In this document: piece by piece, positions 1 through 64,000 of the stretch
Position numbering within the stretch: position 1 is the stretch's first letter
How the letters are laid out: the number at the start of each line of letters is the position of its first letter
Source: a virus
Length of the DNA stretch: 64,000 bases
IMG/VR virus record: IMGVR_UViG_3300008216_000009
Coordinates: 1 to 64,000 of that record
Reading direction: 5' to 3' (one strand)
Program-made: the position numbers and the translations under genes
Notes under the pieces: model-generated
Databases searched by the model: none
The model's input: only the letters and a program-made list of their open reading frames with translations
Told to the model about the DNA's origin: nothing

Positions 1-337
1 CCCTCTTATGTATACATAAGAGGGGTGGAGTTATAGTGCTAGTAAATCAGGGCTAAATTTGACAGTGAGCAGGATTGGTATAGTGCTAGTAAAGTCTTTA
101 TGAATGATATTCTGTGCAAATCTCTTGCTCCGTATATCATTCATAAAGACACCCTGGGTTTCGGCCTGGGTTACCATATCGTTAGAGCCACTAGAATGGC
201 CCCCGGCTGGGGATGAAGGTCCTGGACCCATGAGCAGGACCCTGAACCCGTAAGGGAAAGATGTAGATCCCGGGCGGCCAGGTACGGGAATAGGAAAAGC
301 CCCCTAAAGGGGGCTTTTCAAGTTTATGAATCAATTA

Positions 338-435
338 CGGAGCAGGGAACGGGATAATATTGTGAGTCCCTGGTGAGAGTTTCACAGTGCACACCGTCGC
401 ACCCTTTCGTATATACACCTCTACGCCCTGCTCCG
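338..435. ncRNA. Candidate structured RNA (long hairpin with central bubble)
   Basis: 10-bp closing stem CGGAGCAGGG/CCCTGCTCCG with an inner GGTG/CACC stem, lying between two terminator hairpins; no ORF. Confidence 0.4.
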
Positions 436-456
436 GGATAAACCCCCGTAGGGGGT

Positions 457-912
457 TTACTCTACTGTCACCTCTATGATCCGAGGCTTGGTAGCCACAT
501 CCTCTGGGAAGGTTATGGATAGGATTCCAAGTTCAAGTGTCGCCTTCGGGTCCTCGGAGACATCCGCCCCACCTGGGATAGATACGGCGTATTGCTGTTT
601 GACCACTTCCTTGTTCTCATCGACCTCGATACTGTATTCCTTGACCACTACTCCCAGGGTACGGCCCACGGGGTCAACCCTGACCTCTATGTCCTCTTTC
701 TTAGTCCCAGGGACTTCTAGAGACAGAGTGTATCCATCAGTGTCATGGAAGAAGCCGGGAGTGTCCAGCATGGAAGCCCACCTGGCATTGCCCAATCGGC
801 TTATGAATGACTGAGGAATATTCCTATAGTCATCAGAGAGGAAGGCATTGTAAATCTTTTGTCTCGATAGGTTCTTCACTTTGTTCACCTTAACTACTGC
901 GTTATATACCAA
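457..912 (-). CDS. Small heat-shock protein (Hsp20/alpha-crystallin domain)
   Basis: YTLSLEVPGTKKEDIEV...KATLELGILSITFP matches the Hsp20 signature; followed by hairpin 440-458. Confidence 0.85.
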   Translation of the reverse strand: MVYNAVVKVNKVKNLSRQKIYNAFLSDDYRNIPQSFISRLGNARWASMLDTPGFFHDTDGYTLSLEVPGTKKEDIEVRVDPVGRTLGVVVKEYSIEVDENKEVVKQQYAVSIPGGADVSEDPKATLELGILSITFPEDVATKPRIIEVTVE

Positions 913-928
913 TCTATTTTCTCCTTAG

Positions 929-1069
929 TTAGACTTTATTAGGTTTTACATTTACCCATGTCGTTTGGTTGTCCTTCGAGTTCTGTTTCAGAATGACAAA
1001 CAGGGTCGTCCATACGCCTGTACAAATCCCAAAGGTTCCAATAATCAATAGAACCTCGGCTATGCTCAT
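929..1069 (-). CDS. Small membrane protein
   Basis: ATG overlaps the upstream stop, GGAGG RBS, one hydrophobic helix. Confidence 0.6.
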   Translation of the reverse strand: MSIAEVLLIIGTFGICTGVWTTLFVILKQNSKDNQTTWVNVKPNKV

Positions 1070-1500
1070 ACTCCTGACCTCCCTTCTAAGCCCTCTGTCT
1101 GCTCCGTAGAGCCGTTTTTTTGTATCCAAGCACCCTTGGTATCCAAAACTACTATTGGAGCCGATTTAACGACCTTCTCTGTTTCGACCTCATAGAAGTG
1201 GTCGGCACGGTAAGGGTTGTACTTGACCTGTACGTCGCACGGAGTCTCGAATGTCGTGAGGCTTGGCAGTGGTGCTATAACGCCTCGGACGAATGCATGG
1301 ACATTTTTTCGCTTCTCCGTCAGGACTCGCTTCCTACCACCAGGCTGAACTACGAATGTGGCATCCTTCACCAGTACGTTGTCCGAGTGAGTTATCACTC
1401 GTCCAGTAGTCCTGCTCCGTATGCTCCATGTGTTCTTGTGGAGGTTCTTATATACGTCCACCCTCACAGCGGACATAGGCATGTCGGTAATATCATTCAT
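1066..1500 (-). CDS. Conserved phage hypothetical protein
   Basis: VYKNLH...WSIR...GRKRVL.EKRKNVHAFVRG motif typical of a widespread phage family; AGGAG RBS. Confidence 0.75.
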   Translation of the reverse strand: MNDITDMPMSAVRVDVYKNLHKNTWSIRSRTTGRVITHSDNVLVKDATFVVQPGGRKRVLTEKRKNVHAFVRGVIAPLPSLTTFETPCDVQVKYNPYRADHFYEVETEKVVKSAPIVVLDTKGAWIQKNGSTEQTEGLEGRSGV

Positions 1501-1603
1501 AAACCATTAACTCCTTTTTGAATCATAACCATAAGCATAAAAATAGGACTTACACTAACCGCTGTACTCAAACCCTTGCAAAGGACGGTTAGATGCCTAT
1601 TTT

Positions 1604-1792
1604 TTACGATGCCTTGGCTAGGCGTTTGATATCCGCCTTGTCCACCTTGCTTGTCCACAAGGCGACCCCTTTATGATCAACGAGGGATACCTCATACCAA
1701 CTATGCTGTTTAACACCGACTGCGATGTTGTACTGCTCGTTATCCTCAAATATCAATGTTGAATTCTTCTCTGCTGGTATCGTAATCTTCAA
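1604..1792 (-). CDS. Hypothetical protein
   Basis: TTG start after GAAGGAG RBS, downstream of promoter 1832-1860. Confidence 0.6.
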   Translation of the reverse strand: MKITIPAEKNSTLIFEDNEQYNIAVGVKQHSWYEVSLVDHKGVALWTSKVDKADIKRLAKAS

Positions 1793-2091
1793 GTCGTACT
1801 CCTTCTCTGTATCTCTATTTGAACTATCTACAGTATATAGGAAGACGACACACTTGTCAAGCACGTCTACACCGATACATGTGATACGAGCTAACTCAAG
1901 TTTACTGCTATGGATATTTCAAGTCAAGGATTTGTCTGGGTCCTGTCACCTGGGTCGAGGTCCCGGGGCGGACGTGGACCTCGAAGCTCACGTAAGGGAA
2001 AGATGTTGTGGGACCTGGGAGGGATCCCGGGCAATAAAAAACCCGGAACCATAAAGATTCCGGGTTTCATTGGACCTGGGCTAGGGGCTAG

Positions 2092-2289
2092 TTAATCGTC
2101 ATCTGCCGGGTCGTCATCACTTGAGATGTTGTCCAGGGTGATTCCATCATTTGAATGGACGCTAACCCTTCCGTCATCGCTAACTGGAGCAAGGTACTGT
2201 TGAATCAGTTCCTCTGCTACAGCATAGGACTCAGCCTCTATCTCAAGGTCTACTTGCATGGATACGTCTGCTCTGTACGTGTAAGCCAT
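2092..2289 (-). CDS. Small acidic hypothetical protein (EIEAES motif)
   Basis: Coupled ORF; resembles 19365-19598. Confidence 0.65.
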   Translation of the reverse strand: MAYTYRADVSMQVDLEIEAESYAVAEELIQQYLAPVSDDGRVSVHSNDGITLDNISSDDDPADDD

Positions 2290-2750
2290 TACTTTATCCT
2301 TTCGTTGAGTATGTCGATCTTGTCGCCGTGTGATTTGAGTAGGTAAGACTTCACGGTGTCGTCGTACTTTCGCTTCATTACGTGGTACTCACCGTCCTCA
2401 TAGACTTCGTCTGGAATACGAAAGAGTGTCTGAGTCTTGCATTTTCGCTTTAGGTCACGCTGCTCTTGGACATCGTCCACTAGCTCACCTATGTACGAAT
2501 CCAAGTCATGGTTAAGTTGTTTGTTTTCATACGACCAAGTGTGTGTTGCTGCTTCAGTTTCCATTTTCTGAAGTAAGTCCCTGTTCCAGCGACCATCCTT
2601 GTCTCGAACATCTACATCATTAGCACCACCATGACCATTGTTCTTGGCCTCTCCGACCTTTTTGCCATCAATGTAGACTGAGGCATTGAAGGCAATAGTC
2701 TCTTCGGATAGACCTGCGTAAATCTTGACGTTCTTTAGAGTGATGTCCAT
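2289..2750 (-). CDS. Conserved phage hypothetical protein
   Basis: SEET.AF.A.VYIDGK.VG.A.N.GHGG motif; translationally coupled. Confidence 0.75.
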   Translation of the reverse strand: MDITLKNVKIYAGLSEETIAFNASVYIDGKKVGEAKNNGHGGANDVDVRDKDGRWNRDLLQKMETEAATHTWSYENKQLNHDLDSYIGELVDDVQEQRDLKRKCKTQTLFRIPDEVYEDGEYHVMKRKYDDTVKSYLLKSHGDKIDILNERIK

Positions 2751-3169
2751 TATGCTGTCACCTTTTCCTTTTCTCGGCTCTTCTCGAACATCTCGGCAAT
2801 TTGGATATTGCGGTTGATGTTCTCTACAGTAAACTTGTAGCTTTTACCTGTTCGGGTGTTATCGGCACTGACAGGATACTTCCGCCTTCTCAGGTTAAAG
2901 CCAGTGACTTTGAACTCCTCTCCGTTGGAGTTGAATACATGGCCCACATTGAACTTTGCCCCTATGTACTCGGCATCCCTGTTAGCGACCTTCTCCGCCA
3001 TAGCAGGAACATCTACCTTGAACGAGAGGGTAGCGGTATGACCTGCGTACCTGCCAGTGGCATATGATGCCGTCAAGCCGTACTTGTTCAAGGTACGCTG
3101 GATCACTACTTCTAGTTCATCACTGAGTATCCTGCACTCTGCTTTACCTATACTTTTGATCTTAGCCAT
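2750..3169 (-). CDS. Hypothetical protein
   Basis: Coupled ORF with GAGGTG RBS. Confidence 0.7.
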   Translation of the reverse strand: MAKIKSIGKAECRILSDELEVVIQRTLNKYGLTASYATGRYAGHTATLSFKVDVPAMAEKVANRDAEYIGAKFNVGHVFNSNGEEFKVTGFNLRRRKYPVSADNTRTGKSYKFTVENINRNIQIAEMFEKSREKEKVTA

Positions 3170-3372
3170 TAGTTCACCTCACGGTTGTATTCTAATATGT
3201 CGTTGCGTAACTCTTGCATTGTTGGCATACCCTCTCCACCACCTGACCACGTTTCATTTATTAGGTCAGTTAGTTTGGTCAAGGCATCGGGATATTTATT
3301 GCCGTCACTAGCATGGTCAACTAACCACTTCTCGACTGCGACCTCAGATACTTGAATTGCGATTGTACTCAT
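3169..3372 (-). CDS. Hypothetical protein
   Basis: Coupled ORF with GAGGTG RBS. Confidence 0.65.
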   Translation of the reverse strand: MSTIAIQVSEVAVEKWLVDHASDGNKYPDALTKLTDLINETWSGGGEGMPTMQELRNDILEYNREVN

Positions 3373-3476
3373 TTAGTTCACCTCTTCCTCGCATGAGGGA
3401 CACGGACTATCAGTGGTATCTAAAAAATACTCCCCATGATCTTCGCATTCTCCGATTCCTATTCCTTTATTAGCCA

Positions 3477-3692
3477 TTAGTTCACCTCTATCTTGGACGG
3501 CTCTAGAATCTCCACAGGGAAGTTAAAGAGTTCATCCTTTAGGTACTGCATATCTGCTATGTCGCCACTCTCTCTGTGGACACCTTCCACCTTGCTCAAC
3601 TCTTTGATGCCGTAGTGCAAGGCACGGGCCATCATCAGCTTCCCTCGTGTACTCGATAAGAACCTTACAGCGTCTTCGGTTTCAATTGCCAT
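3477..3692 (-). CDS. Hypothetical protein
   Basis: ATG after AGGAG, downstream of promoter 3718-3746. Confidence 0.65.
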   Translation of the reverse strand: MAIETEDAVRFLSSTRGKLMMARALHYGIKELSKVEGVHRESGDIADMQYLKDELFNFPVEILEPSKIEVN

Positions 3693-3735
3693 AACCACTC
3701 CTTTTCTATTTGTTAGTATTATACCACCAGTTAGA

Positions 3736-3945
3736 TTATTTGACAAGCACATTAGTTGGATAGGCTTCTACTTCATCTGCATCAAGGTCATATGGTCTTA
3801 CTTCACAAACCTCGCAAATGTTTGAGTCATAAGCATTAGCCCTGCGCCCATAATTTAGGTCATTAGCAATCAGGTAGGTGCAGACTACGCACTCCCTCAC
3901 TTCGTATTGTTCCCTTACCGCATCAGTTACCATTTGTATCCACAT
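3736..3945 (-). CDS. Small CxxC-pair protein
   Basis: Two CxxC motifs; coupled ORF. Confidence 0.55.
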   Translation of the reverse strand: MWIQMVTDAVREQYEVRECVVCTYLIANDLNYGRRANAYDSNICEVCEVRPYDLDADEVEAYPTNVLVK

Positions 3946-4193
3946 TAGGCTCCCCTTGCTTTTTTCTGCTCTGGAGTCTCACGCTCTTTGCATGATTTCA
4001 AGTCCTCGCAGAACGCTATCAGCATCCCTATGTCAGTAGGCTCCAAGTCAAAAACTCGCTTGTAGGCTCTGTCCCCCAACATACCGCTTGCTCGTGCTGC
4101 CAGCATGGCGAATCGTACATCGGGATGTATTGGGATGGAAATCTTCTCTCCGGTGTCCAACCTCTCTTGTAGCGTCTTTGTGTCTGTACTCAT
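3945..4193 (-). CDS. Hypothetical protein
   Basis: ATG after AAGGAG, downstream of promoter 4222-4250. Confidence 0.65.
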   Translation of the reverse strand: MSTDTKTLQERLDTGEKISIPIHPDVRFAMLAARASGMLGDRAYKRVFDLEPTDIGMLIAFCEDLKSCKERETPEQKKARGA

Positions 4194-4416
4194 TGACTCT
4201 CCTTCTCTATTTGATATCTTAATTATATATGATAACACGCAACGTGTCAAGCACCACCCTGGATTTTCCTGGATCCGGTCCGCACTCGCAGCAGTGGACC
4301 AGGTCCCCCGGGGAGACGTAAGGGAAAGATGTCCGGGCTACCCAGGTCCGCACGAGACAAAAAAAATCCCCCGGAAACTCCCAGGGGATTTTACTTGAAT
4401 AGAATTGATGTTTACA

Positions 4417-5211
4417 TCAATCTATCTTGCGTTCGATGGCAGCGTTGGCTTTTCGATGTGCTCCATGAGTAGACAAACCTATAACCATGTTACGTTCCTT
4501 GAGTAGATTCAAGTCGGCGCATTTCATGCACATCGCACACGTTACAGCTTTATTGAAGTTGTTAGGGCATGGCAGCACTTTGACAGAATCACGATCATGA
4601 ACCTTGCGAGACATATGCTTTTCATACGTCCACTCGCATGCATAGCCTAGTGCCCTAGCACGAGCTATTTGTTCGGCGGATTCGCAACTTGCCAGAACAT
4701 TAGCACCATTCCAAGCTGATTCTGGTACTGGAATAGGCTCGTTCCAAGCATGAGTATAAGTATAAGCTTGAGAACCATTAGGTGAACGAGATTCATAACG
4801 ATTCATAGCGTCGCCTATGATACCAGCAGCAATGCTATTACTAGCATCTCCAACTACATGTACTCGCAGTTTGCGATCAGCGGGCAATTCGTCAATTTTG
4901 CGAGCTTCGATCTCAGCGAATTGAATCTGGATGTGCATCCGAGTTTCGATGTCGTCCACATCTCCGAATATCTCAGGGTAGAACGGGCACGACGTAGGAC
5001 ACGTTAGTTGTGGTGCATAGGTGGCGTTCATCACGCCGACCTTGCCATTGGCAGAATCGATTACAGTCGTTACGGCAGTCTCATCGACTTCGACAAGTGC
5101 CCGCTGATTGATGCGATTCGTGGTGTGTTGAACCATGCCAAAATTGGTATAGCATCCGTTGTTAGTCAACACCTGACCAATCCAGTTGGTAGCCTTTTCT
5201 TTAGTAGTCAA
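4417..5211 (-). CDS. Cys-rich phage protein, GP88-like putative metal/Fe-S binder
   Basis: S.NGK.G..ATY..TCP.SCP, RVHVVGD, YTYTH, CP...TCxxCxxC and THG motifs; sole gene of its module. Confidence 0.6.
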   Translation of the reverse strand: MTTKEKATNWIGQVLTNNGCYTNFGMVQHTTNRINQRALVEVDETAVTTVIDSANGKVGVMNATYAPQLTCPTSCPFYPEIFGDVDDIETRMHIQIQFAEIEARKIDELPADRKLRVHVVGDASNSIAAGIIGDAMNRYESRSPNGSQAYTYTHAWNEPIPVPESAWNGANVLASCESAEQIARARALGYACEWTYEKHMSRKVHDRDSVKVLPCPNNFNKAVTCAMCMKCADLNLLKERNMVIGLSTHGAHRKANAAIERKID

Positions 5212-5391
5212 TTGAAATCCCCCTACTGATTTAATCTACCCTGTAAGTATACACTAAAATACGCAACCTGTCAAGCACAAGTTTGGCCTGGATATTATTT
5301 TACTCTGGGGAGGGGGTAAGGGAAAGATATAGAAGCGGCCCAGGATCCACAAGACAAAAAAATCCCCGGTCCATAAAGAACCGGGGAGTTT

Positions 5392-5474
5392 GGCTTCATG
5401 ACTTACAACGTCTTATGGTGTACGTCACATAGAGTAGGTGATGTGTTGGCTACTCACGGCATTTGCATGAAGCC
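5392..5474 (-). ncRNA. Candidate three-way-junction RNA in module trailer
   Basis: Perfect 9-bp stem GGCTTCATG/CATGAAGCC enclosing GAGTAG/CTACTC and GACGT/ACGTT hairpins. Confidence 0.4.
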
Positions 5475-5478
5475 TCGT

Positions 5479-5676
5479 TCATAGACCAATCCCAGGGTAG
5501 TTCATGTTACCCTTTTTGACCTCGGCCCGTTCTGTTTTAACAGCTTCGTAATAGTTCGGGTTTGTTCGTTCCTCATCATCACACTTTGGGCATATCAAGT
5601 CAGTGTTGAAGAAACTCATTGTGTGGACATAAGATGCTATTCCGCACTTGTGGCAGTTACCGTTCCAATCACGCAT
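5479..5676 (-). CDS. Small zinc-finger protein
   Basis: CxxC...MSFFNTDLICxxC. Confidence 0.7.
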   Translation of the reverse strand: MRDWNGNCHKCGIASYVHTMSFFNTDLICPKCDDEERTNPNYYEAVKTERAEVKKGNMNYPGIGL

Positions 5677-5929
5677 TAGTTATGGACTCCCTTGCTTGTT
5701 CTAGATTTAGTGTACATAGCCACGCATCTCCCATAGCTTGACGTTGTTCATCATCACTTAGTTTGCTGAACACTTCGTGGAGATGGCGTTTGGCATGATT
5801 GATTTCATCATTGGCCCTTGAGCTATCTCCGAGGGAGATAAGCTCTTGTGCGTCCGATAGAGTCGTGAACGCTTGCCAGAGTTCCCCTGCCATTGTTTGG
5901 TCGATTGCGGTCATGCCTGGAATCTCCAT
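5669..5929 (-). CDS. Hypothetical protein
   Basis: Coupled ORF with RBS. Confidence 0.65.
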   Translation of the reverse strand: MEIPGMTAIDQTMAGELWQAFTTLSDAQELISLGDSSRANDEINHAKRHLHEVFSKLSDDEQRQAMGDAWLCTLNLEQARESITNA

Positions 5930-6168
5930 TAGTTGCTCTCCCTAGATATTGTTGGTGGTGTAACGCTATGATTTGTTGTTGACAAGAACATGGCTAGACA
6001 TGCACTACACTGTTGGCCCCTATCGGTATTTATTAGGTTGGTAACCTCGTCCTCGGTGTCAGCTATGACATAGCCTATGCCCATTTCATCACCACAAGTG
6101 GCACACTCCATAACGTCATCGTCTTGATCCGACCTGTACTGCCAGATGCTGTAAGAAAATATGTTCAT
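5929..6168 (-). CDS. Small CxxC-pair protein
   Basis: ATG overlaps the upstream TGA; two CxxC motifs. Confidence 0.6.
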   Translation of the reverse strand: MNIFSYSIWQYRSDQDDDVMECATCGDEMGIGYVIADTEDEVTNLINTDRGQQCSACLAMFLSTTNHSVTPPTISRESN

Positions 6169-6389
6169 CAGTTGCTCCCGCATCCACAATCGCACTGGAT
6201 TCCAATAGAGGGTTCCTCTTTGGCAGTGCATAAGTGGTCATAAGCCATGTCGCCAGCAGTAACCATAAAGGCTACTTGTGCGTCCCAGCTATCGATTCCT
6301 TCATCGTAAGCAACTAGAGCACAATCGTCACAAATGTCGAGTTTCCTGTTCTTGTTGATCACGCAGTTGATTAGCCCTTGGGTGGTCAT
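6168..6389 (-). CDS. Small Cys-rich protein
   Basis: CxxC..HLC..CDCGC; downstream of promoter 6427-6455. Confidence 0.65.
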   Translation of the reverse strand: MTTQGLINCVINKNRKLDICDDCALVAYDEGIDSWDAQVAFMVTAGDMAYDHLCTAKEEPSIGIQCDCGCGSN

Positions 6390-6460
6390 CGTCCTTGCTC
6401 CCCCTTTTAATTTCCTAACTATTAGTATTATACCAAACTTAACGACAAGTGTCAAGCACC

Positions 6461-6610
6461 TCAAGCCGAAGTAGCTTGAGCACTTTTAATCACTCCAGCC
6501 TTTTCCAGTATGATACGTTGGAGTACCTTAGTTCCTACTCCACTCACTCGCATCCGCCTTCGGGCGTTCCGCTTGTTGTCTCGCCTGTCCCACTTATTGT
6601 TCTGGCCCAT
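6461..6610 (-). CDS. Small basic protein
   Basis: GGAGG RBS; promoter 6638-6666. Confidence 0.55.
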   Translation of the reverse strand: MGQNNKWDRRDNKRNARRRMRVSGVGTKVLQRIILEKAGVIKSAQATSA

Positions 6611-6913
6611 GTCGTTCCTCCAATTCGATATACTATAAGTATACAGGAAAACATGACATCTGTCAAGCACTTCGACCCGGCTCGACCCGGTTTATCTTAA
6701 ATGGATCCTGAAAGGACCACCTGGGAGGTAAGGGAAAGATGTCCTCCGGCGGAATGGACCTATTCCGGGCACAGAAAAGCCCCACCCAGGACGATGGCCC
6801 AGGTGGGGCGTTGGAGAGCCTTTTCAACTCTTGCTCAGGAGCCAGGAGGACTGACAGAGCAGTTTCATGTCACGGGAGTGACCAGCCCCCGACTCATGCT
6901 CAGGAGAGGGATA

Positions 6914-7321
6914 TTAGCTTATAGTCACCTTCACGTTGTTTTCCTTTACTGCCATCAGCTTGACGTACTCGGCAATGGACTTGTCCGCAAGAATGAGGCG
7001 GTGGTAGCGTTTCGGTACTGCCACCAGTACCTCTTTGAGTGTGACCAGCTTGCCGTTCGGGATGAAGTTCTCGGCCATGACTTTTGCCTTCATGCCGTTT
7101 CGTATGTATTCGCCACCGAGGTCTTTGACTTCGTCCAGCAGTGCCTCTTTAAGTACCTTCAAATCGGCATCTAGAGCCTTCTTAGCCTCTTGCATTGCGA
7201 CTACCTTGTCGAACACTTCATCGATGCTCTGAGGCTCTCTGGAGCGTACTGTAGTGGAATCCAGAGTTCCCGTGGTCACCTTGATTTGGGTCTTGCCGTT
7301 CTTGTTAGCCATTTCTGTCAT
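6914..7321 (-). CDS. Hypothetical coiled-coil protein
   Basis: AGGAG RBS, own promoter. Confidence 0.7.
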   Translation of the reverse strand: MTEMANKNGKTQIKVTTGTLDSTTVRSREPQSIDEVFDKVVAMQEAKKALDADLKVLKEALLDEVKDLGGEYIRNGMKAKVMAENFIPNGKLVTLKEVLVAVPKRYHRLILADKSIAEYVKLMAVKENNVKVTIS

Positions 7322-7391
7322 TTCTCCTTTTCTTGTTTTTACCTTCTAGAGATAGTATATCAGGTTACTGAACACCTGTCAAGCACATCCT

Positions 7392-7607
7392 TTATCCTAC
7401 TGGAACTGCCCCAGAGGCGTTCGGAGCGGCCTCTTTGAGTGCCTTCACTGATAGGACGAATTTTGCCAGGGTGTCCAGTTCCTCGGAGGATGCGTTCAGA
7501 ATCTTGTTGTAGCCTACTTTGCCGACTACGTCCCCAGCACGGACTCCCGTTACGAACGCCATCAGGTCTGGTTTCTCTATCCTCAGTTCAATCGCTTGTA
7601 GGGTCAT
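7392..7607 (-). CDS. Hypothetical protein
   Basis: AGGAGG RBS, own promoter. Confidence 0.65.
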   Translation of the reverse strand: MTLQAIELRIEKPDLMAFVTGVRAGDVVGKVGYNKILNASSEELDTLAKFVLSVKALKEAAPNASGAVPVG

Positions 7608-7830
7608 GTCGTCCTCCTTCTTTGGTTTACTCTCTAAGTATACTCCTATTCTTAACACCTGTCAAGCACATTCTGAGATGAATATCCTGGGTCTTGGACC
7701 CCGGTATTGCCCGGGAGGTAAGGAAAAGATGTCCCGGGTAAGAGATCCGGCTCCTGGGAACTGGGAATAAAAAAAGGGATGGGAAATCCCATCCCCCGTT
7801 CGGGGCACTTAAATTAAAATGGAGAGCGAG

Positions 7831-8271
7831 CTACTTCGTGTGTAGCAGAGAGAGGTAAATACGTGGAATATTCTCAATCAATAGATGTTCTACATCTGCC
7901 CGGAAATTCTCTAGGTTCTCTTTTTCTTCCTCATAATGTTCCAGGTTGTTCTTTTTCTTGATTTGTAGGGGTTTGCCATCCCTCATAGGGGTAATAAAAG
8001 TTTTATCAAACTGTTCATCCCATCTGTAAGAGGTGTAGCCATAGCGAGGAAGCTCTTCCGTTATCAGTTCTTGTACCAGGCTAATAGTGCTTTTCCACGC
8101 TTTCTCGTCTCTCCTGGTTTCGTAATGGAACTGACTAGGAACTAACTGCCAAAGTCTAGTTCCTAGAGATACTAATGTATTGTGGAATTCAATGATTACG
8201 GGTTTCAATATTGTCCTCCTGAACATATCGGTCAGTAATGCAGTAGGAGGGTACAGGGCTAGGTTGGTCAT
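7831..8271 (-). CDS. Hypothetical protein
   Basis: ATGA overlap with the upstream gene. Confidence 0.6.
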   Translation of the reverse strand: MTNLALYPPTALLTDMFRRTILKPVIIEFHNTLVSLGTRLWQLVPSQFHYETRRDEKAWKSTISLVQELITEELPRYGYTSYRWDEQFDKTFITPMRDGKPLQIKKKNNLEHYEEEKENLENFRADVEHLLIENIPRIYLSLLHTK

Positions 8272-8756
8272 GCTGCTACTCCATTTAGGGGGCACGTTTC
8301 CATAATCGCTGACATAGCTTCTGAGATGTTAGTCAAATCTATAGTCCTCATTAGGTTCCATGATTGGCCTTCATGTTTATAAACTATGAGGGTATCATCG
8401 GATTCATTAAAGACATAGGCCCATTCAATAAAGACATTGTCTTTGTCCTCTACTGAGTCTACGGTCCATTCCTCCTCGTTCCTGTCGCCGTGGCAGTAGC
8501 ACTGTGGTTTGTCCTTGTTAGGGGAGTTAAAGTCTTCTACGAATCCAATTTCCTGCGTCCAATCACAGGACGCTATGTTAGACCAGCCCGCAGTATGGTC
8601 GTCCAATAATACTTTTTTACCCTCAGTTAGTCCGAAGTGATTCAAAGCTCTTAGAATACCTATACCGACCCCGGACGGGTATCCGTCCCAGTGACTGTAC
8701 CTTCCTACAAACGCATCGCCTTCAGTCTGTCTTGCAATCGTAGCCCTGGTGCTCAT
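8268..8756 (-). CDS. Conserved phage protein (MSTR...YxHWDGYP family)
   Basis: MSTRATI...YSHWDGYPSGVG...EWAYVF motifs. Confidence 0.75.
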   Translation of the reverse strand: MSTRATIARQTEGDAFVGRYSHWDGYPSGVGIGILRALNHFGLTEGKKVLLDDHTAGWSNIASCDWTQEIGFVEDFNSPNKDKPQCYCHGDRNEEEWTVDSVEDKDNVFIEWAYVFNESDDTLIVYKHEGQSWNLMRTIDLTNISEAMSAIMETCPLNGVAA

Positions 8757-8976
8757 GTCTCCTCCTCTTATCAGTATACTAGTAGTATACCGTTAAGATA
8801 GGGGTATGTCAAGCACATATAGGGCCGTAAATGCTGGAACTGGTCCAGCGGGTGTGTAGTTTACGGGGATTGGTAAGGAAAAGATATAGCCGCCGGGGTC
8901 CTTTTCCGGGCAAAGAAAAACCCCGGAATCTTGATTTACCAGGATTCCGGGGCTTTATTTGTACCTAAGTTGCTCT

Positions 8977-9630
8977 TTATGCTATGAGCCACTCCCTTCT
9001 GTCAGTTGCTATGGGTCTGACTGAGCGAACAAAGCTGTAAGCGGTGTCCAAACCCATACTCTTGTTCCTGACCAAGTACCATACGGTAGCCAAGACTGAG
9101 CGTTCCATGCCCATCGAGCAGTTGACCACTACCTTTTTCTCAGTAGCCATCGCCATCTCCATCGTATTCACAATGGACTCCAAGGTCTGCAAGACCTTGC
9201 TGGACTTCTTGATGCCCCATGTAGCATTGCTAGGTTCGATAGGCATCTTGACCGTAGTCTCGATGTCCAACTCACCTGCTACATTGATGGTGAAGTGCCC
9301 TTGCTTGATAGCCTCTTCGGCTCCCTCGGCTCCAGTAACGCCCAAGTTGGGCAGTACCCACGAAATCTCATGTGGGTCGAAATTGTCTGGAACTTCGTGC
9401 CCGACCATACTCTTCAGAACCTTGATTCTATCTCTGGAATCGTTGGAGTAGTCGTGCCGGGTTGGAGTTACGTACTTCTCATCCTTCCACCATTGGGTGG
9501 TAGATGCAGTAGCTGAGTTATCTATCACGTTGACATCAATCTCTTCCCACTCGCCATCTACGGCTTCATCTGCATAGATTAAGCCATTCTCAGTCAGAAC
9601 TTCGTTCGCATCCCATTTTCCGTTTTCCAC
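8977..9630 (-). CDS. Dual-specificity/protein-tyrosine phosphatase family protein
   Basis: CX5R loop VVVNCSMGMERS; C-terminal AYSFVRSVRP; paralog of 26731-27267. Confidence 0.8.
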   Translation of the reverse strand: MENGKWDANEVLTENGLIYADEAVDGEWEEIDVNVIDNSATASTTQWWKDEKYVTPTRHDYSNDSRDRIKVLKSMVGHEVPDNFDPHEISWVLPNLGVTGAEGAEEAIKQGHFTINVAGELDIETTVKMPIEPSNATWGIKKSSKVLQTLESIVNTMEMAMATEKKVVVNCSMGMERSVLATVWYLVRNKSMGLDTAYSFVRSVRPIATDRREWLIA

Positions 9631-9701
9631 AGTCCTTCTCCTTTTCAGTTATACTATAATTATAGCATACAATCATACACTTGTCAAGCACCATCATAAC
9701 A

Positions 9702-10064
9702 TCAATTCAAGACATACAGGTTTTCCTGTAGCCACTTGGAGTGACCGAATTTTTCGCATTGCACTTCTCTGGTTTTGTGCGTCCAATCCTGGAATTCTTC
9801 CAGGGTCTTCATTGCACCATTCCGTACTTGCACACGAATACACACGCCACAAAATGCTGAGTGATTGAGGAACTCTACAGGGTTCTGAGCCTTCTTCATC
9901 TCGGTGGCGAAGTGGTCGCCTTCGTCAAATATGATGTTAACCTCGGCAAGTTGCTTTTTCAGACTTGGAGTCATATCCATATCCATCCCCTTTACCTCTT
10001 TAACTTTATTTAGTGTATCTATCAGATGCTGGTAGTCGGTCTTCGATGCTTTCAGTTGACGCAT
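9702..10064 (-). CDS. Hypothetical protein
   Basis: AGGAG RBS, own promoter. Confidence 0.65.
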   Translation of the reverse strand: MRQLKASKTDYQHLIDTLNKVKEVKGMDMDMTPSLKKQLAEVNIIFDEGDHFATEMKKAQNPVEFLNHSAFCGVCIRVQVRNGAMKTLEEFQDWTHKTREVQCEKFGHSKWLQENLYVLN

Positions 10065-10242
10065 GACAGTCTCCTATCCAAATCCTTTACAGATAGTATA
10101 CAGGAAAAACAGTATCGTGTCAAGCACATATTCCCGGTAAAGGACCCCCTGGGGACCCGGGAGGGGTAAGGAAAAGATGTGCCGGGACCCTGGAGGATCC
10201 CAGGCAAAGAAAAAGCCCGGTATTAACCGGGCCAGGTGTGTG

Positions 10243-10330
10243 TGGTGGGGAGTGCAGGATTCGCACCTGCGTATCTCAAACGAGAGCCAGTTTTACAGAC
10301 TGGTGCTTTTGTCTACTCAGCCAACTCCCC
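10243..10330 (-). tRNA. tRNA-Tyr (GTA)
   Basis: Acceptor GGGGAGT/ACTCCCC-A-CCA, anticodon arm CCAGT-CTGTAAA-ACTGG, long variable arm, T arm GCAGG-TGCGAAT-CCTGC. Confidence 0.92.
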
Positions 10331-10341
10331 GTAAGTGGAAT

Positions 10342-10548
10342 TCATCTGGCCTGATAGCCATAGATGTATGCCCATACCCAATCGTACATCGCTCGTTTGG
10401 ATAACCGAGGGCTAACCTCCACTGAGCCGTTTTCCTTAACTAGCCTATAGCCACCGTAAGCCTTGTCATAGCTGTAGTCACGAGTGTTGTTAGTCGCTCG
10501 ATTTAGAGCCGACAGTGCATCGTCTAGGTTTGATTTAAGTATTCTCAT
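10342..10548 (-). CDS. Hypothetical protein
   Basis: AYGGYRL motif; coupled ORF. Confidence 0.7.
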   Translation of the reverse strand: MRILKSNLDDALSALNRATNNTRDYSYDKAYGGYRLVKENGSVEVSPRLSKRAMYDWVWAYIYGYQAR

Positions 10549-10895
10549 CAGTACGCTCCCTGTTCGGATTGTGCATACGCTTCAGCGTGACCATTAGCAT
10601 CCCAATCACCGTGACCGATGCCATCATAACCATAAGCGTGTGGATTTTCAGCTATCTGGCGAATGACCGCCGTATTTATTCCAACTTGGTCAGCCAGATT
10701 CAACCAGAATTCTCCATCTTTGGAGTTCAGCCACTCTATGTCCTCGCCCCCACGTAGTTCTGGGCGATTCATTCTGCCGTTAGCCAGCCTATAAGTGTTC
10801 TCAGGTTCAATGGCAGTGCCAATGACGGCTCCGATTAGCTGGGCCATTCCATCGTGTATCCCTTTTGCGTCTATGTCCGAGTTAGCCTGATTCAT
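10548..10895 (-). CDS. Hypothetical protein
   Basis: RBS, own promoter. Confidence 0.65.
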   Translation of the reverse strand: MNQANSDIDAKGIHDGMAQLIGAVIGTAIEPENTYRLANGRMNRPELRGGEDIEWLNSKDGEFWLNLADQVGINTAVIRQIAENPHAYGYDGIGHGDWDANGHAEAYAQSEQGAY

Positions 10896-10967
10896 CTAGT
10901 CCCCTCTCTTAGTTAGTCTACACCTCTAAGTATAAAGCATTAGCCTACATCTGTCAAGTAAATTCCG

Positions 10968-10997
10968 TAGCTAACGAAACCAATCTGAAAGCAATTT
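10968..10997. promoter_or_regulatory. 30-bp promoter-upstream element (other copies at 12412-12441 and 16559-16588)
   Basis: TAGCT(A/G)A..AAA(C/G)CAAT(C/A)T(G/C)AAAGCAATTT, starting about 10 bp upstream of the -35 box in three modules. Confidence 0.7.
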
Positions 10998-11167
10998 TAC
11001 GTCTATCTGGAATATAGTTACTGGGAATTGCGGAGGCTGTGGCAATATGCCTTCGAGGTGCTCTTGGTCTGCGAGCTAAGGACCCGGAGGGGTAAGGAAA
11101 AGATGTTCCCCAGGTCCAGAAGTCCCAGACACAAAAAAAGCCCCAGCTTTTGCCGGGACTTGGGTTT

Positions 11168-11247
11168 AGAAGTAGAAGTCTGTGGTTTCTGTGGGCCACT
11201 CCCCTAGGTCATGCTAGGTAGGGGTCATTCCCCCGACTTTTACTTCT
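11168..11247 (-). ncRNA. Four-way-junction RNA motif, copy 1 (module trailer)
   Basis: AAGUC-GGGG[GAAUGA]CCCC-UA-CCUAG[CAUGAC]CUAGG-GGA-GUGG[10 nt]CCAC-A-GACUU; covaries with copies 2 and 3. Confidence 0.75.
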
Positions 11248-11264
11248 GTGGGGCTATCTGGGGC

Positions 11265-11507
11265 TTACATGGCCCCCAGCCCTTCGGGGCCGCAGCAGCC
11301 ACAGGCGGGAGCATCTTCGCACATCCCGTTGCCTTGGATGGCCCTGCCGTTGGCCCAACGGACTCCCCCGTCGAACTTGTCGTGGCAGTCCATCCCGTAG
11401 ACCCGCCCCCGTCCGTACCAGCGACCCTTAGAGCCGACAGGGAGCGATGCTCCACATTGGGTGTCGGCGCACTTGCCAGCGAACTTGAGAGTGATAGTTT
11501 TTGCCAT
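11265..11507 (-). CDS. Small Cys-rich phage protein (CEDAPxCGCC family)
   Basis: KFAGKC...CG...CEDAPACGCCG. Confidence 0.7.
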   Translation of the reverse strand: MAKTITLKFAGKCADTQCGASLPVGSKGRWYGRGRVYGMDCHDKFDGGVRWANGRAIQGNGMCEDAPACGCCGPEGLGAM

Positions 11508-11718
11508 GAGGTGTCCCCTTTTCAATTTTGGTATACTCACAGTATACACTATTATCAGACATCTGTCAAGTGCCTATTTGAAACGAAGGACCAGTCCGAG
11601 GCGGAGGACCTGGTACCCCGGGAGAGGTAAGGAAAAGATGTGGGATCTCTCCAGGACCAGCGGGCACAAAAAAAGCCCGGGATTTCCCGGGCATAAGTTT
11701 CTGACGGACCGGTCCAGA

Positions 11719-12063
11719 TCAGAATGGTTTAGGTGATACGTCTATCCTTCGATATGAATCTATTAGCTTCTGGACTTGTGTGATATCGGCTTCAGTCCAC
11801 TCACTTTCAGTCTCCATAAACTCTCGGAATTTAGGAGCATCTGGAAACTTCTGATCAACATATTGGATTCTATCTGCCAGATAGGCATCCCACTTGTCAT
11901 CGTCAAAGTCCTCGGCACTACGTTCTGTCATGGCTTCTATTGTATCGTTGCATGGCCCACACATATAACAGTCCATGTAGTCACGACCACACGGAATTCG
12001 ATTCACCCATCCATCGTATTGGGTATCGGCTCCGCATTCAAAACAAAGTGTTGTGTCAATCAT
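11719..12063 (-). CDS. CxxC-pair protein
   Basis: CFECG...VNRIP...YMCGPC. Confidence 0.65.
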   Translation of the reverse strand: MIDTTLCFECGADTQYDGWVNRIPCGRDYMDCYMCGPCNDTIEAMTERSAEDFDDDKWDAYLADRIQYVDQKFPDAPKFREFMETESEWTEADITQVQKLIDSYRRIDVSPKPF

Positions 12064-12064
12064 T

Positions 12065-12259
12065 TTAGTTAGTCCTTTCAGTTCTGATCTGATCCAGCCG
12101 TTCAGCCATATCCCGAACCAGTTTCCGACCCTCCTCCTTGCCTTGTTCGCCCTCACCGTTCTCGATGAGCATGATGGCGACCTTTGCCTGAAATGCCCAG
12201 TCTGGGGCGATATTGACGGTGGTGACTATGTTGCCACTCCCAGTGTAGATGTCGGTCAT
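12065..12259 (-). CDS. Hypothetical protein
   Basis: AGGAG RBS. Confidence 0.65.
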   Translation of the reverse strand: MTDIYTGSGNIVTTVNIAPDWAFQAKVAIMLIENGEGEQGKEEGRKLVRDMAERLDQIRTERTN

Positions 12260-12297
12260 CTTGTCTCCTTTTGCTTATGGGTTGATGGTTGATTTGC

Positions 12298-12367
12298 GTG
12301 GAGTCCGTGGTGTCCGTTTGTCCACTCCCCTCGGTCATGCGAGGTAGGGGTTCTTCCCTAACTCCAC
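12298..12367 (-). ncRNA. Four-way-junction RNA motif, copy 2 (starts at about +1 of the promoter)
   Basis: GUGGAGUU-AGGG[AAGAA]CCCC-UA-CCUCG[CAUGAC]CGAGG-GGA-GUGG[11 nt]CCAC-G-GACUCCAC. Confidence 0.75.
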
Positions 12368-12575
12368 CTTCTAAGGATACACTAAAACGTAACATCTGTC
12401 AAGTATTTCTATAGCTGAGAAAAGCAATATCAAAGCAATTTGGACGGTCCGGTCCAGGACCCCGTTCCCTGGACCCCCACGGCAGGAGGTATAGGTAAGG
12501 AAAAGATGTACCGGGGGTCCCGGCTTCGCCAGGGCAAAAAAATTCCCCTCTTAAAAGAGGGGATGTATTCTACAT

Positions 12576-13258
12576 GCCTCATATGTTTTTTAGGCTCCCA
12601 GAGGCATTCTGGGGCGGTCATGGCGATGGGTATCAGCCGTGCTGCTCTGCGAGGCGACCCCAGAGTTTGTCAGCCCGCCGAACAGATTTCTCAGCTTCGC
12701 TAACTAGCTCACGGTACTTACCTAGCTCTGCCTGCCACCGCCGTAGCTGCTGCTTCTCGAATCGGTACACATCGTAAGCAGCATCGACGACTGCGTCGGC
12801 GTGAGGGAAGTTCGCAGCGCAACCTTCGCACTCGTCCCCGTACCAACCGCCGTCAGTTGGGCAATTAGCCTCGCCGTATTCGTTGACAACGAGCTTCTCA
12901 CCGCAGCCGTAGGGGCAATCGAGAGTAGCTATGTTTACTTTCTCGTTAGTAGTTGTGACCATTTGGTTTTTTTCCTTCCCCAGAAGCCCGACGACTGAGT
13001 GACCCCTGTAAATTACGACTACCTATAGGATACACTAAAATAGGTGCTATGTCAAGTAGGTCGGAAAACTGAGACTCCAGATATTCCTGGCTTTGTATAG
13101 CCTGGGTAGTTCCCGGTGAGCCAGGTCGTAAGGAAAAGATGTACTGGGGTCCGGCTCCGCCGGGGCAAAGAAAAACCCCTCTTTTGAGGGGTAGTGGTAG
13201 TTTTATAGTATGCCTCATATGTTTTTTAGGCTCTCAGAGGCGTTCTGAGGCGGTTATG
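12576..13258 (+). repeat. About 47-bp trailer repeat shared by adjacent modules (12576-12622 and 13211-13258)
   Basis: TGCCTCATATGTTTTTTAGGCTC(C/T)CAGAGGC(A/G)TTCTG(G/A)GGCGGT(C/T)ATG. Confidence 0.85.
12633..12962 (-). CDS. Cys-rich hypothetical protein
   Basis: CPYGC, CP and CEGC motifs; sole gene of its module. Confidence 0.7.
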   Translation of the reverse strand: MVTTTNEKVNIATLDCPYGCGEKLVVNEYGEANCPTDGGWYGDECEGCAANFPHADAVVDAAYDVYRFEKQQLRRWQAELGKYRELVSEAEKSVRRADKLWGRLAEQHG

Positions 13259-13273
13259 CCACCCTACCCTACC

Positions 13274-13495
13274 TTAGGCTGGAGTGACGACGTGCCACAC
13301 CTTACCAGCGTAGGGACCGACATCCGCAACCTCTAATCCAGCGGCTGACCCGTCGGCTACTCCCATGGTGGACTCGCAAGCTGTGCAGATAGTCCATGAC
13401 GGGCTAACTACGATGGTTGCAGGGTTCTTGCACCCTTGTGCAGTCCACGCTTTGGAGTCATCTATGTGACTCATGTGCTCGCATTGGCAGTTCAT
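13274..13495 (-). CDS. Small Cys/His-rich protein
   Basis: CQCEH..H...C...CTAC; sole gene of its module. Confidence 0.7.
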   Translation of the reverse strand: MNCQCEHMSHIDDSKAWTAQGCKNPATIVVSPSWTICTACESTMGVADGSAAGLEVADVGPYAGKVWHVVTPA

Positions 13496-13811
13496 TTGGT
13501 TTTTGTCCTTTCCCAGAGGGCGAGAGAGTGCCTCTGTAATATCCGACTACCTATAGTATAAAGGAAAACACGCAATATGTCAAGTGTCTGCCTCGAATAC
13601 TCCTGGGAGGATCCTAGTCCTCCCGGGAAGGGTAAGGAAAAGATATGCCAGGTCCCCCAGGAGCCTCGAAGCTCCCAGCAAAAAAAATCCCGGTAAAATA
13701 CCGGGATTTCTTCAACAGTTAGGGCTGTCTATTTATTTAATTGTTTTGTTCCATGCCTTAGTTAGCTCACGTTTCAGTTCAGATACCTTGCATTTAATTA
13801 CGAATTGTCGC

Positions 13812-14072
13812 TTATGCATATGCTGCCTCTGGATTGAATATACTTTCCCATTTACCCATCATGTCACTCCAACGCCCTCGGACTGCATTCTCAGTGTCAT
13901 GGACTTCGTAGTCTACGAACCCTTGGTCATCCTCTAGGATGATGCCATAGAGGCCGTCAGTGATGATTAGGGCTGACCAGAATCCCTCTACCTGACAGGA
14001 GCCATACTCTTCCTCTGCAAAGCCGTTCATTGCTACGTCGTTTAGCTTTTCCGAAATTGCGTCGTACTTCAT
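13812..14072 (-). CDS. Hypothetical protein
   Basis: ATGA overlap with the upstream gene. Confidence 0.65.
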   Translation of the reverse strand: MKYDAISEKLNDVAMNGFAEEEYGSCQVEGFWSALIITDGLYGIILEDDQGFVDYEVHDTENAVRGRWSDMMGKWESIFNPEAAYA

Positions 14073-14287
14073 TCTAGTTCCCTTTCGTTGCTGAGTTCTC
14101 CACACACACATTCTGTGATTCTAGGGATGAATTTCAAGCTACATTCGCATATGTTCAACTTGGTGTCTTCTACGAAAGACTTACACTCAGGACACTGGAA
14201 TAGCCTACGGTCTTCGCATTCCGTGTAGTGCTTCTCGTCCACCCAAGGTGGGTCTACTGGTAGGTCAACTACGATGTCTTGGTTCAT
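14069..14287 (-). CDS. Small Cys-rich protein
   Basis: AGGAG RBS; CPEC, CEC and CVC motifs. Confidence 0.6.
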   Translation of the reverse strand: MNQDIVVDLPVDPPWVDEKHYTECEDRRLFQCPECKSFVEDTKLNICECSLKFIPRITECVCGELSNERELE

Positions 14288-14462
14288 TTTTATGCTCCTA
14301 TGTAATCGCTGGCTGAGCAATCCCAGCATATGGTCAGAGTCTCGTCTAGGTTCGTCCCCGTACATTCTGGGCATTCTCGATTGGCCCGCATTAGTTGTTT
14401 CTTGAGTTTAGCTACTAACTTCATTGTGTCGTTTACTAGGCTATTTCTTTGTATGTTATTCA

Positions 14463-14612
14463 TCAGTTTCTCACCTTACTTGTTTTGATCTTGATGTCCT
14501 TGATAGCATCTTGATCACGGATGACATCGTTGATGTCGATGTCGCTCTCACTGACCTTGCCATCGTACTCCATCTCGTAGATTACCGTGACCTTGACCTT
14601 TGTGTTTTCCAT
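14463..14612 (-). CDS. 49-aa protein, paralog of 16302-16487 (not in ORF track)
   Basis: MENTKVKVTVIYEMEYDGKVSESDIDINDVIRD...; GGGAGG RBS; promoter 14648-14676. Confidence 0.7.
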   Translation of the reverse strand: MENTKVKVTVIYEMEYDGKVSESDIDINDVIRDQDAIKDIKIKTSKVRN

Positions 14613-14826
14613 GGATTCGCCCTCCCTTGTGTTTGGTCTACCCTCTGATTATACTCTCATTCTTTACATGTGTCAAGTGTTTATTTGACCAATTTTACTT
14701 GGATTTGGACCCCGTCCCGGTTCCTGGTAGAGCTTAGAGGGTAAGGAAAAGATATGTCCCGGGCAGGAGGATTCCAGGGCAAAAAAAATCCCGGCTCGAA
14801 GCCGGGATAGGGGGGGATTACGAGGA

Positions 14827-15201
14827 TTACTCGTAGTGGGGCCGATAGGCGGGGTATTCTTCGCCAGGATGGTCTTCTACCCTGATTTCATAGCTACCAG
14901 ATGTTACCAACTCGCCTGGGAATTCTGTTGGGACATCCATCGTATCCAGATAGTTTACGCCGTTAGCGTCGTGTGTGTAGCTGTAGGCATATTCTGATTT
15001 GTTGGAATATTTGGCACTCAGAATAGATTCCCAGTGTCCCGCAGGACATAGGTCGCCGTGGACATACTCGGACTCAGACTCGACACAGGTGGTCGCCTTG
15101 CTCACAACTGGAGTACCACATGTGTAGTACCAGCCACCCTCCTCTGCACCGCCGTAGCGACGTTCGGTAGAATATACATTTACGAAAACTGTGTTGCTCA
15201 T
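14827..15201 (-). CDS. Conserved phage protein (YGGxEEGGWYY family)
   Basis: VNVY...RRYGGAEEGGWYY...RPHYE. Confidence 0.75.
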   Translation of the reverse strand: MSNTVFVNVYSTERRYGGAEEGGWYYTCGTPVVSKATTCVESESEYVHGDLCPAGHWESILSAKYSNKSEYAYSYTHDANGVNYLDTMDVPTEFPGELVTSGSYEIRVEDHPGEEYPAYRPHYE

Positions 15202-15254
15202 TTTATCTCCCTGTGTTTTGGTTCTGGGCAGTAGCTCGGATGTGACATTGGACT

Positions 15255-15333
15255 GGGTTGAGAGCCTCTAGGGTCTGATGGCTAGTCCCCTGAGTTATGT
15301 CAGGTAGGGGGCACTCCCCCGACTCCCCAGCCC
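15255..15333 (-). ncRNA. Four-way-junction RNA motif, copy 3 (module leader)
   Basis: GGAGUC-GGGGG[AGUG]CCCCC-UA-CCUGA[CAUAAC]UCAGG-GGA-CUAG[10 nt]CUAG-A-GGCUCU. Confidence 0.75.
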
Positions 15334-15516
15334 CATCCTCACTACATTAGTAGTATACCACGATTCCTTACATGTGTCAAGTCTTTTGGTCCCGGGTTTT
15401 TAACTTGAGTCCTGGGCCAGGAGGAACTTGCAGTAAATGCAATATGGGTGTAAGGGAAAGCTGTACTGGATCCTTTGAGTTTTTACCCGGGTAAAAAGCC
15501 TTACCAGGGTTCCTCT

Positions 15517-15783
15517 CTATTTTAGATACTCCCTCACAATGGCTTTTAGGTCTACCATTCCTCGCTTTGGCTCCCCTAAGATGAAGTCTAGGCACTTTTG
15601 GATATTCTGGAGGGACATGCTGCCGTGAGTGCAGAAACGCTTTATTCGTTCAATTCCTTCGACTACTGTTACGAATTGACCGATTGCCACGATTTCGTAA
15701 TTCCCTACTTGTAGACTATGATTCCAGTCTCCATCTCGGATTTCGTTCAGGCTTAGAGGATTTCCGTTCTTTGTGATTGCCAT
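15517..15783 (-). CDS. Hypothetical protein
   Basis: GAGGAG RBS. Confidence 0.65.
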   Translation of the reverse strand: MAITKNGNPLSLNEIRDGDWNHSLQVGNYEIVAIGQFVTVVEGIERIKRFCTHGSMSLQNIQKCLDFILGEPKRGMVDLKAIVREYLK

Positions 15784-16301
15784 AGTTTTTCTCCTCTTAG
15801 TTACTTTTCTTATCTACTCTCATTATCTATGACGACGCCCAGAAGTCGGCCAGTACCTACCCAGTATCCATCCAGATGTGAGGCAGGTTTGGCCCAGAGA
15901 TGGCCCAGTTCCTGGAGGTATAGTGCACGATGGGGTAAGGGAAAGCTGTGTTCCCTCCCAGGGACCGAAATCCGGGCACAAAAAAGCCCTGACCTCATAG
16001 CTTCGCCTTTTGTAGGCTCCACGGTTCGTCAGGGCTGACTCCGTTAGTACGGAGTTTCGGTAACTGCCCCTGCAGTGTATGTATATTTAATGGTAGTCAG
16101 ACTTTAACTTCGCATTTCAATACTCCTCAGTGCTGCTGTCGTCATTCTGATTTGTCCTTCCGTTTTCCCCATCCTGCCAGTTCCCGTTGTTTAGCTACTT
16201 CGGGATCTGAGGTAGCAAACCTGCGTATTCGTTCTGTTACTTCACGCTGCCTGATTTCCTCTTTGGCCTGTTCGATGGACATGTATGTAATTGTTGGCAC
16301 A

Positions 16302-16487
16302 TTAGCTCCTTACAGTCTTAAATTCTACGTCATGTATAGAGACGATATTGCGGGGGTCTCGAACAATATCATTGAAGTCCACGATGTCGCTGACGTTGTC
16401 CTTATCTATTTTCTCATCATAGACCAATTCGTACTCCACGACCACTTTGACTTTGGTTCCTGTCTGCTTCTTGAGTAGCCCTAGCAT
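16302..16487 (-). CDS. Small protein, paralog of 14463-14612
   Basis: TKVKVVVEYELVYDEKI...VDFNDIVRD. Confidence 0.7.
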   Translation of the reverse strand: MLGLLKKQTGTKVKVVVEYELVYDEKIDKDNVSDIVDFNDIVRDPRNIVSIHDVEFKTVRS

Positions 16488-16790
16488 TGCGTCACTCCTT
16501 CTTAATTGGTTCTACAGTCATTGTACACCTATTTCCTACATGTGTCAAGCATTGCCTATAGCTAAGAAAACCAATCTCAAAGCAATTTCCTACTCCCCCT
16601 ACCCGACCTGGGAGAACCCGTGAATCGGTCCCTCCGCCCGGGAGGGGTAAGGGAAAGCTGTGGTGGCCCAGGTGTTCGTGCCAGGGGCTGTTTTGGGGTT
16701 TGTCCGGGGCTATGCCACAAAAGTGGCACAAAAAAACCCCAGGCAGAAATGCCTGGGGCTTGTGCGGTGTTTGCTGTATTTTAAGTGTAC

Positions 16791-16967
16791 TTAGGCACTC
16801 CGTTTCCTCTTGTACTCTCGATACTCTGAATTGCTGAGTCCGTTGATGTACTCTCGATGTACCTTGAGTAGCAACTTAAAGTCGTGGAGTAGTTCCTCTC
16901 TTGGGTTCAATTCTCCATCGTTGAAATATCCCATTGCGTCGCCTAGTGTTAGTTCGTCTTCACGCAT
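16791..16967 (-). CDS. Hypothetical protein
   Basis: GGAG RBS, coupled. Confidence 0.55.
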   Translation of the reverse strand: MREDELTLGDAMGYFNDGELNPREELLHDFKLLLKVHREYINGLSNSEYREYKRKRSA

Positions 16968-17193
16968 TTCCGTTTCTCCGTTTCTGCCAGTAGGTGTCAA
17001 AGATTTCTCCCTGCTCTACCCGTCTGCCCAATGTTGTCTCAAGTTTAATCCATTCCCTGAGAATCTCATTCTCCCGCTTACGGGATTCTGATGGAGATGC
17101 TTCGCCGTCCATGTGTAGATTCTCTGGCTCCAATCGGATTACCAGATTGAAAAACTTACTGAATAGCTCGTTAGGTATGGTCGTCTTTATCAT
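16960..17193 (-). CDS. Conserved phage protein (LEPENLHMDGE motif)
   Basis: Motif recurrent in phage small proteins. Confidence 0.7.
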   Translation of the reverse strand: MIKTTIPNELFSKFFNLVIRLEPENLHMDGEASPSESRKRENEILREWIKLETTLGRRVEQGEIFDTYWQKRRNGNA

Positions 17194-17194
17194 T

Positions 17195-17380
17195 TTAGTT
17201 TCTCACCATCCGTTCAATTCCTTTAATCATCCGACTATGTTTTCTCATCCTAGCCGGAGAAACATGGTTCCAGTTGCAATCCCCACAGCATAATCCTTCT
17301 GCAACTGGAGATGCATCGTAGCCCCATGAACCCTTAACTGAGTGATTTGCTATGGGATTCTTGCAGATAACGCATTGCAT
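17195..17380 (-). CDS. Small zinc-finger protein
   Basis: CVIC...GYDASPV...CCGDCN..V.PAR. Confidence 0.7.
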   Translation of the reverse strand: MQCVICKNPIANHSVKGSWGYDASPVAEGLCCGDCNWNHVSPARMRKHSRMIKGIERMVRN

Positions 17381-17381
17381 G

Positions 17382-17666
17382 TCAGTCTCTCACCCTTCTC
17401 TCCCGCTGGCTCCACAGGCCCGTGTATACCTCTTTAATCATCTTTGCAGCCTCGTCCTGATTCGACCCGTAGACCACTACTCGCCCCAACTCATCGACAC
17501 TGAGCCTCTCAACGCCGTCTGCGGGGCATTCTAGGATGGTTACCCACTTGCCAGAGAGTGTGGCGGGATAGTTGTCGGCAGCGTCCAGTTCCGACTCTCC
17601 CATTGACCAGTAGCCCTCGTCAGACCTTATCACGAACAATTTCTCCGCTGTAGCCGATGTCTTCAA
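17382..17666 (-). CDS. Hypothetical protein
   Basis: TTG start after AAGGAG; promoter 17706-17734. Confidence 0.6.
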   Translation of the reverse strand: MKTSATAEKLFVIRSDEGYWSMGESELDAADNYPATLSGKWVTILECPADGVERLSVDELGRVVVYGSNQDEAAKMIKEVYTGLWSQRERRVRD

Positions 17667-18019
17667 AGCAGTCTCCTTCGCCGTCAGGGTTGTGTTACAT
17701 CTCTAATTGTACACTATAACAAGACACGTGTCAAGCACAATTCAAGGGCAATTTTACCTGTATTTGGAAATTGGTCAGTCTCCCCTGCCCGGATACCCCC
17801 GTGGACCCTGGGTGGCCCGGGGGCGGTAAGGGAAAGCTGTAGTGGCCCCTGGGCCTTCCCCGCTCCACCCTCGCTCCATCGTTTGTGGCAATGCCACACC
17901 TTTTTCGTAGCTGTTGCCCTGGGTACGCCCCACCTATGCCTCATCTGTGTCGGAGCTATATAAAGTTTTATATAAAAAAATCCCGGCCCCTTTTGGACTG
18001 GGATTCTCCCCTTTTATCC

Positions 18020-18088
18020 AATTGTCGGAATTGCTCTGCGTACCTGTATACAGGGTTGGATAACTCACATAGAGCAATTCGGACAATT
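18020..18088. repeat. 18-bp inverted repeat with internal palindrome
   Basis: AATTGTCGGAATTGCTCT (18020-18037) / AGAGCAATTCGGACAATT (18071-18088), one mismatch; CCTGTATACAGG lies inside. Confidence 0.7.
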
Positions 18089-18163
18089 CTTAGAGCAATT
18101 CTCAACCAATATTCTTATACTCCCTGCTTGATCTTATAGCGATCCCAGTATAGCGATCCCAGT

Positions 18164-18436
18164 TTAGGCATTGATAACCTTCTGGTATTCTCCGTATTTA
18201 TTGAAGTGTCCGATGTGCCAGTACCGATGCCTCTGACAGAAGTAGGCATTCATACTGGCAAACAATATTCTGTGGTTGTATTCTGCTGCAGCTTGGACAG
18301 CCTCTTCTTCAGACTCATAGAGGCCAGTCTTCTTGCAGGATCGTTTCCCTGTGTAGAACCTTTCTGTCTTCTCTGCCCTTCTGGTCTTTTTTTCTCTAGT
18401 CGCACTTCTTTTAGACCACTTGGCAGTCCTCTTCAT
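18164..18436 (-). CDS. Basic protein with YxCxxHxxWHxGH motif
   Basis: Similar motif in 26161-26382. Confidence 0.65.
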   Translation of the reverse strand: MKRTAKWSKRSATREKKTRRAEKTERFYTGKRSCKKTGLYESEEEAVQAAAEYNHRILFASMNAYFCQRHRYWHIGHFNKYGEYQKVINA

Positions 18437-18897
18437 GACCCCATTTCAGAGGCCATTCTCCTCATCTCCTCTTTCAAAGTCTGTTGCCTAGCTTTAGCAC
18501 TACTGCCGTAGTCTTGGAATTCCATATCCAGATCCTTCTTCGTATTGTTAAGCTCCCTCTTCATCTCCTCTAACGTCTTATTCAGAGTCTTAAATATTTC
18601 TTGATTGGTAGCAAACAGTTTCTCGTATTCACTGATAGATGCTGCTTGCAGATCCTCTTTAGCCTTAGTACGTGCCTGGAGCCTCTGGCTCTCATATTTC
18701 TGAGTGTCGTATTCTGCCCTACTGGCTGTATCCTTCAGAACCCCATAGGCTTCGTATACTTCTTTAATCCTGATGACAGCATCTGGCGAATCATTTCGGT
18801 CTGGATGATACTTCAGAGCCATCTTACGAAATGCCCGTCTTATCTCTTCTGGAGATGCAGTAGGCTCCACCTCTAAAGTTTTATAGTGATCATTCAT
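18433..18897 (-). CDS. DnaJ (J-domain) protein
   Basis: DHYKTLEV...EIRRAFRKMALKYHPDRN...EAYGVL.D...RAEYD; HPD motif. Confidence 0.9.
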   Translation of the reverse strand: MNDHYKTLEVEPTASPEEIRRAFRKMALKYHPDRNDSPDAVIRIKEVYEAYGVLKDTASRAEYDTQKYESQRLQARTKAKEDLQAASISEYEKLFATNQEIFKTLNKTLEEMKRELNNTKKDLDMEFQDYGSSAKARQQTLKEEMRRMASEMGS

Positions 18898-19372
18898 TTG
18901 ATTTCTCTGTTCTTGACTTGAGTTCGTCTTGTAGCAAGAATAAACTTATTGCCAGATTGGCCTGTTTCATCCTTACAATAATCCTGTCTTCAGGTTCGGG
19001 GGTATTATCAACTTCGAAAGGAACTGGAAATTCCTCTGTCATTTTATTCAGGTCTTCTATCTGTGCTGCTATGGTGTCCGCAAGGCTATCCGTTGTAAAA
19101 GTAGCTATCTCTCGGCTAATGCTCATCACTTTATTCATATCCCATCCACTCTTGAGTAGCAGATTGGTTAGTAGTTGTCTCCGTTTTTTGCCATATAATT
19201 CAGACACTTCAAGGTCAAAATTATCCAGACACTCCTCACACAGTATGGATGGTAGTGTTGATTCTAAATTCCGAGGAACCTTAAAATCTAAACACGGTTT
19301 GAAGTCAAGACACACTTCACAGATCGTAATGACTTCGTCGTGTCCGGGTTGGGGCAGGATGTCACTACACAT
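18890..19372 (-). CDS. Hypothetical protein
   Basis: Coupled ORF, CxxC pairs. Confidence 0.6.
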   Translation of the reverse strand: MCSDILPQPGHDEVITICEVCLDFKPCLDFKVPRNLESTLPSILCEECLDNFDLEVSELYGKKRRQLLTNLLLKSGWDMNKVMSISREIATFTTDSLADTIAAQIEDLNKMTEEFPVPFEVDNTPEPEDRIIVRMKQANLAISLFLLQDELKSRTEKSNE

Positions 19373-19598
19373 CTAAAAATATACTCTCCGTGCGAAGAAT
19401 ACCCCGCTTTAAAAATATCCTCTCCGTTCTTCCATCCTGTATCTCCTCCACATAAAGCGACCTCTCCACAGAATTGCTACTGATTTCTTGTAAGGCATTG
19501 AACCTCTCTTGTCCCGCTTCAGTAGCCTCCTCATAACTGTCTGCTTCGACCACGTCGCTCCAGTCCGCCACAATCCTAACTTCGTACCGTTTTACCAT
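19365..19598 (-). CDS. Hypothetical protein (VEADS.EEA motif)
   Basis: GAGGAGG RBS; promoter-like TTGACA at 19654-19659. Confidence 0.65.
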   Translation of the reverse strand: MVKRYEVRIVADWSDVVEADSYEEATEAGQERFNALQEISSNSVERSLYVEEIQDGRTERIFLKRGILRTESIFLDV

Positions 19599-19678
19599 AT
19601 CGTCTCCTCCTCGCTTGATTCCCTGTAGTCATACTACATTAATCTACTACACTTGTCAAGCACTCCCATACTTCATTT

Positions 19679-19906
19679 CTATTCTATGAATTCCTCAAGT
19701 TTTGTATAGCATTCCTCGCATTGGTATACATGACTGCTGTCTGTGGGCACCTCGTCGTGTTTGACTAGTAGCTCTGTGTTCTTCCAGTCAGTGTTGGTGT
19801 AGCAGGAGCGTGTCTCGTTGGGGAGTCCGTCTTCGTTACCTTTGAGTACCCATTCCAATAGTCTGTCCATCTGTGCTGTCGTCCAACCCCCTCTTGACCA
19901 GTTCAT
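19679..19906 (-). CDS. Hypothetical protein
   Basis: GAGGAG RBS. Confidence 0.6.
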   Translation of the reverse strand: MNWSRGGWTTAQMDRLLEWVLKGNEDGLPNETRSCYTNTDWKNTELLVKHDEVPTDSSHVYQCEECYTKLEEFIE

Positions 19907-20096
19907 TGTTTATCTCCTCGTTTTAGATGCTTACTATATATACGTACTGACCAGGAGATTCGTTACAGGATAAAAACACAATAAAAAAACACAACGCCCG
20001 TCACGGGGACGGACGCTGTGCAAGAAAAGGAGACATCCACTGTCAGGCTAATAACAGTAGAGTCTACTCGTAGTATACCGTTCCTACTTCAATTAG

Positions 20097-20315
20097 TCAA
20101 TCCCCTTCATCATCCTTTTTGGCACTCTTGGCTAGCCATCCAGCAATGGCTCCCAGTACCCCGGCTATAGCCAATTTGACTAGGTTTATCACACTGTAGG
20201 ACATTGGTCGGTTATTCACCTGTGACTGTATGATGTCCTGTGCTACCACGATAGCTAACAGCCCCAACAGGGCTATCACCATAAGGATGAAAAATGAATG
20301 GATCCCTTTAAACAT
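20097..20315 (-). CDS. Two-TM membrane protein
   Basis: Two hydrophobic segments. Confidence 0.65.
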   Translation of the reverse strand: MFKGIHSFFILMVIALLGLLAIVVAQDIIQSQVNNRPMSYSVINLVKLAIAGVLGAIAGWLAKSAKKDDEGD

Positions 20316-20655
20316 ACACCGCCCCAGAGGTGCCTACATTTTTTATGCCTTCCCAACAGACCCGGCAGTACACCTCACTGCCCTCTCTGGGGGTGAATGG
20401 TACTACAGTCGCCCTATAACAGTGATGGCACTCCACCTGACTGGTGGGAGATGGGCTACTGTGGGACTGCCTAGACCCCTCCTGGGTGGACTGTGCTTTA
20501 CGCTCTGCCCTGCAGGGTGGGCACCTCTTGGGCAGATCCAGCCCTCGTTGTGCAAAGAAGTCCTGCTCCCCTTCTCGAAGACTAAATACATCACCACACA
20601 TCATGCATGTAATGCTGCTACTATCCCTCATGCTGCTATGCTCGTCTATCATCAT
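20308..20655 (-). CDS. Zinc-ribbon (zf-trcl-like) plus CxxC-x17-CxxC domain protein
   Basis: ITCMMCG.VF....GEQDFFAQRGL..PKRCPPCR and CHHC....VPFTP.....VYCRVC. Confidence 0.85.
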   Translation of the reverse strand: MMIDEHSSMRDSSSITCMMCGDVFSLREGEQDFFAQRGLDLPKRCPPCRAERKAQSTQEGSRQSHSSPSPTSQVECHHCYRATVVPFTPREGSEVYCRVCWEGIKNVGTSGAVYV

Positions 20656-20664
20656 TGTGTTCTA

Positions 20665-21093
20665 CTACCTCCAGTAGTAATCCCCGTCTGCGTCACACAC
20701 CATAGAGTAGGTGTGGTTGGACGGACACTCGACAAACATTTCCCGCTCACTGAGCGAACGATTGATCTCCCGTTTTGGTTGTGCCCAGGTACGTGACTTA
20801 GTCACTCCCCCACACCATGGGCACTTCATGATCAAGGCTGGCATGGGGCTGCTACGATCAGCAAAGGCCAGCATGTAGCGCACCGTTAGGTGTCGCAGCC
20901 CATTGACCTCATCGTGTCTGCCCCTAGCCCTGTACCTGGCTGTGTGCGTGGTACGGGTCTTGCTGCCCTGTGTGGTGTGGGTAGGCGGTACATCCACATG
21001 CTCCCCGCACACGGGGCAATACATCCCCTCGTCATCGTAGCTTGGTGCGACCATGAGTGACCCACACCTGGGACACCTATCGGCTATGCCCAT
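20665..21093 (-). CDS. Multi-zinc-ribbon protein
   Basis: CPRCG, CPVCG, CPWCG and C..NH motifs. Confidence 0.65.
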   Translation of the reverse strand: MGIADRCPRCGSLMVAPSYDDEGMYCPVCGEHVDVPPTHTTQGSKTRTTHTARYRARGRHDEVNGLRHLTVRYMLAFADRSSPMPALIMKCPWCGGVTKSRTWAQPKREINRSLSEREMFVECPSNHTYSMVCDADGDYYWR

Positions 21094-21835
21094 GGCTTGT
21101 TACCGTGACATGGGGTGTAGGGTGGGCTACCCCCGGGGCGTGTGGGGCTGGCCTACCGCCCCCTATAGGCACCCTAGGGGTGATGGCCCCTGGGCTATGT
21201 GATGGTGTGGTTGATGCTATGGATCCATTGATACACCCCCCTACCCCCCTGGTGTGTGGGGTAGCGATTGATAGTGCATGGATGCCCCCTATGGGGGCAC
21301 GGTCTATACTCATTCTGTATTGCACCCCCCTACCCCCCCCAAGGGGCACCCCACTAGTGTTAGTGGGTGATGTGTATGTGATGATGTGATCATTGGACCA
21401 CACCCCTTGGATGTATTGTGTAATGATTGATGGTGTATTGATGCGATGTAGCCCCACTGTGGGTGTAGGGGCATTTAACCCTACTGTCCCCTCCCCTACC
21501 CACCATGTGAGGCTAGGCACCCCTCTATGGGGCTTAGTGGGGTCAATGTGACCATCCATGCCGTACCATCCATTGGATCCTCACCCATTTCTCAAGATAC
21601 TCAATATCGAAATTCTGATTAGAGCCTATGGCCCCTGGGGGGCCAAAAACACCCCCACCACCATCATTGAGAAATGAGAGAGAATCACCCCACTCTCACT
21701 CATTTCGCATGGCCTACCCTGCCAGAGCCAACCCTGCAGCATCAGCACCCCTATAAGAACTGGGGGTATTATTTTTTTTAAAGGAAAAGTTTAATTTAGG
21801 CATGGGACTCCTACGGGTATCCCATACGGGGGTAT

Positions 21836-21971
21836 TTGAAAAAAAATTTGGAATATATATCTACACCAACATTATTTTATGACGAGTCAGATAATTTATA
21901 TTTCAGTATGAGCATTGAAAAAAATCTGGGATACTTAAAGCCTCACATTTATTTTATAACAAGTTAGATAA
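21836..21971 (+). repeat. Imperfect AT-rich direct repeat of about 58 bp, two copies
   Basis: TTGAAAAAAA.T.TGG.ATA...ACATT(T)ATTTTAT.AC.AGT.AGATAA at 21836-21894 and 21915-21971. Confidence 0.7.
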
Positions 21972-22063
21972 GACTATATGCCTTTTGTGACAGAGACATG
22001 TACAGGAAGGGTTGCTGCAGTCTTTATGGTTGTTATAGGTGCAGATTAAAGTTATAGCCATTT

Positions 22064-22285
22064 TTACAGGTCGAATTTAGACTGTATATCCTTATATTTA
22101 AAATTTGTTTCTTCTATGGCCTTTTCTTTGATTGGAATCTCACTAATTTGAGCGATAGCCTCTTTGAGGGTTATGTGTTCGGATTTAAAATCTTCTAAAA
22201 TTCTATGTAAGGAATAAGGGGGTTTGAAGAAGTGGCCTTGAAATCCAAAATTGCTCTCACTTTGGAATTTCCTGGTCTTCTCCAT
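22064..22285 (-). CDS. Hypothetical protein
   Basis: Coupled ORF. Confidence 0.55.
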   Translation of the reverse strand: MEKTRKFQSESNFGFQGHFFKPPYSLHRILEDFKSEHITLKEAIAQISEIPIKEKAIEETNFKYKDIQSKFDL

Positions 22286-22543
22286 TTATAGCCCCTCCCT
22301 ACTGTGTGGTTTTCTGTACCTTATCATCTCTTCGGGAAGACCGTCCAACTTCTTCACAGTGGGTTTTTCATCGTCCTTTAAGATACAGACAAGATGATCA
22401 ACCATATGAGCAAGAGTTAACTGGGAAGCAACTAGATGTGTGGTCTCGACATGAGATTTTAACGTCTTGTCCTGCTCAAGCAATGCTCTATACTGCTTGA
22501 ACATCTGAAAGACCTTATCGTTACTTTGGATGAAACTAGTCAT
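22286..22543 (-). CDS. Hypothetical protein
   Basis: ORF in gene string. Confidence 0.55.
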   Translation of the reverse strand: MTSFIQSNDKVFQMFKQYRALLEQDKTLKSHVETTHLVASQLTLAHMVDHLVCILKDDEKPTVKKLDGLPEEMIRYRKPHSREGL

Positions 22544-22664
22544 AGTTTTACCATTTAGCTACAAAATATCGAGTTTTTACCCCCATTTTAAGCTTAATAG
22601 GCTCTAGGATCCCCTTAGAGCCGTTTTACTGGGGTAAGTGATACCTAAGTATACCTCAACCATT

Positions 22665-23249
22665 TTAAAGGACATGTTTTTCTGACTCAGTGAAGGGTGG
22701 AAACCCGTGAATGTCGATTCCGGCCCTTCGTCGCATAAATTCGATCTCTTTTTCCAGAAATCTCTGTGCTTCCGATAATTCAATGGTCGAGTCCGGGTCT
22801 CCCCAATGCTCTCTCCACTCTTCAGCCCTCTTTTTGCGGGTTTCGGTTATCTCTTCACTGACCCAGATTTCTGGGGGACCTTTGTCTGAGGATGTGAGGC
22901 TCTGTCTGGAACGTCTGATACTTTCTGGAGAAGTTGCCCTGGACATGAACCAGATTACCCATGCGCCCGGATCTCCCGTACTCAAAACTTTTTCCAGCCC
23001 GTCTTCTTTCCACATCAAAAATATGAGCAAGAGATCGTCTTCCACAACCATATGATTTAGTTTTTCTAAATTGCGTATCCTGTTACGGACATCAAATCTT
23101 TTTCTCCGGGTTGTAGGCTTGGCAGTTTTTGATTTTTTTGGTTCTGGTTCTGGTTGATCGGGATTATCGAATAATCCGAGTTGGCCTACAGCCAGTTTAA
23201 ATCCCTGTTTTCTTTGAGTGTTAAATGTTTTTTTCTGTTGAGTTGACAT
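22665..23249 (-). CDS. Hypothetical protein
   Basis: 194-aa ORF with RBS. Confidence 0.65.
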   Translation of the reverse strand: MSTQQKKTFNTQRKQGFKLAVGQLGLFDNPDQPEPEPKKSKTAKPTTRRKRFDVRNRIRNLEKLNHMVVEDDLLLIFLMWKEDGLEKVLSTGDPGAWVIWFMSRATSPESIRRSRQSLTSSDKGPPEIWVSEEITETRKKRAEEWREHWGDPDSTIELSEAQRFLEKEIEFMRRRAGIDIHGFPPFTESEKHVL

Positions 23250-23580
23250 TTTTTAAGGGACTCCTGTGGAACTCTGGAGGATAAAGTGTGTACCTACAGG
23301 TCAATTCAGTACCTTTAGGAATTTTTTTGATGGTTCTTAGTACCTTGGTTGCTATGAAATTCGATCCCGTAAAACTATCTGTAATAAAGCAGTTCGGATC
23401 TTCGCTGTGATTATAAAACCCCCCTAGCGGAGTTCGAATCCAGGATTGTGGGAATCCTTCATTGAACACATGAGAGATACCCAGATATGTATCCATTGGT
23501 ATGTCTTGAGTGGCAAATAATCCATTTCCGTGAATGGGTGAGGATTGTATAGTCAGGTATTCTGGTAATGGCCTGTACAT
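23221..23580 (-). CDS. SET-domain protein (putative protein lysine methyltransferase)
   Basis: SPIHGNGLFATQDI, GFYNHSEDPNC, IPKGTELTCRY. Confidence 0.88.
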   Translation of the reverse strand: MYRPLPEYLTIQSSPIHGNGLFATQDIPMDTYLGISHVFNEGFPQSWIRTPLGGFYNHSEDPNCFITDSFTGSNFIATKVLRTIKKIPKGTELTCRYTLYPPEFHRSPLKNVNSTEKNI

Positions 23581-23586
23581 GGCGAG

Positions 23587-23877
23587 TTAGGCGGGGATAG
23601 AACACTTCTGGCAGTATGTTCTCCCCTCGTTTGAAATGCGTAACATGCGATCAGAAACAGGTTCTTCGCATTCGTAGCACCTAACCCCAAACGGACTTAA
23701 CAGATTTGTTTTAAAAGCAGCTATAATCTCAGTACATTCCCCACAACTATGTGTAGAAAGATGGGCTATTGCCTCTTCCATGAGTTTTCCTAGATTTCTT
23801 GGTTTTGGCTGATAGTTAATTTTTCTTCCCTTTCCACGAGTGCCTCGTTTTTGAATATATGTATAGTATTTATTCAC
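23587..23877 (-). CDS. Hypothetical zinc-binding protein
   Basis: CxxC motifs. Confidence 0.55.
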   Translation of the reverse strand: MNKYYTYIQKRGTRGKGRKINYQPKPRNLGKLMEEAIAHLSTHSCGECTEIIAAFKTNLLSPFGVRCYECEEPVSDRMLRISNEGRTYCQKCSIPA

Positions 23878-23909
23878 TTTATGGGGAACTTCTATTATTC
23901 TTAGGCTCC

Positions 23910-24356
23910 CTAAGTAGACAAGATTTCAATTTTAATTTTTGCAAGTGCGAACAGGGGCAAAGTATTTTGGGAGTATTGAGAAATTGAGACTACTCTTTTC
24001 ACATTTGAATTGCATATGAGTCGTGTGCATGCAATGCAAGGAGTAGTTGTCGTGTACATCGTGAGCGAATGATCGTCGCTGCGACATTGGAGAAAAGCGT
24101 TGCTTTCTGCATGGATCGCATTGCATTTGTCTAGCCCCTCCCCCGATGGATAGTTGGCCCCCTCGCAAGGTTGGTCGATACAGTGTACAAAACCTTTTGC
24201 TACGCCATTGAATCCAGTAGCGACTATGTGGTCATTCGAATCGACTAGGACACAACCTACTTGTCTTCGTGCACAGGTTCCACGTTCTGATACAACCGTT
24301 GCAATTTTTAGAAAATATTCATCTTTGCTGAGTCTCACATTTATAGCCCTAACCAT
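23910..24356 (-). CDS. dCMP deaminase
   Basis: TCARRQVGCV, ATGFNG, HAESNA, PCIAC. Confidence 0.9.
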   Translation of the reverse strand: MVRAINVRLSKDEYFLKIATVVSERGTCARRQVGCVLVDSNDHIVATGFNGVAKGFVHCIDQPCEGANYPSGEGLDKCNAIHAESNAFLQCRSDDHSLTMYTTTTPCIACTRLICNSNVKRVVSISQYSQNTLPLFALAKIKIEILST

Positions 24357-24574
24357 TCCGTGTTTCGCTGAGCTATAAAAACTGTGGCTTCTACATCAGG
24401 ATTTAAACTTTCATCCTTGTGTAGAGACCAAAGTACCTGGGTAACGATATAATTTTCTTCCATATCAGGAAAATTGGTTATACGTACAACATCTCCTATT
24501 CGTGGTACATCGGAATGACGTACCACTGTTTGATCCTCTCCAGAGGAGTCTTTGTACATATATATAACTTTCAT
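24341..24574 (-). CDS. Hypothetical protein
   Basis: VPRIGD motif; in operon. Confidence 0.6.
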   Translation of the reverse strand: MKVIYMYKDSSGEDQTVVRHSDVPRIGDVVRITNFPDMEENYIVTQVLWSLHKDESLNPDVEATVFIAQRNTEWLGL

Positions 24575-24585
24575 CTTCTATGTAT

Positions 24586-24819
24586 TTAATTTCCCAAGTT
24601 TGATCGTTGTCTTTTCATAGACTCTATTTGATCTTCAGTTCGTTTGACACGTAATTCTATTTTTTTGATCGCATCATCGTGTCGAGATTTGTTGCGCTCC
24701 AAAGTTTGTTTCATGCCGTCTATCTGTACACGTCCACGTTGAACTTGATATTCTGCTCTTCGTATTCGTGAATTCAAACCCTGAAGTCGTCGTTGTTGTA
24801 AATACTCTTCTCTTCTCAT
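24586..24819 (-). CDS. Coiled-coil hypothetical protein
   Basis: ATGA overlap, GGAGG RBS. Confidence 0.6.
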   Translation of the reverse strand: MRREEYLQQRRLQGLNSRIRRAEYQVQRGRVQIDGMKQTLERNKSRHDDAIKKIELRVKRTEDQIESMKRQRSNLGN

Positions 24820-25235
24820 AAAGTCTCTCCTCCCACTGCGGTAAATTTTTTAATCCAACTTCGTAGAGTAGTTTCTGGAAGCTTGTAGTGCTTACGCACA
24901 ACGGCACGTCCTTCGGATAGTGCCTGTTTAACAACCCTGATCTTGAATTCTGTTGTGTACGTATGTGGAAATTTATGTTCTTTTATTTTTTCGGGTGGAG
25001 CCTTGTGTTTCTTTATTATTTTCATGGGAGTGTGATTAAGAAGAAATTGTTTGACTTTGAGGCGTGTGCCGTCAATCGGTAGGAAACGAGTGCTGGCAGA
25101 GTTGTCTCTATCAAAAGCAATAGTGACCATTACATCAGTAAGTGTGGGTTTGCATTTGGTAACAAGCCCTTCGCCAAAGGTAGTATGGCGAATTCTATCT
25201 CCGATATTGATATTCTTTACTCTTAGCTCATTCAT
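24816..25235 (-). CDS. Tudor/SH3-like plus C-terminal HTH protein
   Basis: GDRIRHTTFGEGLV (UvrD C-terminal/CarD-like); YTTEFKIRVV...YKLPETTLRSW HTH. Confidence 0.7.
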   Translation of the reverse strand: MNELRVKNINIGDRIRHTTFGEGLVTKCKPTLTDVMVTIAFDRDNSASTRFLPIDGTRLKVKQFLLNHTPMKIIKKHKAPPEKIKEHKFPHTYTTEFKIRVVKQALSEGRAVVRKHYKLPETTLRSWIKKFTAVGGETL

Positions 25236-25624
25236 GAATAGAGTTTTACCCAACTGCGTAGTGTGGTTTCAGGAATTTTGTATTTCTTCCTAACTTCGGT
25301 GCGTCCGTAAATACTAACTTCTTGAACTACCTTCATTTTAAATTCTGTTTTGTATTTTGATCCATTTGATGGAGATAATTCTGGTTCCCTTTGTGAAAGA
25401 AATTCTTCTTTTGTTACGATTTCGTTTTTTTTGTCTCTACCCTTTTTAGGTGGACCAGTCCATGAAGTTTCAGGCATTGAATTTTTAAATGCATCTATTT
25501 CTTTACATTTATTACAAGTGCCTAGGCTCCATGGGCCATTCGGGGGTTCAATGATCCAGTGGTGCGAACACGGTTTATTTGTAGTTGTCACTATCCTGTT
25601 GTGACCCTCCTTTGTCCTCAACAT
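25232..25624 (-). CDS. Zinc-ribbon plus HTH protein
   Basis: CSHHWIIEPPNGPWSLGTCNKC; YKTEFKMKVV...YKIPETTLRSW. Confidence 0.7.
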   Translation of the reverse strand: MLRTKEGHNRIVTTTNKPCSHHWIIEPPNGPWSLGTCNKCKEIDAFKNSMPETSWTGPPKKGRDKKNEIVTKEEFLSQREPELSPSNGSKYKTEFKMKVVQEVSIYGRTEVRKKYKIPETTLRSWVKLYS

Positions 25625-25876
25625 CTCTAAATTTCTTAGGAAGTATTTGCTGCACCACAGTTAATTTTTCTTCAGTTCCTGCGGCACTAATGGCAATTCC
25701 CTTACTTACGCTGAGTAATTCTTCGTTTACTGCTAATAGCCGCATAGATACCTCTAGAATTCTGTCGTTTATGCTCAGTAAATTTAAAGTAATCCTCAAT
25801 ATTCTCCAATTTAACCAGGAAAGGAAAACCATGAGTATTAATTGGACAATAAGAACTGCTCCAATAATACTTGTAT

Positions 25877-26161
25877 TTAGACTATCGATGGTCTTGTCAG
25901 TCCCTTCTTTTCTATTTGATCCCTGCAATAAATTGCTAGATCCTTTAACGACCACAGGGGTTCTTTCCCAACATTAGCAATAACATCGTCATTGGCTTGC
26001 TCAAGATGTTGTGCTAGTACCCACATCGCTTTTGCCAGTTGTCGTTCACAGATAAGTTTTTGTTCCTCTTCTATCGTTTCTATGTCTTCATGCATTATGG
26101 ATGCATGGATTTCTTGTGGTGTCATTAAAAGATCAGCGAGGTTAACATTAAAATAATCCAT
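25877..26161 (-). CDS. Hypothetical protein
   Basis: Coupled ORF. Confidence 0.6.
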   Translation of the reverse strand: MDYFNVNLADLLMTPQEIHASIMHEDIETIEEEQKLICERQLAKAMWVLAQHLEQANDDVIANVGKEPLWSLKDLAIYCRDQIEKKGLTRPSIV

Positions 26162-26382
26162 TATTTATTCGTCCTAATTTGATCTAGAAGCGCATTTAAC
26201 CGCTCTGCGGGATTTAAATCTTCTGGTTGTTTGGGATGGCCCACATGCCATCCATCGTGGATCTTGCAAGAATAAGGTGAAATAAAGTCTTTCTCTTTTA
26301 ATAAAGGATTCTTGTTATAAGAGTCAGCGTAATCCTTCGCTATTTTTTCTGTTGAATGTCTCTTTTTTGAGGAGCAATCCAC
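26161..26382 (-). CDS. YxCxxHxxWHxGH protein
   Basis: Similar to 18164-18436. Confidence 0.6.
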   Translation of the reverse strand: MDCSSKKRHSTEKIAKDYADSYNKNPLLKEKDFISPYSCKIHDGWHVGHPKQPEDLNPAERLNALLDQIRTNK

Positions 26383-26383
26383 A

Positions 26384-26749
26384 TCACACCACTTTATTAC
26401 CGTGTCTGTATGGACGAGTTTCGTTATAAGACATTTTTTCAGTTATGGCTTTTTCCAGGTCTAGTTTAAACTCCCCACACAGATCTGCTATACGTATAAC
26501 GACATCAGCAAGTTCTATAACAAATCCTTCGGGTTTCCCTTCCTGTGCCTCATACCACACATTATCTAGATGTTCCATTCCTGTCTCCCTGTATGCCTCC
26601 AGGGCTTCACTCACTTCACTGTGTATTAGAGCTAAAAGTTCGGGAATGTTTCTAGAGGAACTGGGCAACTCCGTTGAATCCCACCACCCCTTCTCTATGG
26701 CATTTTTATGGGATTTCTTTATGAGAGTTTTTATATCCATGTAAGCCAC
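26384..26749 (-). CDS. MazG-like nucleotide pyrophosphohydrolase
   Basis: LIHSEVSEALEA...ELADVVIRIADL...KMSYNETRPYRHG. Confidence 0.85.
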   Translation of the reverse strand: MAYMDIKTLIKKSHKNAIEKGWWDSTELPSSSRNIPELLALIHSEVSEALEAYRETGMEHLDNVWYEAQEGKPEGFVIELADVVIRIADLCGEFKLDLEKAITEKMSYNETRPYRHGNKVV

Positions 26750-27267
26750 TGTTCTCTATTGCAAACTATTGGTCGGGCTTGCATAGTATCTTTATAGGCA
26801 TCTTTTATTGACAGACCTTCATTCTTATGAAGATACCAGACCACTGCTAGGGGTGCTCTTTCCATACCCATTGCACAATGGAGAACAACGCTTTGATCCG
26901 TATCATCAAGAATCTCACCGATCTTGTTGGAGATCTTACTTAACGTGTCTTTAAAATTAGATTCGTAGGGCTGCAATCCCATAATTATATCAGAGCCTAT
27001 GCCAATTTCCGGGGCTACAGTAATAACATAGTGATCCAGAGCTATTGCTTCACAGGCACCTTCCCAGTCCGTTATACCTATCCTAGGACGTACCCAGGAT
27101 ATCTCATCTGGATTAAAATCTTTGGGTATAGATCTACCGACCATCCTGCTGAGGCCCGGTTGACCGTTGCTTCCATGCAGCCTCAGTTTAGAGGGTTGGC
27201 TGTTTTTAAGTTGGGGCAGTGTTAATGGCATTTTTTCTTTCCGTGCTTCCTTTACCATATCCGCCAT
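26731..27267 (-). CDS. Dual-specificity phosphatase family protein
   Basis: VVLHCAMGMERAP (HCX5R). Confidence 0.82.
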   Translation of the reverse strand: MADMVKEARKEKMPLTLPQLKNSQPSKLRLHGSNGQPGLSRMVGRSIPKDFNPDEISWVRPRIGITDWEGACEAIALDHYVITVAPEIGIGSDIIMGLQPYESNFKDTLSKISNKIGEILDDTDQSVVLHCAMGMERAPLAVVWYLHKNEGLSIKDAYKDTMQARPIVCNREQWLTWI

Positions 27268-27270
27268 ATA

Positions 27271-27840
27271 TTAAATTCTTACATCTACATCGTGAGCTAC
27301 GTATCCGTTGGGAGTCCATTTGGTCCAGGTGCCATCACAGTACCTTTTAGTCCAGCCACCCTCAGGGTTTCTTACGCTCTTAATCTTTTTGCCACCACAG
27401 TTGTATGAGCATCCTTCTTCGACAGCCCATTCACCCATCTCGCCTTTAGAACCGCCCATATACCATCGGGCATGCCCCTCGTCTATGAGAGCCTTGTTCA
27501 CATTCAAGCCTTCACCCGTGTTGGAGTTGATCCAGATCTCACCCAGGATTCGTCCAAATTTCCCCTTGCCATGTTTTGAAGTCTTGAGGATTACGTCCTT
27601 CTTGCCTCGCTTCTTGGGGAGCACATTAGCCGAAGCTATGAGTTCTTTGATCCTGTATTTCGCAGCCAGCCCCAGAACCTTTTCCTTCTTATTAGAGGTA
27701 AAGCTCTCAGGGGTATCTAACCCAAGAAGGCGAATGCGCTCTTCGTATATTATCTTGAAGCCCATGTCGATTCGAGCATCGACGGTATCACCATCAACTA
27801 TCCTCGTAATCACCACTGGAAACTGGAAACTGGGTCCCAT
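27271..27840 (-). CDS. Thermonuclease (SNase-like)
   Basis: RIVDGDTVD, RIRLLGLDTPES, GKFGRILG; promoter 27864-27892. Confidence 0.88.
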   Translation of the reverse strand: MGPSFQFPVVITRIVDGDTVDARIDMGFKIIYEERIRLLGLDTPESFTSNKKEKVLGLAAKYRIKELIASANVLPKKRGKKDVILKTSKHGKGKFGRILGEIWINSNTGEGLNVNKALIDEGHARWYMGGSKGEMGEWAVEEGCSYNCGGKKIKSVRNPEGGWTKRYCDGTWTKWTPNGYVAHDVDVRI

Positions 27841-27913
27841 GGATGCGTCTCCTCTCAAAAGAAATTATATGCGTTACTTCTATACATGTCAAGTACCTGC
27901 CATATTGCTACAG

Positions 27914-28882
27914 TTATCTGCTATTTAAAAATGTGGTAGTTAATTTGACATATTTCTTGTCTAGTCCTGATATGTTTTTGTAGTCATCCAACGATGTAAT
28001 CAACGTTTGTTTGTCTAGGGTGGTTACACTATAGTATTTCTGAATGGCTGCGATCCATTTACCAGAAATATTATTGGAATTCTGATTAGAGTTTATATAT
28101 TTTCTGTACTGGTCTTCAAGCTGATCTGGAACGTAAACAACAGTATTCGTGCCGTCTCTTGAAGCACATAATCTACATAACCATCTAATATTAAGTGGCT
28201 GAGTGTAGTCAGTATGGATAGCTTGAGTTTTGGGAGCGGCACATACTTCGCAGGGTTGTCTTATTAACACACCATCTTTGATGGCTTTAAAGACTTTGTA
28301 GTATGCCCTGCGTCGTTCCGGGTGCTTATTTATGAGAGCCTTGACTATTTTCTTATGTTTTTCTCTCCCGTGTTGAGTCTTGTTGTAATCTCTCTGCCAG
28401 TCGGACCTGCAGACAAGACATCTATGTTCATATCCCGAAGGAGATCGTTTACTTCGTGTGAACTCAGATAGGTTTTTAAATTTGTTGCAGGTTTTGCAAC
28501 GGTATTTATACCCTTCAACCCTATTGTCCTTTTTGTGTGAGTGTTTCCGGCATGCACTCGCATTTTTGGTTATCTCTACCTCACAAATTGGGCAACTTTT
28601 AACTACGTGGCCCGTTCTTTTATGGCGTATTTCACCTATCTCATCGAGTATTTGAGAGACTCTCTGCCTGGTGACACCAACTAATTTGCTGAGTTCTGAG
28701 GTGTTGATCTTTTTTAAATTGGTATTGAGTTCGAGATACTGTTGTATGGTTTCTTTAGGAGTCCCGCCTAGGGAATATTTATAGTGCTCAGTGGTAGGCG
28801 GAATAGATAAATCTGATTTTTGATTCTGGACTTGCTGGAGACCCAGTGGGTTTGTATTAGGTTGTTTTGAGGTATTAATCAT
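27914..28882 (-). CDS. HTH plus zinc-finger protein with degenerate HNH-like C-terminal module
   Basis: SELSKLVGVTRQRVSQIL HTH; several CxxC; PCEVC..TQAIHTDYTQPLNIRWLCRLC. Confidence 0.6.
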   Translation of the reverse strand: MINTSKQPNTNPLGLQQVQNQKSDLSIPPTTEHYKYSLGGTPKETIQQYLELNTNLKKINTSELSKLVGVTRQRVSQILDEIGEIRHKRTGHVVKSCPICEVEITKNASACRKHSHKKDNRVEGYKYRCKTCNKFKNLSEFTRSKRSPSGYEHRCLVCRSDWQRDYNKTQHGREKHKKIVKALINKHPERRRAYYKVFKAIKDGVLIRQPCEVCAAPKTQAIHTDYTQPLNIRWLCRLCASRDGTNTVVYVPDQLEDQYRKYINSNQNSNNISGKWIAAIQKYYSVTTLDKQTLITSLDDYKNISGLDKKYVKLTTTFLNSR

Positions 28883-28926
28883 GTGTCGTATCCAGGTTTA
28901 CTAGGCTACTAGGCAATTTTTACAGC

Positions 28927-28997
28927 ATTATACCTGACATCAAGACAAATGTAAACTAAAATCCGTGATTTACTCTTTTTGTTGATTATGGTATACT
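28927..28997. promoter_or_regulatory. Back-to-back divergent promoters at the strand switch
   Basis: - strand TTTACA-N17-TATAAT (28927-28955); + strand TTTACT-N17-TATACT (28969-28997). Confidence 0.75.
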
Positions 28998-29169
28998 GCT
29001 AGTAGAAATCTTTAATTCTGGAATTCAAAAATCGGAATTCGTACCTAAACAATAATCCAACATTTCGGTAAATACACTGTATATATATTTAAAATAAGAG
29101 GAAATACTTATAGATACAATAGACATGTATAATGGTTGATAGAATTAGGTATGTGTCAAGGAGTGGCGT

Positions 29170-29382
29170 GTGACTATAATAATTGCCGAACAGATCGAGG
29201 ATGGGGAGAAACAGGAATGTTGCCCTATATGTGGATCTCTTGGGGTAGTTCATTTCGAGGATACCTCTACCATCCCAGATATGCAGCATAGATGCCTCAG
29301 GTGCAATGGAGGGTGGGATGGATGTGTGGTTAGTAACAGCAACACTCTTGCAGAGAGGCTATCAAACTCAGAACAGAAGTAA
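29170..29382 (+). CDS. Small zinc-ribbon protein
   Basis: CPICG...CLRC; AGGAG RBS. Confidence 0.55.
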   Translation: MTIIIAEQIEDGEKQECCPICGSLGVVHFEDTSTIPDMQHRCLRCNGGWDGCVVSNSNTLAERLSNSEQK

Positions 29383-29390
29383 TTTTTTCA

Positions 29391-29645
29391 ATGAAAGATG
29401 ATCAGAGGGGACGTAAATTCAGGAGAATGCCCGAAATATCCTATGGCAAATGTATTCGTAAGGAGTGTAGATCGGTATCGGATCTGGCGGACGGTCTATG
29501 CATGGTCTGTTGGGATCGTACATCTTACAAGTGTGATCTGTACGAGGAGGGTGAGGATTTTATAGGGGAGGTTGAGGACTCTGAAAATGAACCTGGAGAA
29601 CAGAGAACTGGAAATAAGAGCCATATGAGTAATTTTCGATATTGA
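29391..29645 (+). CDS. Hypothetical protein
   Basis: Cys motifs; in gene string. Confidence 0.5.
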   Translation: MKDDQRGRKFRRMPEISYGKCIRKECRSVSDLADGLCMVCWDRTSYKCDLYEEGEDFIGEVEDSENEPGEQRTGNKSHMSNFRY

Positions 29646-29731
29646 ACTATTTTCCATATATGTGCTTTACATCCCTTCTGTCTTATGGTATACTACTAGC
29701 AGATTAAGAAAAGGAAGAAGGAGTAAGGCTA

Positions 29732-31303
29732 ATGTTTGCAGAAGATCTGAAATCGTACATAAAGGCGGGTCAGCCTTTAATCTATGTGACTGCTCTAGAA
29801 TTGCCCCGTGCGGCTTACAGCATTGAGACAATATGCAAGTCGTTGAATGGGGAAGGGTATCCTTTCCATGAGTGGAAGGTAACCACTGGTTGGGACGGCA
29901 CGGGGTCTGGTGACGATCCCGCTGAAGTTTTCGACTGGATAGACAAGTTTGACGACAACAGTGTGTGCTTGCTGTACAACTTTCATGGGTTTATCGGTGA
30001 GAATCCCGATATGCCTACAGTACAGAATTTCATTGATGGCTATGCACGATGGAAGGGGATTCGTCCTCGCACCGTGATAGTTCTGTCTCCCATATACAAA
30101 GTTGCCCCGGAGTTTGAGCGGCTTTTCCTGTCTGTTCCTTACGAACTTCCCACTCCTGTTCAGATTGAAGAGATAGTGGATGTGGTAACTAATGAATGGG
30201 TAGAACAGGGATTGTTCTCAGGGTGGGAGTCCGATGATGATAAGAGGCGTGTCATAGCCAATGCTGGAGGTATGACTGAGAATGAGGTTGAGAACGCACT
30301 AGCCTTATCGATGATAAAGACAAAGACATCTGTTGATCCTAAAATCATTATGTCCGAGAAGGCTAAGATTTTAGAGAGTTCTGGTGTATTGGAGTACACT
30401 CCCTTTGATGGAGATATGTCTTCTGTGGGTGGTCTGCAACTCCTCAAAGAGTGGCTGATTAGGCGTAAGAATGTAATATTTGACCCACGGTCAAAAGATT
30501 TTGGAATAGCTAACCCCAAGGGAGTTTTTCTTCTTGGCCCTCCAGGAACAGGCAAGAGCCTTACGGCAAAATGTATTGCCCAGGAATTCGGTTTACCTTT
30601 GATCAAGTTCGATATGAGCAAGGTCTTCAGTAAGTTTGTAGGCTCAAGCGAAGAGCGCATGAGGATGGTATTTAATCAGATAGAGAGTCTTGCCCCTGCA
30701 GTGTTGTGGGTGGATGAGATTGAAAAGGCAATGGCAGGTGCAAGTGGTGGCGGAGAACAGGACTCTGGCGTAAGCAAGCGTGTTTACGGACAGATGATTA
30801 CCTGGATGGAAGAACGCTCCAAGGACAAGCTGATTTATATAGTGGCTACTGCTAACAGCATACAGGGGCTTCCTGCTCCACTTCTCAGGCGGTTCGATGA
30901 AGTCTTCTGGGCCGACCTCCCTACACAGGCCAACAGAGAAGAAATCTTAGAGATTCATCTGACAAAGCGTGGCAAGGAAATGCCCTCTAAGTCCAGTGTG
31001 GGTAAAGTAGTTAGTCTTATGCAGGGTTTTTCCGGGGCCGAGATTGAGAAGGTCGTGGATGCTGCTCTAGTTGATGCATTTGCAGACGATCCAGATAGCC
31101 CTATTTTAAAAGGCAATCATTTAGAGGTAGCTGCATCAGCCATAGTGCCTCAGGCTAGGTTAAACCGTGAGGAAATAGAATCTTCTCGGACATGGGCATT
31201 CGGCAGGTGCAAAGAGGCTCAAGAAGGAGAGCCAGTACGTTTGGACAACATCAATATAGATAAAATGAATCTTATGGCAAGCCGTAGGGTGAGTTTGAAC
31301 TAG
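29732..31303 (+). CDS. AAA+ ATPase, Ycf46-like
   Basis: Walker A GPPGTGKS, Walker B LWVDEIEK, ATAN, RRFD, FSGAEI; degenerate N-terminal AAA domain; promoter 29666-29694. Confidence 0.9.
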   Translation: MFAEDLKSYIKAGQPLIYVTALELPRAAYSIETICKSLNGEGYPFHEWKVTTGWDGTGSGDDPAEVFDWIDKFDDNSVCLLYNFHGFIGENPDMPTVQNFIDGYARWKGIRPRTVIVLSPIYKVAPEFERLFLSVPYELPTPVQIEEIVDVVTNEWVEQGLFSGWESDDDKRRVIANAGGMTENEVENALALSMIKTKTSVDPKIIMSEKAKILESSGVLEYTPFDGDMSSVGGLQLLKEWLIRRKNVIFDPRSKDFGIANPKGVFLLGPPGTGKSLTAKCIAQEFGLPLIKFDMSKVFSKFVGSSEERMRMVFNQIESLAPAVLWVDEIEKAMAGASGGGEQDSGVSKRVYGQMITWMEERSKDKLIYIVATANSIQGLPAPLLRRFDEVFWADLPTQANREEILEIHLTKRGKEMPSKSSVGKVVSLMQGFSGAEIEKVVDAALVDAFADDPDSPILKGNHLEVAASAIVPQARLNREEIESSRTWAFGRCKEAQEGEPVRLDNINIDKMNLMASRRVSLN

Positions 31304-31373
31304 GATGATGTGCTTGACGTATTATCTAAATTAAGGTAAAATATAGGAAATAAAGAAAAGGAAGGGATTAGGA

Positions 31374-32225
31374 ATGGTTTTAACATCGGTTTCGGTTAAC
31401 GGTACGGGCGAATCAAGGGAGCTTGGGGGTATATGGAATAAGGGAATTCTTTGCCGCATACAGGGCGGCATTTGGTCCATGGAAGCCCGCCTTGATCCTG
31501 GAGACTTAAATATGCGGGGAGAAGAGCTTCCAGATTTTGTGAGGCTTGGATCAAAGCGACTACTTCCCAGCAAGGTCAAGCACGACTTTCTGAATACGAT
31601 TGGCAGGGCACGTAATGCTGCTGATCGCTATGGGTTTCCATTTTTCATAGGTGGCACCTCTTTCATACCATTCGAGAATTTTGATCTGCTGAAAGAGGCC
31701 ATAGAGAAAGAACGAACGACTTTTTTTGAGCATGTTGATAAGTTCATAAGTAGGTATGAAGATCATCGAAACGAGTATCTGGAAGCGTATCCTCAACATG
31801 CAGGTTCTCTGGCTATGCACTATCCAGATGTTGATTTTGTTCGGAGTAAGTTCAAGTTTGAGACAATCTACTATGCTGCGAACATTGGGAGTGTTATGGG
31901 GGCCGATGGCACGGCAGAGGATATGTATCTGTCTTGGGCCGTAAATTCAATGAACACTCTTAGGGCTGAAGCACGTCAGATAGCCGATAGAATAATAGAG
32001 GCGGATGCGAACGGCGGTAAGATAGATGGTCGTAATATGCGTCCCGTCCAGGGTCTGAGAGATAGAGTATCTGCAATGGATCTGTTGGAAGATCCTGATC
32101 TTAAGAGAGCAATCTTAGCATTGTCAGTGTCTCCTCCTGAGGGCATGAAGGAATATGCCAAAGAGTTGAAGGATGCTGCTGTGGATGTAAATCCTCTGTT
32201 TGTTAGAAGGATTTTAATAGATTAA
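31374..32225 (+). CDS. DUF3150-like hypothetical protein
   Basis: LGSKRLLP...AR...YGFPF...YP.....RSKF.F pattern; promoter 31314-31342. Confidence 0.55.
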   Translation: MVLTSVSVNGTGESRELGGIWNKGILCRIQGGIWSMEARLDPGDLNMRGEELPDFVRLGSKRLLPSKVKHDFLNTIGRARNAADRYGFPFFIGGTSFIPFENFDLLKEAIEKERTTFFEHVDKFISRYEDHRNEYLEAYPQHAGSLAMHYPDVDFVRSKFKFETIYYAANIGSVMGADGTAEDMYLSWAVNSMNTLRAEARQIADRIIEADANGGKIDGRNMRPVQGLRDRVSAMDLLEDPDLKRAILALSVSPPEGMKEYAKELKDAAVDVNPLFVRRILID

Positions 32226-32235
32226 AAAGGGAGAC

Positions 32236-32493
32236 ATGATGGGAAAGGCTATACAAGAAATTCAAAGTCAGAACGGCAACGGTACATATAACATAGTTCT
32301 TGGTAAGGATTATCGAATCTATTGCACATGCAAGGCTTGGCAGTTCAGTAGGCCACCGATCAAAGAGTGCAAGCACCTACGAGAGCTATTCGATGTAGCT
32401 ATTGAGGGACAGAGCGTTATGGTGGCCCTCCAGAAGCCGAAAGAGCCAAAGAGAAACGAGGGAATGTTCATCCGTAGGATTCTCATAGATTAA
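32236..32493 (+). CDS. SWIM zinc-finger protein
   Basis: CTCKAWQF...CKH. Confidence 0.8.
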   Translation: MMGKAIQEIQSQNGNGTYNIVLGKDYRIYCTCKAWQFSRPPIKECKHLRELFDVAIEGQSVMVALQKPKEPKRNEGMFIRRILID

Positions 32494-32566
32494 TAAAAAA
32501 ATTGAAGTGCTTGACTTGTATAGATATTTCCTATATAATGGGAACAAAGAAAAGGAAGTTTAGAAA

Positions 32567-32875
32567 ATGCCGTGCTACATAACATATCGAACTTACACAA
32601 CTATTAAGGATTCTGATTACGTTTCATTTTTGGATGCTGTCAGGTCTCTTGGTTACCAAGTGTCCACACTAGGATCGGTTATTGAGATAGATGGTGGTCG
32701 TGTAACTCTTAATCAATCGGGTGGCGGGTATGAGCTTGTTGGAGATAGAACTTTATGCGGTAAGTTTTTGCAGGAGCATAAACTCCGTAAGGCCGAAAAG
32801 GACGCAAGAAAGAAGGGTCAACGCACTAAGAGGTTGGTCAAGGCTAATGGTGATATAGCATTGGAGATTGCATAA
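32567..32875 (+). CDS. DUF1257-like hypothetical protein
   Basis: Size, context and A.K.G...G.I.L C-terminus; promoter 32511-32539. Confidence 0.5.
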   Translation: MPCYITYRTYTTIKDSDYVSFLDAVRSLGYQVSTLGSVIEIDGGRVTLNQSGGGYELVGDRTLCGKFLQEHKLRKAEKDARKKGQRTKRLVKANGDIALEIA

Positions 32876-33069
32876 TGGCAAATAAGAAATTGATTTTGAC
32901 ATTCTCAGCTTCTGGTACTGAAATAACGGCGGAGCTTGAGGGGTTCCCTCCTGGGGCTACTGCTGAGAAAGAGGCGGATAAGTACCTAAAGGGTATAGCT
33001 GTTAAGGATAAGGTCGGACATCGCCCGCACAAACATACAAAGGAAGGTCAGGTAGTCTACACAGGCTAG
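32875..33069 (+). CDS. DUF2997-like small protein
   Basis: Beta-hairpin plus EGF.G motif; context next to the DUF1257-like gene. Confidence 0.45.
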   Translation: MANKKLILTFSASGTEITAELEGFPPGATAEKEADKYLKGIAVKDKVGHRPHKHTKEGQVVYTG

Positions 33070-33071
33070 TT

Positions 33072-33689
33072 ATGAATACTTTTAATGACAAAAACATAGA
33101 GCATTCACGTTCGAAGACTCAGAAGCTGCATCCCAAGGAAACGTCTGCTTCAGCGGTTGATACGTGGTCTGGGATATCTTTTGTCAGTACGCCCACCTCT
33201 GAGACTATTCCAGCCAAATGGGTATTCGTCTTTTTTGATTTACCTAGTGAGGAGTTTACTAGACGAGTAGCCTTACATAGGCAGTTCCGTAAGGTCGGTT
33301 TGGCAATGCATTCTCAGAGTGTTTACTTTATGCCGTATAGCCGACTGGCCTATAAAGCTGTTAGTGGCATAGATGAGAGCCTCATGGTGATAAGGGCAAA
33401 TATTGAAGACAATAAATCAGTCCTTCTCGTTGGTTTGTATCAAAGGCTTATAGAGTCTCTGTTTCTAGAGGTTGAGAATAAGGTAGAGGAGCTTGCAGAG
33501 GCTAAGGCCGATTCTGATAATACTCGTGGATATACAAAGAGGTATAAGAAAATGTTGGAGCGTCTTGACGATCTAAAATCTGTTGTCAAGTCTGTCCCAT
33601 CTGATTCATATACACAACGCATCAAATTATTGGAGTTAATGGTAGAAGAGATTGATGAAAGAGCACCCGGGGTGGGAGTTAGTTATTAA
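33072..33689 (+). CDS. Cas2/PaaX/ChrB-N-like ferredoxin-fold protein
   Basis: WVFVFFDLP.....RVALHRQFRKVG....SQSVYFMP. Confidence 0.6.
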   Translation: MNTFNDKNIEHSRSKTQKLHPKETSASAVDTWSGISFVSTPTSETIPAKWVFVFFDLPSEEFTRRVALHRQFRKVGLAMHSQSVYFMPYSRLAYKAVSGIDESLMVIRANIEDNKSVLLVGLYQRLIESLFLEVENKVEELAEAKADSDNTRGYTKRYKKMLERLDDLKSVVKSVPSDSYTQRIKLLELMVEEIDERAPGVGVSY

Positions 33690-33802
33690 GGAGAATTGAA
33701 TGTCAGTAACTAGACAGCCTATAGAAGACAAGCAAGCATATACGATATTACTAGAGTGTAAATATGCTCCAATCTTAGATTGGTTTAATTATTGTCCAAT
33801 GT

Positions 33803-34465
33803 GTGAGCATCCTGTTAAGAAAGGATAGGGTGGAGTCCATAGAAAAAATCGCCACATTTCCCGATGCTCCAGCTATAGAGTATCAGGATTTACGTGTTCC
33901 ATTTTTAGAGATAAATACTCGTGAACAGTGGCAATATTTTGTCAGAAATATAGACAATGGAACATACATCCTGGTTCACGATGTGGATGTTTGGCATAGA
34001 ACACGAGGAGTGATTCGTCCAGAACAAAGATGTTTTTTATATGATAAAATTTTACGGAAATTGGGATCCTGGGATGGATCCCATATTATTTCTAGGCATG
34101 ATTCTCGTAAACGTTTGTGGGTTACTGTTTCCCTTCCTGATTATTTTTGTGATGTTTGTGGTAAGCGCATTAAGCCCTATAGAAAAGTATGTCAGTCATG
34201 CCGTATAAAGCAATATCATAGGGACAGGCCGTTTTTTCCCAGAAGAGAGCCTGTTGAGATTAGCATTGGAGACTATGATCTTGAATCGGCCTACCGCCAA
34301 TTTAAGATGATTTCGAGGCATCAACGTTTAGTTGTTACTCATTTGGACTGCAATGGAGTGGATAGGTGCCTTCATGTACGGTATTATTTCCATAGATACC
34401 GCCAAACATTGCCTAAGCGTACTTCCAAAGTGTCTGGTAATATAACTGAGGTAGTTCAACTTTAA
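33803..34465 (+). CDS. Hypothetical protein
   Basis: 220-aa ORF with CxxC pair. Confidence 0.55.
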   Translation: MSILLRKDRVESIEKIATFPDAPAIEYQDLRVPFLEINTREQWQYFVRNIDNGTYILVHDVDVWHRTRGVIRPEQRCFLYDKILRKLGSWDGSHIISRHDSRKRLWVTVSLPDYFCDVCGKRIKPYRKVCQSCRIKQYHRDRPFFPRREPVEISIGDYDLESAYRQFKMISRHQRLVVTHLDCNGVDRCLHVRYYFHRYRQTLPKRTSKVSGNITEVVQL

Positions 34466-34720
34466 TGTGTGTGATATGTGGGGAGTCTGTTGATCGTCAG
34501 GAATGTGATTTTTGTGGCGAATCAGTGTGTGATGATTGCATTATAGAGTCAGAAGGCATTTCAAACGACAGCTTTTGTTCTGAGGATTGTGCTAGGGATT
34601 TTGGTGAAGGTTAGAGGTGTTTCAAAAAGCTCACTTTTTTCGGTGAGAAATTGTTTTACATTTAACATTTAAATAGGTATACTCAGAATAATCGCTGTGG
34701 CGGTAAGGTAAGGTAAGGCT

Positions 34721-34960
34721 ATGGAATGGGAAGATCGGTTTGATACATCTGTAAAGGCGTTAGTTAGGGAAATACTGACTATTTTGGAGAGTGTTATAGT
34801 TGTGGATAGCCAAAGGAAGGCTCTCCGTACAATAATGCGGAAAACAATTTATACTATTACAGATAACTTAAAAGAGGATATTATTTCTGAGGTCGGACCC
34901 ATAAAACCTGCTTCTGTCGCAGATAAGCAGGAATTCACGTTCCCCAGAGGAGAACAGTAA
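34721..34960 (+). CDS. Hypothetical protein
   Basis: Downstream of TTTACA-N17-TATACT at 34655-34683. Confidence 0.6.
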   Translation: MEWEDRFDTSVKALVREILTILESVIVVDSQRKALRTIMRKTIYTITDNLKEDIISEVGPIKPASVADKQEFTFPRGEQ

Positions 34961-35535
34961 TGCCTGATCACCAGGGAAGACAGGATTTTCCAGAGGTAGC
35001 CGACGAAAAAATTAATATAGGTACTTTTAACGAGTGGGCACCTTTGGGGGTTTCAGATATATATTCTCCCAAGGAGGAGCCAAAGTTGCGGGATCAGGTG
35101 ATGCTTGATCAAGCTGCCATGCTCAAAGAAATTGTAAGCATGATCGAAAGTTTTAGTGGCAAGAAGTCCACCGCTAAGAAAGTTGAAGATCCCTATAAAG
35201 GGTCTTCAATCAAGAAGGCCACCGGGTGGACTATGGATAAGCAAAATCCTGAAGTTCAAAGTGAGGGCTTCGGAAATGATGCTTATTATAGACCTCCCAG
35301 TAAGAAAGAACTTTCCACAGGTCATGCTTCTATGAGGGGCGAAAAGTCTGAATGGGATACTCATGGTAAGCCAAAAACATCTGGGGTTAATAAACAGGAG
35401 TTTGAAAAGTCTGGATTTGAGATGTGTGCAAAGTGTGGAGACAAGTTGGAGAAGGGCGGTGGTTGCCCTCCCTGCGACGAAAAAGAAACTTTAGAGAAGT
35501 CAATTGTTAAGTCTATAAATACTTATCTGAGGTAA
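34960..35535 (+). CDS. Hypothetical head-region protein
   Basis: Coupled ORF; repeated hydrophobic-x-K(S/G) motifs. Confidence 0.65.
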   Translation: MPDHQGRQDFPEVADEKINIGTFNEWAPLGVSDIYSPKEEPKLRDQVMLDQAAMLKEIVSMIESFSGKKSTAKKVEDPYKGSSIKKATGWTMDKQNPEVQSEGFGNDAYYRPPSKKELSTGHASMRGEKSEWDTHGKPKTSGVNKQEFEKSGFEMCAKCGDKLEKGGGCPPCDEKETLEKSIVKSINTYLR

Positions 35536-35540
35536 ATATA

Positions 35541-36173
35541 GTGCCAGCCGAATCTGAGTCCCAGAGAAGGGCTGCTGGTGCGGCTTTAGGAGCAAAACGG
35601 GGTGGTTCTGTTAAAAGCCTTCGTGGGTCTTCTAAAGGTATGTATGAAAGTATGACTGAGGACGAACTGGAAGATTTCGCCAGCAAATCCCTTCAGTCGT
35701 CTCCTTCCAGGGAGGGAGAACCAAGCCACGTCCCTTCGTTGCCTAAAGCTACTGAATCTTTGAGTACCTTAGATAAATCTGCCAGTTTAAATATTCTCGT
35801 TAAGACTATAGATTTTTACTTGAAAGAGGGTTCTCAATCCTCTATTGCCGGGTTTACCTCTAAGAATTTTGATATTTGTCCTAATGCTGTAAATGTTTTC
35901 AGGAAGTTAGAGGGTAGTGTCAATTCGAAGACGAAAGACTCCATTGTATTTGCGGCTAAGGCGACTGATGATTTTTTGGGCGTAGAGAAAAAGGCAGTAT
36001 CAAGCAAGTCTGCTTCTCTGGATGATATAGAAAATATGGTAAACCTCATGCAAGCCGCCCATTTTCATTCTGGAGAGGTAAGTAGTCTCATAGGAGAAGA
36101 TCTATCTACCGATTTTTCCTTTTCTACTGGGCATCTTATTACGGTAATGGGGCATTATGAGTCGGAACAGTAG
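35541..36173 (+). CDS. DUF3008-like N-terminal domain protein
   Basis: MPAESESQRRAAGAALGAKRG...MYESMTEDELEDFAS. Confidence 0.7.
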   Translation: MPAESESQRRAAGAALGAKRGGSVKSLRGSSKGMYESMTEDELEDFASKSLQSSPSREGEPSHVPSLPKATESLSTLDKSASLNILVKTIDFYLKEGSQSSIAGFTSKNFDICPNAVNVFRKLEGSVNSKTKDSIVFAAKATDDFLGVEKKAVSSKSASLDDIENMVNLMQAAHFHSGEVSSLIGEDLSTDFSFSTGHLITVMGHYESEQ

Positions 36174-37749
36174 GAGACCCCGTACCACTGTTTCAGAATT
36201 AGAAGTCTCTATCATAGGGGCTATAGATGGGTATTTTTTAAAATATGGGTGGGGCGATGAGGATTTTGTAGATGGTGACATGGGTGATGCGGGCAGATGG
36301 GTTACTACCACTCCCGATGTTAAGGAAACTAAACAAGTAGCCTCCCCTAGTGACACTCCAGTGGAGTCCCCAGAGCTTCCAGCCGACGTTGAAATGCCAG
36401 AAGCCGTAGGTAAGGACTGGAGCAGCGGGAAAACTCCTGCCCCAGTCAGCCAGAGCTATAGCATGGACTTCTACGGCGGTGGAAATGAGGAGGATTTTGC
36501 AGCCGCCCCAGAGTGGATAACCCAGGAGCGGGAGGGTGGGTACTCCGCAGGAGCCGTTTCAACCCCGAAGGTAACATCACAACCTGTTCAAACGACGGAG
36601 GAGTATTATGATGCTGATATTGCGGAGGAGACACTTACGCCTTATGTAGCCCCAGTATCCACTGTGGACACTTCTAGTTATGAGGATGCAGATGCTTATG
36701 CATCCGAATATGAGTCAAATATACCCATTCCCCCTACCGTAGAACCTTCTCCGACTAGTGACCTGGATTCGGATGTGGCGGCTTATGAACCTTATGATAG
36801 TCAAGAAGAATGGTTGGGGGGGTATGTAGCCCCTGCCGCAGGGTCATCATCGGTTGACCCAGTCGATACCTATTCGTCTGGACAATGGGATGATGACCCT
36901 GAGGCAGATATTCACGGAGATTTCCCTAATTATGGTGGGGGATCACCCATTACTTCCCAGCCTTCACCTATCCCTGTAGACACTTCTAGTTATGAGGATG
37001 CTGATACCGAATGGACATATGATTTTCCTAGTCAGACAACTGACCCCCTCCCTCCTGTTAGCAATGCAGATCCTACACCCGATTATGGGGATGCTGATCA
37101 GAGCTATGACCCGAATTTAGAGCCACTTATACCAATAACAGACAACACTGTGGGGAGTGTAGATCCTATAGATACAGTAGCTATAGGAGTTACCGATCCC
37201 GATAATGTTGCCATAGATCATAGAGGTCCCGGTTCGTCTGGTTCTAGTGGTAATATGGGTGGTTCCTCAGGAACCATTGATAATGATCAAACCGACTCCG
37301 TTGTCCCTGGAGAACATGAAGACGACGGCGGCAACTGGTTCACGAATTTCCCAGGTAATGTTGTCGATGTTGGTGGTGATGTGGTTAGTGGTGGAAAAGA
37401 TCTTGTTTCGGGTGCCTATAATACTGTCACCGATGCGGCGGGTAAGGTTTATGACCTAGCGTCTGCTGGGGTGGGCAGTGGGATTGATATCGCAGGTAAT
37501 TTCGTAGATACTGCTGCATCAGCAGCAGGTTTACTGCCGTGGACTGAGTCCAACCTGAATATACATGATTCAGGCACCACATCATCCGCCAACACTGCTG
37601 TTGCTCACCTGGGCACAGGTGGGTCTGGCCCAGGTACTCCTGCTTACATACCCGACAGGGACGGCTACGATAAGAGTAAGAGTCGTACATGGGGCCATGA
37701 AGATGATAGTATAAAGGAAATAACCAGCTATTTAGAGCGGTACGGATAG
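36157..37749 (+). CDS. Acidic Pro/Ser/Asp-rich low-complexity protein
   Basis: 530-aa ORF; internal VDTSSYEDAD repeat. Confidence 0.65.
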   Translation: MSRNSRRPRTTVSELEVSIIGAIDGYFLKYGWGDEDFVDGDMGDAGRWVTTTPDVKETKQVASPSDTPVESPELPADVEMPEAVGKDWSSGKTPAPVSQSYSMDFYGGGNEEDFAAAPEWITQEREGGYSAGAVSTPKVTSQPVQTTEEYYDADIAEETLTPYVAPVSTVDTSSYEDADAYASEYESNIPIPPTVEPSPTSDLDSDVAAYEPYDSQEEWLGGYVAPAAGSSSVDPVDTYSSGQWDDDPEADIHGDFPNYGGGSPITSQPSPIPVDTSSYEDADTEWTYDFPSQTTDPLPPVSNADPTPDYGDADQSYDPNLEPLIPITDNTVGSVDPIDTVAIGVTDPDNVAIDHRGPGSSGSSGNMGGSSGTIDNDQTDSVVPGEHEDDGGNWFTNFPGNVVDVGGDVVSGGKDLVSGAYNTVTDAAGKVYDLASAGVGSGIDIAGNFVDTAASAAGLLPWTESNLNIHDSGTTSSANTAVAHLGTGGSGPGTPAYIPDRDGYDKSKSRTWGHEDDSIKEITSYLERYG

Positions 37750-37776
37750 GGTGTTCAATCTAAAGGTAAGGGGATT

Positions 37777-38103
37777 GTGGGAATTATGACTTTAGTCAAC
37801 AAGGTTAAGAGATCAAAGGGAATACAGGAAGTAGAGAAAAAACGAAAACTTAACATAGCCTGGATCCTTGAAAATAAGGGAGATCTGTTAGAGAATTATC
37901 CTAATCGTTGGGTAGTAGTGGACGATGAGTCAATACAGTTGGTAGAGATTGATTTCTCTAATATGTATCGAAATATGAGAAATCGTGGATTGAATGACAC
38001 ATTGGTTTATTATTACGTTATTGAGTTGGATCCGCCCCCAATATTTGTGACCCCAGTGGAGATAGAATATGACTGGTCAGAAAAAGCCGGATGGTACAAT
38101 TGA
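37777..38103 (+). CDS. DUF5678-like protein
   Basis: WILEN..DLLENYPNRWVVV. Confidence 0.5.
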   Translation: MGIMTLVNKVKRSKGIQEVEKKRKLNIAWILENKGDLLENYPNRWVVVDDESIQLVEIDFSNMYRNMRNRGLNDTLVYYYVIELDPPPIFVTPVEIEYDWSEKAGWYN

Positions 38104-39046
38104 TAGGACATTTCTTCAGGGATTAGACCTAATGCTTGGGTCTTTGATACAGAAGAATGATGTTCTGGGGGAAGAACCTATCCCAGATTCAAATGGGGAT
38201 GTTGATGTTGGCTCTGTACTTGAAGATGCTGATAATGGGGCAATGGACAAGCAAAAAGATGATGAATCTTCAGAATCTGCTACATCTGAAACAGATTCAC
38301 TTGAAGTCGCTACTGATCTAGGAGACAAGACCAATCTTCCTCCAGAGATGGGGCGTAAAGAGGACAAGGGCGAGGAGGGACTTGTTGACGATGGGTCAAT
38401 AGCTGAGCCTATGTTACGTCGTAGGGAAATTCGAAAAGCTGTATTGGGGGGTATGGATCGTGGTGTAGATCTTTTTCAATTATGGGCTGATGTAGACAAG
38501 GTAATAGAGAAATCTTCAGATTATTCTCCTCATACATCGGATGTAGATATTTTGAAATCATTCGATTTATGTGAGTGCACTAAAACTGAGGACATAGTTG
38601 AGGGAACCCTCGTTTATAAGATGCTTACAGATAGAGGTAGCCGACCTTCCAGTGAGTGGTGGAATGAATGTGTTACGTTTGCAAAGAGTATAGAGGGCAT
38701 GGAAGAACCTGCATTTTTTGCAGCTTTTATGTATTACGAGCCTGATAATTTCAATCCTGAGAATTTTATGAAGGGATTGAATGACACTGGGGGCACGCCG
38801 AGGGCATCTGGACGTGGGGTATCTCACGATACCGAAATAGATGAGAATATAGGGGCGGCTGGTGGTCAGGCTATTGACGGTCTGGGTATGTCTAATGACG
38901 GAGAAGGGTTCGACAAGGAGTTTATGGAGGGCGGGGGCAACACTTCGGGCGGCTCTGCGTCTGTTAAGCATTGCAGTCATGACGGCAAGAATTTTGAAGA
39001 TGAATGTGACTGCCCAAACCATGAAGATCCTGTACACAAGACTTGA
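38069..39046 (+). CDS. Acidic head-region protein
   Basis: 325-aa ORF upstream of the protease gene. Confidence 0.65.
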   Translation: MTGQKKPDGTIDRTFLQGLDLMLGSLIQKNDVLGEEPIPDSNGDVDVGSVLEDADNGAMDKQKDDESSESATSETDSLEVATDLGDKTNLPPEMGRKEDKGEEGLVDDGSIAEPMLRRREIRKAVLGGMDRGVDLFQLWADVDKVIEKSSDYSPHTSDVDILKSFDLCECTKTEDIVEGTLVYKMLTDRGSRPSSEWWNECVTFAKSIEGMEEPAFFAAFMYYEPDNFNPENFMKGLNDTGGTPRASGRGVSHDTEIDENIGAAGGQAIDGLGMSNDGEGFDKEFMEGGGNTSGGSASVKHCSHDGKNFEDECDCPNHEDPVHKT

Positions 39047-39084
39047 GCGTAGTTTCGCTTCGACGTGATCGAAGTGAGGAGCAT

Positions 39085-42000
39085 ATGACACAAGAGCTAC
39101 TTAAACATGTTGATGAGATGATTGAATCTGTGATTGTCTCAGAGCTTGGGTTCTTTCAGGACAATAATTACACCATCGATCTTTCTGTGAAGACTGAAGA
39201 TGGTGAGGATTCTTTTTTTGTGCGCCGGAACGGTGCTGTTCTCTATGCTGGACCTGACGGAGCGAAGGCCGCTTCCCAGTTTTATTCTCAGATAGCTCAG
39301 GTTCATGAGGATGACCAGAACGGTGCTGATCCAGATTTTGCTACTCTGAGAGAAATTTTAGAGGCTCGAAACCAGCATGTGAAAGAGGCTCTTTCTCAAC
39401 TGGGCCACACGGATTTGGCCCGGTCTTTGAGTAAACTTACTTTCAAATCTATTGATAATGAATGGCACGATATATTCTTTTCTCCCGATGCTACAGAGGA
39501 GATAATCAAGGGAGAGCGTGTAGAGAAGCTTATACCTGCCGTTATCGGAGCGGCTTTAGGGGCAGTGGGCCAGGTTGCGGGTACAGTAGTGGATGCTGCT
39601 ACGAATGTGGAAGCTTCGGATCCAGATGAGACCAAGCCAAAAAGTAAGGCTCCTAAAGTGGGGGGTGTAGATAAATCTGTTTCTGACAATCTTATTTACA
39701 CTGAGGATGATCGTTCTGAGGAAGCAAAAGATTTAGAGAGTCCAGCCAATTTTGATGAGGCTGCCAGCAAACCCAATCTTATTATGCGTCAGGAGCTTGA
39801 GAACACTTCTGAATACCAGGGAGTGTTCTTCTTCATTAAAAATTCTTTTGAAGAGCTTCTCTTTGTGAAGCGCACTGGTGCTCCTTATTGGGAACTTCCC
39901 GGCGGATTAAAGAAGGAGGACGAATCTCTTAGAGATGCATTGAAGCGTCAGATTGCCCTATTAAACTTAAAAGCACGACAGGCAAAACAACTTGGCTCTG
40001 TCAGTATGGGTGAGGGCCATGTAAGTGGGATGATATTTGCGGTATCGGTGTCTGGTCAGATAGTTCTTCCTGATAAATATGATTCACTCACATGGGTCTC
40101 CGTAGGAAGTTTGGCGAATGTGCCATTGGCCCCTGATTACAATATCGATGAATTAAAGGACATGATCACTACCTCTATGGATGATCCTGAGGATAGGCTT
40201 TATCTGTCCACCAATGTTAGCAATGATATTTACAAACAACGAGATATAACTGATTTAGGTGATCCATTTCAGTCGGTGGGCGATAATTATGTTCCTCCTG
40301 GGGTTCGTGGCTCAGTTGTTCAAGATGGGGTTCGTGGAGGTGTCCAAGCTAGAGAGATAGGGGACAATCTGAAACATCTTCGTAACCAAGTCGGACTTAA
40401 ACACCATGAGGAGTCTGAGGGTGTTTTTAAGTACCCAGACAATAATCCAATACCTGAGGGTGAGGATGAAGATCTGGATCCCGGAAGGGAGCATGTTGAG
40501 GAGGAGAATAACCCCTATCTACATAAGAGTCGGGACGGTTCTCGACAGTCATATATGGGTCTTAGACAGTCATATATGGGCCTTAGACAGCCAGTAAATA
40601 AGGAATCTCCTGTGTGGGAGACGGAGACCGATAGTGAGTATGTCGAGAAATTCGATACCCAAGGTTGGGATCCCGGTCACCCAGAAACAATAAATGATAG
40701 TCGCATGCAACCTAGAGGTATTCCTCAGGAGCGGCTAAGTGAGCGTATTGAGAAGGGTGAAGATGAGGGAATAGGGGCTAAAAGAACACTTGTAAAGGTT
40801 AATGAGTACTCTAAAAGACTTATAGATATTTTAGGTGACAATGAAGAAATAGATTTTTGGGTTCTCGATAAGATTTCTCGTACAGGCTCCTATATGAGCG
40901 ATATATATCATCATTTGACTGATTCTAGGAAACTTGATGTTCAGCAGAAAGCATATCCTTTCACGGTAGACAGGCCGGAAGATATGCAGGATCCGATTTC
41001 TGCTCAACGCAAAAAAGACAAATTATCTCCTGCCAGTGAGGAAGCTCTTTCCAGTGCAGAGGCTGGGACCGGTACTCAAGCTTTTAGTTCTGGAGCAGTA
41101 GTAGATTTACCTGAATCTATGGATGCTGAGATAGGTGTTCAACCGCATGCCGTACAGGGTTCTGGATCTGAGGGTGTTGAGGGGGGTGGAGATGGGAGCA
41201 TAGATATGATTCCAACTCCAGATGCCTCTATGAATATTGATGAGGCCGAGAAGGCTTCGGAGTTCGATTCAAGATTGAGATCCCTTAGAAAGAAAGATCC
41301 ACTTGTTAGAAAAGATACTGTTGGATCATATGATGATCACCATCATGATAGATTATCCAAAGTAAATACTTTTGAATCTAGGTTGGTTGAGTTAAAAGAA
41401 GGTGGAGGTGATGGTGGGGGAGGTGGCAGTTTTGGTGGGGATGGCGGTAGTGGAACTGCTATGACCTCTGGTGGAACTCACACTGCTACATATGGTGGTG
41501 GGGGGACTTCTACTGCTTATGACAGTTCTTTGAAGCCCAAATCAGCCGAAGTAACTAAATCTGATTCTGACAAAGAAGAAGAAAAAGAGTCTGAAGTAGA
41601 AACTATATTTGAGAATGTAGCTGAAACTGTAGATAGCAGTTTGGAGAAAAATGCTGATGTTTACGGCACTACGGAGGGGCTATCTCAGCTACCAGCCCCA
41701 GACGTGCCTGAGCTTGGACAGACCAAAGATCCTAAAAAATCTAATTCAATAGATAGGCATAGGCCGGGGGATTCAGAGTCTAGAAGAAGGATGGACGGTA
41801 GGGGTGTTCGTAATGAACCGTTTCCTCCTGGGCAGGAGCCTATAGGGGATGATGTCAGTAATTTAGTTATTGCTGAGAATGAGGATACTTACAAGCCCGC
41901 AGAGCTTGAAGAGAGGGCCGAGAACGAAATTGTCCGAAGAAAATTCATAGACGAAGATTCTCATAGGATTCGTACTAATGATATGGCTGCGGAGCAATAT

Positions 42001-42735
42001 ACGAATTTATCCTATGATACTCGTCTTACACCTGAGAACCAGCTAGGCGACGCTGTTTCGGGTGTTGTAGCGACTTTGCTTTCTCCCATGCTGGCAAAGA
42101 GTGGAGACGATCCTAGTAATATAGATGTGGGTCTTATGAAAGTCCTGGTTCCCGATGGTATCGAGAAACAGACTGATTTCATGGACACCAAGAATACTCT
42201 GGTTGTTGCTGGGTGGGGGAATTATTACGTCATAGATCAAGAGGGCCACAGAATTGGTATAGAGGGAATGAGGCGAGCTTTAGAGGAATTTTTAAAGCGT
42301 CCAGAATATGCCAATGTGAATATTTTCCATTCTGGGATACAGGTAGGTCAGATTCTTCCAGAATTCACTGATGAGCACGGTAAATTATGGAAAACTGAAG
42401 TAAGACCTGAGGGAATGTTTGTTGTGGCTGCCATTAGAAATGATCTTGAAGTTGCTCGTAAGGCTATGAGAGAGATAATGAAAGGCACTTTACGGGGATT
42501 CAGTATTGCGGGTAATGCTAAAGATAAAGAGTTGAAGTGTGACCATGGTAAATGCTGGACCGAGGTTACAGATATGGAAATGTATGAAGTCACCCTTTGT
42601 GTTCAGCCTATGAATCAAAATTCTTACATAACAGACATTCTTCAAATGCCGGACGCACAAGTATGCCCAGATTGCTATGAGGGTGTTCAAGTTGAGTACG
42701 ATTCGAACCTTAATATTCAGGGTGTTAGTATCTAA
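39085..42735 (+). CDS. Large polyprotein: Nudix-like domain plus C-terminal prohead protease
   Basis: LLFVKR...WELPGG....ESLRDALKRQ (degenerate Nudix box); VVAGWG...D.EG, NIFHSGIQVG, KGTLRGFSIAG and EVTLC..PMN (HK97/XkdF-type protease); precedes scaffold and capsid. Confidence 0.82.
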   Translation: MTQELLKHVDEMIESVIVSELGFFQDNNYTIDLSVKTEDGEDSFFVRRNGAVLYAGPDGAKAASQFYSQIAQVHEDDQNGADPDFATLREILEARNQHVKEALSQLGHTDLARSLSKLTFKSIDNEWHDIFFSPDATEEIIKGERVEKLIPAVIGAALGAVGQVAGTVVDAATNVEASDPDETKPKSKAPKVGGVDKSVSDNLIYTEDDRSEEAKDLESPANFDEAASKPNLIMRQELENTSEYQGVFFFIKNSFEELLFVKRTGAPYWELPGGLKKEDESLRDALKRQIALLNLKARQAKQLGSVSMGEGHVSGMIFAVSVSGQIVLPDKYDSLTWVSVGSLANVPLAPDYNIDELKDMITTSMDDPEDRLYLSTNVSNDIYKQRDITDLGDPFQSVGDNYVPPGVRGSVVQDGVRGGVQAREIGDNLKHLRNQVGLKHHEESEGVFKYPDNNPIPEGEDEDLDPGREHVEEENNPYLHKSRDGSRQSYMGLRQSYMGLRQPVNKESPVWETETDSEYVEKFDTQGWDPGHPETINDSRMQPRGIPQERLSERIEKGEDEGIGAKRTLVKVNEYSKRLIDILGDNEEIDFWVLDKISRTGSYMSDIYHHLTDSRKLDVQQKAYPFTVDRPEDMQDPISAQRKKDKLSPASEEALSSAEAGTGTQAFSSGAVVDLPESMDAEIGVQPHAVQGSGSEGVEGGGDGSIDMIPTPDASMNIDEAEKASEFDSRLRSLRKKDPLVRKDTVGSYDDHHHDRLSKVNTFESRLVELKEGGGDGGGGGSFGGDGGSGTAMTSGGTHTATYGGGGTSTAYDSSLKPKSAEVTKSDSDKEEEKESEVETIFENVAETVDSSLEKNADVYGTTEGLSQLPAPDVPELGQTKDPKKSNSIDRHRPGDSESRRRMDGRGVRNEPFPPGQEPIGDDVSNLVIAENEDTYKPAELEERAENEIVRRKFIDEDSHRIRTNDMAAEQYTNLSYDTRLTPENQLGDAVSGVVATLLSPMLAKSGDDPSNIDVGLMKVLVPDGIEKQTDFMDTKNTLVVAGWGNYYVIDQEGHRIGIEGMRRALEEFLKRPEYANVNIFHSGIQVGQILPEFTDEHGKLWKTEVRPEGMFVVAAIRNDLEVARKAMREIMKGTLRGFSIAGNAKDKELKCDHGKCWTEVTDMEMYEVTLCVQPMNQNSYITDILQMPDAQVCPDCYEGVQVEYDSNLNIQGVSI

Positions 42736-42826
42736 ATTTTCAATTTATAGACTTTTTGCAAAAAACTTTACATCTGTAACACTTAGTCGTTATAGTATTT
42801 AGTAACCTTTGAAGGAGGTATGAGGA

Positions 42827-43885
42827 ATGGCAAATCGCCAAGAAGAACTGTTGCCTATTCTCAAGGCTCTTCGGGAGTATATATCCAAGGAGTATGCGGT
42901 AAATTATCCCCCGCATGTCCGTGGTGAAGATGCTTCCAACAAGGAACTTCCTGCTAACTGGCAGGATAAGCTCGACCCCATCACGGGTGGAGACACTGTG
43001 GGTAGGGACAAATTCGGATCTCAGGGCCAGAATACGACAAAAGCTGGCTCACAGTCCGAAGATGCCTATATCCATAAGTCTGAATTGGAGCAGATCCTTA
43101 AGGATTTTGTTTCCAAGCACTACGTGGATGGTATGGACGTTCAGCAACGTGGCGCACGTGGCGACAATGCTGGATTTGCCTACCCGGGTGAAGAGCGAAG
43201 AGTTCCTGAGGGCTTAGAGAAGCACCATGGGGAAGAGATGGAGAAGAACGAGGAAGAGTTGAACGGGAACGGATTCCCGCCGCCAGCAGAAGAGGAAGAG
43301 AATGGTCTTCCTACTATGGAAGAGGCTGGCGAAGAGGAAGAAGATGACGTGCTGGGCGAGGAAGAGGAAGACGAGGAGATAGAGGGCGTTGCTGCGGGCA
43401 ATATGGCCTATAGCAAGGACCGAGCAGTTTCAAATCTTCTCAAAGATATTAAGGGTCTTCTAGTTCAGAAGCAGACCGAGAGGTCTGAGTTTGGCAGTCT
43501 TAAGAAAGAGTTGGACATCATAAAGAAGTCCATGCCCAATCAGATCAAGCAGGGTGTCACTGCTGGGATGAAGAAGTTCAATTTGAATCCTAGTGTTAGT
43601 GATCAGGCTACAAGGGTTCCAGTTGGGGCGGCTTCCCCTCCTGCAGCCTCGCCTATGCCTGACAAGAGAATCGGCGTTGAGGGAGAGTCTTTTGCTAAGA
43701 CGGATCCCGAAGCCAATTGGGCAGCCCAGGAACAGTTTACTAACGCCGTTGAGACGATTTTGAGCGGTAACGACGCTGACGACATTCGAGGCACCTTCAA
43801 GAAGGTTAACTCGATGAGGAATCAGTCTGGTGAGCTTACGCCGCAAACCCTGTACTACTATCCTAGGAACGGGGGCGCACAGTAA
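42827..43885 (+). CDS. Probable capsid scaffolding protein
   Basis: Glu-rich, coiled-coil, located between protease and capsid; GGAGG RBS. Confidence 0.7.
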   Translation: MANRQEELLPILKALREYISKEYAVNYPPHVRGEDASNKELPANWQDKLDPITGGDTVGRDKFGSQGQNTTKAGSQSEDAYIHKSELEQILKDFVSKHYVDGMDVQQRGARGDNAGFAYPGEERRVPEGLEKHHGEEMEKNEEELNGNGFPPPAEEEENGLPTMEEAGEEEEDDVLGEEEEDEEIEGVAAGNMAYSKDRAVSNLLKDIKGLLVQKQTERSEFGSLKKELDIIKKSMPNQIKQGVTAGMKKFNLNPSVSDQATRVPVGAASPPAASPMPDKRIGVEGESFAKTDPEANWAAQEQFTNAVETILSGNDADDIRGTFKKVNSMRNQSGELTPQTLYYYPRNGGAQ

Positions 43886-45201
43886 TGACAACGCAGAATG
43901 ATCTCTCCATAGCTGAATATATCGGTGCTGCCGAGCGAAACCTTCGCTCAAGTCTGATGCCGCCTGGGTACTTTGCTAAGCAGACGTACCTGCAGGTATC
44001 GGACGTGTTCACGGCGACTTATGGCCGCAAGGTCTGGGACGCATTGAACAACCAGACCCGGTTCTGGAACATACTTCGAAAGGTACAGTGGGGTCCCACA
44101 ACTGGTTGGCGTGTTCGCTCCGACAGGGGTTCGAACCGCTCTCGACCAGTGACTGAGACTGGAGCACTTCCTACTGTCGATGTCTCTGCCTATCAGGCAG
44201 TCGATTCGGCACCAAGGATTATGGCTACAGACTTTGGTGTCTCACTCAAGTCCCAGATTATGTCTGGGTTGGAAGGTGGCATGGGCGACAACCTTGCGGT
44301 TGAGCAAGAAGCTGCTGCAAGGGACCACATCAAGGAGCTTAACTCTGAGCTTCTTCTTCGCTCCAACGGAATTGTCACCACAGGTGGTGCCTCTGCTACA
44401 GGGGCAGTGTTAGGTGCTGGTAATACGTTCCGAATTGGTGACACCATTAGTGACACGGGTCTCAGTGATGCTTCAAAGGTAATTTCGGGCATCTCTGGTA
44501 ACGTTCTTACTTATACTGGTGGTGGAAACCTTACAGACGGTGCTATCGCTTATGCGAAAGCCCGTGCTGGTCTGACCTCGATTGATGACATCGTTGAGCA
44601 GGACGCTCGTACTATTGCGGGTGTTACCCTAGGCTCTGGCATCGGGGCAGATGTTTACAACCAGTCCACTAGGACGGCGGGTGCGTGGAATGCTGCTGCA
44701 ACTGTTCTTGCGAATAGTGGCACAGGCAGGAACCTTACCCTGTCTCTCCTAGACCAGGCCATTAGGGAAGTTCGTATCAATGGTGCGGATCCCGACGTAA
44801 TCCTTATGGGTTACGACCAGTTCGACAGGCTTTCTTCACTCCTACAGGCGCAGCAGCGTTACATGGACTGGGGCGAGTTCGTTGTAAAGGTTGGCGACGA
44901 GAGTACCCTTCCCGGTTCGCATGCTGGGTTCCAGGTTTCGACCTATAGGGGTATTCCAGTCATCGTGGATCCCGACATCCAGACTTCCTACACGGCTGCG
45001 GATGCCGAACTTGGCTCTAACGTGTACGTGCTTGACACGAGGTATCTGGAACTCGCTATTGCTGCTCCTACGCAGTACATCGATAACAGGGACTTCTTCC
45101 AGGCGAACGCCTTTGTCCTTCGTGGACTCTTCTACACCATTGGTGAGTTGAGGGCACTTCGTATGGATACACACTCCAAGATCACGGATTTGAATGCTTA
45201 G
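43885..45201 (+). CDS. Major capsid protein (HK97 fold)
   Basis: Position, 438 aa, YGRKVW..LN...W...GWRV, STYRGIPVIVD, VYVLDT; followed by terminator 45222-45251. Confidence 0.85.
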   Translation: MTTQNDLSIAEYIGAAERNLRSSLMPPGYFAKQTYLQVSDVFTATYGRKVWDALNNQTRFWNILRKVQWGPTTGWRVRSDRGSNRSRPVTETGALPTVDVSAYQAVDSAPRIMATDFGVSLKSQIMSGLEGGMGDNLAVEQEAAARDHIKELNSELLLRSNGIVTTGGASATGAVLGAGNTFRIGDTISDTGLSDASKVISGISGNVLTYTGGGNLTDGAIAYAKARAGLTSIDDIVEQDARTIAGVTLGSGIGADVYNQSTRTAGAWNAAATVLANSGTGRNLTLSLLDQAIREVRINGADPDVILMGYDQFDRLSSLLQAQQRYMDWGEFVVKVGDESTLPGSHAGFQVSTYRGIPVIVDPDIQTSYTAADAELGSNVYVLDTRYLELAIAAPTQYIDNRDFFQANAFVLRGLFYTIGELRALRMDTHSKITDLNA

Positions 45202-45359
45202 TTAGGGGTTTATTAGTGGGTAGGTAGGGGATCTCAAAGTCCCCTACCTACTCTAGAGTTTTAACAACAAAATTTAGTCAGTTTTTCTTGTCATGAGTAT
45301 CCGAGGGAAACCTTGGAGAGGTTGGTATAGGTGGAAGTGGCAGGAAAAGGAGTTTTTAG

Positions 45360-45746
45360 ATGGCTGTTACATGGACAACGACAATAATTCACCGAAGTGT
45401 TTTTGGTAACAAGAGAATTGTTACCGCAGACATAGAAGCTACTGGCACGAGCACCGTCACAGCGACGGGAGATGCCTATGCTCCATCTGAGCTAGGTCTT
45501 ACAGGCTTTGACATAGTCATGATGAGTGGATTCACCCTCAGTAATACGGGAGGGGCTACTCAAACAGCGGCACAGTCTGTGACTGCTGCTGATACAGGAT
45601 ATTTCCCTGTATATAACTATACCCAAGAGTCAATATCTACCCATCATCTGGGGCCAGCAGATCTGTCTTCGGTGGGTCCTAGCATTGTTGCTACTGGCAT
45701 CAATATAACTGGTGCCAAGATAAGGCTCATGGCAGTAGGTTACTAG
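45360..45746 (+). CDS. Putative capsid decoration/minor head protein
   Basis: Directly after the capsid gene; beta-rich; ends RLMAVGY. Confidence 0.55.
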   Translation: MAVTWTTTIIHRSVFGNKRIVTADIEATGTSTVTATGDAYAPSELGLTGFDIVMMSGFTLSNTGGATQTAAQSVTAADTGYFPVYNYTQESISTHHLGPADLSSVGPSIVATGINITGAKIRLMAVGY

Positions 45747-45819
45747 TTTTTACAACTGAATATTGGGTTTTGGGGTGGTACGAGTCAGCTCGACTACTGA
45801 ATTTTTGACTAGAATTAGA

Positions 45820-45852
45820 AAAATGGGGTAGTCGTTTTGGCTACCCCATTTT
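45820..45852 (+). terminator. Bidirectional intrinsic terminator
   Basis: AAAATGGGGTAGTC-GTTTT-GGCTACCCCATTTT. Confidence 0.8.
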
Positions 45853-45979
45853 GTATTGGAGAGATATGGCAAGACGTAACTGGACACAGTGTAAGTGCGG
45901 AGCAAAGTTGCACGTGAAGAAGGGCGAAAAGATGTGTTATCCGTGTAGGGTTAAGGAGAGGAAAGAATAGGGTAGGGTT

Positions 45980-46174
45980 ATGAAAAATTTAAGTTTATTT
46001 ATGGGCAAAATAAGACCTCAAATTTTCTTAGCACTATGTATTTTAGGAATAGTGGCGATATTAGGAATTTGGCACGGTCTTAATGAGGTCACGGTTGGCT
46101 GTATAGCGGGTATAATTGCGTTAGCAAAAGATGTTTTACAGGTAGATTCTGGTAATGGGGCTGAGGAAGAGTAG
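45980..46174 (+). CDS. Two-TM small membrane protein (holin-like)
   Basis: Two hydrophobic helices, acidic tail. Confidence 0.55.
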   Translation: MKNLSLFMGKIRPQIFLALCILGIVAILGIWHGLNEVTVGCIAGIIALAKDVLQVDSGNGAEEE

Positions 46175-46185
46175 GGGGTTAAGGT

Positions 46186-46539
46186 ATGGTGGAGGAGCAA
46201 GAATCTACAAAGGAAGAAGTTGGTTTAACAAGGAGAGAGTTAGAGACTGAGCTTGTAGGTGCGAAAGCTAAAATTGTAGAGCTTGAAGCAAAGACTAAAA
46301 CTACACTTACAGGCTCTCAATTTCTGACAATCGTACTCGTAGGCCCGTTATTTTTGGCTTTCGTAACACTTGGAGTGTTGATTGTGTGGAAAACGACATC
46401 AAAACCTGCAGAAATTGCGCCACACCTGGATATAATTCTTGTAGCGTTCGCAATTTTCGCCAATCCTGTGACGGCAGCGGCTGGTGTGATTGTGGGTATG
46501 ATGCAGGATGACGTGAGAAAGAAGAATGAGGAAAAGTAA
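46186..46539 (+). CDS. Coiled-coil plus two-TM membrane protein
   Basis: Hydrophobic segments. Confidence 0.6.
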   Translation: MVEEQESTKEEVGLTRRELETELVGAKAKIVELEAKTKTTLTGSQFLTIVLVGPLFLAFVTLGVLIVWKTTSKPAEIAPHLDIILVAFAIFANPVTAAAGVIVGMMQDDVRKKNEEK

Positions 46540-46575
46540 GTGACTGAGTAGACCGATTGTCTCTAAGGAGTAATC

Positions 46576-47481
46576 ATGAGTGACGATAAACAAAAGAAAT
46601 TTAGAAATAAAAAGTTTTCTTTGCGTCTTCCTTCTTTTACAAGTATTAAGCTGGGGGGATTTGGGTCTTTTAAGCTCCCTGTTTTTGGGAAAATACGTAA
46701 TCCTTTCCCGACAGGGCTTTATCTTGGTGGCGGGAAACTAATTGTAATTTCTCTTGCTACCGTGTCTCTTGGATTCGTAGCGTCTATGTTCCTTTTGCTA
46801 AGTAAAGGAGAGCAGGAGATTACTTGGCCCATGACTGGGGCGGTTTACGAAGCTCCTAGTATGATTGGGGCCAGAGTTGTAGACGAAGAAACTCCTATGG
46901 AAGCCTCACAGACGTTGCAGATTAACCTTCCAGGCGGAATACGCCTGGATGAGATTAATCTGGTAAACATTTCTCTGGGTAAGGCTGCTCTAGCTACTGC
47001 TTTTCAGATTGCTGGAACTAGTACGGCTTACATTGTTGTTGATGATTTAATAATTAAAAATTCAGAGTTCCCAAGTATGGACTTTGCGAATTCTGAGTTC
47101 TACGCCATTAATGCAACCACCTCTGTAGTAGCTGCAGGTCATACTTTTAACATGACGGCTACAACTACTCTCTCAGACATCACTATTGGTAGTGGTAGGG
47201 GTGTTGCTTCTTACGATGCTAAGGACATGGTAGTTGACAGAATTATAATTGAATGCACAGGCAGTTCAGATTGCGTCATTGATACGATAACTATTGATGG
47301 TGTCAAAACATGGATAGGCACCTTTGACTTGGATTATGTTAAAGCCGGAACACTTACCCTAGAAACCCTTAGAGTTGGTGATGATGGAGACATTAATTCG
47401 GCTGATCTTGTGATTAACAGTACAGTTTATTTCACCTCTGTAACGGATGGCGTGGTAGAGGAGCCTGTAAATATAAAATAG
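46576..47481 (+). CDS. Membrane-anchored beta-rich protein
   Basis: One TM segment followed by a beta-helix-like acidic region. Confidence 0.6.
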   Translation: MSDDKQKKFRNKKFSLRLPSFTSIKLGGFGSFKLPVFGKIRNPFPTGLYLGGGKLIVISLATVSLGFVASMFLLLSKGEQEITWPMTGAVYEAPSMIGARVVDEETPMEASQTLQINLPGGIRLDEINLVNISLGKAALATAFQIAGTSTAYIVVDDLIIKNSEFPSMDFANSEFYAINATTSVVAAGHTFNMTATTTLSDITIGSGRGVASYDAKDMVVDRIIIECTGSSDCVIDTITIDGVKTWIGTFDLDYVKAGTLTLETLRVGDDGDINSADLVINSTVYFTSVTDGVVEEPVNIK

Positions 47482-47877
47482 GCTGAGGGTATTATTAATA
47501 GGTTAAGGTAAAGGGAGAGAGAGATGGTTATTTTAGGAGCGATACGTTTGGGATTGGCAATAGCAAGTAGGTTGAAAGATATGGAGGATCGTATCTCATT
47601 ATTAGGTACGCTGACTTTAGCTGTGGGTGATGATGGAAAAGTTACGCCTATTGAGTGGGCTACTATAGGTAAACGCCTAGGTGTGTTTGATGTTAAGTAA
47701 ATTGATGTCCTGGTTTGTTGGAAGAAGCGGTAAATTGAAGGGCCATGAATTTGGTGTAGTCAGGTTTGGCCCCCAAGAATTGCCTATGGTTCCTTTCAAG
47801 CATCCTCATATAGGAAAGGTTAAACTTTTTTATGTGGACGCTAAGGTCAGGGACAGACTGTCAAAGGTAAATAAATA

Positions 47878-48207
47878 ATGCCAGCACCTACTTTACGTAC
47901 AAATATTGAATTGATGCAGCCCCTACCTAATTACAGGGGGTTTACCACTACTACTTCTAGTGCGTCTGCTACTACTGTTATTGATGTTTCCTCTGTTATG
48001 GAGGAAGCCAACAGAATCACATTCGTAGTGGAGTTAGGGGATCTGTACATCAATTTTAATGGTGCGGCTACCAGTGACGGTACTTCTATGATAGTTCCAG
48101 CCGGGACCGGTTATACAGAGGAGATGATGCGGATAACTGGGTTGATTTCAATTATGCGGGTTGGGACTACAAATGGTCGTATTCGTGGTTGTGTGTGGGG
48201 GAGGTAG
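47878..48207 (+). CDS. Virion protein, paralog of 48208-48567
   Basis: Shared IELMQP, EAN.IT.VV...D.YINFNG.AT..GTSM..PAGTGYTEE. Confidence 0.75.
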   Translation: MPAPTLRTNIELMQPLPNYRGFTTTTSSASATTVIDVSSVMEEANRITFVVELGDLYINFNGAATSDGTSMIVPAGTGYTEEMMRITGLISIMRVGTTNGRIRGCVWGR

Positions 48208-48567
48208 GTGACTTATCCACACGCAGGAAAATCTGATGAAGTAATAAAGCTTCGCCTAGATATAGAGTTGATGCAGCCGTATGAGGCTTTTAAACCTTTT
48301 ACGTTGACCACTAGTGGAGATACCGCAGAAACGATTTTTACAGTTTCAGAATTTATGACAGAAGCGAATCACATTACGTTGGTTGTTGATCGGGCAGATA
48401 TGTATATAAATTTTAACGGAGATGCCACAACATCTGGTACTTCTATGTTGCTCCCCGCTGGTACTGGGTACACAGAGGAGTTCATTAGGCTGACTGGGAA
48501 GATTTCAGTGGTACGTGCGGGTTTATTAAATGCGAGGATAATTGGTGCTGTTTGGGGCACAAACTAA
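48208..48567 (+). CDS. Virion protein, paralog of 47878-48207
   Basis: Same shared motifs as 47878-48207. Confidence 0.75.
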   Translation: MTYPHAGKSDEVIKLRLDIELMQPYEAFKPFTLTTSGDTAETIFTVSEFMTEANHITLVVDRADMYINFNGDATTSGTSMLLPAGTGYTEEFIRLTGKISVVRAGLLNARIIGAVWGTN

Positions 48568-48588
48568 TAGAGTTATGGGGGGCTTAGA

Positions 48589-49551
48589 ATGCCATTAGAC
48601 AAAGGTTTTGAGTTTCGTTTTGGGGAGCACGAATTTCGGACAGTACGGGAATCGATTGCTGCTCCAGTTAAGTTTGTTCCTTTTAGTAAGACTTTAGCAA
48701 CTACTAATACTGCTGAGGATTTGTTGACCACTGATCCTGATGTACCTGCGTATAATTTGGTTACTAATCCCCATATGGTTGGCAGCGGGACTCCTCCTGC
48801 AGGATGGACTGCTGTCAGTGCTACGGTGACTAGGGTAACCACTACTCCTAGGGTAGGCAGTCATTCCATGTCAGTTGAGACAGGCAATGCGGTGGCTGCT
48901 GAGGGTGCTTACTTTGAAGCAGCAGATATTCCACCCGGGAATTACGCCTTATCTGTCTATTTGAGGCGTGATGGTGGGGGGACTGCATATGTTAGGGCTT
49001 CCAGTGATGGTGGTACTACATTTACTAATGGCAATGTAGTCACTATGGCAAATAACTGGAACGGTAGAAGTACAGTATTTCATAAGGTTAAGACTACCGA
49101 GACGAGTATTAGGCTTTATGTAGTTACCAATACCCAACAAAATATCACGTACTTAGTAGATTCTGCTCAAATAGAGCCATCGTGGCACGTAGTTATGGGG
49201 AGTGGAACTTCAACTAGGGATCCCAATCCTCCCGTAGCGGCAGTTACTGCAGTTGTAGATCCTCTCAGTGACAGATTCTCACGGTGGCTTGGTACTACTG
49301 ATGCGTCTAATTCAGTTCGTGAGCCAGGATTGAATGAGATTCATTACGTATATATGTGGGCAAGCCATGATACCTACGTAGATTTTGATAGGACGGTAGC
49401 TATTCGCACGGCTACTCCGTTGGGATATTATTTGACCGCTGGGATAGCCTATGCCCTAGATATACATAAAATAGTTAAGAATAATATTTCCTTTGTTAAT
49501 GCGTCAGGAAGTGAAACACCTAAGGTCATCGGTTATGCGATGGGCTTTTAG
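48589..49551 (+). CDS. Virion protein with carbohydrate-binding-module-like domain
   Basis: NLVTNP...GW...G.HS...YALSVY...YLVDSAQIE jelly-roll pattern. Confidence 0.6.
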   Translation: MPLDKGFEFRFGEHEFRTVRESIAAPVKFVPFSKTLATTNTAEDLLTTDPDVPAYNLVTNPHMVGSGTPPAGWTAVSATVTRVTTTPRVGSHSMSVETGNAVAAEGAYFEAADIPPGNYALSVYLRRDGGGTAYVRASSDGGTTFTNGNVVTMANNWNGRSTVFHKVKTTETSIRLYVVTNTQQNITYLVDSAQIEPSWHVVMGSGTSTRDPNPPVAAVTAVVDPLSDRFSRWLGTTDASNSVREPGLNEIHYVYMWASHDTYVDFDRTVAIRTATPLGYYLTAGIAYALDIHKIVKNNISFVNASGSETPKVIGYAMGF

Positions 49552-49563
49552 GGAGGATCCTAG

Positions 49564-50250
49564 ATGGGACTTTTCAATGTATATACAGTTTCGAACGCCT
49601 ACAGGAGTGATTATTTTCAGTATCTGAGCGAACAGTGGGCAAACGACACCGATGAATTCACTGGGGCTTGGAATCGTAGCAGCACTTCTTTAATTACTCG
49701 TGTCAAAACTGATACGGATATGCCGAAGGCGCAGATTGCATTAACGTCTAACACGGCTGCACGTCTTCGAACTATTTTTACTTTTAGGGCCACTCCCGGT
49801 AAGTTTACTGGAGCGGGTTCTACTACCATGGTTCGGGGTACTTTCATTGAGTGGGAAGCTAAATTATCTAATGTAGCTAACGTAGATAACTCCATTTTCT
49901 TTATGGGAGTGAATGCTTCTGCATCAGCTACGAGAGCAACCACTAATTTAATTGCATTTGGGTTATCCAGTGATAGTTTAATGGCTGTTTCTGATAATGC
50001 GGGTACTGAGACTACCACCGCTATTTCAGGTATAACTTTGGCTGATCGTAATATGTATCGTCTGTCTATAACGGGTGGACAGATAGAATATTCTGTTAAT
50101 GGAAATATTCTGGCTACTCACACTACTAATATTCCCGATGTAATTGGGTATCTTCAATTTAACCACGATACAGAGGCAGGGGCTTCTAATTTAGATATAG
50201 GTTTTGTTCATGTGTTTTATCGTGGTGTTGAGGATACTAGATCCTTTTAG
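49564..50250 (+). CDS. Virion protein, lectin/ConA-like
   Basis: YRLSI....IEYSVNG...ATHTTNIP. Confidence 0.55.
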   Translation: MGLFNVYTVSNAYRSDYFQYLSEQWANDTDEFTGAWNRSSTSLITRVKTDTDMPKAQIALTSNTAARLRTIFTFRATPGKFTGAGSTTMVRGTFIEWEAKLSNVANVDNSIFFMGVNASASATRATTNLIAFGLSSDSLMAVSDNAGTETTTAISGITLADRNMYRLSITGGQIEYSVNGNILATHTTNIPDVIGYLQFNHDTEAGASNLDIGFVHVFYRGVEDTRSF

Positions 50251-50262
50251 GGGGGGCTATAG

Positions 50263-53200
50263 ATGCCTGTTGATCTGAGACAAATATCATTTTATCCGCT
50301 AAAGCGGCAATATATCGTTAGTGATTCTGAGCCTGGAATAGAGGTCGTTCAGAGCGGAAGCGGTGCCTATTTAAAATGCACTGATGAGAATGATGCGGTT
50401 GTTTTCCAAGTAGCGAATGATGGATTAATCTCATCTGCTGCTGGAGCGGCTGAGTATTCGACACTCCAGTCCTCCTCTGGAACTCCAATCACACTGGTTG
50501 CTCAGGGATCCAATCAGGATGTGCGGTTTATGCACACCGCCAACAGCACTGCCAATGTGATGATGTTCCTTGACGGGGCCACCAAGCATATGAGTATAGG
50601 TGGTGCCCATGACTCTACTCCTGACAGTAGGCTCCATGTTTTTGGTGCTACCGCAGGAAGTGTTACAGCAGTAACAGATACAATCATAACTGCTGAGAAT
50701 GATGATAATGCTTTTATCAGCCTCTTAGCTCCAACCTCTAGCGGAATTCTATTCGGAGATGTGGCTGATGCGGATATAGGCCGTATCACCTACACCCATT
50801 CTGATAATGCTTTAAATCTTTATGTATCTGCTTCTCAACAGTTTGCTTATACCGACGCTACTTTGCAGTTCAAAAAGGCTACGAGTCTTACAACCAGTGC
50901 TGGTGCATTAACTATTGCCCCAGTATCGGGTGCTCATTTAGATCTTACTCTGGGTGGTGCGGGTGATCTTAGGGTAAACACAAGTCAACTCTATGTGGAC
51001 ACGAGTGCTGCCAGGGTTGGTGTGAATACGGCTACTCCTTCTGCTGGGTTAGAGGTAGTGGTTTCTGAATCTGCTACTGTCCCTGCTCTTATGGTTCAGA
51101 ATTCTTTTAATGCTGCTTCTAATCAGGTAGCAGTTTTTAGGGGGTCTAATAGAGGCACGGCTGCAGATAACGATAGTTCTTACATCACTTATGAGATGGA
51201 AGATTCGGCTGGAAATATGGTGGAAGTTGGTCGCCAGATATGGCAGATCAATGATGTAACCAGCAATACGAAAGATTCTAAGTTCACCTGGCAGGTTATG
51301 GTGAACAATACTTTAACTGACATGTTGGAGATTAGTTCTTCAGCCGCTGCTGTACCAACTGCCACGTTTGCCAGCGGTGATGCCATATTCAATGACAATG
51401 TTTCTATTAGATTAGGGACTGCTGGTGTAGAGGCCGATCTTTCTTCCAATGGGACCGATGTTAAGTGGGAATTTGCTGCTACTGCTGATCTTCTCATTGG
51501 TAGAGCTAGTTCACCTGCTCCTGATGGGCTTGTACACATATGGGCAGCGACTGCTGGTTCGGTGCAAGCTCCTACGGATTCATTGCTCACTCTTGAGAAA
51601 GATGACAATGCATACATTACTTTTTTGGCTCCTACTGTCAGCGGTATTAATTTTGGCGATGCTGCCGATAATAATGTTGGTAGTATTACTTATACTCATT
51701 CAAGCAATACTTTAAATACCACCATCAATGCCGCTTCCCAGTTAAATCATACTGATGGGGCATTTGCCTTTGCCAAAGCCACAACGGTCAGTACTTCTTC
51801 TGGAACTCTGACTATAAATGCATTCACCGCTGGCGGTGCCATAAATTTTGCTAGTCAGGCAATGACTAGTGTAGATATAAACTCTGGGACTATTGGCGGG
51901 GTTACGATTGATGGTACTTCTACGGCTACGGCTGATGTTACTTTCAATGACAATGTAAAAGTGACATTAGGCACTGGTGGAGATGTAGATGTCTACTATG
52001 ACGCTACTGATATGGTCATCAATACCCGGGTTGCTGGCACTGGAGATTTAGTAACACACAGTCAGATTGTCTGGGGTACTGGAGTAGCTGTAACAGCCGC
52101 TGACTATTCCATAGGCAGGGATGCTGATGGTACGAATCAGATGCATCTTAATGTGCCCTCCAGTTCTGGATGGGAATTTTCGATAAATGACACTGCCAAG
52201 CTCACTTATGCTACTGGTGCATTTAACTTTACTGAAGCTACTTCGATTACCACTTCTGCAGGTCAATTGACTATTGATGGTGCTGGTGGGGTTGTTATTA
52301 ATGAGGACGGAGATGATGAGGATTTTCGCATTGAGACTAATAGCAATGCCAATACCTTAGTTATAGATGCCAACACATTTGGTGGTACGGGTTCGATTGG
52401 ACTAGGAAATGCAGTAGTAAATACTGCTTACCTACGAATAGCTCCCATAGCGATTACATCGACTGCTGACCAGCCGTATGCTGCGGTACGAATCGCTCCT
52501 GTTGGTGTAACGGTTCCTAGTGGAACATCCTCAGTAGTCTCTAGCCTTACTGTAGTAGAGCCAGTTATATCTGCCACAGGCACGGTGACGGTTGCTGCTA
52601 CAGTTTATATTCAGAATGCACCTACTGAGGGTACTAATGATTATGCTCTCTTTGTAGATGCTGGGGCTACTCGACTTGATGGAACCTTAACCGCTAGTGG
52701 CGGCGGAGCACTAACTGGAACATGGTCTGATCTTGGAACTGTAAGCACCATAGATATAAATGGTGGGTCTATAGATGGGATTACATTAGGGACTAATGCT
52801 GCTGTTACTCAAGCTGTAATTGATGATATTGACCTAAACGGCAAGGTCATCACCATGACAGGCAGTAGCAGCGACACGGCAGTATTCACTGCTGGCACTA
52901 ACGGCACGTTAAGTATAGTAACCACTGACGCTGCCGCTGCCGCCGCAAATATTCAGATCACTGCTGATGGCACAGTGGACATAGATTCGGCTGGGGTACT
53001 CACATTAGATTCTGGAGCAGCTATTAATTTAGAACCTGCAGCAGGGTCAGCTATTCTTCTTGACGGGACAATCAGCATTGATGGCGGTGCAGTGACAGGG
53101 GTGGTAAGTATTTTCCAAACCGATGTAAAAATTGGTGAGGATGATGAGACCAAGATAGATTTTGAGACTGTTAACACTATTAATTTCTATGTAAACAATG

Positions 53201-56200
53201 CTAAAGATTTAGTTTTATCTGAAAATGCCTTAACTCCCGGCACAAGTGATGGCACTGCTTTGGGAACTACGTCTCTGATGTGGTCTGACTTATTCCTAGC
53301 AAGTGGGAGTGTAGTCAACTTCAATAATGGAGATGTAACGCTCACTCATTCAGCTAATACTCTTACCTTAGCGGGGGGGACACTAGCTGCTGCCGCCATA
53401 ACAGGCACCACGATTGATGCTTCGACTGACTTTACGATTGGAAGTACGGTTATTACAGACGATGTAATAACTTTCACCCCAAGCTCCAGCGATACCGTAA
53501 CACTGACCTCTTCTACAAATGGAGCCTTTTCACTTGTAACAGTTGATGACGCTGCGGCAGCAGCTAACATTCAGATTACCGCCGATGGGACAGTAGATAT
53601 AGATTCTGCAGGAGTGCTGACCTTAGATTCTGGTGCCGCTATTAATTTAGAGCCAGCGGGGGGATCTGCCATTCTGCTTGATGGGACAATCAGCGTTGAC
53701 GCTGGGGTAGTAACAGGCGCAACAAGCATTACATCCACAGCATTTCTAGGGACTCTTGATGGAGTTGTGGGAGGGAATACTCCCGCTGCAATTACAGGCA
53801 CAGCCATTATAGGCACAACAATAGATGCCACTACCGATTTTACTATCGGTTCTCTTGTTATTACTGATGATTCAATAGTAATGACTCCAACTGCCAGTGA
53901 TACAGTAACTATTGCTGGTGCCGCTAATGGAGCCTTCTCTATTGTTACTGTAGATGCTGGTGCTGCAGCGGCTAATATTCAGATTACTGCCGATGGAACG
54001 GTAGATATAGATTCTGCGGGTGTTCTCACTCTGGATTCAGGAGCGGCGATCAATCTAGAACCTGCGGCAGGGTCTGCGATCCTTTTGGATGGAACTATAA
54101 GTGTCGATGCGGGGGTGGTCACTAATGCGACTAGTATTACTTCAACAGATTTTGTTGGAAATATAACTGGAACCGTTCTTACTGCGACTCAAAACAGTAT
54201 TACCACCATGACGGGTTTGGTTACCACTGGAGCTTTGAATGCTGGTTCTATCACCTCTGGATTCACTTCTATAGATGTAGGATCAGGAGCCATAACCACA
54301 ACTGGCACCGTTACGACTGGTGCGCTTGCCATAAATGGCAACATTACTACAGCCGCTGCTCGTACCTGGACTCTGTTGGATAACGATGCCACTGCTCTTA
54401 GTTTTGATGCTTCTGGTAAAACAGGTATGCTCGTTTTTGATACTAGAAATGGTTCTGAACGAGTAACTCTGAGTGGCAATGTGTTGGTATCTGGAGACTT
54501 TGAGGTAGCTGGTTCTAGTACAACAGTCAGTACGACTGTCATAGTTGCCGATCCATTAGTAGCTCTGGCAACGACTAACACTGGCAATGCAGTTGATATT
54601 GGATTTTTTGGTAGGTATCGCACAAATGGTACAAACCTCTACACAGGGTTTGTTTGGGATGCAAACGTTTCCAAGTACATTCTTTTCCATGGAAATCAGG
54701 CTGCACCTGACACAACTGTAAACACAGGTGGAACAGGGTACACCGCTTCTACACTAGTTCTTGGAACTCTTGAGTCATCGAATATTGCTGCCCATACCTT
54801 AACGGGTAAGCTGACTGCTGGTTCTGTAGAGATAGAAGGATCAGGTTTCGATATAAATGGCGGAGATATGACTGGTGTCACTATCTCTGGAGCTTTGACA
54901 TGGTCTGCTGCCCAGGATTTAAACAATCAGGCGTTAACTAATATCAATGTGGATTCGGGTGCTATAGATGGAGTAACTCTAGGCACTAACTCTGCAATAA
55001 CTAATGCAGTTATTGATGATGTGGCTATCAATGGCAAGGTAATCACTATGACAGGTAGTGCCAGTGATACTGCGACCATGACCGCAGCCACTAACGGTGC
55101 TTTTTCTCTCGTTACGGTTGATGCTGCTGCCGCTGCTGCAAATATCCAAATCACGGCAGACGGAACAGTGGATATAGATTCCGCTGGAGCATTAACACTG
55201 GATTCTGGGGCTGCGATTAATCTGGAACCTGCCTCTGGGTCTGTAATCTTGTTGGACGGCACAATAAGTGTTGATGCTGGTGTAGTAACGGGAGTTACGG
55301 CGTTTACCTCCGCTACGATTGATGCTACTACTGATTTTACGATTGGTTCCCTTATTATTACTGACGATCAGATACAAATGACTCCAACTGCCAGCGATAC
55401 AATAACTATTGCTGGCGCAGCTAATGGAGCCTTTTCTATTGTTACCGTCGATGACGCAGCGGCTGCTGCCAACATTCAGATCACTGCTGATGGTACGGTA
55501 GACATTGATTCAGCGGGAGTCCTGACATTAGACTCAGGTGCTGCTATCAATATAGAACCTGCGGGTGGGTCCGCTATTTTACTTGATGGCACTATTAGTA
55601 TAGATGCGGGAGTGGTGACCGGGGCGACCAGCATCACTTCTACGGCATTTCTAGGTACTCTTGATGGCGTTATAGGAGGAAACACCCCTGCGGCGATTAC
55701 AGGTACAACCATTGATGCAACTACTGACTTTACTATAGGTAGTACGGTTATTACTGACGATGTAATCACATTTACTCCAAGTTCTAGTGACACTGTAACT
55801 ATGACCTCCAGTACGAATGGAGCCTTTTCCTTAGTTACAGTTGACAATGCCGCTGCTGCTGCAAATATCCAAATTACAGCGGATGGAACTGTAGATATAG
55901 ACTCAGCGGGTGTTCTCACTCTGGATTCAGGAGCGGCTATTAACATAGAACCTGCTGGTGGTTCTGCCATTCTGCTCGACGGAACTATCAGTATTGATGC
56001 AGGTGTGGTTATTGGAGCAACCAGCATCACTTCCACTAATTTTGTAGGAACTGTCACTACAGCTACTCAAAATAGTATTACCACTATGACGGGCTTGGTT
56101 ACTACAGGAGCCTTGAACTCAGGTTCAATAGCCAGTGGGTTTGGGGCAATAGATATTGGTTCGGATAACCTAACTGCCACAGGCACGATATCGCTGGGAG

Positions 56201-57459
56201 CGACCAGTTTTAACGATCAGAACCTGACAAATGTAGGGGGCATAGCATTAGATACGATTACTTCTGATGCTGGTGCTGGAATCACTATTACGCCTACTAC
56301 GGATACTTTCTTTTCTAATGGTACTGGTGTGGTAATAGGACATACGGCTCAGTTGACTGTTTCCGCTGCAGACGGTGCTACTCCCCGTCAACCAGAGTTT
56401 CAGATAGCTGGAACTGTAGGCACTATAGATGGGGCAGCATTGATTACCACCTTCAATACGAATGGGGCGGGTATTGGGAACGCATCGACATTGAATTTCG
56501 CTAAGAGTAGAGGCAGTTTTGGTACTGTTGGCACGGCAGTGGGGGTTACTGATTCTCTTGGTACGATAGTTGCATATGGTGATGATGGTACTGATATGTA
56601 TTCACCTGCCGCAGCCATTCATTTTGAGGTTGATGGCACAGTTGGAACGGGTGTAATGCCAGGGAAAATAGCGTTCTACACGACTCCAGCTAGTTCAGAA
56701 GCTTTAGCAGAGAGAGTGCGTATTGATGCTCTTGGTCGTGTCTTTATAGGGGACACTACTATTGGCACTTCGGTAGATATGGATACAGCGGGATTGGTCA
56801 TAAATCAAGCAGGTGGGGATAAGCATATATTGGCTCTTAAATCATCCGATGTGGGTCATGGTATGACCACCGTTGCCGAGACTGATACTTATGGTTTTAT
56901 TGAGAAGAGCGATACTATGGGTGGTTTACGTATAGAAGGTCTTAAAGCTTCTGGTGGCACTCATTCTGGATTATCCATGAGGGGTGTCATAGATGGTACG
57001 CAAAACAGCACTAAAGGGACTGCTGGGACTGGCACTATAACTTTAGATACTGCCATTAGGAATGGAACTGGGGTAACAGCAGTAGGAGCTAACGGTAATA
57101 TATTTTCTATTCGAAATAATGGAGCGACTAGGTTCATATTTGATGCTGAAGGCGATTTTTATTCAGATGCCAGTATCAATGCTGATTTCTACGATGACTA
57201 CAATGACCCTGTGCTAGTAAGAGATTTGGATTTAGCCATTACGCAGCGGTTTGATCAGTGGACTCAGTACAACAGGGCAGATGTGGAGAGAGCCAAGTTA
57301 GTTCACTTCGATGAGAAGGATCAGCCCTTCGTTAACTGGACTAGGGTATGGAAGCTCCACAATGGTGCAATCTGGCAATTATATGAGAAAATGGAGAGGT
57401 TAGAAGAAGAGAATAAGTCCTTGAAAGAAAATCTCTCAAAGATGTTGACGGAGGGTTAA
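50263..57459 (+). CDS. Giant fibre/spike protein (2398 aa) with six repeats of about 70 aa
   Basis: G/T/A/S-rich beta repeats; ANIQITADGTVDIDSAG.LTLDSGAAIN.EPA x6; C-terminal chaperone-like coiled coil. Confidence 0.8.
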   Translation: MPVDLRQISFYPLKRQYIVSDSEPGIEVVQSGSGAYLKCTDENDAVVFQVANDGLISSAAGAAEYSTLQSSSGTPITLVAQGSNQDVRFMHTANSTANVMMFLDGATKHMSIGGAHDSTPDSRLHVFGATAGSVTAVTDTIITAENDDNAFISLLAPTSSGILFGDVADADIGRITYTHSDNALNLYVSASQQFAYTDATLQFKKATSLTTSAGALTIAPVSGAHLDLTLGGAGDLRVNTSQLYVDTSAARVGVNTATPSAGLEVVVSESATVPALMVQNSFNAASNQVAVFRGSNRGTAADNDSSYITYEMEDSAGNMVEVGRQIWQINDVTSNTKDSKFTWQVMVNNTLTDMLEISSSAAAVPTATFASGDAIFNDNVSIRLGTAGVEADLSSNGTDVKWEFAATADLLIGRASSPAPDGLVHIWAATAGSVQAPTDSLLTLEKDDNAYITFLAPTVSGINFGDAADNNVGSITYTHSSNTLNTTINAASQLNHTDGAFAFAKATTVSTSSGTLTINAFTAGGAINFASQAMTSVDINSGTIGGVTIDGTSTATADVTFNDNVKVTLGTGGDVDVYYDATDMVINTRVAGTGDLVTHSQIVWGTGVAVTAADYSIGRDADGTNQMHLNVPSSSGWEFSINDTAKLTYATGAFNFTEATSITTSAGQLTIDGAGGVVINEDGDDEDFRIETNSNANTLVIDANTFGGTGSIGLGNAVVNTAYLRIAPIAITSTADQPYAAVRIAPVGVTVPSGTSSVVSSLTVVEPVISATGTVTVAATVYIQNAPTEGTNDYALFVDAGATRLDGTLTASGGGALTGTWSDLGTVSTIDINGGSIDGITLGTNAAVTQAVIDDIDLNGKVITMTGSSSDTAVFTAGTNGTLSIVTTDAAAAAANIQITADGTVDIDSAGVLTLDSGAAINLEPAAGSAILLDGTISIDGGAVTGVVSIFQTDVKIGEDDETKIDFETVNTINFYVNNAKDLVLSENALTPGTSDGTALGTTSLMWSDLFLASGSVVNFNNGDVTLTHSANTLTLAGGTLAAAAITGTTIDASTDFTIGSTVITDDVITFTPSSSDTVTLTSSTNGAFSLVTVDDAAAAANIQITADGTVDIDSAGVLTLDSGAAINLEPAGGSAILLDGTISVDAGVVTGATSITSTAFLGTLDGVVGGNTPAAITGTAIIGTTIDATTDFTIGSLVITDDSIVMTPTASDTVTIAGAANGAFSIVTVDAGAAAANIQITADGTVDIDSAGVLTLDSGAAINLEPAAGSAILLDGTISVDAGVVTNATSITSTDFVGNITGTVLTATQNSITTMTGLVTTGALNAGSITSGFTSIDVGSGAITTTGTVTTGALAINGNITTAAARTWTLLDNDATALSFDASGKTGMLVFDTRNGSERVTLSGNVLVSGDFEVAGSSTTVSTTVIVADPLVALATTNTGNAVDIGFFGRYRTNGTNLYTGFVWDANVSKYILFHGNQAAPDTTVNTGGTGYTASTLVLGTLESSNIAAHTLTGKLTAGSVEIEGSGFDINGGDMTGVTISGALTWSAAQDLNNQALTNINVDSGAIDGVTLGTNSAITNAVIDDVAINGKVITMTGSASDTATMTAATNGAFSLVTVDAAAAAANIQITADGTVDIDSAGALTLDSGAAINLEPASGSVILLDGTISVDAGVVTGVTAFTSATIDATTDFTIGSLIITDDQIQMTPTASDTITIAGAANGAFSIVTVDDAAAAANIQITADGTVDIDSAGVLTLDSGAAINIEPAGGSAILLDGTISIDAGVVTGATSITSTAFLGTLDGVIGGNTPAAITGTTIDATTDFTIGSTVITDDVITFTPSSSDTVTMTSSTNGAFSLVTVDNAAAAANIQITADGTVDIDSAGVLTLDSGAAINIEPAGGSAILLDGTISIDAGVVIGATSITSTNFVGTVTTATQNSITTMTGLVTTGALNSGSIASGFGAIDIGSDNLTATGTISLGATSFNDQNLTNVGGIALDTITSDAGAGITITPTTDTFFSNGTGVVIGHTAQLTVSAADGATPRQPEFQIAGTVGTIDGAALITTFNTNGAGIGNASTLNFAKSRGSFGTVGTAVGVTDSLGTIVAYGDDGTDMYSPAAAIHFEVDGTVGTGVMPGKIAFYTTPASSEALAERVRIDALGRVFIGDTTIGTSVDMDTAGLVINQAGGDKHILALKSSDVGHGMTTVAETDTYGFIEKSDTMGGLRIEGLKASGGTHSGLSMRGVIDGTQNSTKGTAGTGTITLDTAIRNGTGVTAVGANGNIFSIRNNGATRFIFDAEGDFYSDASINADFYDDYNDPVLVRDLDLAITQRFDQWTQYNRADVERAKLVHFDEKDQPFVNWTRVWKLHNGAIWQLYEKMERLEEENKSLKENLSKMLTEG

Positions 57460-60400
57460 ATGGGAATCTCTCTATCAGGTTTAACTGAATCATCTACTGG
57501 AAATCTGACCATCTCTGCTGGATCAGGTAATGATGTCCTGATTGGGAATGGTTCAACTCAGATTTTTATAGATGGCGGCACTGATACTTTAGGTATTGGT
57601 GGCACTGCGGTATCAGGATCACGCCTTAACATCGAGACTGGGGCGGTTGCCCTAGATTTTATTACTTCTACTGGCACGGCGGTCAATGTGATCGCTGACA
57701 CTGTCAATGATACTAGCGGTGCAGCTACGCTTGCTATTGTTCCTACTGTCCAGATAGGGGTAATGACATATACCTCTACCAACTCTATGACTTATACCGA
57801 CACAGCTTCTTTATATATTGCTGGGATTCCCGCTGCTTCCACTAATGTAACGTTCACGAATGCTGCATATGCGCTCTGGGTTGATGCTGGAGCAGTTAGA
57901 TTTGATGATCGCACATTCTGGATCGGTGGCATCGCTTACGAATTTCCCGCAGACAATGGCAATGCAAATGAGATGTTGTTAACTGATGGGAGCGGGAACC
58001 TTTCCTGGTCGTCAGTAGCCAGTGCTTCCGTGGCTACTACGGTAACGGTTACAGACAATGAGGACACAAATGAGAACAATCTGATTCCATTTGTAGCCAA
58101 CGCAGCTACTTCTACTGGCAATCATGGACTGGAGATGGATGGAGATTTCACCTACAGTCCCAATACAGGAAGGCTTACTGCTACCCAGCTATCTGGAACC
58201 CTGCAAACTGCGGCTCAAGGTAATGTTACTAGTCTTGGAACTTTGACTGGGTTGGGTTTATCGGGCGACATTTCACTTGCTGCTGCTGCTATCGTTTGGA
58301 CGAGTGGCGCAACTACCGTTGGTAGTGAATATAGTATTCAGCAAGACTCTGCTGGGACTGACCATCTTCAGTTTAATGTGCCAAGTGGTAAGGGATTCAA
58401 GTTCTCCATAAATGCTGTTGAAGAGGTTATTTGGTCTACAGGGGCACTTGCTTTTCAGCAAGCAACGACTCTCAGTACAACGGCAGGTAACTTAACTCTT
58501 TCTGCTGCTACTGGAGCGGATGTACTGATTGGTGATAACGCTACGATTTTATATGTGGATGGTGGTACAGGTACTGTAGGTATTGGAGCAGCAGCCACTG
58601 CGATCAATCAGGTAAAGATTGCAAGTGCACTTGAAACTGCAGACAGCAATATGCTCTACGCCTATAGGAGTTACACGGACGCTACCAATAACACCATTCA
58701 GGGCATTAGGGTAGAGCAACAGAGAGGTAGAACCAGTGCAGCCTTTACAGGCAGTTCTCTTGGTATAAAAGTCACCAATCAGTTAGCGGATGGCAACAGG
58801 CAAGCATGGACTAGAGCGGTTGGTGGTTTAGTTGGCGTTGATGTGTTGTTGGGTTCTGGTGGCGCAAACGCTACAGGTACTGTGACGGCAGCGGTAGGAT
58901 TTAACTCCTATATTACGATGGCTGGCTATGGTGCTAATGCGACTACCACCAATTATATAGGCTTTAGGGACGCTGGCTTGGGTAATGGGACAACTACCAA
59001 TAGGTATGGTTTTTATGTAGCCGAAACTTCTGGAACAGTTACCAACAATTACGGACTTTATGTAGAAGAATTAACTCAAGGTAGCTCCCTAGACTATTCT
59101 ATCTATACCGCTGGTGCTACGCCAAGCTATTTTGGTGGCAATGTAACTCTAGCTGGCAGTAGTAATAACAACACTGTCTTAGATATACAGGTTCCCGGTA
59201 CTGGTGATCCGACAATAACCTTTACTGGTGCTGGTACTTCAGTTGATTGGCATATAGGTGTTGATAACAGTCATGCTAGCGAGGGTTTATATCTTGGTAA
59301 GGGAACTGCGGTTGGAACTGATGCTTATATAAGACTTGATGGAAGATACTCTGCTGGGAGTTTCCTAATAGGGTTGGCCCATGACCCTGCCGCTATCACT
59401 TTAGCTGAAGCATCTAATTCTCGTCTATATATGACATACATTGCGGGAAATACCGTAAGGTTCACTGGCGGCACACAGATGACTTCAGTAGACGGGTCTA
59501 CTCTTTATGTAGATGCACCCAGTCTTGTAAGTGGAAATAATGCTGCCATAACAATAGATGCATATAACACTATCTATACAAAAACTCCTCGTGAAAATGA
59601 TGGTTACGTTGCCCTCACTACTGCCGCAGCAATAAGAATTTCTGATGGCGGCAATGCTAGTCATCCCGCTGCAAATAACATTGGTTTATATGTAGAAAGT
59701 TTAACTACTGGTACTAATGATTATAGTGTTTATACTGCTGGTACTACACCAAGTAATTTTGGTGGGGCCATCCACGCTGACGGTGCTATAACTGGTGCTA
59801 GTTCATTGGATATTGCTGGTAGGGCTGCTATCGGTTCTGGCGCAAGCGTTGGAGCAACTACTGGGCTGCATGTCAACGAGCAACAGACAGACCCTGCTGG
59901 CCTTGTAGGAACCATCTCGTACATTATTCCCACACTGTCTTCTGGAGCGAGTGCGAATATCTTTCAAGGCTTCCGTGTAGTCAACGATCTACGTGGTAAC
60001 CAGAACTATACAGAGACAGAGAATGGGGCGCAGACAGGGAATGCTGGCATCAGCATAGATATGATTAATCGGGCTACTGCCACTGTCACTGAAATGTTCG
60101 GAGTGACTGCCCATATCAGGAAATTTTCAACTGGAGCGGTGACAACCGCAGCAGCTTACAAGGTCGGAACTTGGGGAAACTTCAACTCAACTAATGCCAT
60201 TACTACTTTAAGCGGATTGCATGTTACCAACCCGACTGCGACAGGAGGGATAACTACCCTCTATGGTATCAAGATAGATGACCTGACGACTGCTGGTACG
60301 GAGTGGTCAGTCTACACTGGTTCAGCCCCAAGTTATTTTGGTGGGTCGGTTACTGCAACTAGCACGATTTCCCATACCGGGGCATCCCACAACCACGAAC

Positions 60401-62031
60401 TCGATGGTAGCGGCGGCTCTGTCTCGCATCTAATCTCAAACACCGGGACGGCTGCGAATGATGTGGCGTATCTGGAGTTAAAGACCGCAGGGGTTACTCA
60501 CGGGACATATACGGCTCCACATGTTCGCTTTACCACTGGCGCAGGGGCATCACCACATAATTGGTACACAGGCACTGACCTGACGCAGTACGAAGCTGAC
60601 ACGTTCCATATCGGGACTGGCACTACCGTTGGGAGCAATGCGAGGGTTTCCATCAGTAGCCAGAATGGTCGTAATGTACCGGGGTTCCGAATAGACCCAA
60701 CAGACTGGACTTCTAGCGGGACGACCAGCGATGTGGGTGGGTACACGTTCAGAACTCTGGCGCATAACATCACTTGGAGCAGCGACCCAGGTGATAACAA
60801 TGGGGCGAAGTGGCAGATTAACTCGATGGCGGGCGGGACGATGGTGAACAGTTCCTCCGCTCAGACGTTTGGTTCGGCGATGGGAGCGACTACACTTCAC
60901 GTCACCCCGCCTTCGGCTGGTTCTAACATCACGTTCACCCACGCTTCGGGTATCAATATCGCCAACGTCGCATCGGCAGGGACGACCACGAATCTGTACG
61001 GCATATATATTGATGACCTGAGTGGCGGTGCCACTAACTATGCTATTTATACCGCTGGGAGTGATGCCGTTAGTCTTGGTGGTGTCGTAACTATTCGTGG
61101 TAGTCAATCGTACCTTGAAGTTTTGGAGGCTCCTCAAAATAATGGTGTAACCATAAAAGGGAACGCTAATCCAGCCTTGCTTATTCAAGAAGACAGTCAA
61201 GAACAGTGGATACTCTATGGTGCTGGTAGTGGGTTATATTTGAAGCGGGATGGGACTATACAGTGGGCTTTCTTTGCAGATGGTGACATGCACCCCTACG
61301 GTCATATAAGGATGAAAAATAGTAAAGCTATTTATGATGTAGGAGCTAGTGGTAACAACTGGACGGCAAATGCTCTGACTATTACAGGTACATATAACGG
61401 TGAACAGAGTCTCCAGGTTTGGAATACGGATAATGATGTGTCACACACAACCTCTCATTCACTGCTGTATCTGGTGACTTTTGGGTCAGGCGACTCTAAA
61501 ATTAAATACGCCACTGGGGTCAATTTTTCACATGGAATTGACCATAGCGAAAGCCGTTGGGTGCTGTCTCGTGGTCATGCTCTTGGCAGCACTGATGTCA
61601 TGCGTGTTACTACTGCCGGGGCAACTACATTCGACTCCGTAGGTTCAGAGTTTACCCCTGACTATGTTTGTGATAGTTGTGGCAGGGCCGAGATAGAATC
61701 CTTTGAGTGCTGTGGCACAGTAGCATGGCATGATGATGTTCTGGCCCTCAGAGAGATGAAACTTAGCCAATCAGGTATTGACCATATGGCTAAACTTGGT
61801 GTCCTTGAGATTGATGGCCCCGATGATGCAGACCCCGGCTGGACGGGCATCAACTATCAGAAGGCGCAGTACTTCACTTGGGCTGGCATGTACCAGAACC
61901 GCCAGCGGATGGATGCTCAGTACGATGAACACGAAAGTCGTTTTGGTGAAAAAATACGGAAATTAGAAACCCTTCTCAAAAAGATGCTGGGTGAAAAAGA
62001 ATATACCTTACTCATGGATCAGATTGAGTAG
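57460..62031 (+). CDS. Second giant fibre/spike protein (1523 aa)
   Basis: Beta-rich repeats (NYGLYVE.LT.G..DYS.YTAG.TPS.FGG); C-terminal coiled coil. Confidence 0.8.
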   Translation: MGISLSGLTESSTGNLTISAGSGNDVLIGNGSTQIFIDGGTDTLGIGGTAVSGSRLNIETGAVALDFITSTGTAVNVIADTVNDTSGAATLAIVPTVQIGVMTYTSTNSMTYTDTASLYIAGIPAASTNVTFTNAAYALWVDAGAVRFDDRTFWIGGIAYEFPADNGNANEMLLTDGSGNLSWSSVASASVATTVTVTDNEDTNENNLIPFVANAATSTGNHGLEMDGDFTYSPNTGRLTATQLSGTLQTAAQGNVTSLGTLTGLGLSGDISLAAAAIVWTSGATTVGSEYSIQQDSAGTDHLQFNVPSGKGFKFSINAVEEVIWSTGALAFQQATTLSTTAGNLTLSAATGADVLIGDNATILYVDGGTGTVGIGAAATAINQVKIASALETADSNMLYAYRSYTDATNNTIQGIRVEQQRGRTSAAFTGSSLGIKVTNQLADGNRQAWTRAVGGLVGVDVLLGSGGANATGTVTAAVGFNSYITMAGYGANATTTNYIGFRDAGLGNGTTTNRYGFYVAETSGTVTNNYGLYVEELTQGSSLDYSIYTAGATPSYFGGNVTLAGSSNNNTVLDIQVPGTGDPTITFTGAGTSVDWHIGVDNSHASEGLYLGKGTAVGTDAYIRLDGRYSAGSFLIGLAHDPAAITLAEASNSRLYMTYIAGNTVRFTGGTQMTSVDGSTLYVDAPSLVSGNNAAITIDAYNTIYTKTPRENDGYVALTTAAAIRISDGGNASHPAANNIGLYVESLTTGTNDYSVYTAGTTPSNFGGAIHADGAITGASSLDIAGRAAIGSGASVGATTGLHVNEQQTDPAGLVGTISYIIPTLSSGASANIFQGFRVVNDLRGNQNYTETENGAQTGNAGISIDMINRATATVTEMFGVTAHIRKFSTGAVTTAAAYKVGTWGNFNSTNAITTLSGLHVTNPTATGGITTLYGIKIDDLTTAGTEWSVYTGSAPSYFGGSVTATSTISHTGASHNHELDGSGGSVSHLISNTGTAANDVAYLELKTAGVTHGTYTAPHVRFTTGAGASPHNWYTGTDLTQYEADTFHIGTGTTVGSNARVSISSQNGRNVPGFRIDPTDWTSSGTTSDVGGYTFRTLAHNITWSSDPGDNNGAKWQINSMAGGTMVNSSSAQTFGSAMGATTLHVTPPSAGSNITFTHASGINIANVASAGTTTNLYGIYIDDLSGGATNYAIYTAGSDAVSLGGVVTIRGSQSYLEVLEAPQNNGVTIKGNANPALLIQEDSQEQWILYGAGSGLYLKRDGTIQWAFFADGDMHPYGHIRMKNSKAIYDVGASGNNWTANALTITGTYNGEQSLQVWNTDNDVSHTTSHSLLYLVTFGSGDSKIKYATGVNFSHGIDHSESRWVLSRGHALGSTDVMRVTTAGATTFDSVGSEFTPDYVCDSCGRAEIESFECCGTVAWHDDVLALREMKLSQSGIDHMAKLGVLEIDGPDDADPGWTGINYQKAQYFTWAGMYQNRQRMDAQYDEHESRFGEKIRKLETLLKKMLGEKEYTLLMDQIE

Positions 62032-62058
62032 AGAATAATTTATTTAAAGGAGGTTAAG

Positions 62059-62256
62059 ATGACAAACGATGAAGCATTAGAGATATTAAGGATTAAAGTA
62101 AATGCGGTAAATGACGCAATTAATGATATTAATAAATATAGAGCAGAATCAGTTAGCTGGCTTAATGATTATAAGACTACTGTTAAGGATTTAGTTAAAG
62201 CAAATGCAGTTACTGTAGGGGCTAACCTTTCTGCGTGGGAAGGGTTGGATAGCTAA
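62059..62256 (+). CDS. Hypothetical protein
   Basis: AGGAGG RBS. Confidence 0.6.
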   Translation: MTNDEALEILRIKVNAVNDAINDINKYRAESVSWLNDYKTTVKDLVKANAVTVGANLSAWEGLDS

Positions 62257-62296
62257 AAGGTAGTAAAATAATATGATAGGGGAGATGTAACTTTTT

Positions 62297-62794
62297 ATGT
62301 CTGATGTACATAATGAGGATATGATTCTTAGTTTGAACACCGCTCTTTCTAGTGTGAGAGAGGCATTGGATACAACTGTTAAAATTGAGCAAGATCCTAG
62401 TATGTCTACGAGTGATCGTAATTCCAATGTAGTTATAGTGAAAGCTGCCGTCGCCAATGCGATAAGTACTTTACAGAACTGTGGCAGTGAGAACTTTTTA
62501 GGTACTGCATCTCCCGATCCTCAGGTCACAACGCTCAATGTGATTGGGGCGGGTACTTTTGTGGCAGGTTCCGGTGATGTTAATTTACTTGCTGCGGCTG
62601 ACTTTATGGATCATAATGGGGTTGTTACCGCCACTTCCGAAGAGGTGACCGTGGTTTGGGCTAGTTCGGATAGCAGTATAGGTCCTGTAAATTCATCTAG
62701 TGGTATTTTTACTCCGTTAGCTCCAGGAAATATCACAATCTCTGCTAGATATGTTAATGGAGCAGTCGCTAGTGTTCCGATGATTGTTACATAA
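62297..62794 (+). CDS. Ig-like (Big_2-type) domain protein
   Basis: VVWASSDSSI..V.SSG..T.LAPG..TISARY. Confidence 0.7.
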   Translation: MSDVHNEDMILSLNTALSSVREALDTTVKIEQDPSMSTSDRNSNVVIVKAAVANAISTLQNCGSENFLGTASPDPQVTTLNVIGAGTFVAGSGDVNLLAAADFMDHNGVVTATSEEVTVVWASSDSSIGPVNSSSGIFTPLAPGNITISARYVNGAVASVPMIVT

Positions 62795-62856
62795 GATGAA
62801 GTATAATGTTGTTAGGTTAGGGACGGAATTATTTTATAAAGGTTGGAGGTAAGGAC

Positions 62857-63435
62857 ATGGTTACGGGAAAAGCAGATATAAATGTAGTGTCGGATGATGA
62901 GGATAGGGGGCCATTGGTAGAGGATGAGGATTTTGCTGCAGCGAAAGCTTCTATAGAAGAGAAGGCAGAGAGTCTTGGTGACAGTCCTGAAGATGTACTG
63001 GCCTTTTTAGAGGCCGATGAGGATGAGGAATCAGAGGAGTCGTATTACGATTCACGTGTCCCTATTGCTAGGGATATACGTCCTGTGATTGCGGCATGGC
63101 ATGAGTATAAGAATGCTATGGCGCAGGTCAAGACAACTTATAAGTTGTGGAAAATAGAAGCTAATGATCTTGGTGGAGAAAGTGATCAGCGTCGAGATGC
63201 AATAGTACAGAATGCCGCTAGGATTAAAAGGGCTTTGGATGTTATTGAAAAAGAACTTAAGGAAGTATTCCCTAAGCTAAAAGGAGCCGCTTTTTTGACC
63301 CGTTCTGAAATCATAGTTTTGCCTAGGTGGATGCATAAATTGTTAGGAATAACTATTGAAGCCAGTGCCGATGAACGTGAATCGGCCCAGGCAGACCTAC
63401 AAAAACAATTGGATGGAGCAAACGAAGCAGAATGA
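62857..63435 (+). CDS. Acidic hypothetical protein
   Basis: GGAGG RBS; 192 aa. Confidence 0.65.
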   Translation: MVTGKADINVVSDDEDRGPLVEDEDFAAAKASIEEKAESLGDSPEDVLAFLEADEDEESEESYYDSRVPIARDIRPVIAAWHEYKNAMAQVKTTYKLWKIEANDLGGESDQRRDAIVQNAARIKRALDVIEKELKEVFPKLKGAAFLTRSEIIVLPRWMHKLLGITIEASADERESAQADLQKQLDGANEAE

Positions 63436-64000
63436 TACCCTGGGATTCAATATATCTGTGGGATAGCAGCGCAAATGCGTATGTTGATTTAGAGTTTTCA
63501 GCGTCGGATATTCCCGGCACTGCTACTGAAATCATGGGGCAGACTACGGATAAAATTTATCTGGGTCTGGACAGAAAGTTTCCCGCAGCTTTCTTTGAGC
63601 TAGATACTCTGGGTTCGTATAACGATACTCCTGATTATGAGTATTACAATGGATCTGCCTGGGCCAATCTTCCTTTACTTAAGACCTATGCGTTTGATGC
63701 GGATGGCGTAGTGCAGTGGAGAATGCCCAGTAATTGGTCAACTGTTCTTTTAGCTGGAATAGAGAATACAAATACTAACCTAAAATCAGGTTCTACTGGG
63801 GATACGACAAGTGGTACTGCTCGTTATTGGATTCGAGTAAGTGTTTCAACTGTAACAACTGCAGCTACTTTGTCTAGATCGTATCCTTTTCCCTCGTATG
63901 CTTATACTACTCCCACACTAATTTCTCAGTTTCTGCAATTACGGACTGATTTCTCAGCTACTACTTCGCCATCTAAAGCAGAAGTGGAGTCCTTGATACA
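63432..64000 (+). CDS. Partial ORF running off the window; probable head-tail adaptor-containing protein
   Basis: ATGA overlap; open to the window end (MIPWDSIYLWD...YTTPTLISQFLQLRTDFSATTSPSKAEVESLI). Confidence 0.55.
   Translation, partial: MIPWDSIYLWDSSANAYVDLEFSASDIPGTATEIMGQTTDKIYLGLDRKFPAAFFELDTLGSYNDTPDYEYYNGSAWANLPLLKTYAFDADGVVQWRMPSNWSTVLLAGIENTNTNLKSGSTGDTTSGTARYWIRVSVSTVTTAATLSRSYPFPSYAYTTPTLISQFLQLRTDFSATTSPSKAEVESLI

Follow-up and report, generated by a model that had tools for sequence, protein, structure and literature searches.

The early host-takeover regions of phages hold their fastest-evolving accessory and counter-defence genes, and the main model for the shuffling of such genes is that of the PeSLs (promoter-early stem-loop cassettes). 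In T4-type phages, these elements combine a stem-loop terminator with a strong sigma70-type early promoter; they are dense and co-oriented, border small genes of ORFan or accessory type within a hyperplastic stretch, and show conserved features in the stem-loop sequence itself (PMC2839356, PMC4122927). A second precedent is offered by the stoperators of cluster A mycobacteriophages, the sites of L5 gp71-type repressors. These are asymmetric sequences of 13–14 bp, about 20 or more per genome, which lie in short intergenic spaces with an orientation strictly tied to the direction of transcription, in phages that rely on the host RNA polymerase (PMC9283540). A sequence-only reading of the DNA considered here had likened it to both systems.

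This DNA, a window of 64,000 nucleotides, is part of a virus record of 95,606 bp, all of which was searched and which is called G000 in the comparisons below. The virus is an uncultured deep-ocean phage of about 96 kb with an SU10-like capsid, unrelated to T4; its lineage is common in the deep ocean, the stretch being present in about 20 runs from 17 studies. The window contains an array of early genes in which, as had been proposed, largely self-contained modules are set apart by copies of a short box. The genes are small and mostly have no assigned function; among them are an L5 gp82-like gene, a dual-specificity phosphatase gene and DUF7227. The same-orientation copies first reported were recovered as 18 exact matches to GTAAGGRAAAGMTR, all on the + strand between positions 250 and 17839, where 0 are expected by chance. 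Read on the − (gene) strand, the box is CATCTTTCCCTTAC, 14–15 bp long and pyrimidine-rich in the mRNA sense, and the spacing from box to box is 485–2326 bp. The features of the array are as follows.

250–17839, − strand: early-gene array of 17 modules bounded by 18 boxes, transcribed leftward
250–263, − strand: box, last in the array, lacking a promoter within 160 nt; a variant contig diverges between 249 and 250
1992–2005, − strand: box
4318–4331, − strand: box
5316–5329, − strand: box; the DUF7227 module from 5316 to 4331 is absent from contig L213
6728–6741, − strand: box
7718–7731, − strand: box
8873–8886, − strand: box after the phosphatase module
10166–10179, − strand: box after the tRNA-Tyr module; similarity is lost sharply at its promoter-side edge (between 10165 and 10166)
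10243–10330, − strand: tRNA-Tyr inside one module; a homologue has a different module context in contig L219
11092–11105, − strand: box; promoter about 135 nt downstream
11627–11640, − strand: box; the two modules following it in G000 are absent from L213
12495–12508, − strand: box; a variant contig diverges 7 nt off, on the terminator side
13128–13141, − strand: box; a variant contig diverges 7 nt off, on the terminator side
13632–13645, − strand: box
14741–14754, − strand: box
15450–15463, − strand: box, CAGC variant
15935–15948, − strand: box, CAGC variant, without a recognisable promoter downstream
16647–16660, − strand: box, CAGC variant, 57 nt after the T-run
17826–17839, − strand: box, CAGC variant, first in the array; no terminator adjoins it, and the closest hairpin/T-run lies about 130 nt upstream

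The whole record holds 18 forward and 0 reverse copies, and no one-mismatch or degenerate copy was found in its 95.6 kb, which extends to the entire genome, and to a single orientation, an absence previously noted for the rest of the window. The boxes are indeed intergenic with respect to convincing genes; six are overlapped only by naive longest ORFs that cross both terminator and promoter. The comparison set comprised G000, its relative G001 (83% capsid identity) and nine deep-ocean metagenome contigs. G001 contributes 23 copies and the contigs a further 28, to give 69 in total, and the box runs with transcription in 18/18, 23/23 and 28/28 copies, respectively. The core CTTTYCCTTA is unvarying in all 69. 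The edges of the box are sharp, and the flanking spacers are unalignable, with near random identity; identity over 11 collinear junction pairs amounts to 97.6% in the box and to about 60–69% in the adjoining spacers. The claim that the box is conserved on its own is thus upheld, since it is kept across relatives while the spacers diverge. The spacers were rightly described as not alignable but are not featureless, being strongly enriched for CCNGG (z about 11) and GGWCC (z about 9) words. To judge from these comparisons, the box is a real, selected boundary signal, at which strains swap gene modules.

On the − strand, the order hairpin/T-run, box, TTGACA-N17-TATAMT and RBS is observed at about 15 of the 18 junctions. 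The layout proposed at the outset therefore largely stands, with extra exceptions at boxes 250, 11092, 17826 and 16647 beyond those first listed. The promoters are near-consensus sigma70 promoters, of which about 20 on the − strand of 1–18 kb score at least 10/12; in the late stretch scanned (44–64 kb) no more than two matches appeared, both weaker (10/12). A box follows each strong terminator called on the − strand of the array, the sole strong − strand terminator outside the array has none, and boxes are also present at both outer edges of the array. The hairpins at the junctions are unrelated in sequence. In G000, terminator and promoter are parted by the box and 40–145 nt of GC-rich spacer, without an AT-rich segment. 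The distance from T-run to box is narrowly held and characteristic of the lineage (medians 28, 27, 10 and 20 nt). The box lies 10–145 nt upstream of the promoters, with 0 copies overlapping one, and is therefore not a classical operator, a point that counts against the boundary role proposed below.

G000 and G001 have almost no array genes in common, and whole box-to-box modules have been gained, lost or reordered between relatives, so that the arrays are evidently hyperplastic. Contig L215 matches G000 at about 100% identity up to and including the final base of box 10166, and diverges beyond it; contigs from two runs show the same loss of similarity at the promoter-side edge of this box. Four of the 15 variant-contig breakpoints lie within 7 nt of a box (at 249/250, at 10165/10166 and two at 7 nt; P = 6e-4), and near the equally repeated promoters there is only one of 15, as against 4–5 near boxes. 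Single genes are exchanged too, with breakpoints at gene borders rather than boxes, and this accounts for much of the mosaicism. Accordingly, module-level variation among relatives was borne out, with similarity breaking at or near boxes more often than by chance; the idea of a cassette system with the box as its breakpoint holds for whole-module exchange and box-edge breaks, but does not cover the exchange of single genes.

The explanation that we favour, at a probability of roughly 0.4, is that the box is a protein-read transcriptional boundary element in PeSL-like cassettes, crossovers there being a consequence. The box would be a sequence-specific, orientation-dependent recognition site and, in a PeSL-like array made up of autonomous cassettes of early genes, the third element of each terminator–box–promoter junction, its reader most likely being an asymmetrically binding phage or host protein. 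Neither dyad symmetry in the box nor a conserved fold around it was found, as would be expected of a reader that is monomeric or asymmetric, such as that of L5-type stoperators. The bound factor would act on the host RNA polymerase where two transcription units meet; as a polar insulator resembling stoperators, it would halt or deal with polymerases that have run past the intrinsic terminator, and it may contact polymerase at the next promoter from a fixed helix face, for example in a later shut-off of the strong sigma70 promoters. Dependence of the array on the host RNA polymerase is argued for by the genome content: no Sigma70_r2 match or sigma70-family protein was found in the genome and no phage RNA polymerase was detectable, the giant proteins being without the RNAP metal-binding motif and fibre-like in composition. 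Since the box is the only sequence common to all junctions and lies in a gap where a crossover spares both neighbours, recombination would resolve there, probably as homologous recombination by the phage's own RecA-type system (a RecA homologue is encoded), and the box would thereby also mark the points of module exchange.

Coupling between box and promoter is possible, in view of helical phasing with the −35 element in the relatives, though not in G000. The box-to-(−35) distances have a periodicity of about 10.5–11 bp (P about 0.001 raw, and 0.03 with related junctions collapsed), the strongest P-value being post hoc, with G000 excluded. With G001 taken by itself, P is 0.017. In G000 phasing is absent (P = 0.9), which speaks against a boundary role. 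A roadblock after an already good terminator also seems redundant, and a T-run-to-box distance of 10 nt in one lineage and 28 nt in another is hard to square with one fixed geometry relative to the terminating polymerase. The candidate box-binding proteins are weak as well; no L5-type repressor was recognised in the genome, and the candidate reader is the following.

25232–25624, − strand: small protein with a weak C-terminal HTH (below the Pfam cut-off), a candidate box reader only, conserved in G001

Alternatively, the box may be primarily a recombination site, that is, a dedicated crossover or strand-specific nick site that moves promoter-carrying cassettes, transcription being irrelevant to its conservation. 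We consider this somewhat unlikely. The box might be cut or paired by a phage nuclease and the product resolved by phage RecA, in a way that is integron- or PeSL-like in concept; RecA and nucleases are encoded, including the following.

27914–28882, − strand: Endonuclease VII/HNH-like nuclease, a candidate only, without a link to the box; it is conserved in G001 (42%)

Polar one-strand nick motifs are known in T5 and phiKMV-type phages, and the box lies in an untranscribed gap, where a nick would not block polymerase. The turnover of whole modules, the excess of breakpoints at box edges rather than at promoters, the fence-post arrangement of 17 modules between 18 direct repeats and the lack of degenerate copies in G000 would all be consistent with such a site. 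However, no tyrosine or serine recombinase and no Phage_integrase-family protein was detectable in the whole genome, so that an absence first reported for the window holds genome-wide, and the box lacks dyad symmetry. Circular or 'go back' box-to-box joints were absent among the assembled contigs compared (contigs, not reads), and many exchanges took place at gene borders. Moreover, a site of this kind would leave the tight terminator spacing and the promoter phasing in relatives unexplained. Finally, old collinear junctions have kept the box intact, although little second-order selection for evolvability is to be expected there; this suggests a direct function at each junction, most simply a regulatory one, and not a recombination role alone. 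The original suggestion of a protein-binding or recombination site is narrowed accordingly, a recombination-only role being disfavoured.

It is quite improbable that the box is a promoter or start signal for phage-directed transcription, recognised by a divergent sigma-like factor, an appropriator or a novel polymerase, such that each module is re-expressed once the use of host sigma70 has been switched off. When a lytic phage carries a conserved intergenic word in one orientation, it is most often a phage-specific promoter, and the box stands before nearly every module, even the first one, which has no adjacent terminator. The late region has no sigma70 consensus promoters, so that some alternative mode of transcription must exist, and several large proteins are without annotation. 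Yet the genome offers neither a Sigma70_r2 match nor an RNAP signature in its fibre-like giant proteins, no box-like motif precedes any late or rightward operon, and downstream of the box no conserved −10-like element stands at a constant spacing. In addition, about 900 nt of non-coding DNA follow the last box (the counterpart of box 250 in contig L213).

An action of the box as RNA, in transcripts that read through the terminator, is very improbable. Such RNA might be cut at the box into module-sized mRNAs, or translation of the next module might be silenced by an anti-Shine-Dalgarno-like, pyrimidine-rich tract. In the mRNA sense the pyrimidine-rich box does lie just 3′ of each terminator, T7-type early regions have one conserved processing site per intergenic gap, and CAUCUUUUCCUUA, read directly, matches the 3′ end of E. 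coli 16S rRNA at 9/13 positions, a weak agreement. However, the box would be transcribed only upon terminator failure, there is no conserved structure and no pairing partner (0 reverse copies in the genome), and helical phasing with the promoter is a property of DNA. That the box is a functionless remnant of a recent tandem duplication of one junction is hardly credible and was rejected, since, although neighbouring boxes share variants (CAGC, T and C forms, in blocks of the same order in G000 and G001), the core is constant in 69 copies while the flanks are unalignable, and the pattern holds across genomes with almost entirely different array genes and spacers saturated with change.

This lineage adds to its junctions a third element that is constrained far more than the surrounding DNA. 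At 14–15 bp, the box is compact and open to testing, and may be a recombination guide, a polar insulator or regulator of the host RNA polymerase, or both. Should a reader protein be found, the box could serve as a portable, orientation-dependent boundary part for sigma70 systems and as a marker for hyperplastic early arrays in metagenomic phages.

The analogy with PeSLs is apt as far as promoter/terminator cassettes are concerned. In both cases strong sigma70-consensus early promoters recur across a hyperplastic region, relatives vary in the flanked modules by indels and replacements whose ends lie in the cassettes (here plus gene-border breaks), and the phage's own homologous recombination is invoked rather than a dedicated recombinase. 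The analogy fails for the separate, strictly conserved and asymmetric word between terminator and promoter, for the hairpins, which here form no single conserved stem-loop/promoter composite, and for the gap, which is GC-rich with CCNGG/GGWCC words here and AT-rich in PeSLs. PeSLs are found in T4-type phages, to which the present SU10-like-capsid phage is unrelated. They also give circular excision products (mini-circles); among the assembled contigs (as opposed to reads) compared here, no 'go back' joints appear.

The comparison with stoperators holds for the form of the site, asymmetric, in many copies and oriented with transcription (69/69 here), but not for its distribution. Stoperators are spread genome-wide, whereas the box is confined to one 18-kb early array, sits downstream of intrinsic terminators and never overlaps a promoter, so that the operator class is missing. 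The site sequences are unrelated, and neither an integrase nor an L5-type repressor was recognised in this genome; the reader of stoperators is a monomeric two-domain immunity repressor of a temperate phage. In integrons, the attC sites are imperfect inverted repeats that the IntI tyrosine recombinase acts on as single strands folded into hairpins. Integrons likewise consist of co-oriented cassettes, each bounded by a recombination-associated repeat and highly variable in content between close relatives; in contrast, the box has no symmetry or conserved fold, no integrase is encoded, and the cassettes carry their own promoter and terminator. Phage-specific promoters differ in having a cognate RNA polymerase or sigma factor, none of which is recognisable here, and in preceding other operons, as the box does not.

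It is tempting, if unlikely to prove correct, to see in the box a polar boundary element of a class not described before, one that acts on bacterial RNA polymerase and is at the same time the exchange point of recombinase-free, promoter-carrying cassettes in a lytic marine phage. One asymmetric protein–DNA complex, with both its distance from the preceding intrinsic terminator and its helical face relative to the following promoter set, would then link the end of transcription in one unit to regulation of the unit that follows, through insulation, timed shut-off or polymerase hand-over. In Tus-Ter and the eukaryotic Pol I terminator of TTF-I/Reb1, a bound protein forms a polar roadblock beyond a T-rich release element. 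Neither the organisms nor the polymerases are related to those considered here, and the likeness is one of analogy only, but there, as would be the case here, an asymmetric site at a short fixed distance after a T-rich tract acts one way to end repeated transcription units.

The sequence-only reading had claimed 18 boxes in a single orientation, and this count is exact: GTAAGGRAAAGMTR is matched 18 times between 250 and 17839 of the window, always on the + strand, where chance would yield none. The full-genome scan proposed by the same reading returned 18 forward copies from the 95,606-bp virus record (G000), whose first 64 kb are the window, with no reverse copy and no copy bearing one mismatch. 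The boxes are arranged like fence posts, 18 around 17 modules, both outer edges of the array included. A typical junction, read on the - strand, consists of a G+C-rich hairpin with a T-run, a short spacer, the box (A)CATCTTTYCCTTAC, a longer spacer, TTGACA-N17-TATAMT and an RBS. An independent scan of the array's - strand recovered about 20 promoters with scores of 10/12 or better, and placed a box after every strong terminator call. The proposed order of terminator, box and promoter holds at these typical junctions; four boxes deviate from it:

Box 250: no promoter within 160 nt
Box 15935: no recognisable promoter
Box 11092: promoter about 135 nt away
Box 17826: first of the array, without adjacent terminator

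Strong sigma70-type promoters are few beyond the array, and the sole clear - strand terminator there (20021-19989) lacks a box. On that strand, within 19989-20100, strong hairpin/T-run terminators (20061-20036 and 20021-19989) lie 50-110 nt or less downstream of a good promoter (20100-20072), an arrangement that could represent an attenuator or a small RNA. Clear terminators and promoters of sigma70 consensus are nearly absent from the structural and replication regions (36000-64000, and 64-95 kb of G000). AATTGCYYT, a second motif, has eight occurrences in the window as compared with about 2.9 expected; it stands once between box and promoter at four junctions (10988-10996, 12432-12440, 16579-16587 and 17745-17753) and forms a cluster, with both direct and inverted copies, immediately upstream of the array (18029-18100). 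A further coordinate is 22249-22257, and the motif may act like an operator. The sequence AAGAAAAGGAAG recurs in the 5′ leaders of the rightward early operons (29646-29731, 31304-31373, 32494-32566, and also about 80100 in G000). In parallel (mirror) alignment its core AGAAAAGGAA complements that of the box, TCTTTTCCTT, possibly a chance effect of purine-rich ribosome-binding regions. Reading the box on the + strand as an RBS followed by ATG was rejected, because many copies have ATA, CTG, CTA or ATC where the start codon would be, and the ensuing ORFs are short and inconsistent. Chance box matches in other phages are exactly the reverse complements of such RBSs.

The box is also found in relatives of the virus. 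In G001, a related record of 141 kb with 83% identity in the capsid protein, NTAAGGAAAAGMTN occurs 23 times in one orientation, clustered within 55.8-72.0 kb, and terminator, box and promoter are laid out as in G000. Where the G001 array ends (55831-55903), a tandem pair of boxes separated by 59 nt encloses no gene. Nine deep-ocean metagenome contigs, reached via the array phosphatase gene, contributed 28 further co-oriented boxes. The core CTTTYCCTTA is invariant in 69/69 copies, the full consensus being (A)CATCTTTYCCTTAC, and no flanking column is conserved across the 69 save the T-run. Eleven junction pairs are collinear between genomes; identity across them is 97.6% in the box and about 60-69% in the adjoining spacers, the latter being roughly the level of unconstrained GC-rich sequence in such alignments. 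The box is therefore specific to this lineage and held, site by site, by strong purifying selection; a functionless remnant of recent duplication is ruled out. The box is absent from G002, a more distant relative (49% capsid identity), which was also too distant for phylogenetic profiling of a putative box-reader protein. The first scan of the whole collection was swamped by chance matches, and a stricter version found no array besides that of G001.

The terminator-to-promoter spacers in 250-17839 have a composition of their own (58-67% G+C), being made of CCNGG, GGWCC and CCCGGG words: CCNGG occurs 86 times versus 28 expected (z about 11) and GGWCC 36 versus 11 (z about 9), control words being without enrichment. 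Such word-rich spacers are few in G001 and recur in the boxless early array of G002 at about 64-72 kb (loci L234 and L233). There, on the + strand at about 64-74 kb, consensus sigma70 promoters of G002 form a dense array, accompanied by a repeat, AAAATTTAGAAAA, of which two copies sometimes flank a GC-word spacer. This repeat was rejected as an analogue of the box: it is AT-rich, mostly abuts the -35 and resembles an UP element. Beyond the position at which G000 ends on the left, contig L213 (10670-11474) continues after its last box with about 900 nt of AT-rich non-coding DNA containing the short repeats GTATACC and ATGGTTATG; another consensus promoter follows. The G000 record stops inside the equivalent region, where a genome terminus or a replication origin could lie.

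The distance from T-run to box is tight and lineage-specific, while that from box to -35 is broad (0-135 nt).

Median distances around the box
G000: T-run to box 28 nt (IQR 26-30); box to -35, 65 nt
G000-like contigs: T-run to box 27 nt (IQR 26.5-29); box to -35, 70 nt
G001: T-run to box 10 nt (IQR 10-27); box to -35, 39 nt
Other contigs: T-run to box 20 nt (IQR 16-25); box to -35, 34 nt

The box-to-(-35) distances cluster, unexpectedly, at about 10, 21, 32, 43, 54, 65, 76 and 87 nt, a periodicity of 10.5-11 bp (Rayleigh R 0.40; P about 0.001-0.002 against jittered controls, the period search included). After related junctions were collapsed, P was 0.03 (n = 50). The periodicity is present in G001 alone (P = 0.017) and in all non-G000 sequences (P = 0.0008, a post hoc split), and there is none in G000 alone (P = 0.9). 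Helical phasing of the box with the promoter is thus suggested but not established. The box lacks dyad symmetry. Its placement in the loop of a GC stem was discarded, as the fold is absent in G001 and the metagenome copies equal shuffled flanks.

The array genes are small and mostly without assigned function, the exceptions being L5 gp82-like, dual-specificity phosphatase and DUF7227 genes; one module carries a tRNA-Tyr, the sole RNA family above threshold in a search of 1-30 kb for known RNA families. The sequence-only reading had predicted that relatives would differ by gain, loss or reordering of modules. Protein-family maps of all array-bearing sequences bear this out, whole box-to-box modules being present, absent or reordered. 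Only four or five weak homologue pairs link G000 and G001 among about 80 array ORFs. Modules [F11], [F3-F4-tRNA] and [F19, DUF7227] of G000 (F-numbers denoting protein families) are missing from L213, and [F12-F13] from L221; the F6 module directly follows the phosphatase module in L219 and L222, and the modules of L216 are in a different order. Single genes (F3, F4, F5 and F7) also occupy different modules in different genomes, and the exchange unit is therefore sometimes the module and sometimes the gene. The DUF7227 gene at 4417-5211 (-) shares 82% amino-acid identity with L092:3333-4115, from an unrelated virus in which boxes, consensus promoters and terminators are all absent and which resembles G000 in the DUF7227 coding sequence only; the pattern indicates a recent horizontal transfer of this gene alone. 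The tRNA-Tyr is the last gene of its module in each case (10243-10330 (-), L215:624-790 and L219:818-984), and since its module context differs in L219, it travels with the cassettes.

The related prediction, that breakpoints fall at the box, stands in part: breaks are enriched at boxes, and others lie at gene borders or inside genes. Contig L215 is essentially identical to G000 through the tRNA-Tyr, terminator and spacer to the last base of box 10166, and then diverges, its downstream module being only about 71-82% identical; this is a recombination boundary at the promoter-side edge of that box. In L213, similarity to 12060-11626 stops at the box edge and a different module follows. Near-identical strain contigs from four other metagenome runs continue into unrelated sequence at 249|250 and 10165|10166, exact box edges, the latter in two runs. 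Two more of their breaks, on the terminator side of boxes 12495 and 13128, each lie 7 nt past the box. Breaks at gene borders or inside genes lie at 3756, 3792, 3943, 4130, 4601, 5672, 12051 and about 14026-14080. Among the 15 distinct break places listed, drawn from 24 of 58 loose ends listed, four are at most 7 nt from a box, versus 2.7% of the region (P = 6e-4), although breaks 12515 and 13148 may be one variant mapped twice; only 1 of the 15 is near a promoter. In the diverged contigs, junction flanks are at background identity, too different for fine crossover mapping. The many BLAST HSPs that end at box edges were not counted, the box merely being the last conserved block. Box-to-box 'go back' joints were seen in none of the assembled contigs, which cannot show rare forms.

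The G000 virus, a tailed phage, encodes a tape-measure protein and an SU10-like major capsid protein; further genes encode a family A DNA polymerase, DnaB-type helicase, DnaG-type primase, ribonucleotide reductase and its own RecA. Megablast against deposited phage genomes (INPHARED) gave no match, and the array was found in about 20 marine metagenome runs from 17 studies. The dCMP deaminase, as a search route to relatives, led to distant phages only. The genome collection contained no phosphatase relatives; it held one 2-kb capsid fragment, inside an Acidobacteriota MAG in which box matches occur only at chance level, and there is therefore no usable host call. Three giant unannotated proteins have no family or structure match:

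50263-57459: 2398 aa
57460-62031: 1523 aa
G000 74311-79791: 1826 aa

None has a DxDGD-type motif. G, S, T and N make up 31-49% of the residues along almost the entire length of these proteins, a fibre-like composition which suggests fibres or adhesins.

Our preferred explanation of the box, at a probability of about 0.4, is a protein-bound transcriptional boundary element. The sharp-edged conservation at each site, the strict polarity, the position in the gap between units and the set spacing from the terminator together argue for a putative sequence-specific factor that would recognise the box at each junction. This factor would most likely act on the host RNA polymerase, because no phage polymerase or sigma factor is detectable: G000 yielded no sigma70-family protein, and its proteins no RNA polymerase signature (the Pfam search for single-subunit polymerases, PF00940, gave no information, its control having matched nowhere). 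Crossovers at the box would be a consequence of the boundary role, since the box is the sole homology common to all junctions and lies where recombinants stay viable. The main rival reverses cause and effect and makes the box a dedicated crossover or nick site. The enrichment of breakpoints at boxes and not at promoters speaks for it, as does the lack of degenerate copies; it is nevertheless rather doubtful, as no tyrosine or serine recombinase was found in G000, the box is asymmetric, exchanges also occur at gene borders, and the box is conserved at old junctions and under geometric constraints. It is improbable that the box is itself the promoter of an unrecognised transcription system. Slightly more improbable still is a signal acting at the RNA level.

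We read the locus as an array of PeSL-like autonomous cassettes whose junctions bear an additional polar recognition site, by its layout a new combination. For the array, the closest analogue is the PeSL system of T4-type phages, in which composite motifs of a stem-loop and a sigma70 early promoter flank ORFans and mediate shuffling via homologous recombination, without a dedicated recombinase (PMC2839356, PMC4122927). PeSLs, however, have no separate conserved word, stem-loop and AT-rich parts forming one motif, whereas here the hairpins are unrelated to one another and the gap is GC-rich. For the site itself, the closest formal analogue is the stoperator of L5-type mycobacteriophages. Stoperators are asymmetric 13-bp sites that occur in more than 20 intergenic copies, their orientation following that of transcription, and a monomeric repressor with two domains binds them (PMC9283540). 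The box differs from that family in two defining features, namely the genome-wide spread of stoperators and the presence of operator copies within promoters.

Follow-up and report, generated by a model that had tools for sequence, protein, structure and literature searches.

The DNA analysed here (the window, 64,000 nt) belongs to the 95.6-kb genome of an uncultured marine phage. This phage is not T4-like: it encodes an SU10-type capsid protein (PF17236), a tape measure and a tail tube, together with RecA, RuvC, an endonuclease VII-like protein, a PD-(D/E)XK nuclease and an SNase. Its early region is densely coding and packed with small minus-strand genes, including several zinc-finger proteins (i.e. 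potential DNA binders), so that the 'gene-free DNA' of the initial annotation has to be corrected.

Organization of the box junctions

The array contains 18 copies of a polar 16-nt box, whose plus-strand sequence is GGTAAGGRAAAGMTRT. Along minus-strand transcription, each junction is composed of an intrinsic terminator hairpin with its T-run, about 26 nt, the box, 39-132 nt and a consensus sigma70-type promoter (GTGCTTGACA-N17-TATAmT). Two families of short words, CCNGG and GGWCC, are found on both sides of the box, with 2-3 words in the terminator-side ~26 nt and 2-5 on the promoter side. They are restricted to the terminator-to-promoter junctions (~80-180 nt each), and the array promoters without a terminator (hexamers at 6451, 7378 and 9683) have neither box nor words. 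As the distance from the box to the T-run is constant (25-30 nt) and that to the promoter variable, the words belong with the terminator-plus-box unit.

Junctions were delimited from the -35 hexamer to the A-run, and CCNGG and GGWCC were counted within these limits (counts given in this order). Junction 1 lies at 189..294 (box 249-264; 5 and 3 in 106 nt, GC 0.61), junction 2 at 1929..2035 (box 1991-2006; 6 and 4), junction 3 at 4252..4358 (box 4317-4332; 7 and 4), junction 4 at 5276..5355 (box 5315-5330; 2 and 0) and junction 5 at 6668..6772 (box 6727-6742; 4 and 2). Junction 6, at 7667..7768 (7 and 1), has its box (7717-7732) immediately bordered by CCCGGGA and TCCCGGG, and its predicted fold is a 10-bp stem around the box. 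They are followed by junction 7 at 8814..8915 (box 8872-8887; 2 and 2, word-poor on the left), junction 8 at 10125..10209 (box 10165-10180; 7 and 3 in 85 nt), junction 9 at 10959..11132 (box 11091-11106; 2 and 2, with few words in a long left spacer), junction 10 at 11571..11667 (box 11626-11641; 4 and 3), junction 11 at 12404..12535 (box 12494-12509; 5 and 5) and junction 12 at 13057..13170 (box 13127-13142; 5 and 1). The last six are located at 13585..13679 (box 13631-13646; 5 and 1), 14678..14780 (box 14740-14755; 5 and 1), 15382..15492 (box 15449-15464; 6 and 1), 15874..15979 (box 15934-15949; 3 and 1), 16550..16729 (box 16646-16661; 6 and 1) and 17736..17870 (box 17825-17840; 5 and 1). 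A tRNA-Tyr gene adjoins junction 8, just past its terminator.

Enrichment of CCNGG and GGWCC

Saturation of the spacers with these words had initially been described from hand counts, which proved exact: seven CCNGG, three GGWCC and one GGATCC at 10131-10205; seven, four and one at 4256-4350; five CCNGG and five GGWCC at 12441-12535. The enrichment at box junctions is confirmed by comparison both with shuffled sequences and with the rest of the genome. The density of CCNGG within 70 nt on either side of the 18 boxes is 43.7 per kb (2.4 in the rest of the genome), and that of GGWCC 15.5 per kb (0.46 in the rest). Using 2000 dinucleotide-preserving shuffles as null model, 110 CCNGG were observed for 32.8 ± 5.4 expected (z 14) and 39 GGWCC for 11.8 ± 3.2 expected (z 8.5). 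The enrichment thus persists under control of GC and dinucleotide content, including in strict spacers (i.e. -35 hexamer to box and box to A-run, terminators excluded), where 84 CCNGG and 36 GGWCC were counted versus 27.0 ± 4.7 and 10.1 ± 2.9 in the shuffles; over both tests, z was 12-14 for CCNGG and ~9 for GGWCC.

Altogether, 26 % of the CCNGG and 43 % of the GGWCC in the genome fall within the 18 junctions, which cover 2041 nt or 2.1 % of its length, and across the 95.6 kb no 100-nt window outside junctions contains five or more words. When all 5-mers were ranked without bias, CCCGG, CCGGG, CCTGG, GGACC, CCAGG and GGTCC took six of the first seven places. GGSCC, GGNGG, CCNCC, GCNGC and CGNCG near the 18 boxes showed no enrichment against dinucleotide shuffles. 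A coding function of the word-bearing DNA was tested and received no support.

Positions and strand polarity of the words

The initial annotation had described the same texture at most junctions, with spacers that do not align. Most junctions are indeed word-rich, five of the 18 modules being word-poor (boxes 5315, 8872, 11091 and 15934, with 2-4 words each, and 6727, with six), but the positions of the words relative to the box turned out to be conserved. Counted from the box start, the preferred start positions of CCNGG are about -10, -19, -30 and -40 on the left, and +16, +24 and +34 on the right. Among 34 word-rich modules from five sources, CCNGG starts at -10/-9/-7 in 29 cases, -20..-18 in 20, +16 in 10, +23..+25 in 15 and +32..+37 in 25, with GGWCC peaks at -13 and +19..+21. 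Both words often share 3 nt, as GGWCCNGG left of the box and CCNGGWCC right of it, and the most frequent spacing between neighbouring CCNGG is 7-11 nt.

The words are also oriented. Read 5' to 3' toward the box, either flank presents CCYGG and GGACC, i.e. polarity flips across the box. In the window, CCTGG/CCAGG counts are 18/4 on the left and 4/13 on the right (p = 4e-4); metagenome relatives give 21/3 and 3/12 (p = 4e-5). In the pooled data, 96 CCYGG point toward the box and 22 away (p = 3e-12), against 46 and 26 for GGACC (p = 0.02). Non-word positions display no A/T skew, and as the information content of word flanks does not exceed 0.3 bit, the 5-mer itself is the unit.

This polarity disfavours the restriction-linked readings, in which the words would be methylation-readable sites, decoys or deliberate cut sites, since enzymes reading palindromes are blind to strand polarity and positional grammar. 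The words do match common specificities (CCNGG, CCWGG, CCSGG, GGWCC), and restriction weighs very heavily on this phage group, in a manner that differs between lineages: CGCG is absent from the present genome (66 expected), as is GGTACC (22 expected), many 6-mers are at zero, CCWGG is missing from lineage G2 (0 vs 96 expected) and CCSGG is avoided genome-wide in G1, a close relative (11 vs 72). Outside the array, however, CCWGG (117 vs 100 expected) and CCSGG (73 vs 78) are not avoided in our genome, giving no sign of a host that targets them. G1 has no CCSGG in its spacers either, the opposite of what a decoy requires, which speaks against deliberate cut sites as well; clustering would moreover give no protection from two-site enzymes of the EcoRII type, which it would activate, and the ~120 ORFs scanned revealed no methyltransferase or restriction gene. 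We therefore regard a role in restriction-modification as highly improbable.

An inverted arrangement could also reflect pairing of the left and right arms in RNA or single-stranded DNA, exposing the box in a large loop. Left-right complementarity exceeds that of dinucleotide shuffles (mean duplex energy -25.8 vs -21.9 ± 0.65, z -5.9), and the direct sense gives a weaker value (-23.5) than the inverted one; the box falls in a loop in the predicted folds of junctions 7717, 6727, 4317 and 11626 (box starts), and in three cases a right spacer together with the T-rich box after it obtains a terminator-like score. Whole-junction fold energies are nevertheless at shuffle level (z +1.8 to -2.3, mean ~-0.5), left arms pair no better with their own right arm than with those of other junctions (p = 0.11), and complementary neighbouring words are rare (2/22 and 4/19). 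Furthermore, with an intrinsic terminator before it and a promoter after it, the element should be poorly transcribed, and Rfam gave no match, which makes such a stem quite unlikely. A covarying hairpin was also tested at the junctions and received no support, compensatory pairing being absent.

A strong site for gyrase or another form of topological relief, comparable to BIME-2 or the Mu strong gyrase site, was considered as well. The junctions lie directly past the terminators of consensus-promoter units, where positive supercoils accumulate, and gyrase is enriched at BIMEs and past the ends of active operons (PMC6379681). Like the Mu site and the 130-bp E. coli motif, whose arms are built of GC-rich blocks of GG/CC type, the junction element is long, degenerate, symmetric, GG/CC-rich and downstream of heavily transcribed units (PMC6379681). 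GGGCCC, a block of the gyrase consensus, is absent from the genome (12 expected), and other GG/CC words might substitute for it. Yet the defining 10.75-bp GC periodicity of the E. coli motif was not detected: left-arm GC has no significant 10-11-bp periodicity (z 1.0-1.2) and the aligned GC profile is a plateau without oscillation. The element is also shorter (~90 rather than 130 bp), and the consensus compared is that of E. coli. A gyrase site appears very unlikely.

Conservation, loss and turnover in relatives

The enrichment recurs in independent marine metagenome relatives. L150 has the same gene order as the window, with proteins ~72 % identical; at orthologous junctions, the terminators are kept (~70 % of alignment columns identical), whereas the left spacers are essentially unalignable (~47 %) and both word-saturated, indicating that sites turn over while density is maintained. 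Together with the extreme enrichment, this supports the proposal of a maintained word cluster. Conversely, few or no words accompany the box, promoter and terminator in G1 and in five metagenome contigs, so that the words are dispensable for the role of the box.

These comparisons bear on a non-functional origin, in which all junctions would go back to one ancestral junction whose box was flanked by the inverted repeat GGACCCCTGG ... CCAGGGGTCC, the words being regenerated time and again by 5-nt slippage and by GC-biased or very-short-patch-like repair in often-recombining spacers. Tandem 5-mers (GGACCGGTCC, GGTCCGGTCC, GGACCGGACC) resemble slippage products, spacer GC (0.59) is above the genome-wide value (0.446), perfect 10-bp inverted repeats persist in some relatives (e.g. 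the L150 junction at 5030), and the word-poor lineages function without words. On the other hand, orthologous left spacers have kept word density and polarity after losing alignability; GG and CC are abundant, yet GGSCC, GGNGG and CCNCC are not enriched; and GGWCC is 34-fold denser at junctions despite a 2.5-fold under-representation in the remaining genome. We consider a mere by-product unlikely.

Relatives also show gains and losses of cassettes. In their contigs, entire cassettes are missing between sequences joined at the box or in the right spacer (4346->5356, removing the DUF7227 cassette; 11613->12494; 12515->15975), although these joints, aligned at 80 % likeness, may only mark the end of similarity between paralogous junctions. 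The words might serve as recombination arms, either as Chi-type oriented hotspots or as phased microhomology flanking a nick or break at the box, in a RecA-dependent exchange of entire gene cassettes between junctions that would resemble the shuffling of PeSL (promoter-early stem-loop) cassettes. Chi recognition requires approach from the 3' side, and an enzyme moving outward from the box would meet all words 3' side first on both flanks. This reading is also consistent with the scaffold conserved between the window phage and G1 with few cargo genes in common, with a DUF7227 gene at 82-84 % identity in unrelated phage contexts, and with the recombination and nuclease genes of the phage listed above. 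However, two word families with just 64-81 % orientation are too loose for a Chi-type hotspot, no box-specific nuclease is known, and cargo is variable in word-poor relatives too. We hold recombination arms to be doubtful; as to the deliberate cut sites feeding recombination that had been proposed, the cassette gains and losses lend some weight to the recombination part, cutting of the words being hypothetical.

A candidate protein-binding platform

Overall, the junction words look like a degenerate protein-binding platform rather than restriction-enzyme targets. Our preferred reading, to which we give a probability of roughly 0.4, is that each word is a contact site of low information, reiterated for a protein complex that assembles on the box at the terminator/promoter boundaries of a PeSL-like cassette array. 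Among the four functions first suggested, low-specificity binding sites fit best, given the preferred positions, the uninformative flanks and the polarity flip at the box. The words would form the degenerate arms of a ~90-bp composite element with two-fold (dyad) symmetry centred on the 16-nt box, over which a putative DNA-binding protein or oligomer, encoded by the phage or its host, would assemble. Candidates for DNA binding among the early cargo are its several zinc-finger proteins. Such a boundary complex at each terminator/promoter junction may act as a transcriptional insulator, a termination back-up or an early-promoter regulator, its word vocabulary presumably being confined to words compatible with the restriction avoidance of each lineage. 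Several points weigh against this platform: the five word-poor modules of the window, the near-absence of words in G1 and the five metagenome contigs, the fact that polarity and positions could derive from one ancestral inverted repeat without selection, and the lack of ribbon-helix-helix, HU/IHF or other classical repeat-binding domains in the early ORFs.

Small dimeric repressors bind short operator or centromere repeats cooperatively, as exemplified by the omega heptads of pSM19035, the 4-bp ParG boxes of TP228 and the ParR iterons flanking the parC promoter. The junctions share with these arrays 4-7 bp words with uninformative flanks, repeated every 7-11 bp, both directly and inverted, about a core regulatory site, but consist of 18 dispersed copies at terminator/promoter junctions instead of a single centromere or operator; the ORF scan revealed no cognate gene of ribbon-helix-helix or ParB-like type. 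In E. coli, BIME-1 (RIB/RIP) elements comprise a REP, an IHF site and an inverted REP at the 3' ends of transcription units, REP units being hairpin-forming palindromes of ~35 nt with conserved sequence. The likeness lies in the 3'-end location and in GC-rich near-palindromic units inverted around a central asymmetric site (BIME background in PMC3333891, PMC2817692), but here the units are 5-nt words without hairpin signal, and the resemblance of the box to the E. coli IHF consensus is loose.

Among the closest architectures is that of the PeSL cassettes of T4-like phages, which as described contain a promoter plus stem-loop only (Arbiol, Comeau & Krisch 2010, PMC2839356; Comeau et al. 2014, PMC4122927). 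In both systems, the small ORFan genes of a hyperplastic early region are separated by repeated composite junctions of a terminator and a consensus sigma70 promoter, and relatives share the scaffold but differ in cargo, with indels at cassette borders. Unlike PeSL, and in a phage with an SU10-type capsid instead of the T4-like phages of record, the present junctions carry an invariant polar box and dyad-oriented CCNGG/GGWCC arms between terminator and promoter.

Layout of the early cassette region

The phage record comprises 95,606 bp with a GC content of 44.6 %, and the window covers its first 64 kb. It encodes an SU10-type capsid protein (PF17236), a tape measure and a tail tube, together with a set of replication and recombination genes (DnaB, DnaG-type primase, family A DNA polymerase, RecA, RuvC and ribonucleotide reductase). 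The initial annotation had placed the repeated elements in gene-free DNA; on the contrary, positions 1-18 kb are densely filled with small minus-strand genes. The 18 junctions between them share one order along transcription, i.e. an intrinsic terminator hairpin followed by a T-run, a spacer of ~26 nt, the box, a spacer of 40-130 nt and a promoter. The box (GGTAAGGRAAAGMTRT), a polar sequence of 16 nt, is present on the plus strand in 18 copies between positions 249 and 17,840 and nowhere else in the genome. The junction promoter consensus is GTGCTTGACA-N17-TATAmT; 20 minus-strand promoters match 10-12 of the 12 positions of the sigma70-type consensus, and the junctions carry hairpin/T-run terminators. 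As the distance from box to T-run is fixed while that from box to promoter varies, and as array-internal promoters without a terminator have neither the box nor the words (i.e. the 5-mers CCNGG and GGWCC), the element goes with the terminator.

The cargo of the cassettes, all on the minus strand, includes a tRNA-Tyr (GTA; 10243-10330) located directly after the terminator of the junction whose box starts at 10165, an arrangement kept in two metagenome contigs of relatives (L152 and L156). Two DSPc phosphatases (8977-9630 and 26731-27267), a DnaJ-domain protein (18433-18897) and a dCMP deaminase (within window 1-29000) also belong to the early cargo. The early ORFs scanned as a set further comprised an HSP20 (457-912) and, within window 1-29000, a SET-domain protein, a DksA/TraR-type zinc finger and treble-clef and BED zinc fingers. 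Judged from their domains, these early proteins are unusual candidates for interaction with the host.

Word enrichment at the junctions

Three hand counts of the words made in the initial annotation were reproduced exactly. Relative to the remaining genome, word density near the boxes is raised 18-fold for CCNGG and 34-fold for GGWCC. The 18 junctions represent 2.1 % of the genome, yet 26 % of all CCNGG and 43 % of all GGWCC lie within them, and none of the 100-nt windows elsewhere in the genome contains five words. GC and GG/CC dinucleotide content, which the initial annotation had named as a possible source of the signal, does not account for it, since the enrichment persists against dinucleotide-preserving shuffles (z = 14 for CCNGG and 8.5 for GGWCC; 12.2 and 8.9, respectively, with terminators left out). 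By the same comparison, GGSCC, GGNGG, CCNCC, GCNGC and CGNCG are not enriched at the junctions of the window. In an unbiased ranking of 5-mers, CCCGG, CCGGG, CCTGG, CCAGG, GGACC and GGTCC were six of the top seven.

Position and polarity of the words

Arrays were found in relatives from twelve sources (69 junctions), and 34 word-rich junctions from five sources were aligned on the box. Left of the box, CCNGG starts at -10/-9/-7 (29 cases), at -20 to -18 (20 cases), at about -30 and at about -40; right of it, starts fall at +16 (10 cases), +23 to +25 (15 cases) and +32 to +37 (25 cases). On both sides GGWCC peaks 3 nt outward of the proximal CCNGG, with GGACCCTGG (left) and CCAGGGTCC (right) as examples of the composites that result. 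The window alone yields a consensus of cccgGgaGg directly 5' of the box and CCNGG directly ahead of the A-run. The earlier remark on non-aligning spacers is thus only half right, as the words sit at conserved offsets from the box.

The words are also oriented. On the plus strand of the window, CCTGG/CCAGG counts are 18/4 left of the box versus 4/13 right of it (p = 4e-4), and independent relatives give 21/3 versus 3/12 (p = 4e-5); spacer positions outside words show no A/T skew. With the self-complementary CCCGGG masked, the pooled junctions have 96 CCYGG pointing toward the box versus 22 (p = 3e-12), and GGACC points toward it in 46 cases versus 26. No longer motif was found around CCNGG: the word flanks carry at most 0.3 bit, so the 5-mer itself is the unit. 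The modal distance between neighbouring words is 7-11 nt, and the arrangement is both direct and inverted, dyad-oriented around the core box.

Taken together, the polar core, the oriented and placed words, the bare flanks, the steps of ~7-11 bp and the turnover of sites described below favour a cluster of low-specificity protein contact sites. Such clusters exist, e.g. arrays of heptads or 4-bp boxes to which small repressors and centromere-binding proteins bind cooperatively, and the words most likely resemble them. Among the suggestions of the initial annotation, low-specificity binding around the box is therefore the one we favour, with binding deduced from word orientation, preferred positions and turnover. 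We tentatively propose, with a probability of roughly 40 %, that a nucleoprotein boundary complex is formed at each terminator/promoter junction of an early cassette array resembling the promoter-early stem-loop (PeSL) cassettes of T4-like phages. Its role might be insulation, a second safeguard for termination or control of the early promoters. The cargo comprises several zinc-finger ORFs, and no ribbon-helix-helix domain was found that could be the cognate binder.

Restriction avoidance and word vocabulary

The words could alternatively be decoys for restriction enzymes, deliberate cut sites or methylation-readable sites, including sites methylated by a host enzyme. Outside its junctions the present phage lacks CGCG (0 versus 66 expected), GGTACC (0 versus 22), TGGCCA (0 versus 14) and GGGCCC (0 versus 12), and CAGCTG, GAGCTC, CTCGAG, GTCGAC, CGATCG, GACGTC, CGTACG and TGCGCA are likewise at zero. 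Such extreme avoidance of palindromes points to many restriction systems across the host range. In two related phages, G1 has 11 CCSGG versus about 72 expected and no CCCGGG, and G2 has no CCWGG versus 96 expected and 5 GGSCC versus 68; GGGCCC, CTCGAG and GTCGAC are absent from all three phages. Avoidance thus differs by lineage among phages with related capsid proteins.

Outside the array of the present phage, CCWGG (117 versus 100 expected) and CCSGG (73 versus 78) are not avoided, and GGWCC (40 versus 100) is the only one of the three that is under-represented. The lineage that avoids CCSGG has also purged it from its spacers, and the lineage free to use CCSGG fills its spacers with it. Spacer CCSGG therefore follows genome-wide tolerance, which is the opposite of what decoys or deliberate cut sites predict and speaks against these two suggestions of the initial annotation. 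Moreover, the symmetric reading expected of a restriction-modification cluster is at odds with the strand polarity (96 versus 22) and positional grammar of the words. No methyltransferase or restriction domain was detected in about 120 ORFs scanned, and Pfam and PHROG scans revealed no phage methyltransferase, restriction enzyme, integrase, HU/IHF or phage RNA polymerase. We consequently regard a restriction-modification role, in any of these variants, as the least probable of the explanations considered: restriction pressure seems to shape the vocabulary of the words, and the words are probably not its target.

Structure, coding and topology

A stem formed in single-stranded DNA or RNA was considered as another explanation. 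Complementarity between the left and right arms is greater than in shuffles (z -5.9), in agreement with a stem, but it is generic, the two arms sharing an inverted-repeat vocabulary. A right arm pairs with its own left arm no better than the right arms of other junctions do (p = 0.11), and compensatory changes lend no support; we thus consider a stem distinctly unlikely. A hairpin or cruciform presenting the box was rejected, as the junctions do not fold, as single strands, more stably than shuffled sequences, complementarity between adjacent words is rare and pairing is not junction-specific. A structured RNA or an attC-like folded site was discarded as well, given the equal pairing of own and foreign arms, the lack of an integrase and the Rfam search, in which only the tRNA-Tyr scored above threshold. 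In three junctions, a short hairpin made of right-spacer words precedes the T-rich start of the box (ACATCTTTT), at 10203-10182, 12524-12510 and 13660-13648 on the minus strand; each scores as an additional terminator-like site placed shortly after the genuine terminator.

CCN-GGN codons specify Pro-Gly, and in one minus-strand frame 18/18 junctions of the window are free of stop codons. Coding of a Pro-Gly-rich peptide was nevertheless rejected: in relatives, frames are open in only 12, 12 and 10 of 16 junctions, word starts are spread over all three codon phases, and a start codon is missing in two junctions.

Finally, the junctions could be sites for gyrase or DNA topology. The gyrase binding motif has flanking arms with a GC periodicity of ~10.75 bp, symmetric about its centre (PMC6379681). 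At the junctions, GC periodicity at 10.5-11 nt is not significant against shuffles (z 1.0-1.2) and the aligned GC profile is a plateau, which makes such a site highly improbable.

Relatives and spacer turnover

G1 is a complete relative of 141 kb whose capsid protein is 83 % identical to that of the present phage. It has 23 boxes in the same promoter/terminator layout, and of the early ORFs in the window no more than 9 have a G1 homologue. Its words are far fewer than in the window, although CCWGG (z 4.3) and GGWCC (z 4.9) are still enriched at its junctions; CCSGG is at zero there. As the G1 box reaches the A-run (the T-run when read along transcription) after just 8-9 nt, the 26-nt right spacer was either inserted in the window lineage or lost by deletion in G1. 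Spacers of G1 (L133, a piece covering G1 55.8-72 kb) are also enriched in GGAGG/GGNGG runs (29 versus 15.2 expected, z 4.8). G2, with a capsid protein 49 % identical, has no box and no array.

Metagenome contigs of relatives, located via a cargo phosphatase, fell into two classes. Four (L150, L152, L155 and L158) are word-saturated like the window (z = 5.6 for CCNGG and 8.4 for GGWCC in L150; 9.5 and 4.3 in the other three pooled). Five (L153, L154, L156, L157 and L159) are word-poor and lack CCSGG in their spacers, and in L153, L154 and L157 CCSGG is absent from the whole contig. L150 shares gene order with window 0-11.6 kb and has conserved terminators; the left spacers of the two cannot be aligned, yet they have equal word density and polarity. 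To judge from this comparison, individual sites turn over while the cluster stays maintained.

All relatives are uncultured marine viruses, many of them from deep water. The phage itself occurs in 14 or more sequencing runs of marine viromes, with no RNA run among those listed. A megablast search of the INPHARED collection returned no near-identical or similar phage, and the capsid protein gave only distant archaeal-virus matches. In IMG/VR, the exact 16-mer box gave 23 single matches, apparently due to chance, and the phosphatase had no match.

Cassette gain and loss

Contigs of related phages from other marine metagenomes omit whole cassettes, passing from window 4346 to 5356, 11613 to 12494, 12515 to 15975 and 17194 to 17382. 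The skipped parts are replaced by 9-37 other nucleotides, again with CCNGG words. Such skips, with joints at the junctions, indicate that cassettes are gained and lost there. The words might accordingly serve as recombination arms: the skips are cassette-sized and their joints lie at the box or right spacer, the phage carries its own recombination genes, and the orientation of the words fits the geometry that Chi requires. All the same, we hold this reading to be rather unlikely. A more elaborate version, which we find very unlikely, makes the array a phage-run system for cassette exchange, based on homologous recombination, in which the box would be a programmed site of nicking or breakage, the words would act as Chi-type hotspots loading the phage RecA, and terminator-gene-promoter cassettes would be swapped between junctions and between co-infecting relatives; a resecting enzyme leaving the box would then meet every word from its 3' side. 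Its outcome would be integron-like, with no need for an integrase. If recombination is the right reading, it offers a mechanistic handle on the shuffling of ORFan cassettes in abundant deep-ocean phages.

The words could also be a by-product of ancestry, slippage and biased repair, which we consider quite unlikely. Such an origin would be a warning that extreme word enrichment may arise without a restriction-linked function.

Comparison with known systems

PeSLs have been described as a cassette scaffold in T4-like myoviruses, where minicircle intermediates occur (PMC2839356, PMC4122927). The present array is similar in its consensus sigma70-type early promoter beside a stem-loop terminator, repeated many times, in its variable ORFan cargo and in the indels and replacements at cassette borders between relatives. 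However, PeSLs as described have neither a box nor word arrays, and the present phage is not T4-like, as seen from its SU10-type capsid protein, tape measure, tail tube and family A DNA polymerase. Junction geometry recalls BIME-1/RIB elements of E. coli, but the units of BIME/REP are hairpin-forming palindromes of ~35 nt, whereas fold z-scores are not significant here and adjacent words are not complementary. Operator arrays of short repeats share with the junctions short words, steps of 7-11 bp and direct and inverted orientation around a core; the ORF scans recognised no cognate small DNA-binding protein of the ribbon-helix-helix kind.

Should a boundary complex indeed make contact with the words, they would add a new layer to the wiring of host-takeover genes in lytic phages, in that a terminator, an insulator-like platform and a consensus promoter would come with every cassette. 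Words of 5 nt would make up this platform, with the allowed vocabulary set by the restriction enzymes that the lineage meets. This would be a clear natural case of defence pressure reshaping, rather than destroying, a regulatory sequence, and the junctions would supply compact, portable insulator parts for synthetic biology.

Other genes and repeats

Three giant ORFs of the structural region, of 2398 aa (50263-57459), 1523 aa (57460-62031) and 1826 aa (L136:10311-15791, on another piece of the same record), have essentially no family match. The DUF7227 cargo gene (window 4417-5211, minus strand) was used to reach relatives and gave unrelated phages without junctions. Its homologues, with 82-84 % amino acid identity (L138:3333-4115 and L139:4560-5312), lie in contigs of marine phages without the box, the consensus promoter cassette or CGCG avoidance, and the gene appears to be mobile cargo. 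The relatives also contain other repeated 10-mers elsewhere in their genomes, with 17 copies of TGATTCATTC in G1 and 13-17 copies of AAAATTTAGAAAAA-like sequences in the box-less G2; they are candidate stage-specific promoters.
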